64,000 nucleotides of DNA from Squalus acanthias. Taxonomy: Eukaryota. The notes beneath the pieces are model-generated. The model worked only from the letters and a program-made list of their open reading frames with translations, ran no database searches and was not told the DNA's origin. Both the position numbers and the translations under genes were made by a program. Each line of letters starts with the position of its first letter. The stretch's first letter is position 1. Positions 1-64,000 of this stretch are shown here, piece by piece. The stretch covers positions 60,638,001-60,702,000 of the forward strand of contig CM059432.1 of the NCBI GenBank assembly GCA_030390025.1, given 5' to 3'.

Positions 1-113
1 GATGTCAGCAGCCAGTGAATGTTCATCATGTGCATAATGGTATCTGTACCCATTATTCATAAATGTGAGAAGTCGCACAACACCAGGTTATAGTCCAACA
101 GCTTTATTTGAAA

Positions 114-150
114 TCACAAGCTTTCGGAGTGCTGCTCCTTCGTCAGGTGA
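114..150 (-). ncRNA. Minimal type I hammerhead ribozyme motif (Penelope pLTR)
   Basis: Minus strand reads UCAC-CUGACGA-A-GGAG(cagca)CUCC-GAAA-GCUU-GUGA, with palindromic AAGCUU as helix III. Confidence 0.85.
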
Positions 151-813
151 AGTGAAGAGATGCACATAGTCACAGCATATATAGTCAGAGAACACTGCCA
201 GATGATTACAGTTAATCTTTCCAACTACCCTTTATCACACCTCGGCAGAGAGATAATCACAGCAATCAAAGGTGTGGATGGTGTCCAAACAGGTCAGTCA
301 GGAAAACATTACATCAAAGACAATGTGGCAGATGCTGGGGTCTGTATGGAAAACAAAAAACTTTTTTTGCTGGAAATCACAGCAGGTCCGGCCGCATCTG
401 TGTAGAGAGAACAAGCCAACGCCGACTCGAGTCTGGATGACTCTACGTCAGGTGGGGTTACATGTAGCGTGACATAAACCCAAGATCCTGGTTGAGGCCG
501 TCCTCATGGGTGCGGAACTTGGCTATCAGTTTCTGCTCGACGATTTTGCGTTGTCGTGTGTCTCGAAGGCCACCTTGGAGAACGCTTACCCGAAGATCGG
601 AGGCTGAATGTCCTTGACTGCTGAATGTTCCCCGACTGAGAGGGAACACTCCTGCCTGGCGATTGTTGCGCGGTGTCCGTTCATACGTTGTCGCAGTGTC
701 TGCATGGTCTCGCCGATGTACCATGCTCCGGGGCATCCTTTCCTGCAATGTATGAGGTAGACAACGTTGGCCGAGTCACATGAGTATGTACCATGTACCT
801 GGTGGGTGGTGTC

Positions 814-2161
814 ATAGATACATAGATACATAGAAGATAGGAGCAGGAGTAGGCCATCCGGCCCTTCGAGCCTGCTCCGCCATTTAATGAGATCATGGCT
901 GATCCTCCAATTCAGTATCCCGTCCCCGCCTTCTCTCCGTAACCCTTAACCCCTTTTGCCTGTAGAAATATATCTAATTCCCTCTTAAATATATTTAATG
1001 AGCTGGCGTACACTGCCCTCTGTGGCAATGAGTTCCACAGGTTCACCACCCTCTGAGTGAAGAAATTCCCCCTCATTTCTGTCCTAAATGGTTTAGCCCT
1101 TATCCTTAAATTATGTCTTCTAGTTCTGTTCTCACCCGCCAAGGGAAACATTCCTTCTGCATCTAGTCTGTCTAGACCTGTCAGAATTTTATACACTTCT
1201 ATGAGGTCCCCTCTCAATCTTCTAAACTCCAGTGTGTACATCCCTAAACTACATAGTCTCTCCTCATAGGTCAATCCCGCCATTCCTGGTATCAGCCTGG
1301 TGAATCGCCGCTGCACCCCCTCCATGGCAAGAACATCTTTCCTCAGATGAGGCGACCAAAACTGTACACAGTACTCGAGGTGTGGTCTCACCAGTGCCCT
1401 GTACAGCTGCAGCAAGGTATCCCTGTTCCTGTTTTCCAACCCTTTTGCTATGAAGGCCAGCATACTGTTTGCCTTCTTGACCGCCTGTTGCACCTGCATG
1501 CTCGCCTTCAGTGACTGGTGTACAAGAACACCCAGGTCTCTCTGTACTTCCCCCTCTCCCAATTTATTGCCATTTAAATAATAATTTGCCCTCCCGTTCC
1601 TGCACCCAAGGTGGATAACTTCGCACTTGTCCACATTATAGTGCATCTGCCATTTATCCGCCCAATCACCCAGTCTGTCCAAATCGCTCTGGAGCTTCCT
1701 GGTCTCCTCCTCTGAGCCCACCCCCCCTCCTAGTTTAGTGTCGTCTGCAAATTTGGAAATGCTGCATCCGACTCCCTGATCCAGATCATTAATGTAAATT
1801 GTGAACAGCTGGGGACCCAGGACAGATCCCTGCGGTACCCCACTTGTTACTGCCTGCCATTCAGAAAATGAGCCGTTTATTCCAACTCTCTGTTTTCTAT
1901 CTGACAGCCAGTTCTCTATCCACGTCAATACTTTCCCCTTTATCCCATGCGCTTCAATTTTCCATGCTAATCTTTTATATGGGACCTTGTCGAAGGCCTT
2001 TTGGAAGTCCAGGTACACCACATCTACTGGCTCTCCCCCATCTATTTTACCAGTTACTCCCTCAAAAAATTCCAATAGATTAGTCAAGCACGATTTACCC
2101 TTTGTAAATCCATGTTGACTCTGTCCTATCCTGTCCCCATTTGCTAAGTGCTCCGCTATTT
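814..2161 (-). mobile_element. Young 5'-truncated CR1 LINE inserted in the Penelope ORF
   Basis: Uninterrupted 391-aa RT ORF 912-2087 (YLDFQKAFDKV, GVPQGSVLGP, KFADD) and (ctatgtat)n 3' tail. tgtc occurs at both junctions; the empty site is visible in the second Penelope copy near 31100. Confidence 0.95.
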
Positions 2162-2872
2162 TGTCCTCACGTGTGATGATGGTGTCTGTGTTTATGATCT
2201 GGCATGTCTTGCAGAGATTGCCGTGGCAGGGTTGTGCGGTGTCGTGGTCGCTGTTCTCCTGAAAGCTGTGTAATCTGCTGCGAACAATGGTCTGTTTGAG
2301 GTTAGGCAGCTGTTTGAAGGCGAGTACTGGGGGCGTGGGGGTGGCTTAGCGAGGTGTTCGTTGTCATCGATGACATGTTGAAGGCTGCGAAGAACATGGC
2401 GTAGTTTCTCCGCTCTGGGGAAGTACTGGACGATGTAGGAGCCCTGCGAATACACAGGATCTGCTCAGTCGAGGAGGAACGCGATGGACACCTACAGACG
2501 CTGAAAGACGCCCTCGTAAGAATGGGATATGACGCTCGACTCGTCGATCGACAGTTCCGACGGGCCACTGCGAAAAATCGCATAGACCTCCTCAGAAGAC
2601 AAACACGGGACACAACCAACAGAGTACCCTACCGGACCTGCTGTGATTTCCAGCAAAAAAAGTTTTTTGTTTTCCATACAGACCCCAGCATCTGCCACAT
2701 TGTCTTTGATGTAATATTTTCCTGACTGACCTGTTTGGACACCATCCACACCTTTGATTGCTGTGATTATCTCTCTGCCGAGGTGTGATAAAGGGCAGTT
2801 GGAAAGATTAACTGTAATCATCTGGCAGTGTTCTCTGACTATATATGCTGTGACTATGTGCATCTCTTCACT

Positions 2873-2909
2873 TCACCTGACAAAGGAGCAGCACTCCGAA
2901 AGCTTGTGA
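2873..2909 (+). ncRNA. Hammerhead motif in inverted pLTR, core mutated (CUGACAA)
   Basis: tcac-ctgacaa-aggagcagcactcc-gaaa-gctt-gtga; G8 to A relative to the 114-150 copy. Confidence 0.75.
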
Positions 2910-4880
2910 TTTCAAATAAAGCTGTTGGACTATAACCTGGTGTTGTGCGACTTCTCACATTTGTCCACCCCAGTCCAACACCGGCATCTCCACATCATTA
3001 TTCATAAGACATACCTAACTCATCTCTTTACTCTCCCACAGGTCCATCAAGAGCCCCCCCCGCTATCCAGGAGGAAGAGCAAGATGACTCCTCAGAGGAG
3101 CTTCCAACCTCTGAGGGTGCACCGTCACCAGACATAAGCACACCCAGCACCAGCGCAGATACTTACACCTCGGTGGGTGCCACGTGAGATAGAGTAGTGT
3201 TGTCACCTGATGTCTCACGACTCACAAGTGAGCAAGAGCAGATGGTGGAGACAGGGACAGCAGTGGAGAGGCCTTGCCGGAGGGTGCAGAACAATCCCAG
3301 CTCAGCTCAGCTGCATGCAGAGGCTGAGCCTCGGGACATCCAGAAAGAGGGCGTTCCTGCAGGTGCAGCAAGAAGTGCAGGAGGCTTTGACAGCTTTTGT
3401 GACCGCGATGTCTGCAAATGTCCAGAGAATGGAGAAGTCCATCTCCAACAGGCGATGGCGACTGTAGGCTCTTCCATGGATAGGATGGCCACCTGCATGG
3501 AGCAGCTAATGCACCACTCACAGAGCACATGGTCTCTATGGAGAATAGATGGCAGAGGTTCATAGACGTCCTCTGTAGGAGGGATATTAATGTAGAAATG
3601 GATCCTCATGGCCCCACTGCTCTGCAGCAAGGTGCTCGCCCCCTCCTTGCTAGCAGGGAAGTGCGGCTGGCCCATGAGAGGGATGATGGTGAGAGGGGAT
3701 TTGCAAGTGGGGGCTCCTCTCAATGCGCTCCCACTTTGCCCCCATTGCCCTCCCCTCGGTCAGAGCTGCAGATGCCTCCTCGGATCGCGATGGCCGAGTC
3801 TGCCCCTGCACAGCCGCAGGAGGAGCAGTCTTTGGCGGGGCCATCACAAGCTCCAAAAACCAGAGGACTTCTGCCAAAAGTGTCTGTGCAGTCGCAGCAG
3901 GGAAGTGAGCAGGCTGCCTCTACCTCTGCTGAAGCCACAGGGGTAGCACCTTGTAGAAGTACGCGTAAGTGAAAGATGAAACACAAGTAGATTCACAAGG
4001 GTAGCCAGTTGGATGTTTTATTAAATGTTTCTGTAAAGTTTCCGTTACTGTGATGTCACAGATAAAAATATTTATTTTCACCAATTTCACCATCATGGAC
4101 AGACTTGTGTGCACCTATGGAAATGGCTGAATGAGTTGGAGTGAATGATCAGAAATTACGTTACCTCCAGCAATGGTGGTCAGTGTGAAAGGAATGGCTT
4201 GGTCATTGTAGGGATGCTTTATGGTGTTGCTGTAGGTTGGTGCCAACCTGGCACAGCATGTGGCAGCCATATGGGTGTAATGTGTAAAGTTAAGCAAATC
4301 TGGCCATGATAAGCCTATCCCATGTCTCCTGGGCAGCAATGTGCTCAAGTGCTGGCGGGATCTGGATCGCAGGTTCCTCCTCCTCCACCTCATCTTCTCA
4401 TTGATGCTACTACTCCTCCTCCTCTGAAGAGCCTGTGCACTCAGAGCCTTGCTCCTCATGCAGCGCTAATCCTTGCTGCGGCACTATGTTGTGCTGGGCG
4501 CAGCAGACCACGACGATTCTGGAGACCCTGCTGGTGCGTACTGAAGGGCTCCTCCAGATCTGTCAAGGCATCTGAAGCGCATTTTCAGCATGCCTATTGT
4601 CTGCTCTATGACACATCTTGTGGAAATATGGCTTTCATTTTATATCTCTCCTGAGCCTCAGTACTTCTCAAGGATGTCATGAGCCATGTCTTCAGTGAAT
4701 AGCCCTTGTCTCCAAGCAGCCAGCCGGAAAGTCTGTTCAGAGGAATGAGGAGCTGAGGGAGGGTGGACAGTCGCAGGACCAAAGAATCATGACAGCTGCC
4801 AGGGAAATTTGCGCACACATGCATGATGATCTTACTATAGTTGCAGACGAGTTGCACATTGAGGGAGTGGAAACCCTTGC

Positions 4881-7800
4881 ATAGGATTACATACATAGGA
4901 TATATGGCACAGAAACAGGCCATTCAGCCCAACCAGTCCATGCCGCGTTTATGCTCCACTTGAGCCTCCTCCCGTCTTTCTTCATCTAAATCTATCAGCG
5001 TAACCGTCTATTCCCTTCTCCCTCATATGTTTGTCCAGCCTCCCCTTAAATGCATCTGTACTATTCGCTTCAACCACTCCCTGTGGTAGCGAGTTCCACA
5101 TTCTCACCACTCTTTGGGTAAAGAAGTTTCTTCTGAATTCCCTGTTTGATTTCTTGGTGATTATCTTATATTGATGGCCTCTAGTTATGCTCTTCCCCAC
5201 AAGCCAAAACATTCTCTCTGTATCCACTCTATCAAAACCTTTGATAATTTTAAAGACCTCTATTAGGTCACCCCTCTGCCTTTTTTCAAGAGAAAAGAGA
5301 CCCAGCTTGTTCATCCTTTACTGATATGTATACCCTCGCATTTCTGGTATCATCCTTGTAAATCTTCTCTGCACACTCTCCAGTGCCTCTATATCCTTTT
5401 TATAATATGGCAACCAGAACTGCACGCAGTAGTCCAAGTGTGGTCTAACCAAGGTTCGATACATGTTTAGCATAACTTCCCTACTTTTCAATTCTATACC
5501 TCTAGAAATAAACCCTACTGCTTGTTTTTTTTTTATGGCCTTGCTAACCTGTGGCGCAACCTTTAGTGATTTGTGTATTTGTACTCTGAGATCCCTTTGT
5601 TCCTCTACCCCACCTAGACTCGCACCCTCCAGGAAATAAGTGACTTCCCTATTCTTCCTACCTAAATGTAATACCTCACATTTATCTGTGTTGAACTTCA
5701 TTTGCCAATTATTTGCCTATTCTGCAAGTTTATTAATATCCTCCTGTAATTTGTTGCAGTCCTCCTCAGTATTGACTATCCCCCCCAATTTGGTATCATC
5801 CGCAAATTTAAAAATTTTGTTTTTGATTCCCAAGTCTAAATCATTAATGTAAATTGTGAAAAGCAGTGGTCACAGCACTGATCCTTGTGGAACACCACTA
5901 CCCACCTTCTGCCACTGTGAATAGCTACTCTTTACTTCTACTCTCTGCTTTCTGTCTTGAAGCCAGCTAGCAATCATTCTGCTACTTGTCCCCTGACTCC
6001 GCATTCTCTGACCTTATTCATTAGTCTATTATAGGGTAACTTATCGAAGGCCTTTTGAAAATCTAAATAAATTACATCTACTGCATTACCATTGTCTACT
6101 CTCTCTGTTACCTCTTCAAAAAATTCAATGAGGTTGGTCAAGCAAGACTTTCCCTTTTGAAATCCATGCTGACTATTCATTATTATACTTTTCATTTCTA
6201 GATGTTCTTCTATTCTCTCTTTTAGTAAGGATTCCATTATTTTTCCTACCACCGATGTTAAGCTGACTGGTCTATAATTCCCTGGACATGTTCTATCCCC
6301 CTTCTAAAATATAGATATTACGTTAGCTATCCACCAGTCCTCTGGCACCATACCTTTTTCTAACGAATTATTAAATATGTGTAGTAATGCCTCTGCTATC
6401 TCTTCCCTTGATTCTTTTAAAATGCGTGGATGCCATCCTTCCGGACCAGGGGTTTTATCCTCTGAGTTTTTAGTTGATTTAATATATCCCCTTTTTTATT
6501 TTAAATGCACTTATCTCATTACTCATCTCATCATCCAATGTCATGCCCACCTGTTCTATCTCTCTGTTAAATACCGAAGTGAAATAATGATTTAATATTT
6601 CTGTCATCTCCCTTTCGTTACCTGTGGTATTATCCTGTCTATCCCTTAATGGCCCTATTCCCATCTCAACCTTCCTTTTTTATTGATGTGCCTGTAAAAT
6701 ATTTTGCTATTTTATTTTATGTTCCTTGATAATTTAATTTTATATTTCCTCTGTGCCTTCCTAATTGTTTTTTTGACTTCTCTCCTAATCCCTTTGTATT
6801 CTGTCTTATCATGCACTCCTCTGCTGTCTATGTACTTAATGTATGCCTCTTTCCTTACCCTCAGTTTTTCCCTTATGTCTTTATTCATCCATGTAGTCTC
6901 ATTAGTGTTTAGTTTGTTCTTTCCTTTTAGCGGAATATATTTTTCATGCACTCTGTTGAACTCCGTTTTAAATGTTTCCCATTGTCGTTCTACATCGTTG
7001 TTTGCCAATATTGTTGCCCATTTTATCTTCCCAAGTTCCATTCTCAGCCCTTCAAAATCAGCTTTTCTCCAATCTATTATCTTTCTCTATTATCATCTTA
7101 AAGCGTATTATTATTATGGTCACTATTGCCTAGATGTTCCCCTACTTTTACTTCTATCATCTGCTCTGGCTCATTCCTCATAACTAGATCCACTAGCGAA
7201 TCCTCCCTTGTTGGGCTTTTTACATATTAGGTTTGAAAAGAGTCCTGTAGACATTGTAGGAACTCCATTCCCTTATCCCCTTTACCTACCTCATCTGTCC
7301 AGTTAATATCGGGGTAGTTGAAATCCCCCATCATTATTATTCTATGTTTTTTACTCATTTCTCTAATTTGTCTGTATATTTCTTACTCTACCTCCCTTTC
7401 ACTATTAAGTGGTCTATAGACTACACCTATTAGTGTGATTGATCCTTTATTATCTTTTATCTCTATCCATATGGATTCTATTTTTGTCTTGCTGATATCT
7501 ATGTCCCTTTTTCTACTGCCATTATGTTATCCCTAATAAGTACAGCTACTCCGCATCCCCTTTTTCCCTCTCTATCTTTTCTAAATATGTTATGCCCTGC
7601 AATGTTTAATTCCCAGTCCTGATTTTTCTGTAGCCATGTCTCAGTAATCCCTACTATGTCTGGTTCCTCCTAATCCATGGTTGCCTCCAGCTCCCCTGTT
7701 TTATTACGGACACTGTGTGCAGACAGTTTAACTCATTTTTAATAGAAATTCCGTTCGCAGCCCTCCCGCGGGCGGAGGGCTGCGATTTGGAAAAATCTGC

Positions 7801-9914
7801 GCCTGGACCGGAGGGCTCCCGGGAGGCGCAGAATTCCGTTGCTGTGCCTCTTCAAACTGCCGGTGTGCAGGGCATGCGTATCCCAGGGGTGCAGGTAGTT
7901 CGCAGCATCCCTGGGATCACATGGACCATGGGGAGCCAATCAGAGCAGGGAATCTCCATTCATAGATTTGACAGGAAGACCTGTCAAATCTATGAATAGA
8001 GATCAGCCCCAAAACATAAGTAAAACTTCAAATAATTTTTTTTTTTTTAAAAATCACATTTTTAAAATGACTATAAATTACATAAATTAACTATTTTAAA
8101 CAAAAATTTTAATTTTTGAAAAAAATAATTAAAGTTTTTGACGGGGCTAAAAATAAACTTACCTTTCTTTAAAGTATTTTAAAATGATAAATCAGTGGAA
8201 AAATTTTTTTTTTTTACTTTCTTAAACTATTAGCCTGCTAAAAGCAGGCCTTGTGCCTGCTTTTCTAGGCGCAGCTGTTCCCGACTTACCTGGACTGAAG
8301 CAACTGTGAAAAAAACAGAAGTTTCTGACGTACGCGCTGCCTATCCGGCGCAGGCGTTTGTCCAGTCAAACCTTTCTGCAGAGAACGGAAGTTCTGGTTT
8401 CCAGCGCATGCGCAGTGCATGCGTAAAACCGGCACTTCCGTTGGCCCTACGGATGAGTACACACCCGTAGGGAACGGAATTTCTGGGCCTTTATGTTTAA
8501 CCATCTTTTTAGTCTCCAGTTCTATAACTCTATTTGCTCCTTTGCCGTCAATGTCCTCCCTTACTTTATTCTTTACTATGCTCACTTTTCCTGTTTTGTT
8601 TATATTTAGGCTGCTAACGTTTCTTGTAGATCCCTCCCCCCTTCTTACTAGTTTAAAGCCTTTGCCACCTCCCTATTTACCCTTTCCGCTAGGACATGGG
8701 TCCCATCCCGGTTCAGGTGGAGTCCGTCCCATCGGTACAGCTCCTTCCTGTCCCAGAACTGGTGCCAGTGTCCCATGAAAAGGAACCCCTCTTTCCCACA
8801 CCAGCCTTTTAGTCACGTGTTAATTCTCCTGATCTGTCTGCTTCTATGTCAATTTGCACGTGGCTCAGGCAATAATCCAAAGATTATTACCCTTGAGGTC
8901 CTGCTTTTTAATTTAGAGCCTAACTGCTGAAACTCTTTCAGCAGGACCTCCTCCCTGTTCCTACCTATGTCGTTTGTTCCAATATGGACCATGACAACTG
9001 AATTTACCCCCTCCCTTTCCAAGTTCCTCTCCAGCTGCCATGAGATATCCCTTACGCTAGCACCGGGTAGGCAACACACACTTCGGGATTCTCGTTCTTG
9101 ACTGCAGAGGACGCTATCTATCCCCCTAATTATAGAGTCCCCTATTACTACCACATTTCTATTCTGCTCTTCTCTTCCCCCCCCCTCGGTCAGCCTTCTG
9201 AGCCATGGTGCCTTGGTCTGCATTGTGGCTGTCCTCCCTGCAGTTTTTCTCTTTGTCCTCATAGGTAGCGAGTACTTCATACCTGGGACAGGGCCAGTGT
9301 CTGCGGGACCTCCTTCTCACCCTCTCCTAAAGCCCCGCTACCCGTCTCCCTAACAGTCACTCCCTCCCATTCCTGAACCTGTGCTTTCCTCTGGGGTGTG
9401 ACTGTATTCTGGATAAAACTGCCCAGAAATTCCTCCCCCTTCCTTATGTGTCGGAGTGTCTCCAGCTCAATGACTCTGAACCGGAGAGATTCGAGATGGA
9501 GACATCTGCTGCAGACGTGTTCGTTCGGGACAGTCTCGCTGTCCACAAACTCCCACATACTGCAGTCCAGACACACAACCTGCCCTGCCATACCTTAGAC
9601 TAGCCTTATTTTATTTATTTAATTAGTTAAAGTCTTTATTCAACGATTATTTATAGTTATATTAAATAGTTTAACTAGTTAAGCTATAAATTTAATACAG
9701 TATGTTATAGTTTCCCACTCCTAGTTTAAACCACTGTCCTAGGTTAGAGAGAAAAAAAATAATACTCACCAACCAATCACCTACCTGCTGTCCTGTGACG
9801 TCACTCTTCGTTTTTTTTTGGAAATCGTCGACGGTTCGGCCGCCGCTGGTGTCTCCAATCAGGTCAGCACTGTTTCCCCCGCTGTTTTATGCTCCGCAGT
9901 TGCTGTTGTCTCCA
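4881..9914 (-). mobile_element. Near full-length degraded CR1 LINE (ORF1 zinc-finger plus SGNH esterase, ORF2 APE-RT)
   Basis: ORF1 CLDCSMW...CSRC (9277-9591) and VVVIGDSIIRG...HIGTND (8849-9280). RT fragments 4982-7041 and an (atcctatg)-like tail at 4881. Confidence 0.92.
7740..8489. mobile_element. MITE (Harbinger-like TIRs) inserted in CR1
   Basis: Inverted termini agaaattccgttc and gaacggaatttct, GC-rich ends and AT-rich middle. Internal similarity to the element at 27344-27990. Confidence 0.7.
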
Positions 9915-10991
9915 ATTGACAAAGGCTCCTGAGTGATGATGGATTGCCCTGATGGTCACATGTGTGCAGTCGATGACGCCCTGCACCCGTGGGAAGCCAG
10001 CCAGAGTGGCAAAGCCGAGCGTCCGCTCAGTAACACTGGCTTCATCATTGGCAAAGTTTGATATAATTGGCTGATTTGTCAAAGAGGGCATTGGTGACCT
10101 GTGTGATGCATCTGTGGGCGGCCAACTGCGAGATGCCGCAAATGTCTACTGCAGATCCTTGGAAGGAGCCTGAGGCAAAGAAGATAAGGGCACTGGTGAC
10201 TTTGAAAGCCACTGGTTAAGGCGTGTCAACCTGCTCCTCTGGGCTGCAGGTCTTCCTCCAGCAATGTGCAAATGTCTGCGACGACCTAGCTCAATAGTCT
10301 GAGCCTCCTTTGGCACTGCTGCTCAGTCATGTTGATTAAGCTCATCCTCTGCCTGTATCCCCTGTATTGGGGGTATCGCCTCCAGCACGGTGCAGCCCTG
10401 CCTGTCCTGTGCAGCATCAGATGGTTGAGGAGATGGTTGGTGGTGTTGTTGTTGGTGCTGCTGGTGCTGGGGCTCATTGTGGTTCAATTCTGAGGACCAA
10501 GATGAGACAGTATAAACGGCACCCATGCTGATGGAATAGATGGCAGGTCAAGTAGAGATGACAGAAGCAATCTGTCAATGGTTCTACCAATGAGGTGACA
10601 CTGGATGCCGACATTACTGGAAACACTTGCAACCTCTAGAAAGCTAAATCTGTGCTGACAATGCAGTCAGCAACAACATCTGCTTTATGAAAGTGATCAG
10701 CTGTGAGGTTGGAGGTTTTTATTGTACTTTTCATGCTGTGCACTAATGAGGTGGATCAATGGCCACTCAACTTCCGTCTCAGGCTCACAGACACGGCTGC
10801 GTGATTCCCGTGCTCATCCAGGGAAATTTGAAAAGTAGGGTGAAAAAGGCACTTAACGGTCTGACAAGTAACACATAATGATACAAATTAGCTTGTCCGC
10901 CTCTGCCGTTCGGGTTGCTGCCACGATATTTCAAATTTCCTATCCGACCTGCCTCTAATCGCGCCCGCATGGACCCCAGAAAATTCCGGCC

Positions 10992-11812
10992 AAAGTGTCT
11001 GCAAAGGGTTATCGACAGGTTAAGTGAGTGGGCAAGAAGGTGACATATGGAGTATAATGTGGCGAAATGTGAGGTTATTCACTTTGGGAAGAAGAATAGA
11101 AAAACAGAATAATTTTTAAATGGTGAGAAACTATTAAATGTTGGTGTTCAGAGGGATTTGGGTGCCCTCACACAGGAAACACAGGAAGTTAGCACGCAGG
11201 TACAGCAAGCAATTAGGAAGGCAAATGGCCTTTATTGCAAGGGAGTTGGAGTACAAGTGTAAGGAAATCTTGCTGTAATTTTACAGGGCATTGGTGAGAC
11301 CATGCCTGGAGTACTGTGTACCGTTTTGGTCTCCGTACTTTAACGAAGGATATACTTGCCTTAGAAGGGGTGCATTGAAGGTTCACTAGATTGATTCCTG
11401 GGCTGAGAGGGTTGTCCTATGAGGAGATTGAGTAAATTGGGCCTGTGCTCTCTGGAGTTTAGAAGAATGAGAGGTAGTCTCATTGAAACATACAAGATTC
11501 TGAGAGGGCTTGACCGGGTAGATGCTGAGAAGTTGTTTCCCAGGGCTGGAGAGTCTAAAACTAGGGGACACAGTCTCAGGATAAGGGGTAGGCTATTTAA
11601 GACTGAGGTGAGGAAACATGTCTTCACTGAGGTTTGTGAAACTTTGGAATTCTCTACCCCAGTGGGCTGTTGAAGCTCAGTCGTTGATCGAGGCTGAGAT
11701 CGATAGATTTTTGGACTCTAAGGGAATCGGGGGATGTGGGGATCAGGTGGGAAAGTGGAGGTGAGGTAAAAGATCATATGGCCTACTCCTGCTCCTATTT
11801 CTTATGTTCTTA
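10992..11812 (+). mobile_element. CR1 LINE 3' portion
   Basis: Degenerate RT C-terminus (LEFRRMRGSLIETYKIL) and cttatgttctta tail. Confidence 0.9.
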
Positions 11813-12187
11813 CATCCAGTAGTCCCATCCCCATTCTGTGTAAAAGCATTGAATTCCTTTTCTGGAGTAAACTTGAGTATTTATATAATAATAGCCTTGT
11901 AAACAATATCCATCATGGATTTAGAAGTGGAAGATCACGCTTTGCCAAACTCCTCAACTTCTTTAAGGAAGTAACATCTCAAGTGGACTGTGGAAAGCCT
12001 TATGAAATAATGTAAAAGGCATTAATCACTACTATTTCGTATTTACATAAATGACCTACTGTAACCCTTTATCCTATTACATAGAAAAAACTATAATAAC
12101 TGCTGTTGAAAAATTTGCTGTACGTAAAAATTTCAACATGTTACCAGTTCATACTTCAAGATAACGGTTTGATAATTCTGTTTGTAA

Positions 12188-12486
12188 TCAAGCCAGTTTA
12201 TGCATTCTTGGGGCCCTGGGCTCCAAGAACATTCGGGGCCGTCCACACTCGCTGCACAACCCCAACCCTCCTCATCCATTAAAATACAGGTGTGTAGTAA
12301 AATGCAGGAAGAAATGGGTCCGTACAATGTTTGCCCACTGCATTAATAATAAAGCTTACGCTTAAATGAAACTAATCCAGCTGTTGTATGCAGTTTTTTC
12401 AGTGCTATGGGGAGTTTTCTGCAGACCACATATTTGACTGGGGCCCTGGGTAAGAGCCCAGTAGCGCATGCGTTAATCCGCCCCTG
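12188..12486. mobile_element. Degenerate MITE (hAT-like end caggggcggattaa)
   Basis: ggggccctggg motifs near both ends and terminal ttaatccgcccctg. Confidence 0.4.
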
Positions 12487-13004
12487 CTTACAATGAATGT
12501 GGCTGTAACTGTATACCGTTAGAAAGCAAACCTATATAAAATATAGAATTTGTATTTAAAATGCACAGTGGATATGAGGAGCTGGTTTTGTATTATAATG
12601 TAGTCATGGTTTTAATAGTATTTTAATAGAATTAATGCAAATGGTTAAGATACCTCATTCAGTAGCTTAGTGGTGCAGCACATTAACTCCAACAGTGCTT
12701 TGTTCATGGAAGGGAAATTCAGAATGTATGTCACCTGACTACTGTTGTACAACTAAGGTGGTGATTGGTTACAGGGTGGCATTGGAAGAAGGTTGTCTTT
12801 GCGCCCTTTCAGCTGGTGATCCATTCTTAGGCCAGTCAAAAAAGGAAAGGAGAAAATTTGTGTGTTATAAATTTTTAAATCAATCTTTGAAGAAGGCTAA
12901 ACTTGATGTATTACAAAAACTACCACTGCTGGAATCAGAATTCCTCTGCAATGTGTGTACAGTGTTTAAAAACCTTTATATCTGATGCTGTAATATAGAG
13001 TAGC

Positions 13005-13168
13005 TCATTCAGCATAGAAGTTGTTAAAAGTTGCATGAAACGGATATTTTGAATGATTCAGTCAACATTGCTAACTGCAGTACAGTACATTACAGTATAG
13101 CTATGTTGACTGAATAATTTAGAAAAGTTCATGCAGTCTTCAGCAGCTTTTTATTCTGTGATGAATGA
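13005..13168. repeat. Long imperfect inverted repeat (hairpin)
   Basis: attcagtcaacattgcta pairs with tagctatgttgactgaat; outer arms tcattca...tgcatgaa pair with ttcatgca...tgaatga. Confidence 0.75.
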
Positions 13169-13619
13169 CCCCTTTATAGCTTACTTATAGCAATCTCTGA
13201 ATTATTCAAAAAATGAATCCTGTTTTCTTCCTCTGAGTAGCTTTCTAATCTGCACTGACTGACCCCTTCACAGTTAGTTAATAATAATCGTTGACTGAAT
13301 AATCACAGCTACTCATCAGCCTCTCTAGATTTATCCTAACTGTAAAGCACACTGAGACACAGTGGACTGAAGAAGGAAAGTATTGCAGTATGTTTCCCTA
13401 CTTTTGTGGGTTGATGAGCATTATCATTCACCTGCTTGGAGTAAATGTTCCACCAGATTGTGCTCTTATACTGGGAAAATGGTGGTGTGTTGCAGACTAA
13501 GATCTTTTGTCACGTGGCAACATTGCTTACTTTGTTCGTTATGCCGTGATATATATCCTGTGGTGGTGAATCCATGTATGGGATGCAATAAAAAAGCTGA
13601 ACCACTAATTCTGTTCAAG

Positions 13620-13695
13620 ATTGCTGGACAGCCATCTCCTAGGCACTTTGAAGTGTTCTTCCACGTGGAAACTGACATTGGCGAGCTTGCACCAA
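13620..13695 (+). other. Candidate alternative or poison exon of ASXL3 (76 nt)
   Basis: Branch-like cactaat, acceptor tctgttcaag and strong donor CAA|gtaagt in non-repetitive sequence. One reading frame joins the 20545 exon in frame. Confidence 0.4.
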
Positions 13696-14949
13696 GTAAG
13701 TCAGTGAATCTTAGAAATGTCGTCCAAGGTACATTTCGATTTTTTGATTTGAGTATAAATTTATTTGCATGGTTGTTATCTTAGAAGTGATTTCAGTATG
13801 CAGTAAAACAACCAATTTATTCTTTACAAAACATTAAAATGATTTTATACCTTTTACCTTTGACTCTTAAAAGGGTTTTTTTCCCCCAAAAGGACAGAGA
13901 TAATTATAGTGATATAGCAATTTTTCCATTGATTTAACAGCTTTGATACAGGTTTTTAAAAATAGTTCTTACTACAACTTTTGTAAAGTCATTATTTTTT
14001 GCACTTCTGAATGATTTAAATTGTGGGAGTCCAGTTCTTGTTCCTGTAAGGATATTCTTTCTTTTAATAGGTCACCACTGGTTTGTGGTAGAATTGCTGA
14101 TTCTGCTGCTTCCAGTATTTTAAAGCAAAATATAATTTATATAAAAATGTTGAAACCAAGCCAGATGTAACTGTGCTGCTAAGTGATAGGCCATAGATTT
14201 GCACATGACATGTTTGCAAGCTGCAGATTTCTAACTTGGCTAAGCTGTTGGAAAATTGAAGGGCAAGTCACTCAGGCTGCTGTTATGCATCTCTTAGTGA
14301 CTGATTCAAGGGTTTGGGGAAAAGGGTACTTGCTTGCTTTCTCAGCCAGAAATGATGCATGGCGAGTGGAAAGCCTAAAGAGGAACGGAGTATAAAATAC
14401 AAAATAACGGAAGAAGAAAAAAAATTGCATGTTAAAGAGAGTAGGAGCATTCCTCCACCAGGCTTGATAAATTTTCTAATAACAAAGGTAGAAAAAACAT
14501 TCCCATTGCATAATCCTGCAGCCCCATTTTCATGCCTCTTTTTAGCAGCAGGACAAAGCCCACTGATGGATAAGTCATCATAAGGCAAATAAGACATTTC
14601 AAGACGTGCTAATCTAAAACCATTAAAGTAACAATACCTTTGGTGGAGAAATTTCATTGTGCAATGAGACACCAATGTGCAGTGTCAGAGTGGTAACACC
14701 CAGGTTCAGTCTACCAGTCCACTAGCTCCAGATCTCAGTCACCTTGCTGCAGAGAGCAGAGTGCTGAATGAGTGCCTGGTGGAGAAAATCTGATGGGGAT
14801 TCAAGGAGGTCACTCCTGTCACCTCCTCATTTCTGATGCAGAAGGTGGATGTTCTGGAAAGAACCAATAACTGGAGAAAAGGGGAATGGTTTAAAAATGC
14901 TGAGTGCCCAGAATAATACTTCTACCCTCCCAAAAATAAACTTCTTAAA

Positions 14950-15485
14950 AATTGTGTCCAATTCTGGGCACCACACTTTAGGAAGGACATGAAGGCTTTG
15001 GAGAGGGTACAGAAGAGATTTACTAGAATAGTTCCAGGGATGAGGGATTACAGTTACGTGGATAGACTGGAGAAGCTGGGGTTGTTCTTCTTAGAGCAGA
15101 GAAGGCTAAGAGGAGATTTTATAGAAGTGTTTCAAATCATGAATGGTCTAGATAGAGTAAAAAAAAGAAACTGTTTCCAAGGGCTGAAGGGTCCATAACC
15201 AGAGGGCAGAGATTTAAGGCAGAAGAACCAGAGGCGACATGAGGAAAAACTTTTTTACACAGCAAGTGGTTATGATTTGGAATGCACTGCCTGATAGGGT
15301 GGTGGATACAGATTCAGTAGTCGCCTTCAAGAGGAACTTGGATAAATACTTGGAGAAAAAATTGCAGGGATATTGAGAAAGAGGGGGGAGTGGGACTAAT
15401 TGGATTGCTCTTCGAAAGAGCTGGCGTAGACTCGATGGGTCAAATGGCCTCCTTCTGTGCTGGTACTATTCTATGATTCTATGAT
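14950..15485 (+). mobile_element. CR1 LINE 3' end
   Basis: ALERVQKRFTR...LEQRRLRGD and (attctatg)n tail. Confidence 0.9.
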
Positions 15486-16589
15486 AAAGCAGCAGTGCCA
15501 AAAACAGCCCTTTTCAAACGTCTAAGCGTGCAAAATTCAAACAAACCAGCAAGTAAGAAATATAAGCATAAATAGCTGCTTGGGCTCCAAAGGCCAGGTT
15601 GCCAAGGACAATTTGTTCAGATACCTCTGCTTTAGAGAAATGAGTGTCGGTCACTATTTTGTCAACAATTACTGTAATTTAAAGCAATCCTTTTTATGTA
15701 ACTGTTGGTTCTAATTCCATGTTGTTTTGATTATTAGTGAGTGAGCTCACTAAATACTTGATTAACATGTTTGTACTCATTAAAAAAGTTCAATAATTAG
15801 TTTTTGCATTGAAAAGTGTTGATAAAGAGATAGTTGTTTTTTTCCTAGATGTACAGTTTATGCAACATAAGCCTGAAAAAAGAACTTGTATTTGTATACT
15901 GCCTTTCATGTCCTTAGGATATCCCAAAGCGCTTCACAGCCATTGAAGTACTTTTGAAGTTTTGTCACTGTAATGTAATATAGCATCTGCTAGCATGGTC
16001 TCTGGCACTATGTAAAGTAGTTTCCCGAGCCCTGGAATAGATGTCAATCAAAATGTACTCCAATACTGCACCCCCAGGCTATGAAACTAGCTCAGTTACA
16101 TCAACTGTCTCTCACAACCAAAAGTGTTGGTCAAGGAGCCTCCACTGAGGGATGTGCTGAACGATATGTTCAATGCAGTGGCTTCAGACATTGAATGTTT
16201 GCTATAACACATGGCCAGTTTTGTTAAAATGATTTTCAGCTTTCCCCTAGTAATCACGGGTTTGGCCAGGTTGAGCCATTTCACAAAGCTTTCATTTCAG
16301 CTCTGATGTAGACGGATTCAGCTTTGCAGAAGTAATGAAGGAAGCAGTGCTGCAGACCCGAATTCTGTTGGAAGGTTGGCTCTGAAATGATTTGTGATCA
16401 GTTCAGAGAAATTCCTATTATTCCCGATGCCTATTCGAAGAGCCTATGTTAATTATGCATAACCACTTAAGTAATTTTAGCCTTGGCTCAGTGTTGGCCT
16501 TTATGTCAGAAGGTTGTGGCTTCAAGCCCCACTTCAGAATTGAACACATAATCTAGGCTGACACTTGAGGATGGGAGTGATGGACCAGA

Positions 16590-17290
16590 AGAGCTTAGTG
16601 GGGTCAGGATATGAGCAGCTGCATTTTGGACTGGTTGTAGTTCATGGAACGTGGACAAAGGAAGGCCATCACAGAGAGCATTGAAATAACTGAGTCTGGC
16701 GGTGATAAAAGCATGGATAAAGGTTTCAGTGACTGAGGGGGTAAAGTGGGGTGGAGGTGGGCAGTGTTGCAGAAGTGAAAATAAGCAGTCTTTGTAATGG
16801 AAAGAATATGGAGTTTGAAGTTCAGCTCAATGTTGAATAAGATGCCAAGGTTGAACATGGTCTTGTTGAACCTGAGTGATAGGCCAGGGAGGCCGGGTGG
16901 AATCAGTGTCAAGGTAGCAGAGTTTATGGTGAGCACCGAAAATCACATATTAAGTCATCCAAGACTTGATGCTAGGCAAGCAGCCTGAGCGCACCATAGT
17001 GGTTGGAGGAGGGCTGAGAGAAGTGGCGGACAGGTAGAGCTGGGTATTAGCAGCATACATATGAAGCTGGCCGATGCTTGAGATTATGTCACTGAGAGGC
17101 AACATATAGATGAGCCAAAGGAAGGAGCCAAGGATAGATCCTTGGGGAAAGCCTGAGGTGACAATGCAAGCTGCATCCAGATAAGTAGAAGTGGAACAAC
17201 ACAAGAGCAGTCCTACTAAGCTGGATGATGGAAGAGGGACAGTGGAGGAGAACAGTATGATCAACAATGTCAGGCAGGAATGTGCACCAC
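16590..17290 (-). mobile_element. Old L2 LINE fragment
   Basis: GFPQGSILG...IYMLPL...HMYAANTQLY and ITKTAYFH. Confidence 0.8.
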
Positions 17291-17479
17291 AGGCAATGTT
17301 CATAAGATCACAAGATAATTACAAATGAAAAAGAGCATTCTGAAAACAGCCGCTTATGCCATTTCCCTGGGGTTCTGCCAGTTTCTTACTGAAGTTACAA
17401 CAGGAGACGGGTGGAACCCCTGCAGAATTTTAGGACCACTATGTCATTGGGCTTTCCGCAGTTCACTTAGGATGTTATT

Positions 17480-18500
17480 TCCTCAAAGGAGTTAGTGTTT
17501 GATCAGGCATAATCTTCCCCTTCTGAATTCATGTTGGTTACTGTTTACTAGGTTACTATTGTACAGATACTCCTGATAATTGATGCAATTTAAATGGAAT
17601 GGAAATGAGACTACTGAATATGTAGTTGCCTGGGTCTGTTTTATCCATTTGAAAATATACACTAGATTAGCCTGATTCCACTCTACTGACACCTCTTCAG
17701 TGTGGTGACCCTCTCATAATGATTGTCAGTGCCTCACAAATGTCCTCGCCAGTCTCTTGCAGCACTCTGGGCAGAATACCTTCTACCCCTTTTGATTTGT
17801 TTGTTTTGCGATCTCTTAGCCTGTCTAGGGCATCCATTCTATTTTTTTCAATATCATTAATTTTACTTTGGTTATCTCTGTTTAGGGTAGGCATGTTATT
17901 CATGTCTTCCCTTGTAATCATTCAGAATGTTAAATATCTTGTGCTTACCCTCAGTTTCATTCAACATTAGAGGATGCCATCCATGACTTTTGCTAGGGTA
18001 GCCACATTGCTGTTCCATGAGCAAAAGCCAGACTTGAAGGATTCAAACAGGAAATTCCTGGAGAGATGGGAACAGAGCTGTAGGCAATGACAAGCTGCAG
18101 AACTTTAGAGCTAAGAGGGAGGTTAGAGATGGGTTGATGGTGAGAGAGGACAGATTCATTGAGTGTGAGTCAGGAGATGATGACCACGGTATTGAAGGGG
18201 GGAGGGATGGTGCCTGTGTAAAGGGAACTATTAACATTGTTAGCTAACATGGGGGCCAGAACCAGTAGCTGAGTGATCAGGAATTGAATGGGGAGGGGAT
18301 CTATGTGCCAGGAGGTGGGTCTCATGCAAGAGATGAGTTTTGAAAGGGCAAAGGGAGTGATGGGGAGAATCTAGAAAATGGTGCGGTATTGGGGCTGAAA
18401 TGGTTGGGAGACTGGGGGGGTCTGGGAGAAAAGGGGAGAGTAAAAGTAGGAACAGCAGGGGCAGCTACATGGATGATCTCGAACTTGGAGACAAAAAATG
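17480..18500 (-). mobile_element. Old CR1 fragment (17480-17910) and L2 fragment (18050-18500)
   Basis: KSKGVEGILPRVL and NQHEFRRGR (CR1). The purine-rich segment resembles the L2 at 60900-61450. Confidence 0.6.
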
Positions 18501-18748
18501 ATGGAGGATGTCCGCTCTAGTGAAAAAAGGGCTAATTTTCAATTCTCTCTTCATAAATATAACCCCTCATCCCTGGAATATCCTAATGGATCTATGTAGC
18601 ATCTTTTCGCTTTTAAATGCTTCCTATAAAGGCGTGCCCAAAACTCTGCACAGTTGTCCAATTGTAACCTAAATCAGGTCTTGTACAAGTTTAGAATTAC
18701 CGCCATGCTATTGTATTCTATGCCTCCAGAAACAAAGCCAAAGACTTT

Positions 18749-20389
18749 GGCTGGAATTTTCTTTATCTTGACGGGTCCGGTGCGGGCGGTGGCCATGTCG
18801 GGTCCTGACCCCACTGCTGGCTCCATCCTGCTGTAGAAAATGAACTTACCTTAATAGGGCCTGTTAAGCCCACCCAGCGCGTAACCCTGCCCAATGAGAT
18901 GGAGCGGGTCTGGTGACATCATTCAAGACGCGTTTTCAGCCGGGATCTTTAAAAGGATCATGGCCACATAACTTTTGAAGTTGAATCTAACATAGTGCTG
19001 TCAGTGCACTACAGCTTTGGAGTGCTGCAAACACTGACAATGACTGCACAGAGGCAGAGGGCTGCACCCAGTTTCTCCGATGACTCCCTCCAGATGCTTA
19101 TGGAGGGAGTCAGAGCACGCAGGGAGGTCCTCTTCCCTTCCAATGGGCAGAAGAGACCTCCCCAGGAGACCAAGACAGCCTGGTTGCAGATTGCAGAGGA
19201 GGTCACAAGCAGGGATGTGGTCAGGAGACCTGGGTGCAGTGCTGCAAACGTTTCAATGATCTCATTCGATCAGGAAACGTTGGTACAAAGCCACACTCAA
19301 CCTCATCCTGCTGTGCCTCTCATCACATCCCCATCACTCTGCCTTCCCTTCCCTGCACATCCTTACTCACGCCAACATACCTTGTACCTCTACCCATCCC
19401 TCTCTCTCTATCTACATTATCACATCCCCATCTCACTAGCCACCCCTCACACTCACCCTCATCCTAGTGCAATCATACCAACTAACAACACACAAGGGTA
19501 GCCACTTGGGTGTTTTATCCAATGTTTATGTAAAGTTTCTGTTAATGTGGTGTCAAACATAAAAATCTTTATTTTCAACACTTTCCAGTCTTGGACAGAT
19601 TTGTGTGCACCTTTGGAAGTGGCTTAGTGAGTTACAGTGAATGGTGAGACATAACAGTACCCAACACCCCCCCCCCCCCCCCACCCCAGCAATAGTGATG
19701 AGCGTGAAAGGAATGGCTTGGTCATTGTAGGGATGCTTTATGGTGTTGGTGTGAGATGGTGCCAACCTGGCGCATCATGTGGCAGCCAGGGTGTACAGCG
19801 TAAAGTTAATTAAACCTGGCCATGATGAGCATCAGGTGATTGCGGAGAAGGTTGGCGTTGGTGCTGCTGGTGTTGGGGCTCATCGTGGTCCGATTCTGAG
19901 GACCAAGGTGAGACAGTATAAATGGCACCCATGTTGATGGAATAAACGACAGGTGAAGTACAGATGACAGAAGCATTCTGTCAATGGTGAGAGAGTTCTT
20001 CTCTCTCAGGTGAGACTAGATGGAGACTTTGCTAGAAAGACTTGCAGCCTGCAGAATCTGTGCTGGAAATGGACTGAGCAACAGCTTCTGCCTGTAGAAA
20101 GTGATCATCTGTCAGGTGGGAGCTTTTACTGTACATTTCATGCTGTTAAGTAATCAGCTGGAGCAATGGCCATGGAACTCCCGCCTCAGGTTGACAGACG
20201 TGGTTCCCGAGCTGCGTGAGTCCTGTGGCCATGCAGGGAAATTTAAAAAGTATGTCAAAAAAGGCTTTTAAGTGCCTGCTAACTACCTGATAATCATCTC
20301 AATTGGGTCCCCCGACCCGCTGTCAAAAATAACAACTTTCCCACCCAACCCACCACCAATCGCGCCCGCTAACACCGGAAAATTCCGGC
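18749..20389 (+). mobile_element. Internally deleted Harbinger element carrying a frameshifted Myb/SANT exon
   Basis: TIRs ggctggaattttc and gaaaattccggct. APSFSDDSLQML...REVLFP...WLQIAEEV / QCCKRFNDL. 19495-19830 matches 3995-4315 and 19830-20389 matches 10414-10991. Confidence 0.85.
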
Positions 20390-20544
20390 TCTTGTTTGTC
20401 TTTTTCTGCACATCACGATTTGTTTGCTCCTCTATTGTAAATTTAAAATCTCTAATTTAAAATCATAGATTGAACTTCTTTGATACAAAGAGGAAGACCT
20501 ACAGTATGGTCAGTGATCCAACTTTTTCTACCTTCCTTTTCCAG

Positions 20545-20672
20545 TTTGTCCAGACCCAAAACATGTGCCTGATGTGAGTTCTTCTGCACATAATATAAGT
20601 TCTTCAACTACAGTTGCACAAAACAAGCTGATGTCTTCTACTCAACAACATACCAAAAAAGCACTAAAACAG
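20545..20672 (+). CDS. ASXL3: ASXL3 internal coding exon (equivalent to human exon 5), 128 nt, phase 1 to phase 0
   Basis: Acceptor ctttttctaccttccttttccag and donor AG|gtaagc. Translates (x)CPDPKHVPDVSSSAHNISSSTTVAQNKLMSSTQQHTKKALKQ, matching the ASXL3 motif VQSKLVSSFQQHTKKALKQ recalled from the human protein. Confidence 0.93.
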
Positions 20673-21319
20673 GTAAGCTTAAAGTATATGCAATCTTCAC
20701 TCTTTGTATAATGTTCTGGAGATTCTGTTTTACTTAATTACTTTTCCTCGTTTTGTTGCCATGTGTCAGTCAGTTAGACTCTTAACTAAACCCCTTTCAG
20801 ACTGGACCATTTATAGTGATGTTTCTCCTCCTAGGCCGAACTTGAAACGTTCTTTGCGTTAAATGTTTTATTTTCTCCCAACATATTCAGTGAACTTCAG
20901 ATCTTTTGTTTTAGGTCGGCTGGCTGTGTTTTTCCCACCCAAACTATATGATCTCAAGCGATAATTAAAGCACAAAATAAGAATGTAAGAAAATTTTGTT
21001 ATGTTGACCAGTTCTGTAGATCTGTATAATTTGGTCTATCATAGACTCTACCAACCCTATTTAATCTTAGGAAATAGATGTCTAACCATAGATAAGGTAC
21101 AAAAAAAGTTTAATTTCTCCATAACGCCACAGGAAAAGCAAGCAAAATTCATTAATTCATCAAATTTCATCAATTCAACATTTCACTGATATTGTTCACT
21201 CCTGACTGGAAGCATTCCCCAAATGGTATTGCCAAGGTTCTAGGATTATAGAACCAATGTGTTCTACACTTTCATATGATGATAAGATACTATATAAAAT
21301 ACTATTATTATCATGTCAA

Positions 21320-21685
21320 AGCCAGAATTATTTTTGAAGTGCGGCGACTGCTATGTCGGCAAATGCAGTAGCCATTTTGCACCAGCAATGTCCCATAAAC
21401 AAACAGTGCAAAGAATGTTTGTGAATCTACTTTTTAGTATTATTGGTTGAGGATAAATACTGGGTAGGGCAGTGTGAGAACTCTATGCTGTTCTTCAAAT
21501 ACTGCCATGGGATCTTTAAGATTAGGCAGATGAGACCTTGGCTTACTATTTTCTTACAGACATTGCCTCTCAATGAAGCTCTCCTTGAGCACCACACTGG
21601 AGTGTCAGGGTAGATTATGAGCTCAAACCTTCAGTATGGGGCTGTTGCCCAGAAGAAAAAATGCTACCAACTCAACAGAGGTGAT
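21320..21685 (-). mobile_element. Old Deu-domain SINE
   Basis: Diverged match to 22708-23177 (ttgaggataaatac, gccatgggatcttt, gagtgtcag). Confidence 0.65.
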
Positions 21686-21819
21686 GCAAACAAATTTTAT
21701 TTATCCTTATACTATCTTTAATCCTCCTTTTAAGCACATCGTTGATCTATTTTTTTAAAGAGCTATGTACTCCACATTCCATTAAGAATTCCATGTACTT
21801 GCTATATTCTTGAGAGAAT

Positions 21820-23495
21820 GTCCTTGAGGGGTCAAAGACAGAATCTATTTGGTTGGAAATAAGAAACAATAAAGGAGCTATTACACTACTTGGTGTATTT
21901 TATAAGCCACAAATAGTAGGAAGGAGATAGAGGAGCCGAATTGCAAAGAAATTACTAAGGGGTGCAAGAACTATAGGGTAGTGATATCGGGAGACTTTAA
22001 CTACCCCAATATTGAATGGAGCAGTGATTGTGTTAAGGACAGAGAAGGGAGGAATTTCTGAAGTGTGTTGAGGAGAATTTTCTTGACCAGTATGTTTCTT
22101 GCCCAACAAGGAAGGAGGCATTGTTGGATCTAGTCCTAGGGAATGAAGTGGGTCAAGTGGAGAATGTCACAGTCGGGGAGCACCTCGGGAGTAGTGACCA
22201 TAGTATCGTAAGGTTTAGATACGTTATGGAAAGGACAAGAAGCAATCTAGAATAAAAATACTTTACTGGAGGAGGGCTAATTTCAGCGAATTGAGGAGGG
22301 ATCTGGCCCAGGTAAATTGGAATCAAAGACTGGCAGGCAGAAATGTAATGGAGCAATGGGCGTCCTTTAAAGAGGAGATGGTTAGGATACAGTCTAGGTA
22401 CATTCCTACAAGGAGGAAAGGGAGGGCAACCAAAGCCAGAGTATGATGAAGGAGTTATAGAGTAGGATGAAGCAGAAAAAGTGGGTGTGTGACAGAAATC
22501 AACTTGATAATACAAGGGAGAATCAGGCTGAATATAAAAGTACAGAGGAGAAGTGGAAAAGGAAATAAGAGGGGCAAAGAGACAGTAGGAGAATAGATTG
22601 GTGGCAAACATAAAAGGTCTTCTGTAGGCATATTAACAGTAAAAGGGTTGTCAGCGGAGTGGTGAGGCTGGTTAGGGACCAAAATGGAGATCTATTGGTG
22701 GAGGTAGAAAAAAGAAAGAAAGACTTGCATTTATAAAGCGCCTTTCACAATCTCAGGACGTCCCAAAGCGATTTACAGCCAATGAATTATTTTTGAAGTA
22801 TAGTCACTGTTGTAATATAGGAAACACAGCAGCCAATTTGCACACAGCAAGCTCCCACAAACAGTAATGCGATAATGACCAGATAATCTGTTTTTGTGAA
22901 GTTGATTGAGGGATAAATATTGACCAGGACACCGGGGATAACTCCCCTGCTCTTCAAAATAATGCCATGGGATCTTTTACACCCACCTGAGAGAGCAGAC
23001 GGGGCCTCAGTTTAACATCTCATCTGAAGGACAGCACCTCCAACAGTGCAGCACTCCCTCAGCACTGTACTAAAGTGTCAGCCTAGATTTTTGTGCTCAA
23101 GTCTCTGGAGTGGAACTTGAACCCACAACCTTCTGACTCAGGCGAGAATGCTACCCCCTGAGCCACAGCTGTCACCGAAGGCATGGATGAGGTACTAAAT
23201 GGATACTTTGCATCGGTGTTTACCAAGGAAGAGGACTTTGCCAAAACTATGTTAAACGAGGAAGTTGCTGGGATACTGGATGAGATAAAAATAGATGAAG
23301 AGGTGGTACTAGAAAGGCTGGCAGTAATTAAAGTGGATAAGTCACCCGGCCCGGATGGGATGCATCCTAGGTTGCTGAGGGAAGCAATGGTAGAAATTGG
23401 GGAGCTGCTGGCCACAATCTTCCAATCCTCCTTAGATACGAGGTGGTGCCAAAGGACTGGAGGATTGCAAATGTTACACACTTGTTCAAAAAAGG
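21820..23495 (+). mobile_element. CR1 ORF2 fragment (APE to RT), interrupted by SINE
   Basis: GDFNYP and HLGSSDH-type segments; YFASVFTKE...KSPGPDGMHPR (23183-23536). Confidence 0.88.
22708..23177 (-). mobile_element. tRNA-derived Deu-domain SINE (SacSINE1-like) with L2-type tail
   Basis: Minus strand has A box gtggctcaggggtag, B box ggttcaagttcc, central aaagatcccatggca...ccccggtgtcctgg and tail aaggcgctttataaatgcaag(tctt)n shared with L2. Confidence 0.85.
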
Positions 23496-24421
23496 GCCCT
23501 TCCCCGCCCCTTACTCCCACCTTCATAAGAAGGTAAGGTGTGGTTCCCATTCCTTGATGTCTTGTTTTTGTCTGCTGGAGTATCTCTGCATGCATATTAA
23601 GATAGAAATTAAGTTGACTGTTTTCATTTTTTTACATTCCTAAAGGTTATATCTGGAACCATACAGCCATCCTGTCCTATTAACAGCAATTATATACAGT
23701 ATTTTTAACTTCCCTTGAGCTATCTAGTCAATTTTAGTTTCTCTTTCTATCTCTTTGCTGCTGCCAATATCTTTCTGTGTTGCCACAGTGATAGTGATGT
23801 AGCTTTGTGGCTTGTTTCCGTTCAGGTTCATTGTAGTTTTTATCATTTTCCTGTCAATCCCACCCATCAGTTGCTAGTAGGGAAGTCCCACACTAAAGAG
23901 AAATCTCCATGCACACAACTCATTCTTTTCCAGCCCTATAGAGAGTCACTTTAGGAAGAGAAATCCATTCACTCAGGCCTCACACTGCTCTGTTTTTGTG
24001 CTTCTCCTGGCACTAGTGGAACCTCCTACAGATGACCTCTTATTAACACACTCTTGTTTAACTGGAGAACAATAGAAAAAAAGAGGAATGGTACTGATTC
24101 GCAACACGAAAACATACCACAGCAGGGCAACTCTGAACAGAGGCAAAATGAGAAAGCACCAGGAGAGGCAGATAGAAAAAGAAAAATGCTACTAATGCTT
24201 TAGCATTGTGATATTAAATGTATTCTGAAAGAACATAAAAAGGGCATGGAACAAGATAAGGCTATTTGACTCATAAAGCCCATGCCTTTTACGATCTATA
24301 CGATCCACTCAATCAAGGAGTACACCCATTTATTTAATTTCCTGAGGAATGGTTTAGAAGTTTCTTTACATTCTCAAAGATAAATCAAGCAAAACTTTAG
24401 AATATAAATCTAATCCTTGAC

Positions 24422-24573
24422 AGCAATGTTCCCCCTAGTTTTTTTTTGGGTGCGCGGTCTCTTTAACGAGCTACGCAGCCCGTTCAAAGTTTCATGCATG
24501 TGCAAAATTTCACATTTGAAAAGCCGGTCCCGGGCTGTGCAGGACCGGCAGACAGCCACGCGGCAACATTGCT
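24422..24573. mobile_element. Short MITE-like element
   Basis: Inverted termini agcaatgtt and aacattgct around a GC-rich core. Confidence 0.45.
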
Positions 24574-24634
24574 TGGCCGTGTTCTTCATTGTCTCAAAGA
24601 GAGAAATAACAGAGGCTATATAATTTTTTGATAA

Positions 24635-24935
24635 AACTAGCTTGCTAGGCCATTTCAGAGGGCAGTTAAGAGTCAGCCGCATTGCTGTGGGTCTGGAGTC
24701 ACATAGAGGCCAGACCAGGTAAGGATGGCAGTTTTCCTTCCCTAAAGGACATTAGTGAACTTGATGGGTTCAGTAGTTTCATGGTCACCATTACTATCTT
24801 TTTATTCCAGATTTATTTAAATAACTGAATTTAAATTCCCCAGCTGGCGTGGTGGGATTTGAACTCACGTTTCCGGATCATAAGTCCAGGCCTCTGGATT
24901 ACTAGTCCAGTAACATAACCACAATGCTACCATTC
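24635..24935 (-). mobile_element. tRNA-derived SINE (second family), partial
   Basis: Reverse-complement match to 29416-29720. Confidence 0.8.
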
Positions 24936-25492
24936 CCAGATCTAGTTGAAGCATAGGAATTTCTTTGCAGTACAGGATAAGGAGCTGGGAGATCCAAAAC
25001 TGAGGCATTACAGCACAAGTACTGGTAAGAGGATGCAATTATAGTATGACAAATTTACATAGGCAGTTTCCATTATAAATGTGGACATAAAAATTTATAA
25101 AGGTAAATTTGACACAGGAAGTGCGTGCAGACATTAGATTTTTAATTTTGATATATTATAGATATATGTTTATAGTAGATCCTCCCATGGTGTTGTTCAC
25201 AGTGAGTTGGACCATAACAGCAGTGGTGCTGTGTCATAAAATGTAATATCAGTAGGGTTAGTGGTTTACAGGACTGACTAAATTAAACTGTCTGTGTTTT
25301 AAAGTTTGAATTCCTGTATTCTGTCCATTTTTTCATAAACTGTAAATCAGCTGTCATTATTATATGGTTCTTTATCTAGCCCTACCTCAATTTTTAATCT
25401 TTTTTAAAAGCGCATGGTACAAAGCAAGATAGTAAGCAAGATATATCAGAATGAGGTGATGCCTAGCAAATAACAACATTAATTAATTAATC

Positions 25493-26080
25493 ATTCCAGG
25501 GATGAGGGTTTACAGTTACGTGGATAGACTAGAGAAGTTGGAGGTGTTCTTGGAGCAGAGAAGGCTAAGAGGAGATTTGATAGAGGTGTTTAAAATCATG
25601 AAGGGTTTAGATAGAGTAAATAAAGAGAAACTGTTTCCAATGTCTGAAGGGTCGATAACCAGAGAGCACAGATTTAAGTTGATTGGCAAAAGAATCAGAG
25701 ACGACATGAGGAAAAACTTTTTTACGCAACGAGTCATTAGGATTTGGAATGCACTACCTGATAGGGTGGTGGATACCGATTCAATTGTAACCTTCAAAAG
25801 GAAATTGGATGAATACATGAAGGAGAAAAAATTGCAGGGATTATGGAGAAAGAGAGGGGGAGTAGGACTAACAGGATTGCTCTTCGAAAGAGTCGGCGCA
25901 GACTCAATGGGAATTCAAACCTTAAAACACAGATAAAAGTAAGAAGACAGTTTAATTTAGTCAGTCCTGTAAACCACTATCCCTACTGGTATTACATTGT
26001 GCATTTTATGACACAACACCACTGCTGTTATAAAACAGTGTATCGAATGGCCTCCTTCTGTGCTGTACTATTCTATGATT
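25493..26080 (+). mobile_element. CR1 3' end containing a templated inverted insertion
   Basis: ORF 25502-25936 (RRLRGDLIEVFKI...FFTQRV) and attctatgatt tail. Confidence 0.9.
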
Positions 26081-26324
26081 GAAATGGGATATAGTGCAGT
26101 TCAGCACCATTAGGACAGTGCCCTGGGCTTTCGTAGCACTGGTGGAGGTCCTGGACATTGGCAGAGCTGTGGAGAGGGTCAGTGCTGCAGTGGGGGACCT
26201 AGCATTTTGTAGCACTGGCGAAAGGGGAAAGTTCTCAAGATTAGCAGTAGAGAAGGGGGAGATTGGGGTCCGGTAGCCCTTGGGGGGCCCTGTGGTTTTG
26301 GATGTTGGGATGTAGTCCTTTTTT

Positions 26325-27330
26325 TAAAATTCATTCTGGGGATATGGGTGTCACTAGCAAGGCCAGCATTTATTGCCCATCCCTAGTTGTCCTGAGAAAG
26401 TGGTGGTGAACATTCTTCTTGAACCGTTGCAGTCCATGTGATGAAGGCACTCCCACAGTGCTGTTAGGCAGGAAGTTCCAGGATTTTGACCTAGCAATGA
26501 TGAAGGAATGGTGATATATGTCCATGCTACGATGGTGTGTGACTTGGAGGGGAACCTGGAGCTGAAGGTGTTCCCATGCACCCGCTGCCCTTGTCCTTCT
26601 AGGTGGTGGAGGTCGTGGGTTTTCGAGATGTGGTTGAAGAAGCCGTGGCAAGTTGCTGCAGTGCATCCTGTAGATAGTGCTCACTGCAGCTACAGTTCAC
26701 CTGTGATGAGGGAATGAATGTTTAAGGTGGTGGATGGGCTGCCAATCAAGAGGACTGCTTTGTCCTGGATGGTGTCGAGCTTCTTGAGTGTTGTTGCAGC
26801 TGCACCCATCCAGGCAAGTGGCGAGTATTCCACCACATTCCTGGCTTATGCCTTGTAGGTGGTGGAGAGGCTTTGGGGAATTAAGAGCTGATCCAGTAGC
26901 TGTAGAATACCCAACCTCTAACCTGCTCTAGTCACATGGCATTTATGTGGCTGGTCCAGTTGAGTTTCTGGTCAATTGCAACCCCTAGGATGTTGATCAT
27001 GGGGGATTTGGTGATGGTAATGTCGTTGAATGTCAAAGGGAGGTGGTTCGACCCTCTCTTGTTGGAGATGGTCATTGCCTGGCACTTGTGTGGCGTGAAG
27101 GTCACTTACCGCTTATCAGCCCAAGCCTGTTGTCCAGGTCTTGCTGCATGTGGGCATGGACTGCTTCATTATCTGAGGAATTGTGAATGGAGCTGAACAC
27201 TCTGCAGTCATCAGTGAACATCCCCACTTCTGACCTTATGATAGAGGGAAGATCATTGATGAAGCAGCTGAAGATAGTTGGCCCGAGGGCGCTGCTCTGA
27301 GGAACTGCTGCAGCGATGTCCCGGGGTTGG
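26325..27330 (-). mobile_element. 3' part of second CR1-group LINE family
   Basis: LGPTIFSCFINDL...MFTDD; colinear with 50800-51810. Confidence 0.88.
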
Positions 27331-27342
27331 AAAAGAGATAAT

Positions 27343-27990
27343 GGCCCTGAAATTGCGGTTGGCAGTGTAGCTAAGGAGTATGCCGCCGACCTCCGAACGA
27401 AATCCGCAATTACCTTGTGAGAAACCCCAAGCGAAAACTTGCTTTGAAACGCTCCGGAGTTGTGCACAGTGTAGTGGCCCACAGATCCCAGGAGCGCACC
27501 GTTGTGCGTAAGCATACCTGAGATCACGTGGGGCGGTGCTCCTTTCACTAGCTAATCAGGAAACATAGACAGCCCGTGTATTATTATGCAGTTACAACTT
27601 GTAAATTAAACGGTGTGAGTACAGTACTTGGCTTTAAAAAGCACGGGGAATACGTTGGCGTAAGTACAGTTATTTACTGGAAGACTCTGCAAGATTTTTA
27701 AAAAATTACAGCAATCTCACCCCTCAAACCGAGCCTTTGCCTGCTAGGTTCTTTTACGTGCTCGTTTTTAATTATTATACAGTTTTCTTATTCCCCCCTC
27801 CCCTCACGCTGATTGATGCGCAGTAGGTGGGCAATTAGCCCAACTTTTCGGCAGCACATCATTTCAATGAGGACTTGAAAGTCACAGCGGATCATCTGTC
27901 TATGCGGAACTTGACAGATCGCAAGTTCGGGATTTAGTGCATGCGGCCATAATAATTTATTTGCCAAGGCGAAAGCCAGGGGCAAAGTAG
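27343..27990. mobile_element. MITE related to 7740-8489
   Basis: Terminus ggccctgaaattgc; internal gatcgcaagttcggg...gcatgcg resembles gaacggaagttctgg...gcatgcg. Confidence 0.55.
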
Positions 27991-28434
27991 GACCAAGAAA
28001 TTGTAAAACTTGCTGGTATAGTTAAAAGTTAAACAAGAGAAAAAGGTCATCAGCAAAATATCTGAGATTTGTGGCTTTGGAGAGCAAATTTGGAAAGCAG
28101 TCATTTAGTTATTTCAAATAGGCTAAAGCGGGTTCTTCCAGTGAAGACAGAAGTGCCACATCGCCATCAATGGATAAAGTGTGCATTGCAGCTGCTGACC
28201 ATTCTAAAATTAACTTGCCTTTTGAAATTCATGTGGTTGAGTGTCACACAGAAGGTTACTACAGTATCCTTATCATGGCAAAGTAAGAAAACTAAACTAT
28301 TTTAATATATTACTAGAAAATCCCCTGTGGTTTTTATTCATGGTGAGTAAGAAAATATGTTGTTTTATAATAAGTTCCTCTTATGTTTTAGATATTCTCT
28401 CGGGTGCAGTGGTGCTTGTCACTCCCGTAAATAA

Positions 28435-28888
28435 AGAATGAGTTTGCATTTATATAGTGCCTTTCATGACCTTGAGATGTCCCAAAACACTTTATAGCCA
28501 ATTAAGTACTTTTGTTATAATATAGGAAACCCGGCAGCCAACTTGCACACAGCAAGGTCCTGCAAACAGCACTAAGATAATGACTAGATAATCTGTTTTA
28601 GTAATGTTGGTTGAGGGATAAATATTGGCCAGGACACCGGGAAGAACACCCCTGCTCGTCTTCAAAAAGTGTCATGGGATCTTTTACGTCCACCTGAGAG
28701 GGCAGACAGGGCCTCAGTTTAACGTCTCATCCTAAAGATAACACCTTTGACCGTGCAGCACTCTGCTCAGTACTGCACTAAAGTGTCACTGAACCTAGAT
28801 TATGTCCTCAATTTCCTGGAATGGGACTTGAATCCACAACCTTCTGACTCAGAGGTGAGAGTACTACTACTGAGCCATGGCTGACACC
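28435..28888 (-). mobile_element. Deu-domain SINE
   Basis: Full-length match to 22708-23177. Confidence 0.88.
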
Positions 28889-29008
28889 CAAGTATTCTGA
28901 GCATCTTGTGTTCAGGCATGTGCCCATACTGCCCAATCTCTAATTGTACACTAGTGTAGTCAAAGGATATAACAATAGGACCCCCTTGTGATCTGGATTG
29001 GATATCAT

Positions 29009-29323
29009 GGGGGAAAAGTTTCGGCTGCTTTGCGCCTTCCGTTAGCGCCCTAAGAGGGCGCTAACGGGGCGCAAAGCAACTAGCGCGGCGCCACCAACGC
29101 TTCCTGCGAATTTCAGTGGGAGGTTAGCGGCAGCGGTAACCATTAGCACCCTGCGGCACTGCGCCGCCGGTGATGACGTCATCGCCGTGCGCAGCGCGCT
29201 GGCCGCAATCTTCGGTTGTGCCCCCTGACTTACCGCCAGACACTATGTCCGACGGGGTCAGGGGGGCCTACCTGCCCTGGCGAAGTTAGCGCCCCAAAGG
29301 GGCCGCGACATAATTTTTTCCCC
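29009..29323. mobile_element. CpG-rich MITE with 3-bp TSD
   Basis: cat|gggggaaaagtt...aattttttcccc|cat, with internal hairpin gttagcgccct-aag-agggcgctaac. Confidence 0.7.
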
Positions 29324-29415
29324 CATGTCTTTCACATGTGTCCTCATGCACTTCTCCAATCTGTTCAACGATGGACTGAAACATTTAGTGAGACATGGCC
29401 AGATATGAAACGGGT

Positions 29416-29879
29416 ACGGTAGCATAGTGGTTATATTACTGGACTACTAATCCAGAGGCTTGGACCAATAATCCAGTGAGTTCAAACCCCACCACGGCAG
29501 CTGGGGGATTTAAATTCAGTTAATTAAATAAATACTGGAATAAAAAGCTAGTATTAATAATCATGACCATGAAACTACTGAATTGTCGTAAAACCCCATC
29601 TGGTTCACTAATGTCCTTTAGGGAAGGAAACCTGCCGTCCTTACCCGGTCTCGCCTATATGTGACTCCAGACTCTCAGCAATGCGGTTGATTCTTAACTA
29701 CCCTCTAAAATGGCCTAGCGAGCTAGAATTATCAAAGACTGCAACGAAAAACTATAATCCACATGGACTGCAGCGGTTCAAGGCGGCGGCCCACTACCAC
29801 CTTCTAAAGGCAATTAGGGATGGGCAATAAATGCTGGCCTTGTCAATGACGCCCACATCCCATGAATGAATAAAAAAAA
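29416..29879 (+). mobile_element. Full-length tRNA-derived SINE sharing its 3' tail with the LINE at 50797-54760
   Basis: A box tagcatagtgg, B box gagttcaaacc and tail gcaattagggatgggcaataaatgctggcctt...cccacatcccatgaatgaataaaaaaaa. Confidence 0.88.
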
Positions 29880-30060
29880 TACAAGTGCAAGTACAGAGCA
29901 ACAGACGTAATCAAATCTCATCTTGATTCCACTAACTGCAAAACCCTTCTTGAAAAGAAGAAAAGTAACAAACAAAAATGCTACACTATCCCTATCCGTG
30001 GGCTCGCTTATCTTTTCCTGGTCAAACTTCTGACCGTGCCTGAATCTAGATTTGAGATGA

Positions 30061-30159
30061 TGCGTATTTCTTCACTTCACCTGACGAAGTAGCAGCCGCT
30101 CCGAAAGCTTGTGATTTCAAATAAAACTGTTGGACTATAACCTGGTGTTGTGCGACTTC
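30061..30159 (+). mobile_element. ~100-bp Penelope terminus consisting of a hammerhead motif (30077-30114) plus 3' end
   Basis: tcac-ctgacga-agtagcagccgctcc-gaaa-gctt-gtga; 16-bp direct repeat tctagatttgagatga at 30045-30060 and 30160-30175. Confidence 0.88.
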
Positions 30160-30423
30160 TCTAGATTTGAGATGAGTGAGTTTTCCCTTGCTAGCCCAAG
30201 CTTATGTGCCCCTTTTTCCCTTTCTCTGTTTTCTCAGGAGGGCCGTCCCTCTGACTCCTTCCCTAATTAGTAGGTTTGTCAGTAAAACCAGCTACCTCTC
30301 CTCCCTCCTTAGGGCGCAGGTTTAAAGAAAGGGGGACAACACCTCCTGCTATTATCAATGAATAGCGGCCATCCAAGCTTATTGGGATGAGACAATGCAT
30401 CCTCATTGTATCAGTTTGATATA

Positions 30424-31487
30424 AATGAGAAGTCGCACAACACCAGGTTATAGTCCAACAGATTTATTTAAAATTACAAGCTTTCGGAGCTGTCGCTCCT
30501 TCTTCAGGTAGGGTAGCTGTGAGAGAATCTCCCAGAATTCACAATATAAACACAGAAAAAATGTAGTCAAATCTTTCCCTACATCAAAGACACACTAAGA
30601 GCACAGCCAAGACAATGAGATGTGTCCCAGGGGGTCCAACGTGTCAAAACACCTGCTGGCTGCATATCCTCTCCATTTGTGTTTGGTTCTTGTGTTAGTT
30701 TTTTTTTAAAAAAACCTGGAAAGACCGGCCATGATGTCAAGTCACGTTCTGTATCGTGACATGAACCCGATATCGCGATTGAGGCCATCCTCATGAGTGC
30801 GGAACTTGGCTATCAGTTTCTGCTCTATGATTTTGCGCTGTCGTGTATCCCGAAGGCCGCCTTGGAGAACGCTTACCCGCAGATCCGAGGCTGAATGCCC
30901 CTGGCTGCTGAAGTGTTCCCCGACTGGGAGGCAACCCTCCTGCCTGGCGATTGTTGCGCGGTGTCCGTTCATACGTTGTCTCAGTGTCTGCATGGTCTCG
31001 CCGATGTACCATGCTCTGGGGCATCCTTTACTGCAACGTATCAGGTAGACAACGTTGGCCGAGTCACATGAGTATGTACCATGTACCTGGTGGGTAGTGT
31101 CCTCACGTGTGATGATGGTATCTGTGTCCATGATCTGGCATGTCTTGCAGAGGTTGCCGTGGCAGGGTTGTGTGGTGTCGTGGTTGCTGTTCTCCTGAAA
31201 GATGGGTAATCTGCTGCGAACGATGGTACTTTTGAGGTTAGGCAGCTGCTTGAAGGCAAGTAGTGGAGGCGTGGGGATGGCCTTAGCAAGGTGTTCGTCG
31301 TCATCGATGACATGTTGAAGGCTGCGAAGAACATGGCGTAGTTTTTCCGCTCCGGGGAAGTACTGACGACGTAGGGTACTCTGTTGGTTGTGTCCCGTGT
31401 TCATCTTCTGAGGAGGTCTATGCGGTTTTTCGCTGTGGCCCGTCGGAACTGTCGATCGACGAGTCGAGCGTCATATCCCGTTCTTAC
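30424..31487 (-). mobile_element. 5'-truncated Penelope-like element with open GIY-YIG endonuclease region
   Basis: ORF 30742-31404 (CHGNLCKTC...NVVYLIRC...YIGET...EQKLI...GLNRD); TSD gtttgatata at 30414-30423 and 31488-31497. Confidence 0.93.
30475..30510 (-). ncRNA. Minimal hammerhead ribozyme motif
   Basis: Minus strand reads UAC-CUGAAGA-A-GGAGC(gaca)GCUCC-GAAA-GCUU-GUA. Confidence 0.85.
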
Positions 31488-31784
31488 GTTTGATATAGGC
31501 TGTGAGCTGTGACATTCCACAAACTGGCTCATCTGGGTTTAATACACATCTTCAGCACCTGTAGCCTATGGCTTTTTTTTAAATGTGCACATTTACTTTA
31601 TTTTGAAACATATTTAAACATGGTTCATTCCAAATCCTTTTTTGTAAAGAAATAAAAAATCCCAAAATGTGACAGGATGTTATGAACAACAACAGGTGGT
31701 GGTACACCTACTTAGTTACTTTTTATATCTACGTAATTTTTTATTCATATTTTATCCCCAGTGCCAGTGGTGAAAAGCATAATT

Positions 31785-32310
31785 TTTAACAGTTGGTAGC
31801 ATAAATGTGGGCAGGAGCAATAATAAAGGTGAATATGAATTATAAATCAGGGCAAGCAGCTTGCAGGTGCAATGGTGGCTATTTATTTATTTATTTTTAG
31901 TTTTGGCAGCAGGGAAAATACCTATTCTAAAAGGTTGTTATTTACTTCTTTATTTTGGGGTTGCTGGCAGGGGGAGCAATGCATGTTTTGAAAGGCTGGT
32001 ATTTATTTATAGCTAGGTTCCTGATTTGGGGGAGAGGAATGAATACTTTGAAAGGTTGGTATTTATTTCTTTATTTTTGTGTTGCTGGTGCAGGCAAAAT
32101 CTTAATTTGAAAGACTAGAAGTATAAAAGAAATAAACTGAAGAGGAAAATGTTGATTTTTTTGAAGGCTGATATATTATTTATAAGTTGGCAGCAAGGGG
32201 GAAATCTTAATTTTGAAAGGCTGTCAATATAAAAATGAAATCAAGAAGAAAATCTTTATTTTTAAAGGTTGATGGTATAAATCTTGGTGAGCACAAATTA
32301 TAAAGGCAAT
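31785..32310 (+). repeat. Degenerate tandem array, ~40-60-bp period, core ttTGAAAGGYTGgtatttatt
   Basis: Core (aaagg or a variant) at 31825, 31871, 31930, 31991, 32051, 32110, 32163, 32216, 32264 and 32302. Confidence 0.7.
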
Positions 32311-32337
32311 GGGAAATTGGGGTGAGTAGCCAGCAGT

Positions 32338-32572
32338 GGTGTTGGTTGAGGGATAATTATTGACCAACACACTGGGAGAACTCCCCTGCTCTTCTTTGAG
32401 GAGTGCCATAGATGTTTTACGTCTACCTGAACAGATAGACAGGGTCTCGGTTTAACATCCCATCTGAAATGTGGTATCTCCAATAATACTGGACTGCACT
32501 GAACTGTCAACATAGATTGTGCTTGAACTCACAAGCTTCTGACTCGGGTGAGAGTGCCACCAAATGAGCCAA
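32338..32572 (-). mobile_element. Partial Deu-domain SINE
   Basis: gttggttgagggataa...ctcccctgctcttc...ttctgactc...gagagtgccacc. Confidence 0.8.
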
Positions 32573-33480
32573 ACCCTAGATTCTATCAGATTGTATCATC
32601 ACTATATTTGCATAGTATTCTCTGTGTTATTACTCAAGTCAGCATGTCCCTACGTGATTGTTATTAGGGGAACGTTACATGGCGTGAACATTACGGTGCT
32701 TGCTATGACCTCAGGGAAAGCCTCCGGTTTCACAATCCCCTGCTTCCTCTGCACTCTCTTCTACAATTTCCAACATGGCTTTCTTGAATCAAGTTAAGGG
32801 CTCTGTTATCCCTTGCTGCATTACCAGTGCAGACAGTTCATGCCAGTTGAAGGCCAGCTTGTCCTTATAGGTAGAAGCGCAGTATTAATCCTGTGAACAT
32901 ACATAGCACTGACACTGTCAGGAAGCAGTACGGTTTGTGTGGCAACTAGCTTTTTTAAGTGAATTGGCACCATCCTGCTGGGTCTCCTTCCAAGCATTCA
33001 GTCTAAATGATTTTTCTGGAATTCTTGCTGTGCACACAGGTTTAAAGGAGCTCAGCAAAGTAGCCTAATAATTTACTTCAAAACTGTATTTTCTGTACAG
33101 AACTGTTCTCTCCATTCCCTTGATGCTGTCTTCCACTTCCTTGCTTGTTTGATTAGAACTGTAATTGTCTGGTCATCAAATGGGCCTCCATTCCCATTAC
33201 TTAGAAAACAGCTGAACTGGGCTGGCATGAGCAACTTCAAAGCCATAACACTTTAAACAGCTGCTGGGCTTGAGTGTTCTTGCTAGCATTTCATTTGCAA
33301 CGGTAATGTGCAATTGTTACAACACATGCCCTCTCACAGTAAATAAAACTGGGTCCATGATACACTCTATAACACCAAAACAATGCTTTGTTAATCCTTA
33401 ATTATAGCAAATCTAGTGATTTCTGGGATATTGTATCCAATATTGGAGAACCTCCATTTTTTTAAAGGCATGTTTCTCCT

Positions 33481-33536
33481 TGACAGCCGGAACTTCTATT
33501 GCTAACCGCAGTTAGCAATCGAAGTTCCGACTGTCA
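33481..33536. repeat. Near-perfect 26-bp-stem hairpin
   Basis: tgacagccggaacttctattgctaac-cgca-gttagcaatcgaagttccgactgtca (24 of 26 paired). Confidence 0.85.
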
Positions 33537-34029
33537 TTGTATTTTCATGCACTGGTCAAGGCGTAAATACTGTAGCTGCTGATAGGAGGAGTCCTTTTTC
33601 ATTTAATCCCCAAAGAAAGACTATACTCGCTTGATCCTTTACACCCGGAGAGTTCCAACTAGGCTCAAGAGACCTGCAAGTAAGACCTAAAGCCCACTAT
33701 CTCTTAGGAGGAGTAACAAAACATTTCTTTGCCTCCAATGGTTGTGCAAAGCTTAATTTAATGCAGTAACCCATATGTACCTTTCTGCCATTGCATACTG
33801 TTATAAAATGGGGCCCATTGTGGAAATGTTCAGATCTCTGAATCTGCAATCAGTCAAGCCCCACAATGAATTTGTATTGATTTTCCAGTCCTCTTGCAAA
33901 TTGTGTTTTTTAAATAAATAGAATAATCAAAAAAATGTAAAATTGTTAGTAATATTCACAGTAATCCAAAAAACTGATGCTTTTCCAACAGCTTCACTTA
34001 TTGATTATTTTAAATTGGAAGTTCCATGT

Positions 34030-34187
34030 GGGTGAAATTCGATTTGGGCGGTAATGCAAAACAGGCAATAGCGAATCGGCAACCCATTTTACACCACCCG
34101 ATTTTTCTCTTCCATTGTAGAGTGTAAGATGGCTGCCAATTCACTATCGCCCGTTTTGCGCTACTGTCCCAGGTGAATTTCAACCCC
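34030..34187. mobile_element. Palindromic MITE
   Basis: gggtgaaattc...tgggcggtaatgcaaaac versus gttttgcgctactgtccca...gaatttcaacccc. Confidence 0.7.
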
Positions 34188-34784
34188 GATGTGCCTTGGT
34201 CTTATTTGTTTATTCTCTATTTAATGTCTGTGTTCGGTATTCCTAGTGAGCAACTGCTATTTCTGTGTCTATCTTTAATGTGTGCAGGATGCAAAATCAA
34301 AGGATTAGTTTCTCAACCACTGAAGTGTAAATGAATTTAATGAATCTAATTTAAATGCCACCCTTGTAGCCTATTTATAAGAAATATGATGTTATTTAAA
34401 TTATAAGGTGTATATGTTAGGACGCTGACTATTAAAGCACATTCCAGGATTCCAAATGATAAACTTCAATGTTTTGAATTGTGCTATTCCATTGTTAATT
34501 TAATGTTTTGTAATTTTTGCTGTACTTTTTTTTTAATTTACCCCTTTCCATGCCTGCCCAGCTTCATGCTGTCTACTTCTAATACAGAAGCTTTGACAAC
34601 TTAGGCAACAGAGGTTTCCATTATGTGTTTTGTGGGCAGGATAAGCTCCACTGATGATTTTTGCCATTTAAAAAAAAATGTAATGACGAAAATTCATTTC
34701 AGTAAGATAGACCAACCTACACAGCCTATGATGTGGAAAGTGGTGCTATGACAAGCTATCAAGTTTCTTTGTGATCCATGAGAC

Positions 34785-35630
34785 ACTTTGTCCTTTCTTA
34801 CAAATATCTCCATTGCTTCACTCCATCCTACCTCTCCAACCTCCCTTTGGCCCAACTCACACCCTCTGCCCTTCCTATTGTGGCCCCATGTGCATCGCTT
34901 GCTCCATCTGGTCCACCATTGGTGGCAAAGCCTTCAGTCACCAACCCTTGCACTCTGGAATCTTCTCCCTAAACACCTCTGCCTTGCTACATACCTCTCA
35001 ATCCTCACTGCTTCCTCAAAATGAACCTTCCAGTTTCACCATGTCTTCAGTCTCTTCCCTTAACTTCCTTTCCATCTCCTTTTAGGTTTCTGATATTCAC
35101 TTTCTTCCCAAGGTCCCTACCATCATAGATTAAACTGACCAGCCAATTCCGTTCACTCTGCGTGGCATTAAGAAACAGCTGAATACACTGGATACAACAA
35201 CGACAACAATAACTTGTATTTATATCGTGCCTTTAACATAGTAAAACATCCCAAGGCGTATCACAGGAGTATTATAAGACAAAAATTTGACACCGAGCCA
35301 CATAAGGAGAAATTAGGGCAGATGACCATAACCTTGGTCAAAGAGGTTTTAATGAGCGTCTTAAAGGAGGAACGAGAGGTTTAGGGAGGGAATTCCAGAG
35401 CTTAGGGCCTAGGCAACAGAAGGCACGGCCACCAATGGTTGAGCGATTATAATCAGGGATGCTCAAGAGGGCAGAATTAGAGGAGCGCAGATATCTCTGG
35501 GGTGGGGGGAGGTTGTGGGGCTGGCGGAGATTACAGGGATAGGGAGGGGCGAGGCCATGGAGGGATTTGACAACAAGGATGAGAATTTTGAAATCGAGGC
35601 GTTGCTTAACCGGGAGCCAATGTAGGCAAG
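34785..35630. mobile_element. L2 3' fragments (+ at 34785-35050; - at 35198-35630)
   Basis: LHWLPVKQRLDFKILILV...LAPPY...GGRAF...WNSLP, with (caa)n tail. Confidence 0.85.
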
Positions 35631-36619
35631 CACAGGCCGCACCGGAAATGGGCGGAAAGCGAGGCGGACGCCATTTTAAAAAAAAACTGCCAAAAGTACC
35701 AGCTCTATGGAGGTGAATTTTGTGGCCAATAAGTTTTGCATCTGAATATGCCTTGGAGTATCGCTTTGTGATATTTACTTCTAGTTCTGCTACCTTGCTG
35801 TTTAACTGTAAATGACATGAAACACAGCAAACTGCCACGTGCATTATTTGTGTGTAATAAACAATCTTTGTCTAACAAATGCAATTGACATGTTCATCAG
35901 CAAACAAACCGGTTGCTGCAGTTTCTAATGAGAAAACACATTTATTGTACAGCAGTGCCAGATTTACGGCTCTATTTTCCATTTTGGCAGTCTTTAGTCT
36001 TAACTGTTAATCTGCAAATAAATCTATTACTTCAAAATTGGTTCTTCCACAGAAGAAGCTTATCAAATACTTATTTCCACTGAAATTTTGACTCTTATTT
36101 CATGAACAATTAAACAGTTTTTTTTCAGAAAGTTGAACGCATTAATTTCTTCTAAAGCTGGTAGCTCAGCAACATTTTTCTTCATGTATTTTAAATGAAG
36201 TTATGTCTGAAATTTACTGCCTACAGGTACAGTTGCCAACCTTGGCCCTGGAATAAATGCAAATTATCTACAGCTACTGGAATTACTATGTTAATTAACT
36301 GATCAAATCTGTTGTAAGTGTGTTAAGCAATAAAATGTGACACTGCATTTAAACTACCCCAGCAGTATCAATAGAATACTGGATACCGAACCAGAGATTC
36401 TTTTTGATCCCTGGTGATTGCCGTCACTCAGATTCTCCTGTCCTCACTGTGGGGGAGAGGGGGTGGGGGGTGGCGGATTTGCCAATTTATGTCAGATCAG
36501 TAGATGGAGCATTGCATGACAGCAGAATGTCCCAAAACCATGATGGGAAAGGGGAAAGCAAAAAGACTAGAATAATCCCACCTGCATAAAAAACACTTGT
36601 CTTGGGTAATTGTGGAGAG

Positions 36620-39125
36620 TGACATTTCTTGATTTGAGGGGGAGGGGGTCAGGTGAGGGGAAATTTAGAAATCTAAAGAGAAAGGTCAAGGCAATAGAGC
36701 AGTGTAGCGATTTGGGTAAAAATAAGCAGAGTGTGACAGGAAGGGACAGAGAGTTTAACGGTAACAGTGCAGCAGAGAATAAGGTCAAAGCAGGGAATAA
36801 TAGTAAAAAATTTAGATTAAAGGCTCATTATCTGAATGCACGAAGCATTCGTAACAAGATAGATGAACTAGTGGCACAAATAGAGATAAATGGGTTTGAT
36901 CTAATAGCCATTACAGAGACATGGTTGCAAGGTGACCAAGGTTGGGAACTAAATGTTCCAGGGTACTTGACGTTTTGAAAAGACAGGCAGAATGGAAAAG
37001 GAGGGGAGTAGCCCTGATAATAAAGGATGACGTAAGGACAGTAGAGAGAAAGGATCTCGACTCGGAAGATCAGGAAGTAGAACCAGTATGGGTGGAGATA
37101 AGGAATAACAAGGGGCAGAAAACACTGGTGGGAGTAATATATAGGCCTCCTAACAGTAGCTATATCGTTGGACAGAATATTAATCAAGAAATAGTAGGAG
37201 CTTGTAACAAAAGTAACACAATAATTGTGGGGGACTTTAATCTTCATATAGACTGGACAAATCAAATTGACAAAAGTAGTCTGGAGGACGAGTTCATGGA
37301 ATGCATTCGGGACAGTTTCCTAGAACAATACGTCATGGAACCAACCAGGGTACAGGCTATTTTAGATCTTGTATTGTGTAATCAGACAGGGTTAATTAGC
37401 AATCTCATAGTAAAGAATCCTCTGGGGCAGAGTGATCATAATATGATAGAATTTCACATTAAGTTTGAGAGTGACTTGCCTAAATCCAAAACTAGATTCC
37501 TAAACTTAAATAAAGCCAATTACATAGGTATGAGGGGCGAGTTGGCTAAGGTAGATTGGAAAAATAGATTAAAAGGTCTGATGGTAGATAAGCAGTGGCT
37601 AGCATTTAAAGAAATAATTCATAATTCTCAACAAAAATACATTCCATTGAGAAACAAAAACTCCACGGGAAAAGTGATCCAACCATGGGTAACTAAAGAA
37701 GTTAAGGATAGCATTAGATTGAAAGAAGAAGCTTATAATGTTGTGAAGAATAGTTGTAAGCCTGAGCATTGGGAGAGTTTCAGAAGCCAGCAAAGGATGA
37801 CCAAAAAATTGATAAAAAGGGAAAAAATAGAATATAAGAGAAAACTAGCAAGAAATATAAATGCAGATTGTAAGAGCTTCTACAAGTATGTAAAAAGGAA
37901 GAGAGTAGCAAAAGTAAACTTGGTCCCTTAGAGGCTGAGACAGGAGAAATTATTATGGGGAATAAGGAAATGGCAGAAACGTTAAACAAATATTTTGTAT
38001 CTGTCTTCACAGTAGAAGACACAAAAAGCATACCAAAAATGGTGGGGAACCAAGGATCTAATGAGGGTGAGGAACTTAACATAATTAATATAAGTAGAGA
38101 AAAAGTACTAGAGAAACTAATGGGACTAAAAGCCGACAATTCCCCTGGACCTGACGGCCTACATCCTAGGGTTCTAAAAGAGGTGGCTGAAGAGATAGTG
38201 GATGCATTGGTTTTGATCTTCCAAAATTCCCAAGATTCTAGAATGGTCCCAGCGGATTGGAAGGTCGCAAATGTAACACCGCTATTCAAGAAAGGAGGGA
38301 GAGAAAAAACAGGTAACTACAGGTCAGTTAGCCTGACATCAGTCGTATGGTAAATGCTGGAATCCATTGTTAAGGACGTGGTATCAGGGCACTTAGAAAA
38401 TCATAACATGATTAGGCAGAGTCAACATGGTTTTCTGAAAGGCAAATTGTGTTTGACAAATTATTAGAGTTTTTTGAGGATGTAACTAGCAGGGTAGATA
38501 AAGAGGAACCAGTGGATGTAGTATATTTGGATTTCCAAAAGGCATTCGATAAGGTTCCACATAAAAGGTTATGACACAAGATTAGGGCTCATGGGGTTGG
38601 GAGTAATATAGTAGCATGGATAGAGGATTGGTTAACGGACAAAAAACAGAGAGTAGGGAATAAACGGATCTTTTTCAGTTTGGCAGGCTGTAACTAGTGA
38701 GGTGCCACAAGGATCAGTGTTGGGGCCTCAGCTATTTACAATCTATATTAATGACCTAGATGAAGGGACCGAGTGTAATGTATCCAAGTTTGCTGATGAT
38801 ACAAAGCTAGGTGGGACAGTAAGCTGTGCGGAGAGCACAAAGAGTCTGCAAAGGGATATAGATAGACTAAGTGAATGGGCAGTAAGGTGGCAGATGGAGT
38901 ATAATGTAGGGAAATGTGAGGTTATTCACTTGGTAGGAAGAATAGAAAAACAGAATATTTTTTAAATGGTGAGAAACTTTCAAATGTTGGTGTTCAGAGA
39001 GATTTGGGTGTCCTCGTTCAAGAAACACAGAAAGCTAGCATGCAGGTACAGTAAGCAATAAGGAAGGCAAATGGCATGTTGGTCTTTATTGCAAGGGGTT
39101 GGAGTATAAGAATAAGGAAGTCCCG
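36620..39125 (+). mobile_element. CR1 LINE ORF2 (APE endonuclease and RT), disrupted
   Basis: YLNARSIRNK...ITETW, GVIYRPP, GDFN, SDHN (36942-37931), PGPDG, PQGSVLGP...FADD. Confidence 0.95.
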
Positions 39126-39544
39126 TTTCATAAACTCATGCCCGAGATGATTGTGTCAAGTGGCCTTCTTCCACTATGCTGTATATAATGCCTCTTTCTA
39201 ATCCGCACTTTCATCAACAATAGATTTTTTTGTTACCTTCCCCATTAGAAAATGTTTCCAATCACAAGTTATCAATTTCTTGTCTTGTGTTCAAAATATT
39301 TGGAGTTGTTTCCTTTTTGGTTCCCATTGGCCTTTATATCAAGTGCTTCTCTTGAATGAGATTTGCTCCCAAACAATTTCTCTCAGAATTCAGCTATACC
39401 ATTTTGGAAAAGCAGAGAGAAAAATACTAATCTACAGAAAACGTGGAGCTGAGGTCTTATAATCAATATAGAAAATAACAGATGCCTGGAAATAGACCAC
39501 AATTAAGTAACCAAGTGAACTGTTGAATGGCTTATTCTGCACAA

Positions 39545-40232
39545 ACAACAACTTGCATCTATATAGCACTTTTAACATCGTAAAATGTCCCAAGGTGCTT
39601 CACCGGAGCGTTACCAAACAAAATTTGTCACCGAGCCACATAAGGGGATATTAGGACAGATGTCTTGGTCATAGAGGTAGGTTTTAAGGAGTGTCTTCAA
39701 AGAGGAGATAGAGGTAGAGAGGTTTAGGGAGGGAATTCGAGTGCTTAGGGCCTTGGCAGCTGAAGGCACAGCCACCAATGGTGGAGCAATTAAATTCAGG
39801 GATGCTCAAGAGGCCGGAATTGGAAGAGCGCAGAGATCTCGGAGGGTTGCAGGGCTGGAGGTGGTTACAGAGATAGGGAGGAGCGAGGCCATGGTGGGAT
39901 TTGAAAACAAGAATGAGAATTTTAAATTTGAGGTGATGCAGGACCAGGAGCCAATGTAGGTCAGTGAGCACAGGGGTGATGGGTGAACGGGACTTGGTCG
40001 GAGTTAGGATATGGGCAGCAGAATTTAGGATGAGCTCGAGTTTACATAGGGTGCAAGATGGGCAGCTGGCCAGGTGATCTTTGGAATAGTCGAGTCTGGA
40101 GGTAACAAAGGCATGGATGTGGGTTTCAGCAGCAGATGAGCTGAGGCAGGGGCAGAGACGGGTGATGTTACGGAGGTGGAAATAGCTGGTCTTGGTGATG
40201 GAGAGGATATGGGGTTGGAACCTCAGCTCAGC
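39545..40232 (-). mobile_element. L2 LINE 3' end
   Basis: ORF 39684-40238 FHLRNI...HAFVTSRLDY...LHWL, with L2 tail. Confidence 0.9.
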
Positions 40233-42922
40233 GAACAAACTATCATCGTGGCTATGGAGTAATGTTTTTTGACCCTTTCATTTTTTCCAATTTCTCTCCT
40301 TTTTCCCACAAAATGCAAGGTTATTTTCCCAAATTACTCCTCTCTTCTCTGTTGCTGTATGAAGAAAAGGGTCTCTCATCCTGGATACAGTTCCATCGTC
40401 ATCAGTAGCTCTCTGGTACCTTACCCAAGTGGTAACTTTTCATGTACAAACGTCAACAGTGAGTATCAGCAAGCTGTTTTCCTGTGAAAGGCTATGCTTA
40501 CTCTTATCCACATATGCACACTTTTCAACACAGCACATTGGACAGTGATCAGGAGCAGGAAGCTTAGCTTGGCTTTTTTTCCATTTCCTAATCTGGGAAC
40601 ACCGATACTAGATATGCCCTCATTTCCATCTGGTTTAAATCGGCTGATTGAACCTAAAACCTTCTTAATGAGTTGACATTATTTTTCCACTGACATTATT
40701 TTGCACTTCAGTTGAACCAATTCTGGACTCTCTTACCACTACAAACTAGACAATCAGTTCAAAAATATATATATTAAAATAAAGAGAGCACATTGGAAGA
40801 AAATGGTTGACAATATTAAATCACTACTGTTCTAGTAGTTTGAAAAAATGTTGGTAGCAACTCCGTGATAGTATTAACCATTAAACATAAACCACACTAA
40901 ACACAGCTTAGATAAGACTCTAAGTAATGGAAAGAATGTTTGAGAAGTTTATTATTCTCACATGCCGCTCAAGATTGGATCAATACTTTGTATTAAATGG
41001 AGGATAGTGAATCCTTCCAAAATAACTGGGTTTCCTGAATGTTCCTGCATCCCAGGCTGATATTGTGTGAGATCTTGGGCTTGGGCCCAGGCATGGAGAA
41101 CGCGTGCCTGAAGAGTCCCGAGGCCATCTCAGAATTGGGCCTCGGGTCTCGTCAACATGTTTGGGGCGAGCTGCCAGCGCCTATCGCTCCTCCACAGGCA
41201 TGTCGCCTCATGGGAAAATGAATTTCTGGCTGACCGGTAAGTTCCGGGAGTGAGGGTTGGATCGTGCAACAGGGATGCTGATCGTCAGGATTGTGAAGCA
41301 GGGTGGGGGGGCATTCCTGCTCCTCCTGCTCCACAGGTTTTTAAAACGTTTTTTATAAACTTGCCTTTAGTTGGTGGCCACGGGGGCCGCTGAAGAATTC
41401 TGAGCGGAGCAGCCCCGGCGCCTGCCCCACTCATCAGGAACACATTGTATAGTGTGGTTCTTTAACAGGCATTCGGCCGCTCATTGATATATTTATGGGG
41501 CCTAATGCCTGTTTTAGTCATCTGCCCTGGGACACCTAAAAATGGTAATCTTAAATTCAGCAGTGGGATCAATGCCTGCACAGAATGGGCGCAGGCTGCC
41601 CAACTGCTAAAGTGGCTGTTTTACACCCAAACAACAGGTGCAATGCATACCAATTTCTAACCCCTTACATTGTAGCTCTATATCCTGTAAGGATCCTTTG
41701 GGATCATATATTAAAGCACAATCCAGTGAGGTCCTACATCCAGCCCAATATTCTCTGCAAAGTATCTTGGAAATTTTCCTATGTTAACTATATATAAATG
41801 ATAGTTGCTGTTAAGATGACATATTATAGCCGACATTTTAAAGGTTGATGGGTAATGGGTTGATTTTTGTACAGACTGTGGCTGTTGGTATGGTCTCTCA
41901 CAGCTAGTTCTTTCTGTGTTCTCAATACATGATGACCGTCACACCGAAAGATTCAATTTGTGACATCAGCTCTACACGCACATCAAGAAACAAAAGTTAA
42001 AAAAATATTGATTACCAGGAGTTTCAGCAGCCAATATGTAATATCATTTTCAGAGCTCTAACCATTTTAACACTTGGTCTGCGAAAGCCAAATTATGAAA
42101 GTTTTATTGTAATTGTCGATTTTGGGGTCAAGATTTTTCAGCAGGTGGAAAGGAGAGTTGTTATCAGTTTGAGTAGCAGATGGATATTCTGTTGTGTTGC
42201 TATGGTTACAGTAATTATTTAATTATGTATGTCAGGACTTAGAACTAATAAAAGCTGAAACTGTACAGTTGTAAAATTTTATTTATGAAATCCACCCTCA
42301 GAACAGAATATCAACAACTCCTAGAGGAGCCACTGTTCCAAGAAATATGCTCATTGGAAAGAGGAAAATAATAAAAATTCAGTATTATATAAATACCCAA
42401 TGTATTTGGGACACAGCAGTAGTGAATCTGCCCCAGAGGTACCACCAAATCTAACATGCCCAGTCCATTAGCAGGTAAAGAAAGGTTTATCCACATTGGG
42501 GTTATGTGCTGCACTGAATAATTGGCAATAGTTATCAGAATAGAAACAAAAAGCTATTTCCCTCTCCTTAGAACTGTATTGTCTTCATAACAAGCCTTCC
42601 AGTATCTGACCACAGAAAGCAAGGAGTGAATGAAGGTTGTAATCTAATCCTTATAAACTGCCCAGGCTTCACGCTAATGGCTTTGATCATACCTCAAATC
42701 CTGTATTAGATTACAGCCTTGTAACTCCGTCTCAGTTATCAAAATAAATAAATATTGCTGCACCCATTGACAAAGTAATATACTATAATCTAGTTTTTTT
42801 AGCTTTACAGCGGCTGATTGTTGTCATAATAATAGTAAATTATCTGATAAATCTGCTCCCGTTCTTTGGTTAGAAGCTCTGCCATGTACTTAGGGGATTG
42901 AAATATTAGTCAAGGCTCTTTA

Positions 42923-43106
42923 GGGGTAATAGTCACCTTCACCGCTTGGGTGGTAAACTGGTGGAGCAGTTCACCCACCCATTATAGAACATGCCCGATT
43001 TTAATTTCCGTTCAAACCAATTGAATGAAAATCAGGTGGGTTCTACAATGAGCAGGCGATCAGCTCCGCCAGTTTACTACCCAAGCAACGAAGTGAAAAT
43101 TATCCA
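42923..43106. mobile_element. Palindromic MITE
   Basis: gcttgggtggtaaactggtggagc versus gctccgccagtttactacccaagc; cattatagaac versus gttctacaatg. Confidence 0.75.
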
Positions 43107-43421
43107 TTTTAAACTTAGGCTTGCTAGAAGACTGCATAGTAAATCATTACAGCATAAAAGGAGGTGAGACAAGAACTCTGAGATTTTTTGCATTAAACAA
43201 AAGTAATTAAAATGTTCTGACACTTGTTATACATAGTATTGTTAAAAAAATATTCAGCACATGCAGCAGCTACCACTAACCTCTCTGGCTTCAACTAAAT
43301 AATGGGAACAATAATAGCCAGTGTTGTGACATGCCTAATAATTATAGAGGAAGGTTTCTGTTGGATTAGCTTGTCTAGTTTAGTTTAACCTAATGTAGTA
43401 ATGGTCACACAATGGCTTACT

Positions 43422-44226
43422 TAAGAACATAAGAAATAGGAGCAGGAGTAGGCCATTTGGCCTTTCGAGCCTGCTCCGTCATTCAATAAGATCATTGCTG
43501 ATCTTCTACCTCATCTCCACTTTTCTGCACTATTCCCATATCCCTTAATATTCAAAAATCTATCAATCTCTATCTTGAGTATACTCAACGACTGAGCCTC
43601 CATAGCCCTCTGGGGTAGAGAATTCCAAAGGTTCACCACCCTCTGAGTGAAGAAATTCCTCCTCATCTCAGTCCTAAATGGCCGACCCCTTATTCTGAGA
43701 CTGTGACCCCTGGTTCTAGACTCCCCAGCCAGGGGAAACATCCTCCCTGCATCTACCCTGTCAAGCTCTGTAAGAATTTTGTATGTTTCAATGAGATCAC
43801 CTCTCATTCTTCTAAACTTTAGCGAATATAGGCCTAGTCTACTCAGTCTCTCCTCACAGGACAATCCCCCCATCCCAGGAACCAGTCTGGTGAACCTTCG
43901 TATCACTCCCTCTATGGCAAGTATATCCTTCCTTCAGTAAGGAGACCAAAACTGTATACAATATTCCAGGTGTGGTCTCACCAGGGCCCTATATAATTGC
44001 AGTAAGACGTCTTTACTCTTATACTCAAATCCTCTTATAATAAATGCCAACATACCATTTCCTTTCCTAATTGATTGCTGTACCTGCATGTTAACTTTCA
44101 GTGATTCGTGTACAAGGACACCCAGATCCTTCTGAACGCCAACATTTCCCAATCTCTCACTATTTAAAAAATATTCTGCTTTTCTATTTTTCCTACCAAA
44201 GTGGATCATTTCACATTTCTCCACTT
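43422..44226 (-). mobile_element. CR1 3' end
   Basis: ORFs 43511-43906 and 43934-44248; taagaacataag tail. Confidence 0.92.
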
Positions 44227-45199
44227 CTCCAGTTACAGCACATAACATCCACCTCCTGCTTGGAGAAACTGGTGTGATATAATTTTTATATGTATTTGTA
44301 CATCTCCCGTGATGCTGCTTGCAGATATTTATTTTTTTAATTTAGTATTGAGTACACCTCAGCAAGTTATAAATCCAATCCTATATCATACAATTCTAGG
44401 AATTATTTTATTTTAACATTAATAATAAGCATTTAAGTCTATAACTCCTGCTTCAAGTTTAATATCTTGCTTCTTGAAATCTGTTAGCTGCAAAAAATAT
44501 AGATTTTTTTCTGAAGGGCAAAGGACTATAATAGTGACTGAATTCTTTTTGGTGCCTGCCCCACTAATCCCAATTGATTTGGACTCTATCATATCTCCTA
44601 TCCCATTGGTCCCATCCCTGTGAATGGAACACATCAAGCCAATCAGACAGCTCAGATATGATCTTACAAATTGATTTTTTTTTTACTATTTAGATAAATG
44701 TGAATATTGTATGCTTCACATAAACAGGCCAATGATGCATTGTGGTGCTATTGTGTTAGTGGAAGAAGAAAATGCATGCCTTTAAAGATTCTTCTTGTTG
44801 TGAGATTTGCTTTTGCGCTCCCCTATTGGCTCAACAAAGAAATCCAGTGAGTAGAATAATAATCATCATACAGTTTTGCTCCACAAAATTTTTTGTTGTA
44901 GTTCGTTATGCAAAAAAGACCAGCCTACCTAGTCAAAAGCTTTCTTAGCATCCGCTAATGTGAATGGATGCATTATCTTGGAAAGAATCTCAAGATTGAG
45001 TACTGAAATTGGCAAATAGGATGCAGAATTCAAAGGATCTTTATCCATTTTTGTGATTATTCAACATGCTTTATTACTTGTGAGTAGCACAAATAATTTT
45101 CTTTCTGATATTCCCATTCCTATTGGCGATATAATCTATTACCCATATGGTACTTCCCTTTTATGGATTAAAACTATCGAGCTAGAATTTTTAATTTTT

Positions 45200-45350
45200 T
45201 TTAATTTATTCATTCACGGTATGTGGGTGTTGCTGCCAAGGCCAGCATTTATTGCCCATCTCTAATTGCCCTTGAGAAGGTGATGGTGAGCCACCTACTT
45301 GAACCGCTGCAGTCATGTGGTGAAGGTGCTCCAACAGTTCTGTTAGGTAA
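45200..45350 (-). mobile_element. 3' tail fragment of the second LINE/SINE family
   Basis: ccagcatttattgcccatc...ttgaaccgctgcagtc. Confidence 0.75.
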
Positions 45351-45654
45351 TTAAATTGCATCCAGTGATTAGGATGGCTCTTAAAATTTGGGGACATTAT
45401 GGAAATGTAGGAGTCTCATCAGGTCTATCAAGAAATGACCCATGATCATGCTACATCATCTCTTGAATCAAACTGGGCTGATCATTCCCAAGTGGTGTGG
45501 TCACAGTATTTATGTAAATCATTTGTTTCAAGGAGCTGTTCTTAGATCACTTGCATGGTTAAAAATGAATAAGACTTGCAATAGCATGTCTTTTGTTTTT
45601 GGATTTTGTCAATGTCATTCTACAATGCATAATGATGAAACACTGTAGTCATGG

Positions 45655-45845
45655 CACAAAAACAAAAATTGTTGGAAATACACATTGAGTTAGTTAGCAT
45701 CTGAAAGTAAACCGGTTAATGGTTACAGTAGAAACCCTTTGTCAGAATGGCATAAACCAACTTCTCTTTCAGATGCTGACTAACCTGCTATGTATTCCAA
45801 GCATTTCCTTATTTTTATTTCAGGTGTCCCAACACTCGTGTTTTG
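45655..45845. mobile_element. Decayed inverted Penelope pLTR pair
   Basis: gttagttagcatctgaaag versus ctttcagatgctgactaac; resembles 55808-55935. Confidence 0.55.
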
Positions 45846-47550
45846 TCTTTAATTTCTATTATGGTCATGGGACACAATGTATGCTCTTAGACTGCATTTA
45901 GATTTATAATATAACTAGCAGATCTCCTGTGGCATTGCCCACATTGAGTCAGAGGATATGCTAAAGTGTGTCGCTTACAGGAAGTGTGTGCTATATGTAA
46001 AACTTTCTATGTATTTTAGATATAGTAGAAGATCTCCTGAGTTACTGTTCATGGTAAGGTGAAAGATACATTGTTTACAAGAACAAGAGCATCATATCAT
46101 GTAATGCACAATGTACTATTCTGTTGTCTATATGGCGTTGCATATAATTTGGTCTGTCCCTTTAAGGCCACAAAGTCTAATTGCTGTAAACAAGCAAACC
46201 TTGAGTCACTTACAGGGTAATTGTTTCTCTGTAGATTATCAGCTGCTTGTAAATCCTTGACTTCACTCCAAATAAAAACCTGACAGAAAATGGCAACATT
46301 CATTTTTTATACTTTTGACACTTTGAAGTATGACATCTGAAATGTGATGGGTGCACTCAAAACATGGGACTTTTAATTGGATAAATAGATAGAATCCCTT
46401 GATGATCTTTCAACATTTGGAGTAGATGATTATTTGGTCAGATAACCTAATTGTCAGTAGGGGAGTATAGGTGACTGACAAATGGATATTTTCCTTATGA
46501 ATTAATCTGTACAACTATCTCATTGGATATTATCACCATTTTGGAAATTAACTATAACAGTTCTCTCTGCTGCTCTGCTCCTTTCTCTATTCATACTTTC
46601 ACATTTTCATCCATTGACCTGTATCTGCCATCTAGCTGCCCACCCTGCTAGCCTATTGATGTCATCCTGCAGTCTTTCATAATCCTCATCACAATTTGCC
46701 ATATCCCTAATTTGGTGTCTTCAGCGAATTTCAATATTGATCCTTCAATTCCAGATCATTTATGTATATTAGAAATATGTGTGGCCCCAACACAGACCTC
46801 TGTGAAACATGACTCATCACACCTTTCCATAACTTTGTTTTATATGGCACCCAGCAGCGATATAGAACCCGTTATAGCATGACACGTAATATAAAGAATG
46901 TCCATCACATGGTTTCTTGGTTAGTAAAGAAAGCATAAATGGTGTACTATGTCAGGTGCTGTTAGGTTATGATGAGGGACCTAATTAGCAATTAAAATTA
47001 AATTAGTGCAGGAATACTCGGAACATTTGGCCATTGTTAGGCCAGTCATTCCTTTTTATGTACAGTTCCATCACATTTTGCTGATTTCATGGGAGTAGTG
47101 TTATAATGCTTCTGGATAATGTTCAAGTGTAAATATAAGTGCAGTGCTAGACTGTACTGGAATTTTCAACACGGTATGTTTCCTTGAGACTGCTATTAGC
47201 AAGTAAATGGAGAATATCTGGAAGAGACATTTCCCATGGGAGAAGGAGGGAAAGCATTCTTTAGATTAAAAATACTTTCATTTGATGGTAATATTCTATT
47301 TAAATGTTGGGCAGGCATTAGTGCTACAAGCAGTATTGTTATCAGAAAAAGCAAACAAAAAGGCTCGAGTTAAGATAATTGGGTTCCTGACAAAACTGAT
47401 GAAAACCCTTGAGGATAATGCTGAGCAGAACTGTTATAGCTAATCACTAAAATGGTAATCATGTACTTAAGGAAAAATGTGATCTGCGATAGAAAAAAGC
47501 ACAGTTTTGTAGCTCAAAGGTTCATCCTTTAATTTTTATGTAATTAATAG

Positions 47551-47668
47551 GCATTGAAGCAGCAACAGAAGAGGAGGATTGGTGTTTCTATGATGATGAA
47601 CAAGGCCATTCCTTGTGTCGTTCTGACACCACTAAAAGTATCAGAGGAGCACTCAGAATCACCATCTG
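47551..47668 (+). CDS. ASXL3: ASXL3 internal coding exon (equivalent to human exon 6), 118 nt, phase 0 to phase 1
   Basis: Acceptor tttttatgtaattaatag and donor TG|gtaagt. Translates [39 protein letters not shown] versus recalled human [39 protein letters not shown]. In frame with the 20545-20672 exon. Confidence 0.95.
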
Positions 47669-48619
47669 GTAAGTAGCAATTCTGAATGGACTTTAGTGTT
47701 TTAACTAATTTTCTTATGGAAATTAGCTGGAAAATAATAACTGTTTTAAAATTCAGGTCAGCGACATAAAGATGCTGATTTATCAAAGTGGTGTGGTGGC
47801 ACAGCTTGTACTAGGTTTGCACCATGAGATTTTCCACATAGCAAGTTCCCAAACTCAGTAGAGTTGCTCGGTGGAGAAAGTACATAAAACTATTTTTAAA
47901 AGATTAACAGAAAAGGATATACAAAGGCGAGTACTTTTTGTTCAAAGTAATACCCGTTATTATATAGAAACAAAGCAAACTGCCACATGCATTGTTTGTA
48001 TGTTATAAACAATCTTTGTATAACAAATGCTATTAACATGTTCACTAGTAAATGAACAGGTTGCTGCAGTTTCTAATTAGAAAATGCATTTTTTGTACAG
48101 CAGTGTCAGATTTACAGCTCTATTTTCCATTTTGGCAGCTTAAGTCTATCACTTCACAGTTGGTTCTTCTATGGAAAAAGCTCATCAAATAAGAGTGAGA
48201 TGATGATCTGGAACTATCTGTCAACACTGGCCCCAAAGCTAAGATGCCAGCCATTTGAGCTTCCATGGCAGCAGAGGCTCCATCATAGTGGGCGCCACTG
48301 TCACGTTTATGGAGCTAACCGCTCAGTCCATGTTGGACAGAATGGCCTCCATGCCCTACACAAAGCCTTGACACAAGTTGCAATCCTCTGCTCTGCGACA
48401 TTGTGCGCAAGTTTGCTGACCGACTGCCCAGTGCAGTTAGCATTTCCTGGTGTATGCCCATCAGCCCCCTTTGATAACCTGGTCCCTCAGAGTGCTCTGC
48501 AGCAGAGCTAGTAGATAAATCACTGGTTAGGCCCCAGCTGGAGTATTGTGTCCAATTCTGGGCACCACACTTTAGGAAGGATGTCAAGGCCTTAGAGAGG
48601 GTACAGAGGAGATGAACCA

Positions 48620-50340
48620 GGAGGGAGAGAGAAAACACGGAACTACAGGCCAGTTAGCCTGACATCAGTCGTCGAGAAAATGCTGGAATCCATTATTAAG
48701 GAAGTGCTAACATGGCACTTAGAAAATCATAATATGATTAGGTAGAGTCAACATGGTTTTATCCAAGCAAAATCGTGTTTGACAAATCTGTTAGAATTTT
48801 TTGAGGTTGTACCTAGCAGAATAGATGAAGGGGAACCAGTGGTTGTGGTGTATTTGGATTTCCAAAAGACATGCAATAAGGTGCCACATAAAAGATTGTT
48901 ACGCAAGGTAAGGACTCATGGGGTTGGTGGTAATCTATTAGCATGGATAAAGGATTGGTTAATGGACAGAGAACACACAGTAGGGATAAACGGGTCATTT
49001 TCAGGTTGGCAGGCTGTAACTAGTGGGGTGCTGCAAGGATCAGTGCTTGGGCCTCAGCTATTTACAATCTATATTAATGACTTGGATGAAGGGACCGAAT
49101 GTAATGTATCCAAGTTTGCTGACAATACAAAGCTAGGTGGGAAAATAAGCTGTGAGGAACATAAGAGCATAAGAAATAGGAGCAGGAGTAGGCCATTCGA
49201 CCCATCGAACCTGCTCCGCCATTCAATTAGATCATGGCTGATCTTCTACCTCAACTCCACTTTCCTGCACTATCCCCATATCCCTTGATTCCCTTAATAT
49301 CCAAAAATCTATCAATCTCTGTCTTGATATACTCAACGACTGAGCCTCCACAGCCCTCTGGGGTAGAGAATTCCAAAGATTCACAACCCTCTGAGTGAAG
49401 AAATTTCTCCTCATCTCAGTCCTAAATGGTCAACCCCTTATTCTGAGACTGTGACCCCTGGTTCGAGACTCCCCAGCCAGGGGAAACATCCATCCTACAT
49501 CTACCTTGTCAAGCCCTGTAAGAATTTTGTATGTTTCAATGAGATCACCTCTCAATCTTCTAAACTTTAGAGAATATAGGCCTAGTTTCTCCAGGAGGAC
49601 ACAAAGAGCCTGCAAAGGAATATAGACAGGTTAAGTGAGTGGGCAATAAGGTAGCAGATGGAGTATAATGTGGGGAAATGTGAGGTTATTCACTTTGGTA
49701 GGAAGAATAGAAAAACAGAATGTTTTTTAAATGGTGAGAAACTATTAAATGTTGGTGTTCAGAGAGATTTAGGTGTCCTCGTACAGGAAACACAGAAAGT
49801 TAGCATGCAGGTACAGCAAGCAATTAGGAAGGCAAATGGCATGTTGGCTTTTATTGCAAGGGGGTTGGAGTACAAGAGTAAGGAAGTTTTGCTACAATTG
49901 TACAGGGCTTTGGTGAGACCACACTTGGCGTACTGTGCACAGTTTTGGTCTCCTTATCTGAGGATGGATATACTTGCCTTGGAGGCGGTGCAATGAAGGT
50001 TCACTAGATTGATTCCTGGGATGAGAGGGTTGTCCAATGAGGAGAGATTGAGTAGATTGGGCCTATACTCTCTGGTGTTTAGAGAATGAGAGGTGATCTC
50101 ATTGAAACATGAGATTTTGAGTGAGATTGACAGGGTAGATGCTGAGAGGTTGTTTCCCCTGGCTGGAGAGTCTAAAACTAGGGGGCATAGTTTCAGGATA
50201 AGTGGTCGGCCATTTTTGACTGAGATGAGGAGGAATTTCATCACTCAGAGGGTTGTGAATTTTTAGAATTATCTACCTCAAAGGGTTATGGTTACTGAAT
50301 CATTGAGTATATTCAAGGCTGAGGTAGATAGATTTCTAGG
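48620..50340 (+). mobile_element. CR1 RT region with an antisense CR1 3' end nested at 49159-49591
   Basis: ORFs 48779-49288 and 49658-49996; host sequence agctgtgagga|ggacacaaagag is split by the insert. Confidence 0.9.
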
Positions 50341-50796
50341 GTGATCAAGGGATATGGAGAAACTTTTAAGTGCCTCCTCTTTATCTTTATCCTTTCCAAT
50401 TTCTCTGCTACCTCCTCCTTTACTGTGACATTGGCAGCATCCTCTTCAATGAAGATAGATGTAAACTACTCATTTAGTACCTCACATGCCCTCTGCCTCC
50501 ATAAGAAGATCTCCCTTTTGGTCCCTAATCGGGACTACCCTTTTACTATTTATAAGTTTATAAAAATCTTTTGGTTTCCCATTTATGTTACCCGCTAATC
50601 TATTCTCATATACTCTCTTTGCCCCCCTTTTTCAGTTCTCTCCTGTACTTTTTGTATTTAGCTTGGATCTCTATTCAATTATGAATCCAACATTTATCAT
50701 AAGCTTCCTTTGTCTGTTTCATTTTAATCTCTATATATTTAGTCATCCAGGGAGCTGTAGCTTTGAATGACCTTCCTTTCCCCCTTGTGGGAATGT

Positions 50797-53700
50797 TTTT
50801 TTTATTAGTTTATGGGATGTGGGCGTTGCTGGCAAGGCCAGCATTTATTGCCCATCCCTAATTGCCCTCAAGAAGGTGGTGGTGAGCCGACTTCTTGAAC
50901 CACTGCAGTCCGTGTGGTTAAGGTACTCCCACAGTGCTGTTAGGGAGGGAGTTCCAGGATTTTGACCCAGCGACAATGAAGGATCGGCGATACATTTCTA
51001 AGTCAGGATGGTGTGTGACTTGGAGGGGAACTTGGAGGTGGTGCTGTTCCCATGTGCCTGCTGCCCTTGTCCTAGGTGGAAGAGGTTGCGGGTTTGGGAG
51101 GTGCTGCCGAAGAAGCTTTGGCGAGTTGCTGCAGTGCATCTTGTAGATGGTACACACTGCAGCCACGGTACGCCAGTGGTGGAGGGAGTGAATGTTTAAG
51201 GTGGTGGATGGGGTGCCAATCAAGCGGGCTGCTTCGTTCTGGATGGTGTTGAGCTTCTTGAGTGTTGTTGCAGCTGCACTCATCCAGGCAAGTGGAGAGT
51301 ATTCCATCACACTCCTTACTTGTGCCTTGTAGATGGTGGAAAGGCTTTGGGGAGTCAGGAGATGAGACACTTGCCGCAGAATACCTAGCCTCTGACCTGC
51401 TCTTGTTGCCACAGTATTTATGTGGCTGGTCCAGTTAAGTTTCTGGTCAATGGTGACCCCCAGGATATTGATGGTGGGGGATTCGGTGATGGTAATACCG
51501 TTGAATGTCAAGGGGAGGTGGTTAGACTCTCGCTTGTTGGAGATAGTCATTGCCTGGCACTCCTGTGGCGCGAATGTTACCTGCCACTTATCAGCCCAAG
51601 CCTGAACGTCAGCCAGATTTTGCTGCATGCGGGCATGGACTGCTTCATTATCTGAGGAGTTGTGAATGGCGCTGAACACTGTGCAGTCATCAGCGAACAT
51701 CCCCATTTCTGACCTTATGTTGGAGAGAAGGTCATTGATGAAGCAGCTGAAGATGGTTGGGCCTAGGACACTGCCCTGAGGAACTCCTGCCGCGATGTCC
51801 TGGGGCTGTGATGATTGACCTTCAACCACCACAACCATCTTCCTTTGTGCTAGCATGACTCCAGCCAGTGGAGCGTTTTCCCCCCGATTCCCATTGACTT
51901 CAGTTTTACCAGGGCTCCTTGATGCCACACTCGGTCAAATGCTGCCTTGATGTCAAGGGCAGTCACTCTCACCTCACCTCTGAAATTCAGCTTCTTTGTC
52001 CATGTTTGGACCAAGGCTGTAATGAGGTCAGGAGCCGAGTGGTCTTGGCGGAACCCAAACTGGGCATCAGTGAGCAGGTTATTGGTGAGTAAGTGCCGCT
52101 TGATAGCACTGTCGATGACACCTTCCATCACTTTGCTGATGATTGAGAGTAGACTGATGGGGCGGTAATTGACCGGGTTGGATTTGTCCTGCTTTTTGTG
52201 GACAGCACATTCCTGGGCTGTTTTCCACATTGTCGGATACATGCCAGTGTTGTATCTGTACTGGAACAGCTTGGCTAGAGGCGTGGCTAGTTCTGGAGCA
52301 CAAGTCTTCAGCACGATAGCCGGGATGTTGTCAGGGCCCATAGCCTTTGCTTTATCCAGTGCACTCAGCCGTTTCTTGATATCACGTGGAGTGAATCGAA
52401 TTGGCTGAAGACTGGCTTCTGTGATGGTGGAGACCTCAGGAGTAGGCCGATATGGATCATCCACTTGGCACTTCTGGCTGAAGATGGTTGCAAACGCTTC
52501 ATAGAATCATAGAAAGTTACAGCATGGAAGGAGGGCATTTCGGCCCATTGTGTGCGCGCCGGCCAACAAGGAGCTATCCAGCCTAATCCCACTTCCCAAC
52601 TCTTGGTCCGTAGCCCTGCAGGTTACAGCATCCCAGGTGCACATCCAAGTACTTTTTAAATATGGTTAGGGTTTCTGTCTCTACCACCCTTTCAGACAGT
52701 GAGTTCCAGACCCCCACAACCCTCTGGGTGAAGAAATTTCCCCTCAAATCCCCTCTAAACCTTCCACCAATTACTTTAAATCTGTGCCCCCTGGTTTTTG
52801 ACCTCTCTGCTAAGGGAAATAGGACCTTTGTATCCACTTTATCTTGGCCCCTCATAATTTTATACACCTCAATAAGGTCTCCCCTCAGCCTCCTCTGTTC
52901 CAAGGAAAACAGACCCAGCCTATCCAGTCTCTCCTCATAGCTAAGATTCTCTACTCCCGGCAACATCCTTGTAAATCTCCTCTGTACCCTCTCTCGTGCA
53001 ATCACATAGTTCCTGTAATGTGGTTACCAGAACTGCACGCAGTACTCTAGCTGAGGCCTAACTAGTGTTTTATAAAGTTGAAGCATAACCCCCCTGTTCT
53101 TGTATTCTATGCCACGGCTAATAAAGGCAAGCATTCCGTATGCCGCCTTAACCACCATATCTACCTGGCCTGCTACCTTCAGGGATCTGTGGACATGCAC
53201 TCCAAGGTCCCTTTGTTCCTCTACACTACTCAGTGTCCTACCATTTAATGTGTATTCCCTTGCCTTGTTAGCCCTCCCCAAATGCATTACCTCACACTTC
53301 TCCGGATTGAATTCCATTTGCCAGTGTTCTGCCCACCTGACCAATTTATTGGTATCTTCCTGCAGTCTACAGCTTCCTTTTTCAGTATCAACCACACAGC
53401 CGATTTTAGTATCATCTGCAAACTTCTTAATCATACCCCCTGTATTCAAGTCTAGATCATTGATAGATACCACAAAAAGCAAGGGACCTAGTACTGAGCC
53501 CTGCAGAACCCCACTGGAAACAGCCTTCCAGTCACAAAAACACCCATCAACCATTACCCTCTGCTTCCTGTCTCCGAGCCAGTTTTGAATCCAACTTGAC
53601 ACTTTGCCCTGGATCCCATGGGCTTTTAACTTCGTAACCAGTCTGCCATGTGGAACCTTATCAAAAGCCGTGTTAAAGTCCATATACACTACATCAAACG

Positions 53701-54760
53701 CACTACCCTCATCTACCCTCCTTGTTACCTCCTCAAAAAATTCAATCAAGTTTGTCAGACACGACCTTCCCTTAACAAATCCGTGCTGACTATCCTTGAT
53801 TAATCCGTGTCTTTCTAAATGAAGATTTCTCCTGTCCTTTAGAATTCTTTCCAATAATTTTCCCACCACCGAGGTTAGGCTGACTGGCTTCAGCCTTGTC
53901 TTTTGCACTCACATGCTGGGCTCTACCATCGTTGAGGATGGGGATATTCATGGAGCCTCCTCCTCCCGTTAGTTGTTTAATGGTCCACCACCATTCACGA
54001 CTGGATGTGGCAAGACTGCAGAGCTTTGATCTGATCTGTTGATTGTGGGATCGCTTAGCCCTGTCTCTAGAATGCTGCTTCCGCTTTTTAGCATGCATGT
54101 AGTCCTGTGTTGCAGCTTCCCCAGGTTGGCACCTCCTTTTTAGGTACGCCTGGTGCTGCTCCTGGCATGCTCTTCTACACTCCATATTGAACCAGGGTTG
54201 GTCCCCTGGCTTGATGGTAATGGTAGAGTGAGGGACATGCCGGGCCATGAGGTTACAGATTGTGGTGGAATACAATCCTGCTGCTGCTGATAGCCCACAG
54301 CGCCTCATGGATGCCCAGTTTTGAGCTGCTAGGTCTGTTCTGAATCTATCCCATTTAGCACGGTGGTAGTGCCACACAACACGATGGAGGGTATCCTCGG
54401 TGTGAAGACGGGACTTCGTCTCCACAATGACTGTGCGGTGGTCACTGCTACCAATGCCGTCATGGACAGATGCATCTGCGACAGGTAGATTGGTGAGGAC
54501 GAGGTCAAGTAGGTTTTTCCCTCGTGTTGGTTCTCTCACCACCTGTCGCAGGCCCAAACTAGCAGTTATGTCCTTCAGGACCCGGCCAGCTCGGTCAGTA
54601 GTGGTGCTACTGAGCCACTCTTAGTGATGGACATTGAAGTCCTCCACCCAGAGTGCATTCTGTGCCTTTGCTACTCTCAGTGCTTCTTCCAAGTGGTGCT
54701 CAACATGGAGGAGTACTGATTCATCAGCTGAGGGAGGGCGGTAGGTGGTAATCAGCAGGA
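50797..54760 (-). mobile_element. Second CR1-group LINE family (APE-RT ORF2), largely open, split by CR1
   Basis: ORFs 53790-54557 (LDLVLTN, SDH), 51850-52464 (NYRPISLL, QFGFR, ALDIKAAFDRV) and 50918-51928 (GVPQGSVLGP, MFADD); A-rich tail. Confidence 0.92.
52502..53886 (-). mobile_element. 5'-truncated CR1 nested in the above LINE
   Basis: RT ORFs 53024-53908 and 52583-53005; attctatg tail; TSD gcttca at 52496-52501 and 53887-53892. Confidence 0.93.
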
Positions 54761-55102
54761 TTGTGTCTAGTCTGTACCCAAACTATCTCCTCTTTGAAGG
54801 CTTCCCATTGCTCATTTACTGTTTTACCTGTCAGTCTTTGATTTTAATCCACCTGGGCCAGATCTCTTTTCAACTCACTGAAATTAGCCCTCCACATGTT
54901 GAATATTTTCACATTTGATTTTTCCTTGTCCTTTTCCATAACTACTCTAAACCTAATGATATTGTGATCACTATTTCCCAAATGCTCTCCCACGTGAAAC
55001 ATGCCCCAATTCATTCCCAGAACTAGATCCAGCACTGCTTCCTTCCTCGTTAGGCTGGAAACATACTGATCAAAAAAGTTCTCTTGTACACATTTCAGGA
55101 AT

Positions 55103-55458
55103 TCAAAATCTTGAAGGTTTTTGATAGAGTAAATAAGGGGAAACTGTTTCCAGTGGCTGAAGGGTCGTTAACCAGAGGATTTAAGGTAATTGGCAAAAGA
55201 AGCAGAGGCAAGATGACGAAAAAAAATTTACGTAGCGAGTTGTTATGATCTGGAATGTATTGCCTGAAAGGGTGGTGGAAGCAGATTCAATAATAACTTT
55301 CAAAAGGGAATTGGATAAATACTTGAAGTGGAAACAATTTGCAGGGCTATGGGGAAAGAGCAGAGGAGTGGGATTAATTGCATAGCTCTTTCAAAGAGCT
55401 GGAACAAGCACGATGGGCCGAATGGCCTCCTTCTGTGCTGTATCATTTTATGATTCTT
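55103..55458 (+). mobile_element. CR1 3' end
   Basis: Matches 25590-25910 and 26044-26080. Confidence 0.85.
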
Positions 55459-55807
55459 TCTCCACCTCTGGTGTTCTGTCACCTGTGGCATCCTATCTTC
55501 CTGCCCTAGCTTGTGCACACTTGTGGTCAGTGATTCACCATGTGAAGACCTCTCCTCCAACGTAGCCTCTAATGTGTGCGTGGTGCCAGTAGCTGAGTTG
55601 GCGCATGCAAGGGTAAGATTGAGCGACGGTGCATCTTCAGCAATGCTGGCCTCCTCTTCCTGAAATGGCAGAGGTATCGCCACATTTTCAGCACCTGAAA
55701 TGAAAGACGGGGATAATGTAGATGTAATCAAGTTATTTAACTTGAATCCACAATCTTTTGATTCTGAGGCAAAAATGATAACACTGAACCAAGGCTGACA
55801 CCTAACA

Positions 55808-56237
55808 CAAAAATACTGCGGATGCTGGAAATCTGAAATAAAAACAGAAAATGCTGGATACTCAGCAGGTCAGGCAGCATCTGTGGAGAGAGAAACAGAG
55901 TTAACGTTTCAGGTCGATGACCCTTCGTCAGAACTAGAAAAAGCTGGAGAGGGAACAGGTTTTTAAGCAAGTGTAGGGGCAGGGATTGCCATTTACACTT
56001 CATCTAGAGCCATCTTTTGTTTCTTAACTTGTCCCATTACCATCTCCTTTTGCCTTGCACCATCATCCCTTTTGTCTCTTAATCTCTCCTGCCTTCCATC
56101 CTATCACAGGCCTTCCCTTTTGTTCTTTCCTCCCCTCCCCCCTTTCCCTGCCCCGACACTTGCTTAAAATCCTGTTCTATCTCCAGCTTTTTCCAGTTCT
56201 GACGAAGGATCATCGACTTGAAACGTTAACTCTGTTT
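55808..56237. mobile_element. Non-coding Penelope pLTR insertion (second family) with two oppositely oriented hammerhead motifs
   Basis: Hammerheads at 55899-55935 (-) and 56195-56231 (+): agtt-ctgacga-stem-gaaa-cgtt-aact. ~95-bp inverted repeat; TSD ctgacacctaaca at 55795-55807 and 56238-56250. Confidence 0.88.
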
Positions 56238-56699
56238 CTGACACCTAACATACTGAACAATTTAGCTAAGGTAAACTCAGAATATTACTTCAAACTAATT
56301 GAAGAAAGCAGACCCTGAGGACAAAAATTTAAATTCAAGAAAAGTAAATTTTAAGTAGTCAATCTCTTGTGGCATTGCACACAGGAACTCAAAAGCAAGT
56401 GTGTTCCTCAGGTAAAGTGGAATTAGATGGCAGGTAATTGGACCGGGGGATACAGAAGTAATTCTGACCACATTTTAAAGCCGCACCTGCTGTCCTTTTC
56501 ATATGATACTTTTATTTTATAATATTATTAGTTATATAGTTAAATGGCGAAAGCTACAATAGTTTGGGAAGCAGAGAGGTAGAGTTGGCTGGCGGATCGG
56601 AGTTTCTTTGCAGTACAGGCTGCAGAGCTGGGAGATATAAAACTGCAGTGGCACCACTGGCAGGAGAATGTAATTACACTGGGACAAGTTAAAAAGTTA

Positions 56700-58849
56700 G
56701 GGCTAAAAATTCGGGGGCTTTACGCCACCCGTTACCGTCAAGAAATCACGGAAAGAGGGCAGCCGCCACTCTTTCGCCAGCTGGTGGCAGGTCACGCGGC
56801 ATCCTCCATTTTTCTCGGCCTGGCAGTGTTACTGGTAAGATGCATCACCCTGCAAAGTAAAATGAGGGAGTGGTGACATCACCGCCGATTTAGCGTCACC
56901 ACGGCAAACTTGGACCTTCGCACTGAGTTCAGCGCTGGGTCCTAAGCTCACCATGTAAACCCAGCATGCAAGCAGACTCACAGAGGCACTGTCACCTCTT
57001 AAAGGGACACACACAGCTTTCAGCTAAGTTTTCATTTAAGCTTTTAGACTGGATTTCTTTTTGATCTTACTGAAGTAGTGGTTTGCTGTAATAGATGTTA
57101 AGTTTTTTAAGTGTGTAGGGAGTGCTGCTGGATGCTTGCAAGGCCTCGGATGGTAAAGAAAGGCCTCTGAGAAGACAGAAAAAGCTGCAAATACTCAGCA
57201 GGTCTGGCAACATCCATGGAGAGAGAAACGGAGTTCACTTCTCAGGTGCCTGAGCCGCTGAGTATTTCCAGCATTTTATGCTGTCATTTCAGATTTACAA
57301 CATCTACTCGCAGAAAGAAGAGGAAGGAAGGATGCAACCCAGACAGCCCCTTTTTGGCCGGGATATCCGGAATGGAATCATCCGCCTGCGGTCCCTCTGA
57401 CCACAACCCCAATTCCTCTTTCAACATTTGTCCCACACCTTACCTTCCCTTTGTTACTGACCATCACAGTGTCGTCTTGGCCACAATGCTGAAATAAAAG
57501 CCACCACAAAGCAAACTTTCCAATCCAACTTTATATATCTATCCATCCAATATGACAACAAGCAATCAACTCATCACCCTTAAGCATTCTCTTAGTGACT
57601 GTCTTGTGTGTGCCTTTGCCTATCCTACTGATGTCACGCAGTGCTACCCCAGTGGCTGCAGCAGGGCTGGTGGGGCACTGCAAATGTTCTTCTTCTTCTC
57701 CTACTTCTCCTCTCCTCCTCTCGCCCCTCTCCTCCTCTCGCCCCTCTCCTCCTCTCGCCCCTCTCCTCCTCTCGCCCCTCTCCTCCTCTCGCCCCTCTCC
57801 TCCTCTCGCCCCTCTCCTCCTCTCGCCCCTCTTCTTGGCCAACCACTGCGTGTGTGAAATGAGGAAGGCACATGGGTGGAATTGTGGTGAGGGGAAGGTG
57901 GGAAAGCAAGAGGTGCATGCCAGAAGGAGGATAACGTATGAGGATGCCAGCATCTTGTCTCCTTTCTGCACCGCCGCTGGCCAAGGGCTCAGCCATGCCC
58001 TTGCCAAGAATGGCCTGCACCATCTCCTCCAAGGGGGTGAGGTGAGGCTAGGAATGGGAGATGTACCTCGTGATTGGTACAGATTGTTGGTAGATGAGTG
58101 ATGGGGGAGTGGGGGGGAGTCGTGCATTGAGCAATGCGTGAGGCTAGTGGAGCAGTTGGTAGGAGACGGCTTTTGAAGATACATTCACTGACCTTGACCA
58201 GTGGTCTGAGGTCATGAAGCTTCTTTGGGCACTGGAGCCAGGTGGTGTGGGCGACACTGCTGGCAGTGACGGCCTCAGTGATGTGGTCCCACATCGTTTT
58301 TTCTGGACGGCCTCCTGGCCTCTGTGAGTGGAGGATCTCTCTTGCAGTGTTGACCCCCTGCACAAAGCTGGAGTGTTGCGTGCGAGACCCTGGGTGCCCC
58401 TTCCCTGGCTTGCTGAGCCATTTGTTTTTGTGCTGAAACACTTTCCCATTTTTTGAGGTTCAGAAGGAAATTCAGCTTTAAGTGCTGTAGACTCCCATTC
58501 TTTTTAATGTAATTTTTTTTTTAAAGGCAGTAAGGGCTGAAAACTGCATTTTTTCACTTCATTTTATTTTTTATTAGTTCATAAGGCATTTCCCACAATT
58601 CCTAGCAAATTCCATAGCCTCTCTTCCAGAGGCTGTTAGAAGCTGGAACGACTCTTCGGGACAGGCACTTTGACGCCCATGCCTGCACTAATCCCACCAG
58701 GAGGGCGTTACATGGTAAGTTAGCACTGAGCTAAAAATCTTTAGCCCCCAGCGCAAATTTTTCCCTGGTAGCGCTTCATCCATTTTCAGCGGTCATTAAC
58801 CCGAGAGTTGCCGGTGACCCTGTTGTGGCGGCCACAAATTTTTCCTCCC
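56700..58849 (-). mobile_element. Non-autonomous Harbinger element with decayed Myb/SANT exon
   Basis: TSD tta at 56697-56699 and 58850-58852; imperfect TIRs gggctaaaaatt and aatttttcctccc; REILH...WDHITEAV...TWLQCPKKLHDL (57989-58441). Confidence 0.75.
57709..57827 (+). repeat. Minisatellite (cctctcctcctctcgcc)x7
   Basis: Seven perfect 17-bp units read directly. Confidence 0.95.
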
Positions 58850-59629
58850 TTAATTTCCATCATAAATGTGGACATAGGAATTGATAAAGTTAACAGAAAT
58901 GTGTGGAAAAAGTGACTTTCGGAAGTAAGGTTTTGTAGACTGAAAGCACATGTAAGATTTTTAATATCTCATTCTTTACTGAAAGGATGATAGATGTTTG
59001 GAACAATTTATCAGATGGTTTAGTAGATACAAAAACATTTTTGATATTCCAAATGTAGTTGTAAGCTATAGTGAAAGAGTTGGGGTACTAGAGGGAAGAA
59101 CATTGGTGGGCAGAATGGCCTTTTCTGGTCATTGACTTTTCATAAGTTTGTGGTCACCCAGACATGGGAAGATTATTATTGTGTTTGAGAGGGTACAAAG
59201 ACAAGCAACAACAATTATTTATCTTCTAGAAATGTTGAGGAACTTGGATTTTTTTTCTTTGGAAAAGAGGAGATGTAAAGGTGATATAATTGAAGTTTTC
59301 AAGGGAATTGACAGATTGATCCAGGCAAATTGTTCACTGTGGTAATGGGTTCAAATATCAATGAACATGAGTTAAATTAGAAAGTTAGGAGTAAGGAAAG
59401 TCAGGTGGAAACTTTTCATCTGAAAGGTAATAGAGTTGCGAAGTAAGTGGTCGAAGAAGACTGTATACATGATTGAAGAGGCAATTAGTTGCACTACTGG
59501 AGAGAGAAGGGATTGAGGGCTGTGGTGAGCAGGCAGGTAGGGAGGTTGATGTATGAAAAAGATCAGGTTTGACAACCTTATGCCTTTTTCCTGTTCCTAA
59601 AAATTCTTACGTTCTTTGTTCTTACATTT

Positions 59630-62600
59630 ACAACAACAACTTATATTTATATAGCGCCTTTAACGTAGTAAAACGTCCCAAGGCGCTTCACAGGAGTGTT
59701 AGCAACAAAAACAAATTTGACACCGAGCCATATAAGGAAATGTTGGGGCCGATGACCAAAAGCTTGGTCAAAGTGGTAGGTTTTAAGGAGCGTCTTGAAG
59801 GAGGAAAGAGAAGTAGAGAGGCGGAGAGATTTAGGGAGGGAATTCCAGAGCTTAGGACCTAGACAGCTGAAGGCACAACCACCAATGGTGGAGCATTTAA
59901 AATCAGGGCTGTTCAAAAGTCCAGAATAGGTGGCGCGCAGAGGTCTCGGGGGATTATACGGCTGGAGGAGATTACAGAGATAAGGTGGGGCGAGGCCATG
60001 GAGGGATTTGAAAACAAGGATGAGAATTTTAAAATCAAGGCATTACTTAACTGAGAGCCAATGTAGGTCAGCAAGCACAGGGGAGATGGGTGAGTGGGAC
60101 TTAGTGCGAGTTAGCACACGGACGGCAGAGTTTTGGATGACCTCATGTTTTTGGAGGGTACAACTAGGGAGGCCGACCAGGAGTGCGTTGGAATAGTCAA
60201 GTCTAGAGGTAATAAAGGCATGGATGAGGGTTTCAGGAGTAGATAAGTTGGTGTAAGGGCGGAGACGGGTGATATTGCGAAGGTGGAAATGAGCAGTCTT
60301 AGTGATAGAATGGATGTGAGGTAGGAAGCTCAATTCATGATCAAATATGACACCAAGGTTGCGAACGAACATGGTCAGCCTTAGACAGTTGCCGGGGAGA
60401 GAGATTGAATCAGTGGAAAGGGAATGGAGTTTGTGGCTTGAACCGAAGACAATGGCTTCAGTCTTCCCGATATTTAATTGGAGAAAATTTCTACTCATCC
60501 AGTGCTGGATGTCGGACAAGCAGTTTGATAGTATAGAGACAGTGGAGGGTTCGAAAGAGGTGGAGGAGAGGTAGAGCTGGGTATCATCAGTGTACATGTG
60601 AAAACTCACATTGTGTTGCCGGATGATGTCACTGAGGGGCAGCATGTAGATGAGAAATAGGAGCGGGCCAAGGATAGATCCAGAGGCGACATCGGGAAGA
60701 GAAGCCAATGCAGGTGATTCTATGGTTACGGTTGGAAAGATAGGAATTAAACCAGGTGAGTGCAGTCTCATCCAGCTTGACGATGGTGGAGAGGTGTTGG
60801 AGCAGAATTTTATGGTCAACCGTGTCAAAGGCTGCAGACAGGTCCAGAAGGACGAGAAGGGATAGATTACCTTTGTCGCAGTCAATTAGGATGTCATTGG
60901 TAAGAGCAGTTTGAGTACTGTGGCAGGGGCGGAAGCCTGATTGGAGAGATTCAAACAAGGAGTTCTGGGAAAGATGGGCATGGATTTGGGAGGCGACAAC
61001 ATGTTCAAGAACTTTGGAGAGGAAAGGGAGGTGGGAGATGGGGCGATAGTTTGCAAGGACGAAGGGATCGAGGGTTGGTTTTTTGAGGAGATGGGTGATG
61101 ACGGCAGATTTGAAGGAAAGTGGGACAATACTGGAGGAGAGAGAACCGTTAACAATATCCACTAACGTGGGAGCCAAGAAGGAAAATTGGGTGGCCAGCA
61201 ATTTAGTAGGACTAGGATCGATAGAGCAGGAGCTCGGTCTCATTGACAAGATGAGCTTTGAAAAGGCAAGGGGGGAGATAGGAGAGAAATTAGAGAAATA
61301 TGAAAATTTAGGGTTAGGGCAGGGGGAAAACAGAGAGGAAGTTTGGTCCAGTGGGCTGGGGGGAGGGAGGGAATTGAAAGCAGAAGCAGTTGAACGGATG
61401 TTGTTCTTTTTAACAAAGATGTCCGTGAGCTCCTCACATTTATTGTGGGAGGTGAGGGAGGAGGAGGCAGGGGAGGGTGGTTTGAGAAGACAGTTAGTGG
61501 TGGAGAAGAGAAGCCTGGTGTTATTTTTGCTGTCCTGGATGATCTTAGAATAATGGGCGGTTTTAGTAATGGAGAGCAGGACCCAGTAGTGCTTTATATG
61601 ATCTAGCCAAATCTGATGATGGATGATTAGGCCAGTTGTCTGCCAAAGGCTGCGTCCCTTGGACTTAAGGGAGCGGAGATGAGGGGTATACCAGGGTGAG
61701 AGAGTGTAATGATTTTAGTGGGGTCAAGGGCATCAAAGGTGGTGGAGACAGTGTGATTTATTAAACCAGTAGCTGCAGAGATGTCATGGCGAATAGTAGG
61801 CCAAAGGCTAGGTAGTTGGGAATTAGAAAGTGCAGTGGTAAGGGACTTGAGAGAGCGTTGTTTCCAAGGGCGGATACGAAAAGAAGTGTGTTTCGGAGGG
61901 GGAAGGGGAATATGGGTAGAGAGTGATATAATGAAATGGTTGGACATTGCCATGGAGGGGATAGCGAGGCTACGTGAGATGATTAGGTCGAGGGGGTGAC
62001 CGTGTATATGGGTGGGGGAGTTGACATGAAGGGAGAGATTAATGGAGTAAAGGAGGGCAGTGAACTCAGGAGAGGGAGCAAGATGAATTGAGATGGAGGT
62101 TGAAATCACCGAGGATGAGAAGTCGTTCCATGCAGAGGCAGAGGGAGGAAAGTAGAGAAGATATCTAATTGAGAAAATTGGTGTGATATTTGAGTGGACG
62201 GTACAGAATAAGGATTTTAAAAGAGAGACGTGAGGGGTGGAACAAGGTGCGATGCTCAAAGGAGAAGTTGAAAGAAAGACTTGCATTTATATAGCGCCTT
62301 TCCTGACCACCGGACATCCCAAACCGCTTTACAGCCAATTAAGTACTTTTTTGAAGTGCAGTCGCTGTTGTAATGTAGGAAACGCAGCAGCCAATTTGCG
62401 CACAGCAAGCTCCCACAAACAGCAATGTGATAATGACCAGATAATCTGGTTTTGTTATATTGATTGAGGGATAAATATTGGCCAGGACACCGGAGATAAT
62501 TCCCCTGCTTTTCTTCGAAATAGTGCTACAGGATCTTTTACGTCCACTTGAGAGAGCAGACGCGACCTCGGTTTAATGTCTTATCTGAAAGCCGGCACCT

Positions 62601-62860
62601 CTGACGGTACAGTACTCCCTCAGTACTGCACTGAAGTTTCAGCCATGATTATTGTGCTCAAGTCCCTGGAGCGGGACTTGAACCCACCCAGAGGCGAGGA
62701 TGCTACCAACTGAGCCACAGCTGACACTCGTTGCCGGAGGAGTAGGGAGACAGACCAAGGTGTGATTTGGATATAAGGGCTGCACCACTACCACAGTGGT
62801 TTGGGCGTGGAATATGGTGGAAAGTATAGCCAGGTGGAGAAGTTTTATTAAGGGGAAAGG
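59630..62860 (-). mobile_element. L2 LINE, ~3 kb, interrupted by SINE
   Basis: NYRPISHLPFLSKVLE, QSGFR, LLDLSAAFDTVDH, HMYTDDTQLY, FITSRLDY; PTHIHGHPLDL (APE); (caa)n tail. Confidence 0.93.
62270..62728 (-). mobile_element. Deu-domain SINE
   Basis: Full-length match to 22708-23177. Confidence 0.9.
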
Positions 62861-64000
62861 TGTCATCACCCATCATGGATGACGAGGCCCTTATTTACAA
62901 GTGAACGTACATTTTGAAGGGAAATGCAGAGAGGGGCAAAGATACCTAATTTACTGGCCGTAGTCCAGAGGGGCAGAGCAGGGAGGGAGTTGGCGAGATT
63001 AGTTTGCAGCAGACACTTAGGGCATAAAACCTTCCATACCTCACTAACAGCATAATTAACTTAGTTTGTGTTTTATGACCATGTAAACACCATTTGATAC
63101 TGCAGCTATCAAGTTTGATAAACAAAATAGAGCATTATGAGAGTAACTTTTATCTTATTCTGCTTGTAGTTGCGATCTCTATTTTTTGCATTTTACAGTA
63201 TTAATGCCCTGCTTTTGGAATTCTCTCCACTACCACCTCCAACTTGTTACCACCCTTCGTAATTAATATCAAAAGGCTTCTTAAGGCTCTTCTCTTCAGT
63301 CCTGCTTTTACCACCCCATAACCCCTATTTTTCCCTTTCCCATTGCTACAGTGTCTGCTCTTTGTCCACTGTCCTATAAAGCATTTTGAAACCTCTCTCT
63401 GCAAATGAGGAGCACTTCAGGAATGCAATTGGTTCTGCTGTATTCTTAACTCCTACAGAAGGGAGTGCAAGGCAATTTGATTTATTAACAATATCAGTGC
63501 TACTCTTGTTCAGCCTTGGCTCAGTGGCAGCACTCTCACCTCGGAGTCCACTGTCACCAAGGTTGCAAGACACCATGCACATGGTCCACAAGTAGCATGG
63601 AGAACTGACCGTGCATAATTTTGTGAGGGTAATTCATTTACATATTGAGAATATGCTCCCTGCCCACCTTGGCACAGGCACCAGGAGCAGGCTCAATGTG
63701 TGGGCTGCTGGGAATATTTAACGGAATGGACTCACTTTAAGTTAAGGGCCATATATTAGAGCAAAAAATGTTTCAGACTTTCTAATCCTAAAAATGATTT
63801 CTTATTATTTATCAGCCTTTCCAAAGTTTGAATGGGATGAGGTGGTAGGAACTGTCAAGTAAAATAAAACAAAGGATGGCAAACCCAATGTGGGGCCATG
63901 AAGTGGAATGTGTGGGCAAGTTTCACAGCACACAAACCCCCTTTTGATGATTGCCAAAGTAAGTGTGTTGCTCCATGAAGCTGGTTGAGGAGGGTTGCCC

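Follow-up and report, generated by a model that had tools for sequence, protein, structure and literature searches.

Minimal hammerhead ribozymes have been described in metazoan Penelope-like elements (PLEs) (Cervera and De la Pena 2014, PMC4209133). They have a type I core with an extra base between positions 9 and 10.1, a short helix I and a palindrome at 15.2-16.2 in place of a helix III stem. They are inactive as monomers and show low activity as dimers; dimer cleavage by Luense et al. is recounted in a review (PMC6765202). Most copies are truncated solos, others occur as opposite-strand pairs 100-700 bp apart or as tandems about 3 kb apart. The PLE PAc Poseidon of the green anole carries its minimal hammerhead at the pLTR-ORF junction, with the ORF starting within stem II (PMC11167929). 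According to that paper, cutting by the motif requires the element's protein, no RNA-seq reads end at the site, and catalytic mutants leave insertion in vitro unaffected. Neptune/Nematis-type EN+ PLEs (PMC8557442) combine an RT, a CX2-5CxxC linker and a GIY-YIG domain with CCHH, and are found as partial tandems or with an inverted 5'-truncated copy and a short tail. Finally, amniote introns contain gene-sense self-cleaving motifs, namely the hammerheads of RECK and other genes (PMC6155905) and the CPEB3 ribozyme, which are few, conserved and fold as monomers. A literature search for shark Penelope hammerhead ribozymes returned the hammerhead shark as its only 'shark' match.

The window analysed here is a stretch of 64,000 nucleotides of Squalus acanthias DNA, in which six hammerhead motifs had been proposed to reside in Penelope termini inside introns of ASXL3. 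The gene around all six motifs is shark ASXL3 on the plus strand, and every motif is intronic, as supported by two coding exons within the window, the flanking exons being beyond its edges:

20545-20672, plus strand: ASXL3 coding exon, residues about 120-162
47551-47669, plus strand: ASXL3 coding exon, residues about 163-202, with sharp borders within longer contigs of probable RNA runs

The motifs were all recovered at the positions and on the strands originally predicted, including the G8A change in the second one. They are listed together with a decayed relic:

114-150, minus strand: family-A minimal hammerhead, antisense to ASXL3, intact core, helix II of 4 bp, predicted cut after 118
415-455, minus strand: decayed family-B-like hammerhead relic within a family-A pLTR, A9 and GAAA box lost
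2873-2909, plus strand: family-A minimal hammerhead, sense, core killed by G8A (CpG decay)
30077-30114, plus strand: family-A minimal hammerhead, sense, intact core, second pair of helix II mismatched (U.C), predicted cut after 30110
30475-30510, minus strand: family-A minimal hammerhead, antisense, intact core, helix I UAC/GUA, helix II of 5 bp
55899-55935, minus strand: family-B minimal hammerhead, antisense, intact core, helix II of 5 bp
56195-56231, plus strand: family-B minimal hammerhead, sense, intact core, helix II G.U, G.U, A.C, predicted cut after 56227

The core boxes CUGANGA, GAAA and UH are found in type I order and are intact in five of the six motifs, the exception being 2873. 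All six have an extra unpaired A between positions 9 and 10.1, which is also invariant in our family-A alignment. Helix III is palindromic, as had been claimed: the 15.2-16.2 palindrome is AGCU in four motifs and ACGU in two, and a stable helix III stem for monomer folding of the RECK type is absent from all six. In core type, extra base, short helix I and stemless palindrome the motifs resemble the PLE hammerheads of PMC4209133, with which they also share a prevalence of truncated solos, opposite-strand pairs and tandems at a spacing of about 3 kb, and the lamprey row of the supplement has a helix I, UCAC/GUGA, that is identical to that of the shark motif. Unlike in that survey, whose supplement file 2 contains no shark, the host here is a shark, and family B closes helix II by A-U (23 copies) or G.U (16) instead of G-C (n=44 of 49 copies, tabulated by script), whereas in family A the closing pair G10.1-C11.1 is present in 31 of the 33 distinct rows of the alignment on which its pairs were counted. 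A loose core pattern matches the window six times, compared to 0.56 expected, and none of 100 shuffles reached six; these matches comprise five of the six motifs and a stemless chance match at 56315, the G8A copy being unmatchable. Rfam misses the motifs, an outcome to be expected where a helix III stem is lacking: it gave no match in the window at the gathering threshold, and none of the seven matches at E<=10 is a hammerhead.

The six motifs are not independent copies but derive from four insertions with target duplications of 10-16 bp each, the motifs 114/2873 and 55899/56195 being paired arms of two single insertions:

63-2995, minus strand: insertion 1, Penelope-like copy of family A, 5'-truncated and joined at its 5' end to a second copy that is inverted and truncated, 12-bp target duplication 51-62 / 2996-3007
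30061-30159, plus strand: insertion 2, solo 99-bp family-A pLTR end, 16-bp target duplication 30045-30060 / 30160-30175
30424-31487, minus strand: insertion 3, 5'-truncated family-A copy of a second subfamily, 10-bp target duplication 30414-30423 / 31488-31497
55808-56237, no strand assigned: insertion 4, two pLTR ends of family B in inverted arrangement, 13-bp target duplication 55795-55807 / 56238-56250

The inverted arms of insertion 1 (61-391 and 2632-2962) are 331 bp long with 3 differences and carry motifs 114 and 2873; its endonuclease pieces, 463-813 and 2162-2439, are separated by a later LINE (about 828-2151). Insertion 3 retains an endonuclease frame (30745-31470) and the 3' pLTR. 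In insertion 4 the arms (55891-55985 and 56145-56239, 95 bp, 7 differences) carry motifs 55899 and 56195. A head-to-tail tandem of short hammerhead units, as in a non-LTR retrozyme, was not found: within the window there are no same-strand neighbours of the same family, and the pairs are inverted. A local cluster of motifs was likewise rejected, since the window holds five pattern matches from four insertions, which is ordinary against a genome mean of 1.3 per 64 kb.

The Penelope origin is borne out by the pLTR setting, the target duplications and the coding content. Read directly from the sequence, both families have an RT, a CX4CxxC linker plus, C-terminally, a GIY-YIG-type domain with CCHH, which, like their partial tandems, inverted 5'-truncated copies and short tails, corresponds to Neptune/Nematis-type EN+ PLEs. 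Families A and B are two lineages sharing 33% protein identity, with a putative placement by their Neptune-type motifs. Pfam RVT_1 matches the family-A frame (E 8e-9). Neither the family-B fragment nor the endonuclease frames have a Pfam match, and the endonuclease is identified by motif. Genome-wide, exact-core copies number 53,202 and 23,176, one per 49 kb, compared to 2 and 7 for reversed-pattern controls. This total of at least 76,378 exceeds the approximately 4,000 copies given in PMC4209133 for coelacanth and 9,000 for Xenopus, although the search methods differ. One intact tandem pLTR-ORF-pLTR element has two identical hammerheads 3,046 bp apart, enclosing a stop-to-stop frame of 919 codons, and is likely a natural setting for a dimer. 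As in PAc Poseidon, the motif sits where pLTR and ORF meet. The first methionine, however, comes only some 90 nt further downstream, different from the start within stem II in PAc Poseidon, which belongs to another clade and has no linker finger. RNA of these families is very abundant in assembled contigs of runs that we take to be RNA, contigs that are blind to ends, strand and level.

Taken together, the six motifs are very probably minimal type I hammerheads in the pLTRs of two Penelope-like families, deposited by four truncated insertions and idle as passengers. This is an already known kind of motif (Cervera and De la Pena 2014), extended here to two shark families, and the original view that such motifs likely act as dimers probably holds for it. 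In the living element, two motifs would pair via a helix III formed by the 4-bp palindrome (AGCU or ACGU) and would exchange their helix I strands; each core would then cut the other copy, after CUU or GUU. By analogy with PMC4209133 and PMC11167929, the multi-unit transcript of the element itself is the likely target that this dimer cutting processes, and the element's protein is probably needed for it.

Covariation of the helices, the second line of the original argument, stands in part. The change between CAC/GUG and UAC/GUA in helix I is compensated within family A. The AGUU/AACU helix, however, belongs to the second family and therefore reflects conservation of the fold between lineages, not covariation among copies. 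In the family-A alignment of 33 distinct rows, one pair of nine changes on both sides (C-G 18, U-A 12, U-G 3) and five change on one side, helix II varying through G-U only. Paired cells amount to 95.6%, compared to 17-53% in slid controls, a figure that is raised because 43 of 59 copies were used and those that were truncated or misparsed, and one arm of some identical pairs, were dropped. The covariation appears real but thin; the rows are related, so the compensated change may be a single event. The statement that helix II stays paired throughout fails for the two sense copies with intact cores, since 30077 has U.C at the second pair and 56195 has A.C at the third, after two G.U pairs.

The core itself varies where a hammerhead allows it. 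In copies found by their tails and changed in the core once at most, N7 is represented by all four bases and H17 by U or C, and H17 is never G among the 96 copies counted. Deviations at the remaining core positions occur in 4 of 54 family-A and 12 of 42 family-B copies, mostly as singletons or by CpG decay. On a single backbone, the harmless C7U was counted 1,573 times, a loop C-to-U 601 times, the core-killing G8A 409 times and a helix-II-breaking G-to-A 366 times, but these CpG counts are inseparable from mutational strand bias, as both low ones are G-to-A. Selection on replicating lineages, with inserted copies then decaying like other DNA, would explain both the compensated pair and the freedom of N7 and H17. 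The same tolerance argues against a reading that we consider unlikely, in which these families keep the motif for its structure, to bind protein, start translation or serve in priming, and it cleaves nothing: the positions that vary are those that a hammerhead tolerates, as selection on catalysis would have it. What speaks for a purely structural role are the anole catalytic mutants mentioned above, the first methionine shortly past the motif, and the predicted folds, in which the active dimer is never the one of lowest energy. Such a role would be one in the living element and does not conflict with copies that are idle in ASXL3.

The proposal that 30077 and 56195, as intact sense copies, cut ASXL3 pre-mRNA found no support. 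Each has a private-looking helix II mismatch; with 2873 added, damage is seen in all three sense copies of the window, compared to none of the three antisense cores. Neither the intron of 30077 nor that of 56195 contains a second sense copy of the same family. The two motifs belong to different families, with mismatched helix III palindromes (AGCU, ACGU) and helix I strands, and a heterodimer between them was rejected on sequence. The predicted energy of the active dimer is +9.5 for 56195 and -7.9 for 30077, compared to -8.5 and -16.9 for undamaged relatives, and duplexes of the sense copies with their antisense partners are predicted at -639, -127 and -159 kcal/mol. In these models, 30077 and 56195 would each be locked in a long hairpin with the antisense neighbour, although for 30077 transcription reaches the masking strand only after a further 310-400 nt or so, and until then the copy would be briefly exposed. 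Being damaged, without a matching partner in the intron and predicted to be masked, the sense copies would therefore cut rarely or never, and cutting of the ASXL3 transcript is judged unlikely. The unique sequence flanking 30077 is uncovered in 4 of 4 of the probable RNA runs, which is uninformative about RNA there or presence of the insertion, and among the pieces listed none extends 31 letters to either side of a cut site. A depth step near 30100 was rejected as a sign of cleavage, since it tracks the identity filter at a private variant.

That one copy has been domesticated to regulate splicing or level of ASXL3, like the conserved amniote intronic hammerheads, is extremely improbable. RECK and the other genes of PMC6155905 provide a precedent, but the shark insertions are young, with intact target duplications, are repeated tens of thousands of times as minimal motifs, have their damage in the sense copies and lack the helix III stem. 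Moreover, their density is ordinary also across the gene, which has 13 motifs, 7 sense and 6 antisense.

We then asked for the strand of copies in 1.78 Mb of introns from six genes (one block of 150 kb instead of 200 kb); in an earlier round of this count, 24 of 158 tail hits had been left out as poorly anchored. Structurally perfect motifs show no sense depletion (29 of 66 sense, p 0.39), leaving about 16 perfect sense copies per Mb in introns of other large genes. Solo copies lean to the antisense strand (24 of 74 sense, p 0.0034), and LINE pieces in the same introns are unskewed (206:192, 54:67 and 78:76). The sense strand of these pLTR ends may thus be selected against; among the matches listed in a literature search, nothing addressed orientation bias of PLEs in introns. 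The skew would be expected if host pre-mRNA were indeed cut by sense copies, at a low rate and in trans with element RNA or via the element's protein, and selection thinned or inactivated these mildly harmful copies. The damage in all three sense copies of the window, the brief exposure of 30077 and the abundant family RNA, which may supply trans partners, are consistent with this, as is the under-representation of Xenopus retrozymes in introns (bioRxiv 10.64898/2026.07.22.740005). We nevertheless regard low-rate cutting as distinctly unlikely. The skew is alike whether the ribozyme is perfect (9 of 24 sense), mutated (7 of 25) or truncated (8 of 25; Fisher p 0.42 in an earlier 64-copy set), and cutting by a hammerhead did not prevent the splicing of introns in cells (Dye 2006 and Fong 2009, as reported in PMC2995048). 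Moreover, a polyadenylation hexamer is present on the sense strand of family A and a 3' splice-site-like tract on that of family B, which could explain the skew. The sense-only damage in the window would fit selection for inactivation, but the 42 inverted pairs do not show it: the antisense arm alone is perfect in 5 of them and the sense arm alone in 3. Extended to the genome, about 16 intact intronic sense hammerheads per Mb, cut in trans by Penelope RNA or protein, would be a load on nascent transcripts, to which selection would respond in three ways, with solo sense copies thinned two to one, with mutation and with masking fold-back insertions; we hold this to be very unlikely, although host cleavage, if true, would burden very long genes with a cost that has gone unrecognised.

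Idle passengers thus remains our reading of the six motifs, which as found are ordinary and matter little. The two-to-one antisense skew of intronic solos, which LINEs do not show, deserves to be followed up across the whole genome, and the copy number and intact full-length elements make a genome like this a good test bed for whether Penelope hammerheads cut in vivo and whether their catalysis is under selection. A laxer definition of intact, permitting one helix II mismatch, gave the same answer as the strict one (33 of 73 sense, pairs 5 versus 5). Finally, the 42 inverted pairs, compared to 74 solos, fit the cutting and extension of both target strands described for PAc Poseidon in PMC11167929.

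The six stretches agreed with their description as hammerhead motifs when the sequence was re-read at each place. They were delivered by four insertions, each flanked by a target duplication, and belong to two families of Penelope-like elements (PLE), A and B. The features of the window are as follows.

114 (minus), 2873 (plus), 30077 (plus), 30475 (minus): family-A motifs
55899 (minus), 56195 (plus): family-B motifs
63-2995: insertion 1, truncated copy whose 5' end bears a second, inverted one; 331-bp arms with 3 differences; 12-bp target duplication
Insertion 2: 99-bp solo end; 16-bp target duplication
Insertion 3: endonuclease frame and 3' repeat; 10-bp target duplication
Insertion 4: inverted pair of family B; 13-bp target duplication
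20545-20672, plus: ASXL3 exon of 42 codons, from protein matches
47551-47669, plus: second ASXL3 exon, from protein mapping

All motifs follow the type I order of helix I (3-4 bp), CUGANGA, an extra A, helix II (4-5 bp), GAAA, two bases, UU and helix I. When the window was scanned with a structure-aware search that tolerated one core change, the same six and no others scored above threshold; each of five shuffled windows gave 0-1 matches. With a loose core pattern there were 6 matches against 0.56 expected, a number reached by none of 100 shuffles; these are the five intact-core motifs and one chance match without stems. An Rfam search of the window gave no hammerhead match. The palindrome proposed for helix III stands as a 4-mer (AGCU or ACGU) through which dimers would pair; the outer letters of the proposed hexamers correspond to core positions A14 and H17. 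Of the PLE minimal-hammerhead features that were tested, family B departs in the G-C closing pair and all others were present; judged by these sequence features the six motifs are PLE minimal hammerheads. The traits looked for as marks of retrozymes or of the domesticated type of intronic hammerhead were lacking. No shark is named in the searched parts of the founding paper (PMC4209133), and the shark copies therefore add to an already described kind of motif.

Both families are tied to a reverse transcriptase (RT) with a C-terminal GIY-YIG-type domain, a CX4CxxC linker and a CCHH motif, a combination that a section of PMC8557442 gives as the signature of Neptune/Nematis elements. They share 33% identity across 405 residues. 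On another contig (L230, minus strand, 1639-5000) two identical family-A motifs lie 3,046 bp apart with an open 919-codon frame between them; this tandem is an intact family-A element and the likely natural dimer setting, and family A is probably still active. Some 40-44 kb ahead of the window, in an intron of ASXL3 (L072:5500-9530), a 4-kb near-perfect inverted pair carries two open 544-codon RT-endonuclease arms; this very young insertion would make the pre-mRNA double-stranded over about 2 kb. Within a family-A terminal repeat (415-455, minus strand) lies a decayed family-B-like hammerhead with its downstream tract, the live motif following about 300 nt downstream. This relic recurs in other copies (L191:4607-4657, L024, L025, L035), with shorter matches in L030, L031, L051, L072 and L132. 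The family-A repeat is thus chimeric, its old ribozyme decayed and a newer one retained. An older decayed family-B end, its hammerhead core not recognisable, lies at 57172-57304.

Genome-wide, family A has 53,202 exact-core matches and family B has 23,176, compared to 2 and 7 with reversed patterns. This is one per 49 kb, or 1.3 per window, so that five matches from four insertions are a modest excess in a window itself chosen for them.

The proposed covariation was borne out in part. We aligned 43 of 59 family-A copies, located by tail rather than core (33 distinct rows). In this alignment 95.6% of cells were paired, compared to 17-53% in slid controls, and one of nine pairs, in helix I, changed on both sides (C-G 18, U-A 12, U-G 3). 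The count of double-change pairs was no better than in shuffles (414/500). The count of cells exceeded shuffles, and five of the nine pairs changed on one side via G-U. Since the rows are related, the compensated helix I change may be a single event. In family B the base of helix II is A-U in 23 and G.U in 16 of 44 copies. Any of the four bases occurs at N7, and U or C at H17, deviations elsewhere in the core being rare. On one backbone, genome-wide, the harmless C7U (1,573) and a loop C-to-U (601) outnumber two damaging changes, G8A (409), which kills the core, and a G-to-A (366) that breaks a helix. We read these counts as amplified function-preserving variants above a floor of post-insertion decay, with no sign that G8A is purged or favoured; mutational strand bias is an alternative. 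Taken together, the variant and pairing pattern suggests that the hammerhead fold is under selection in replicating lineages.

The motifs lie, as proposed, in ASXL3 introns (6/6 by exon mapping). Exon 20545-20672, used as query, matched 8 proteins among 9 candidates, every one named ASXL3 and all from sharks and rays. Two of these, placed on the window and 200 kb of neighbouring DNA, show a plus-strand gene that spans about -48 kb to +180 kb relative to the window, so that plus-strand motifs are sense; two other paralogues sit on other contigs. Of the 13 motifs in the whole gene, 7 are sense and 6 are antisense. Exon 47551-47669 is sharply bordered within contig records of 685, 1,423 and 1,129 letters from three of four probable RNA runs, whose RNA nature is a guess and whose animals may lack the insertions; these borders fit spliced ASXL3 mRNA.

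The original prediction that sense copies with intact cores could cleave ASXL3 pre-mRNA found no support: both have a damaged helix II, and neither intron contains a second sense motif of the same family. Motif 30077 has a U.C mismatch, present in 1 of 59 copies, and 56195 has G.U, G.U and A.C, with a predicted active-dimer energy of +9.5 kcal/mol compared to -8.5 for its antisense partner. Nor can 30077 and 56195 pair as a dimer, AGCU being incompatible with ACGU and UCAC/GUGA with AGUU/AACU. The third sense motif, 2873, carries G8A, one of the three arm differences of insertion 1. The arms complementary to 2873 and 56195 precede them in the transcript (predicted duplexes -639 and -159 kcal/mol); for 30077 a 90% complement over 83 nt (predicted -127 kcal/mol) is transcribed 310-400 nt later, a matter of seconds at polymerase speeds. 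Published work reports nil activity for minimal-hammerhead monomers and low activity for dimers (PMC4209133), an anole motif that needs its protein for cleavage and at whose site no reads end (PMC11167929), and introns that were still spliced after being cut by a hammerhead, unlike with a fast HDV ribozyme (reported in PMC2995048).

We then surveyed six genes of known orientation, ASXL3 and five large laminin-G genes, over 1.78 Mb lying between exons on the same strand, a span that may include nested genes. This yielded 158 copies. Structurally perfect ones number 66, of which 29 are sense (p 0.39), or about 16 perfect sense copies per Mb of intron. In 42 inverted pairs the sole perfect arm is antisense in five and sense in three. 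Solo copies are sense in 24/74 (p 0.0034; A 5/20, B 19/54), two to one antisense, in what is one of several tests on a small sample; LINE pieces divide about evenly between the strands over 1.63 Mb of these introns. This skew is the single result that opposes reading the copies as idle passengers. Perfect (9/24 sense), mutated (7/25) and truncated or unclassified (8/25) copies show it alike, so the ribozyme does not account for it. Insertion preference is a possible source. The sense strand offers other candidates, visible in the sequence: AATAAA a few bases past the cut site in family A and, in family B, CAG with a pyrimidine tract. Penelope repeats are known to contain introns.

At 55880-55905 (minus), and in family B generally, the predicted cut splits a branch-point-like UUAAC, with the pyrimidine tract after it and CAG some 20 nt further; the arrangement resembles a 3' splice site. 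At 7952-8003, 13031-13136 and 29023-29081 lie short inverted repeats, perfect or nearly so, whose microRNA-family scores are below threshold; they are likely small repeats. Finally, frames at 18953-19498 (plus) and 57992-58459 (minus) have weak Myb/SANT-like Pfam matches (E 6e-4 and 0.06) and are presumably pieces of Harbinger-type DNA transposons.

Follow-up and report, generated by a model that had tools for sequence, protein, structure and literature searches.

In Adineta vaga, copies of the Penelope-like element (PLE) Pen1_Av that are 90% identical carry unrelated spacers of 0.9-1.5 kb between the ORF and the 3' pseudo-LTR (pLTR), and captured host DNA was proposed as the origin of these spacers (PMC3846280). 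The same paper describes a TATA/TCACT pair in the pLTRs of Pen2a_Av, also from a rotifer, and the Penelope pLTR is known to contain the transcription start (PMC8557442). Neptune and Nematis elements are marked by a Cx4CxxC linker ahead of the GIY-YIG domain (PMC8557442). Reverse transcription of an anole PLE begins within the RNA just past the hammerhead, its tail sits between the two start sites, and its protein cuts its own ORF-pLTR junction target in vitro (PMC11167929). Minimal type-I hammerheads of the kind used below are described in PMC4209133, and animal retrozymes have been linked to pLTRs (preprint 10.64898/2026.07.22.740005). Coexisting families of mouse L1 recruit non-homologous promoters, and inter-family recombination has been reported among them (PMC3600994).

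We analyzed a window of 64,000 nucleotides from Squalus acanthias (contig CM059432.1 of GCA_030390025.1, forward-strand positions 60,638,001 to 60,702,000). The window contains three insertions of one PLE family flanked by target-site duplications (TSDs): copy 1 (61-2995), copy 2 (30424-31487) and a solo terminus (30061-30159). Chance matches between 296 random window pairs reached at most 9 bp. The two larger copies share their ORF end and their hammerhead-bearing terminus but not the segment between stop codon and hammerhead, which we call the spacer. Our favored reading, held with moderate confidence, is that the spacer is a promoter-bearing, non-coding part of the pLTR whose sequence turns over as foreign DNA is captured now and then past the stop codon and deletion and fast drift set in afterward.

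Table 1. Coordinates of the PLE insertions and of family B within the window.
Feature	Position	Strand	Description
Copy 2 ORF	30745-31487	-	5'-truncated PLE; RT thumb end, Cx4CxxC zinc-finger-like linker and GIY-YIG endonuclease; frameshift near 31370; stop TGA 30742-30744, after GFMSRYRT; 85% identity to P0003 by tblastn
Spacer 2	30511-30741	-	231 nt; subfamily-level, multi-copy
Copy 2 terminus	30424-30510	-	minimal type-I hammerhead motif, core start 30507; AATAAA; conserved end
Copy 2 TSD (likely)	30414-30423		10 bp; second copy 31488-31497
Copy 1 ORF fragment	458-2439	-	LINE-type RT fragment inside (~814-2161); stop TAA 458-460, after GFMSRYM
Spacer 1	151-457	-	307 nt
Family-B-like piece of spacer 1	306-451	-	clear to ~330, weak to 306
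Copy 1 terminus	61-150	-	intact minimal hammerhead motif, core start 146
Copy 1 inverted 5' arm	2440-2995	+	ORF piece 2440-2632; 99% copy of 391-61; ~35-nt tail
Copy 1 whole-unit TSD	51-62 / 2996-3007		12 bp
Solo terminus, spacer-1 type	30061-30159	+	~20 nt of spacer plus hammerhead end
Solo terminus TSD	30045-30060 / 30160-30175		16 bp
Family B inverted pair	55808-56237		hammerhead-bearing termini, cores 55931 (-) and 56199 (+); 13-bp TSD

Because a single TSD encloses the whole copy 1 unit, both of its arms likely represent one insertion event. The two spacer-1 copies within the window lie inside this common TSD and were rejected as independent evidence. In copy 1, the inverted ORF piece stops exactly where the main ORF piece starts, and the sequence then jumps midway into the part of spacer 1 that resembles family B; this layout suggests that a single event produced both a 5' inversion and an inverted pLTR. 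The LINE-type RT fragment within the copy 1 ORF (814-2161, Pfam RVT_1) has no clear TSD and forms, together with the PLE part on the minus strand, one stop-free frame of 477 amino acids. The solo terminus and the copy 2 terminus are independent TSD-flanked insertions placed tail to tail about 265 bp apart. Besides the inverted pair, further family B fragments occur at 57172-57304 and 45770-45829.

Several features place the shark copies among EN+ PLEs. The closest protein relatives of the copy 2 ORF were shark gene models with at most 92% identity (124 matches among 375 candidates), and its GIY-YIG endonuclease is C-terminal, lying 3' of the RT. Pfam gave no direct GIY-YIG match on the window ORF; among its homologs, P0054 and P0059 carry PF01541, P0111 and P0112 carry PF00078, and the motif VYLI..YIGET is conserved. 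Both copies contain CHGNLCKTC, which agrees with the CX2-5CxxC linker of Neptune and Nematis described in PMC8557442, and the RT core is absent from the copies in the window. The layout is that of EN+ PLEs as well, with an inverted arm (2440-2995) ending in a tail, 5' truncation, and TSDs of 12, 10 and 16 bp. Scanning with protein profiles recovered at least one locus from 597 candidate stretches in metagenomes and none from 600 candidate stretches in prokaryote genomes; patterns built on the terminus had no match in viral contigs or in metagenome contigs. The metagenome contig L001, with 56% protein identity to the shark PLE, is laid out as stop codon, about 275 nt, hammerhead, similar terminus and tail. 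Its terminus and tail (L001:709-1100) are recognizable as similar at the DNA level and lack the AATAAA present in the window termini.

The initial annotation had described the conserved end as a ribozyme terminus, a label that held at 146 and 30507 by the minimal type-I hammerhead pattern and failed in Rfam, which found no hammerhead in the window at gathering score. The pattern also matched at 55931, 56199 and in L001, its four window hits comparing with one hit in 20 shuffled windows combined. The solo terminus and the inverted arm fail it through point changes. Different bases make up stems I and II in copy 1, copy 2 and L001 yet still pair, and the maintained pairing of stem I points to selection on the fold. 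Predicted energies for six hammerhead-region stretches were no better than those of shuffles (z -0.24 to 0.29), and therefore folding lends no support to a ribozyme. We regard the ribozyme as putative, identified by its minimal-hammerhead pattern. Internal initiation of the kind described for the anole element would be a sufficient reason for a conserved terminus.

As the initial annotation had stated, the copies are alike on both sides of the spacer. Identity is 91.5% over 352 nt between the ORF ends (463-813 versus 30750-31101) and 90.1% over 91 nt between the termini (59-148 versus 30421-30509), and it breaks off within 3 nt of the final codon in common and, at the other end, some 4 nt ahead of the hammerhead core. 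The further claim that the spacers have no visible similarity was correct for blastn, which joined them by a single 13-nt word (E 0.5-0.7), and too strong for shuffling tests, which left a weak residue across the whole spacers (z=2.5, 6 of 500 shuffles as good). This residue was concentrated in the terminal 90-100 nt (18 of 1000 shuffles) rather than the middle (72 of 1000). Full-spacer comparison covered three spacers, of 231, ~275 and 307 nt. Spacer 1 scored z=2.6 against the spacer of the 56%-identical relative, and therefore a z of about 2.5 is no proof of close kinship.

We quantified the expected drift with a codon analysis of 204 codons (dS 0.24, dN 0.05) and neutral simulations (n=300). 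The low score of the spacer pair was reached in 0 of 300 simulations at dS, 1 of 300 at twice dS, and 47% at three times dS, with the caveat that dS may underestimate the neutral rate. The spacers thus need about three times the ORF divergence to be so unlike, and the near absence of such scores at dS and twice dS means that more than neutral drift occurred. An account in which the spacers are homologous except for a family-B insertion, and drifted at no less than three times the ORF synonymous rate with no wholesale replacement, is in our view unlikely. It would explain the in-register residual motifs of the last 100 nt and agrees with the simulations at three times dS, especially if dS is an underestimate. 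By eye, several of the loose ends discussed below (at 30510, 30598 and 30648) also resemble diverged sisters of spacer 2, although the two segments were not clearly brought into alignment through intermediates, an outcome that the initial annotation had named as counting against its reading. These sisters and the residue in the last 100 nt leave room for drift without replacement in that part of the spacer, which counts against our favored reading there. The simulations at dS and twice dS argue against this account, as do the non-aligning middle parts and the equally weak z obtained with a relative of only 56% identity.

Part of spacer 1 could be traced. Its first 120-145 nt or so align to the family B hammerhead terminus at 55808-55931 (z=13.5, 0 of 500 shuffles), with the homology setting in at the core of the hammerhead, 6 nt past the stop codon. 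This piece retains stem II, while stem I and the two core segments are disrupted. The initial annotation had missed this homology of part of 151-457 to a repeat in the same window. It had suggested host sequence as one possible cargo; the traced piece comes from another repeat family and no host gene. In line with its proposal of capture, at least one such event is visible in the family-B piece, and the spacers are too unlike for neutral drift at dS.

The broken piece is not private to the copy 1 locus: a copy-1-like ORF end runs into a variant of it on a contig whose depth is 48.6, against 2 for the flank. The altered second core segment recurs in this variant, which differs at 3 of 30 letters and, judged from coordinates, is shorter by about 17 nt. 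The frameshifted tail of gene model P0001 fits spacer 1 on either side of a net gap of some 70 nt, in which the hammerhead part is missing (24 nt or 8 codons compared, 3 mismatched; 0 of 300 shuffles did as well), a fit that we infer by back-translating the gene-model tail. The read-through tails of P0003, P0004, P0072 and P0024 match none of the three spacers past the first codons. From these sequence comparisons, we suggest that a 5'-truncated foreign terminus was captured, then lost its function and underwent stepwise deletion, and relatives appear to carry deleted versions of it. Family B itself has a hammerhead terminus motif, an inverted pair and a 13-bp TSD, and is likely another PLE by these features; tblastn with 6 of the 120 homologs found no ORF beside its copies in the window. 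A 9-nt word that includes the hammerhead core start recurs on the minus strand behind the copy 1 stop (443-451) and at the terminal hammerhead (143-151), which may be junction microhomology or chance.

Spacer 2 is not confined to one locus either. Contigs of four runs from four studies were aligned to 30190-31089 (11,765, 1,582, 78 and 2,162 contigs; the fourth run was labeled RNA by guess). Many variant contigs covered spacer 2 in all four runs, with seven variant positions inside it, including 30563 (22, 9, 5 and 11 contigs) and 30700 (25, 7, 1 and 8). This is at odds with one of the segments being a single-copy insertion, which the initial annotation had also listed as speaking against it. 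In one and the same run, contigs bridge the ORF and spacer 2 (30708-30817, with 2 differences in 110 nt) as well as spacer 2 and the terminus (30474-30562, with 0 differences in 89 nt). We therefore read the spacers as subfamily-level multi-copy segments. Summed contig depth over the element was orders of magnitude above the flank, a figure that does not measure copy number. In one of the four runs, this depth drops about threefold near 30610 (30580-30640) in an unexplained step that may reflect sister subfamilies having only the hammerhead-proximal half of spacer 2 in common. We make no claim that spacer 2 is common across species: two runs labeled with other organisms also cover the unique flank at 99-100%, and since this flank is nearly unchanged, the DNA in those runs may come from the same species or from a sister species.

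Neither blastn within the window nor Rfam pointed to a source of spacer 2 or of the distal half of spacer 1, and spacer 2 gave no alignment with family B. Three Rfam matches in 30400-30800 were far below gathering score and were taken as chance. An alternative frame reading into spacer 2 matched none of 3 candidates, a result that carries little weight.

The initial annotation had cast the segment between stop and hammerhead as 3' UTR cargo, whereas it looks like pLTR promoter sequence. A perfect TATAWAWR lies at -37 from the hammerhead core in spacer 1 and at -39 in L001, and TCACT lies at -9 and -10, respectively, against a background of about 0.4% per 10-nt slot. In spacer 2, there is an initiator-like TCACA at -15 from the core and, by eye, a weak TATA-like run near -45; no TATAWAWR with 0-1 mismatches was found near its hammerhead, and the two family-B upstream regions contain no perfect TATAWAWR. 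The segment is likely a promoter-bearing pLTR region rather than a passive 3' UTR. We go no further than likely because spacer 2 lacks a good TATA and family B a perfect one.

Turnover by capture could proceed as follows. In PLE tandems, the sequence past the stop codon would already belong to the following unit, at its 5' end. Were a 5'-truncated terminus to insert just behind the stop codon together with its upstream sequence, it would travel with the element, because reverse transcription would begin at the outermost terminus of the element's own family. Boundaries would then look fixed because any change that damaged the endonuclease or cut into the hammerhead/initiation site would fail to spread. 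Selection on these two parts would confine the surviving changes without any dedicated recombinase.

We next considered whether boundaries are in fact fixed. Among 24 of 481 loose ends, divergence points fell at 30489-30510 and 30733-30750 and, within the spacer, at 30569-30570, 30597-30598, 30648 and 30711; the remainder of these 24 lie at the outer element end, plus two inside the ORF. Divergence points in this set were spread, with no base-exact junction common to them. Both ORF-to-spacer contigs with difference counts have an ORF type matching their spacer type (2 differences in 110 nt for the spacer-2 contig and 9 in 79 nt for the spacer-1 contig, with copy 1 itself at 9 in 71 nt). No reciprocal combination of ORF and spacer was seen among 32 of 15,678 pieces, and two counted contigs are too few to exclude swaps. 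The idea of an exchange system with fixed boundaries, as put forward in the initial annotation, is not upheld by the divergence points of this set, which are spread and partly internal.

The spacers could also be old lineages whose ORF and terminus were homogenized later by inter-subfamily recombination, as in mouse L1, where such recombination is on record (PMC3600994). A tandem unit makes terminus and ORF one block, and both are diverged by about 9-10%, as this would predict; no mosaic ORF was seen, however, and the two counted junction contigs keep ORF type and spacer type together, so we consider homogenization quite improbable. We assign a still smaller chance to a dedicated modular system that swaps a functional cargo cassette, such as a regulatory or targeting RNA, at fixed boundaries. 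The abrupt loss of identity next to the last shared codon and the hammerhead core, the similar spacer lengths in three elements, and the 9-nt word at both ends of spacer 1 are all compatible with cassettes. Yet among the loose ends and pieces listed, breakpoints are spread, some are internal and no reciprocal combination appeared; moreover, spacer 2 has no matching boundary repeat by eye and no RNA family match, and the captured hammerhead is broken and undergoing deletion. Least credible of all is that one spacer is a private secondary insertion or replacement at a single locus. In its favor, the ORF of copy 1 contains a LINE insertion that looks private, the arms of copy 1 are likely one event, and one loose end, identical to 433-462, might stem from copy 1 itself. 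The variant contigs in all four runs, however, largely refute this for spacer 2, while the family-B piece occurs in a second haplotype (the contig of depth 48.6 versus flank 2) and an independent solo insertion has the spacer 1 end.

The unlikeness of the spacers is a real feature and a variation on known PLE behavior; a dedicated cargo swap is unlikely, and nothing here suggests a mobile or programmable system of a new class. Capture has left a concrete trace past the stop codon in the fixed, broken family-B hammerhead. If spacer turnover amounts to promoter turnover, these abundant repeats form a large natural data set on how PLE subfamilies originate and coexist, and on whether the ORF-pLTR junction is a preferred site of new copies in vivo. 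A bolder version, which we entertain only as a long shot, holds that shark PLE subfamilies renew the pLTR promoter as a module, with foreign termini, including those of other PLE families, homing to the ORF-pLTR junction. If that were true, regulatory sequence would pass between unrelated ribozyme-ended families, and a single protein lineage would be served by several parallel promoter classes, as the PLE counterpart of L1 promoter recruitment.

A search of mainly non-subscription literature, main texts only and outside Repbase, listed no paper in which spacers of shark PLEs turn over or hammerhead termini are nested in them, and the shark spacer subfamilies may already be catalogued. Compared with the EN+ PLEs with a zinc-finger linker (PMC8557442), the shark elements are alike in the linker and C-terminal GIY-YIG endonuclease, 5' truncation, the inverted pLTR arm, the optional tail and a hammerhead motif within the pLTR. 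No structural difference was detected, the likeness being by linker since the window has no RT core. The inverted arm and tail of copy 1 match the arrangement described for Pen2a_Av in PMC3846280. PAc (Poseidon_Ac) of PMC11167929 likewise has a hammerhead followed by a conserved terminus and tail, and AT-rich targets. It belongs to the Poseidon clade and its ORF starts inside its hammerhead, whereas the shark ORF start was not located, and spacer turnover is no topic of the accessible text of that paper.

The L1 5' UTR recruitment of PMC3600994 resembles the shark case in that families with related ORFs coexist although their promoter regions are non-homologous, the shark promoter being inferred. 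The L1 promoter is at the 5' end, while the pLTR arrangement puts its PLE equivalent past the stop codon. Pen1_Av, as described in PMC3846280, also consists of EN+ PLE copies that are about 90% identical with no detectable spacer similarity, and the shark copies show the same combination, with a weak residue near the 3' end of their non-alignable spacers. The initial annotation had seen an undescribed modular system here, although unrelated spacers between 90%-identical copies were already on record for Pen1_Av in that paper. Spacers of Pen1_Av are 0.9-1.5 kb, unique to each copy and attributed to the host, whereas those of the shark measure 231 and 307 nt, spacer 2 at least being multi-copy, and we do not class the shark case as a member because the length and uniqueness features fail. 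Unlike those of Pen1_Av, the shark spacers reach the hammerhead and include the TATA/initiator region, and their traced piece comes from another repeat family.
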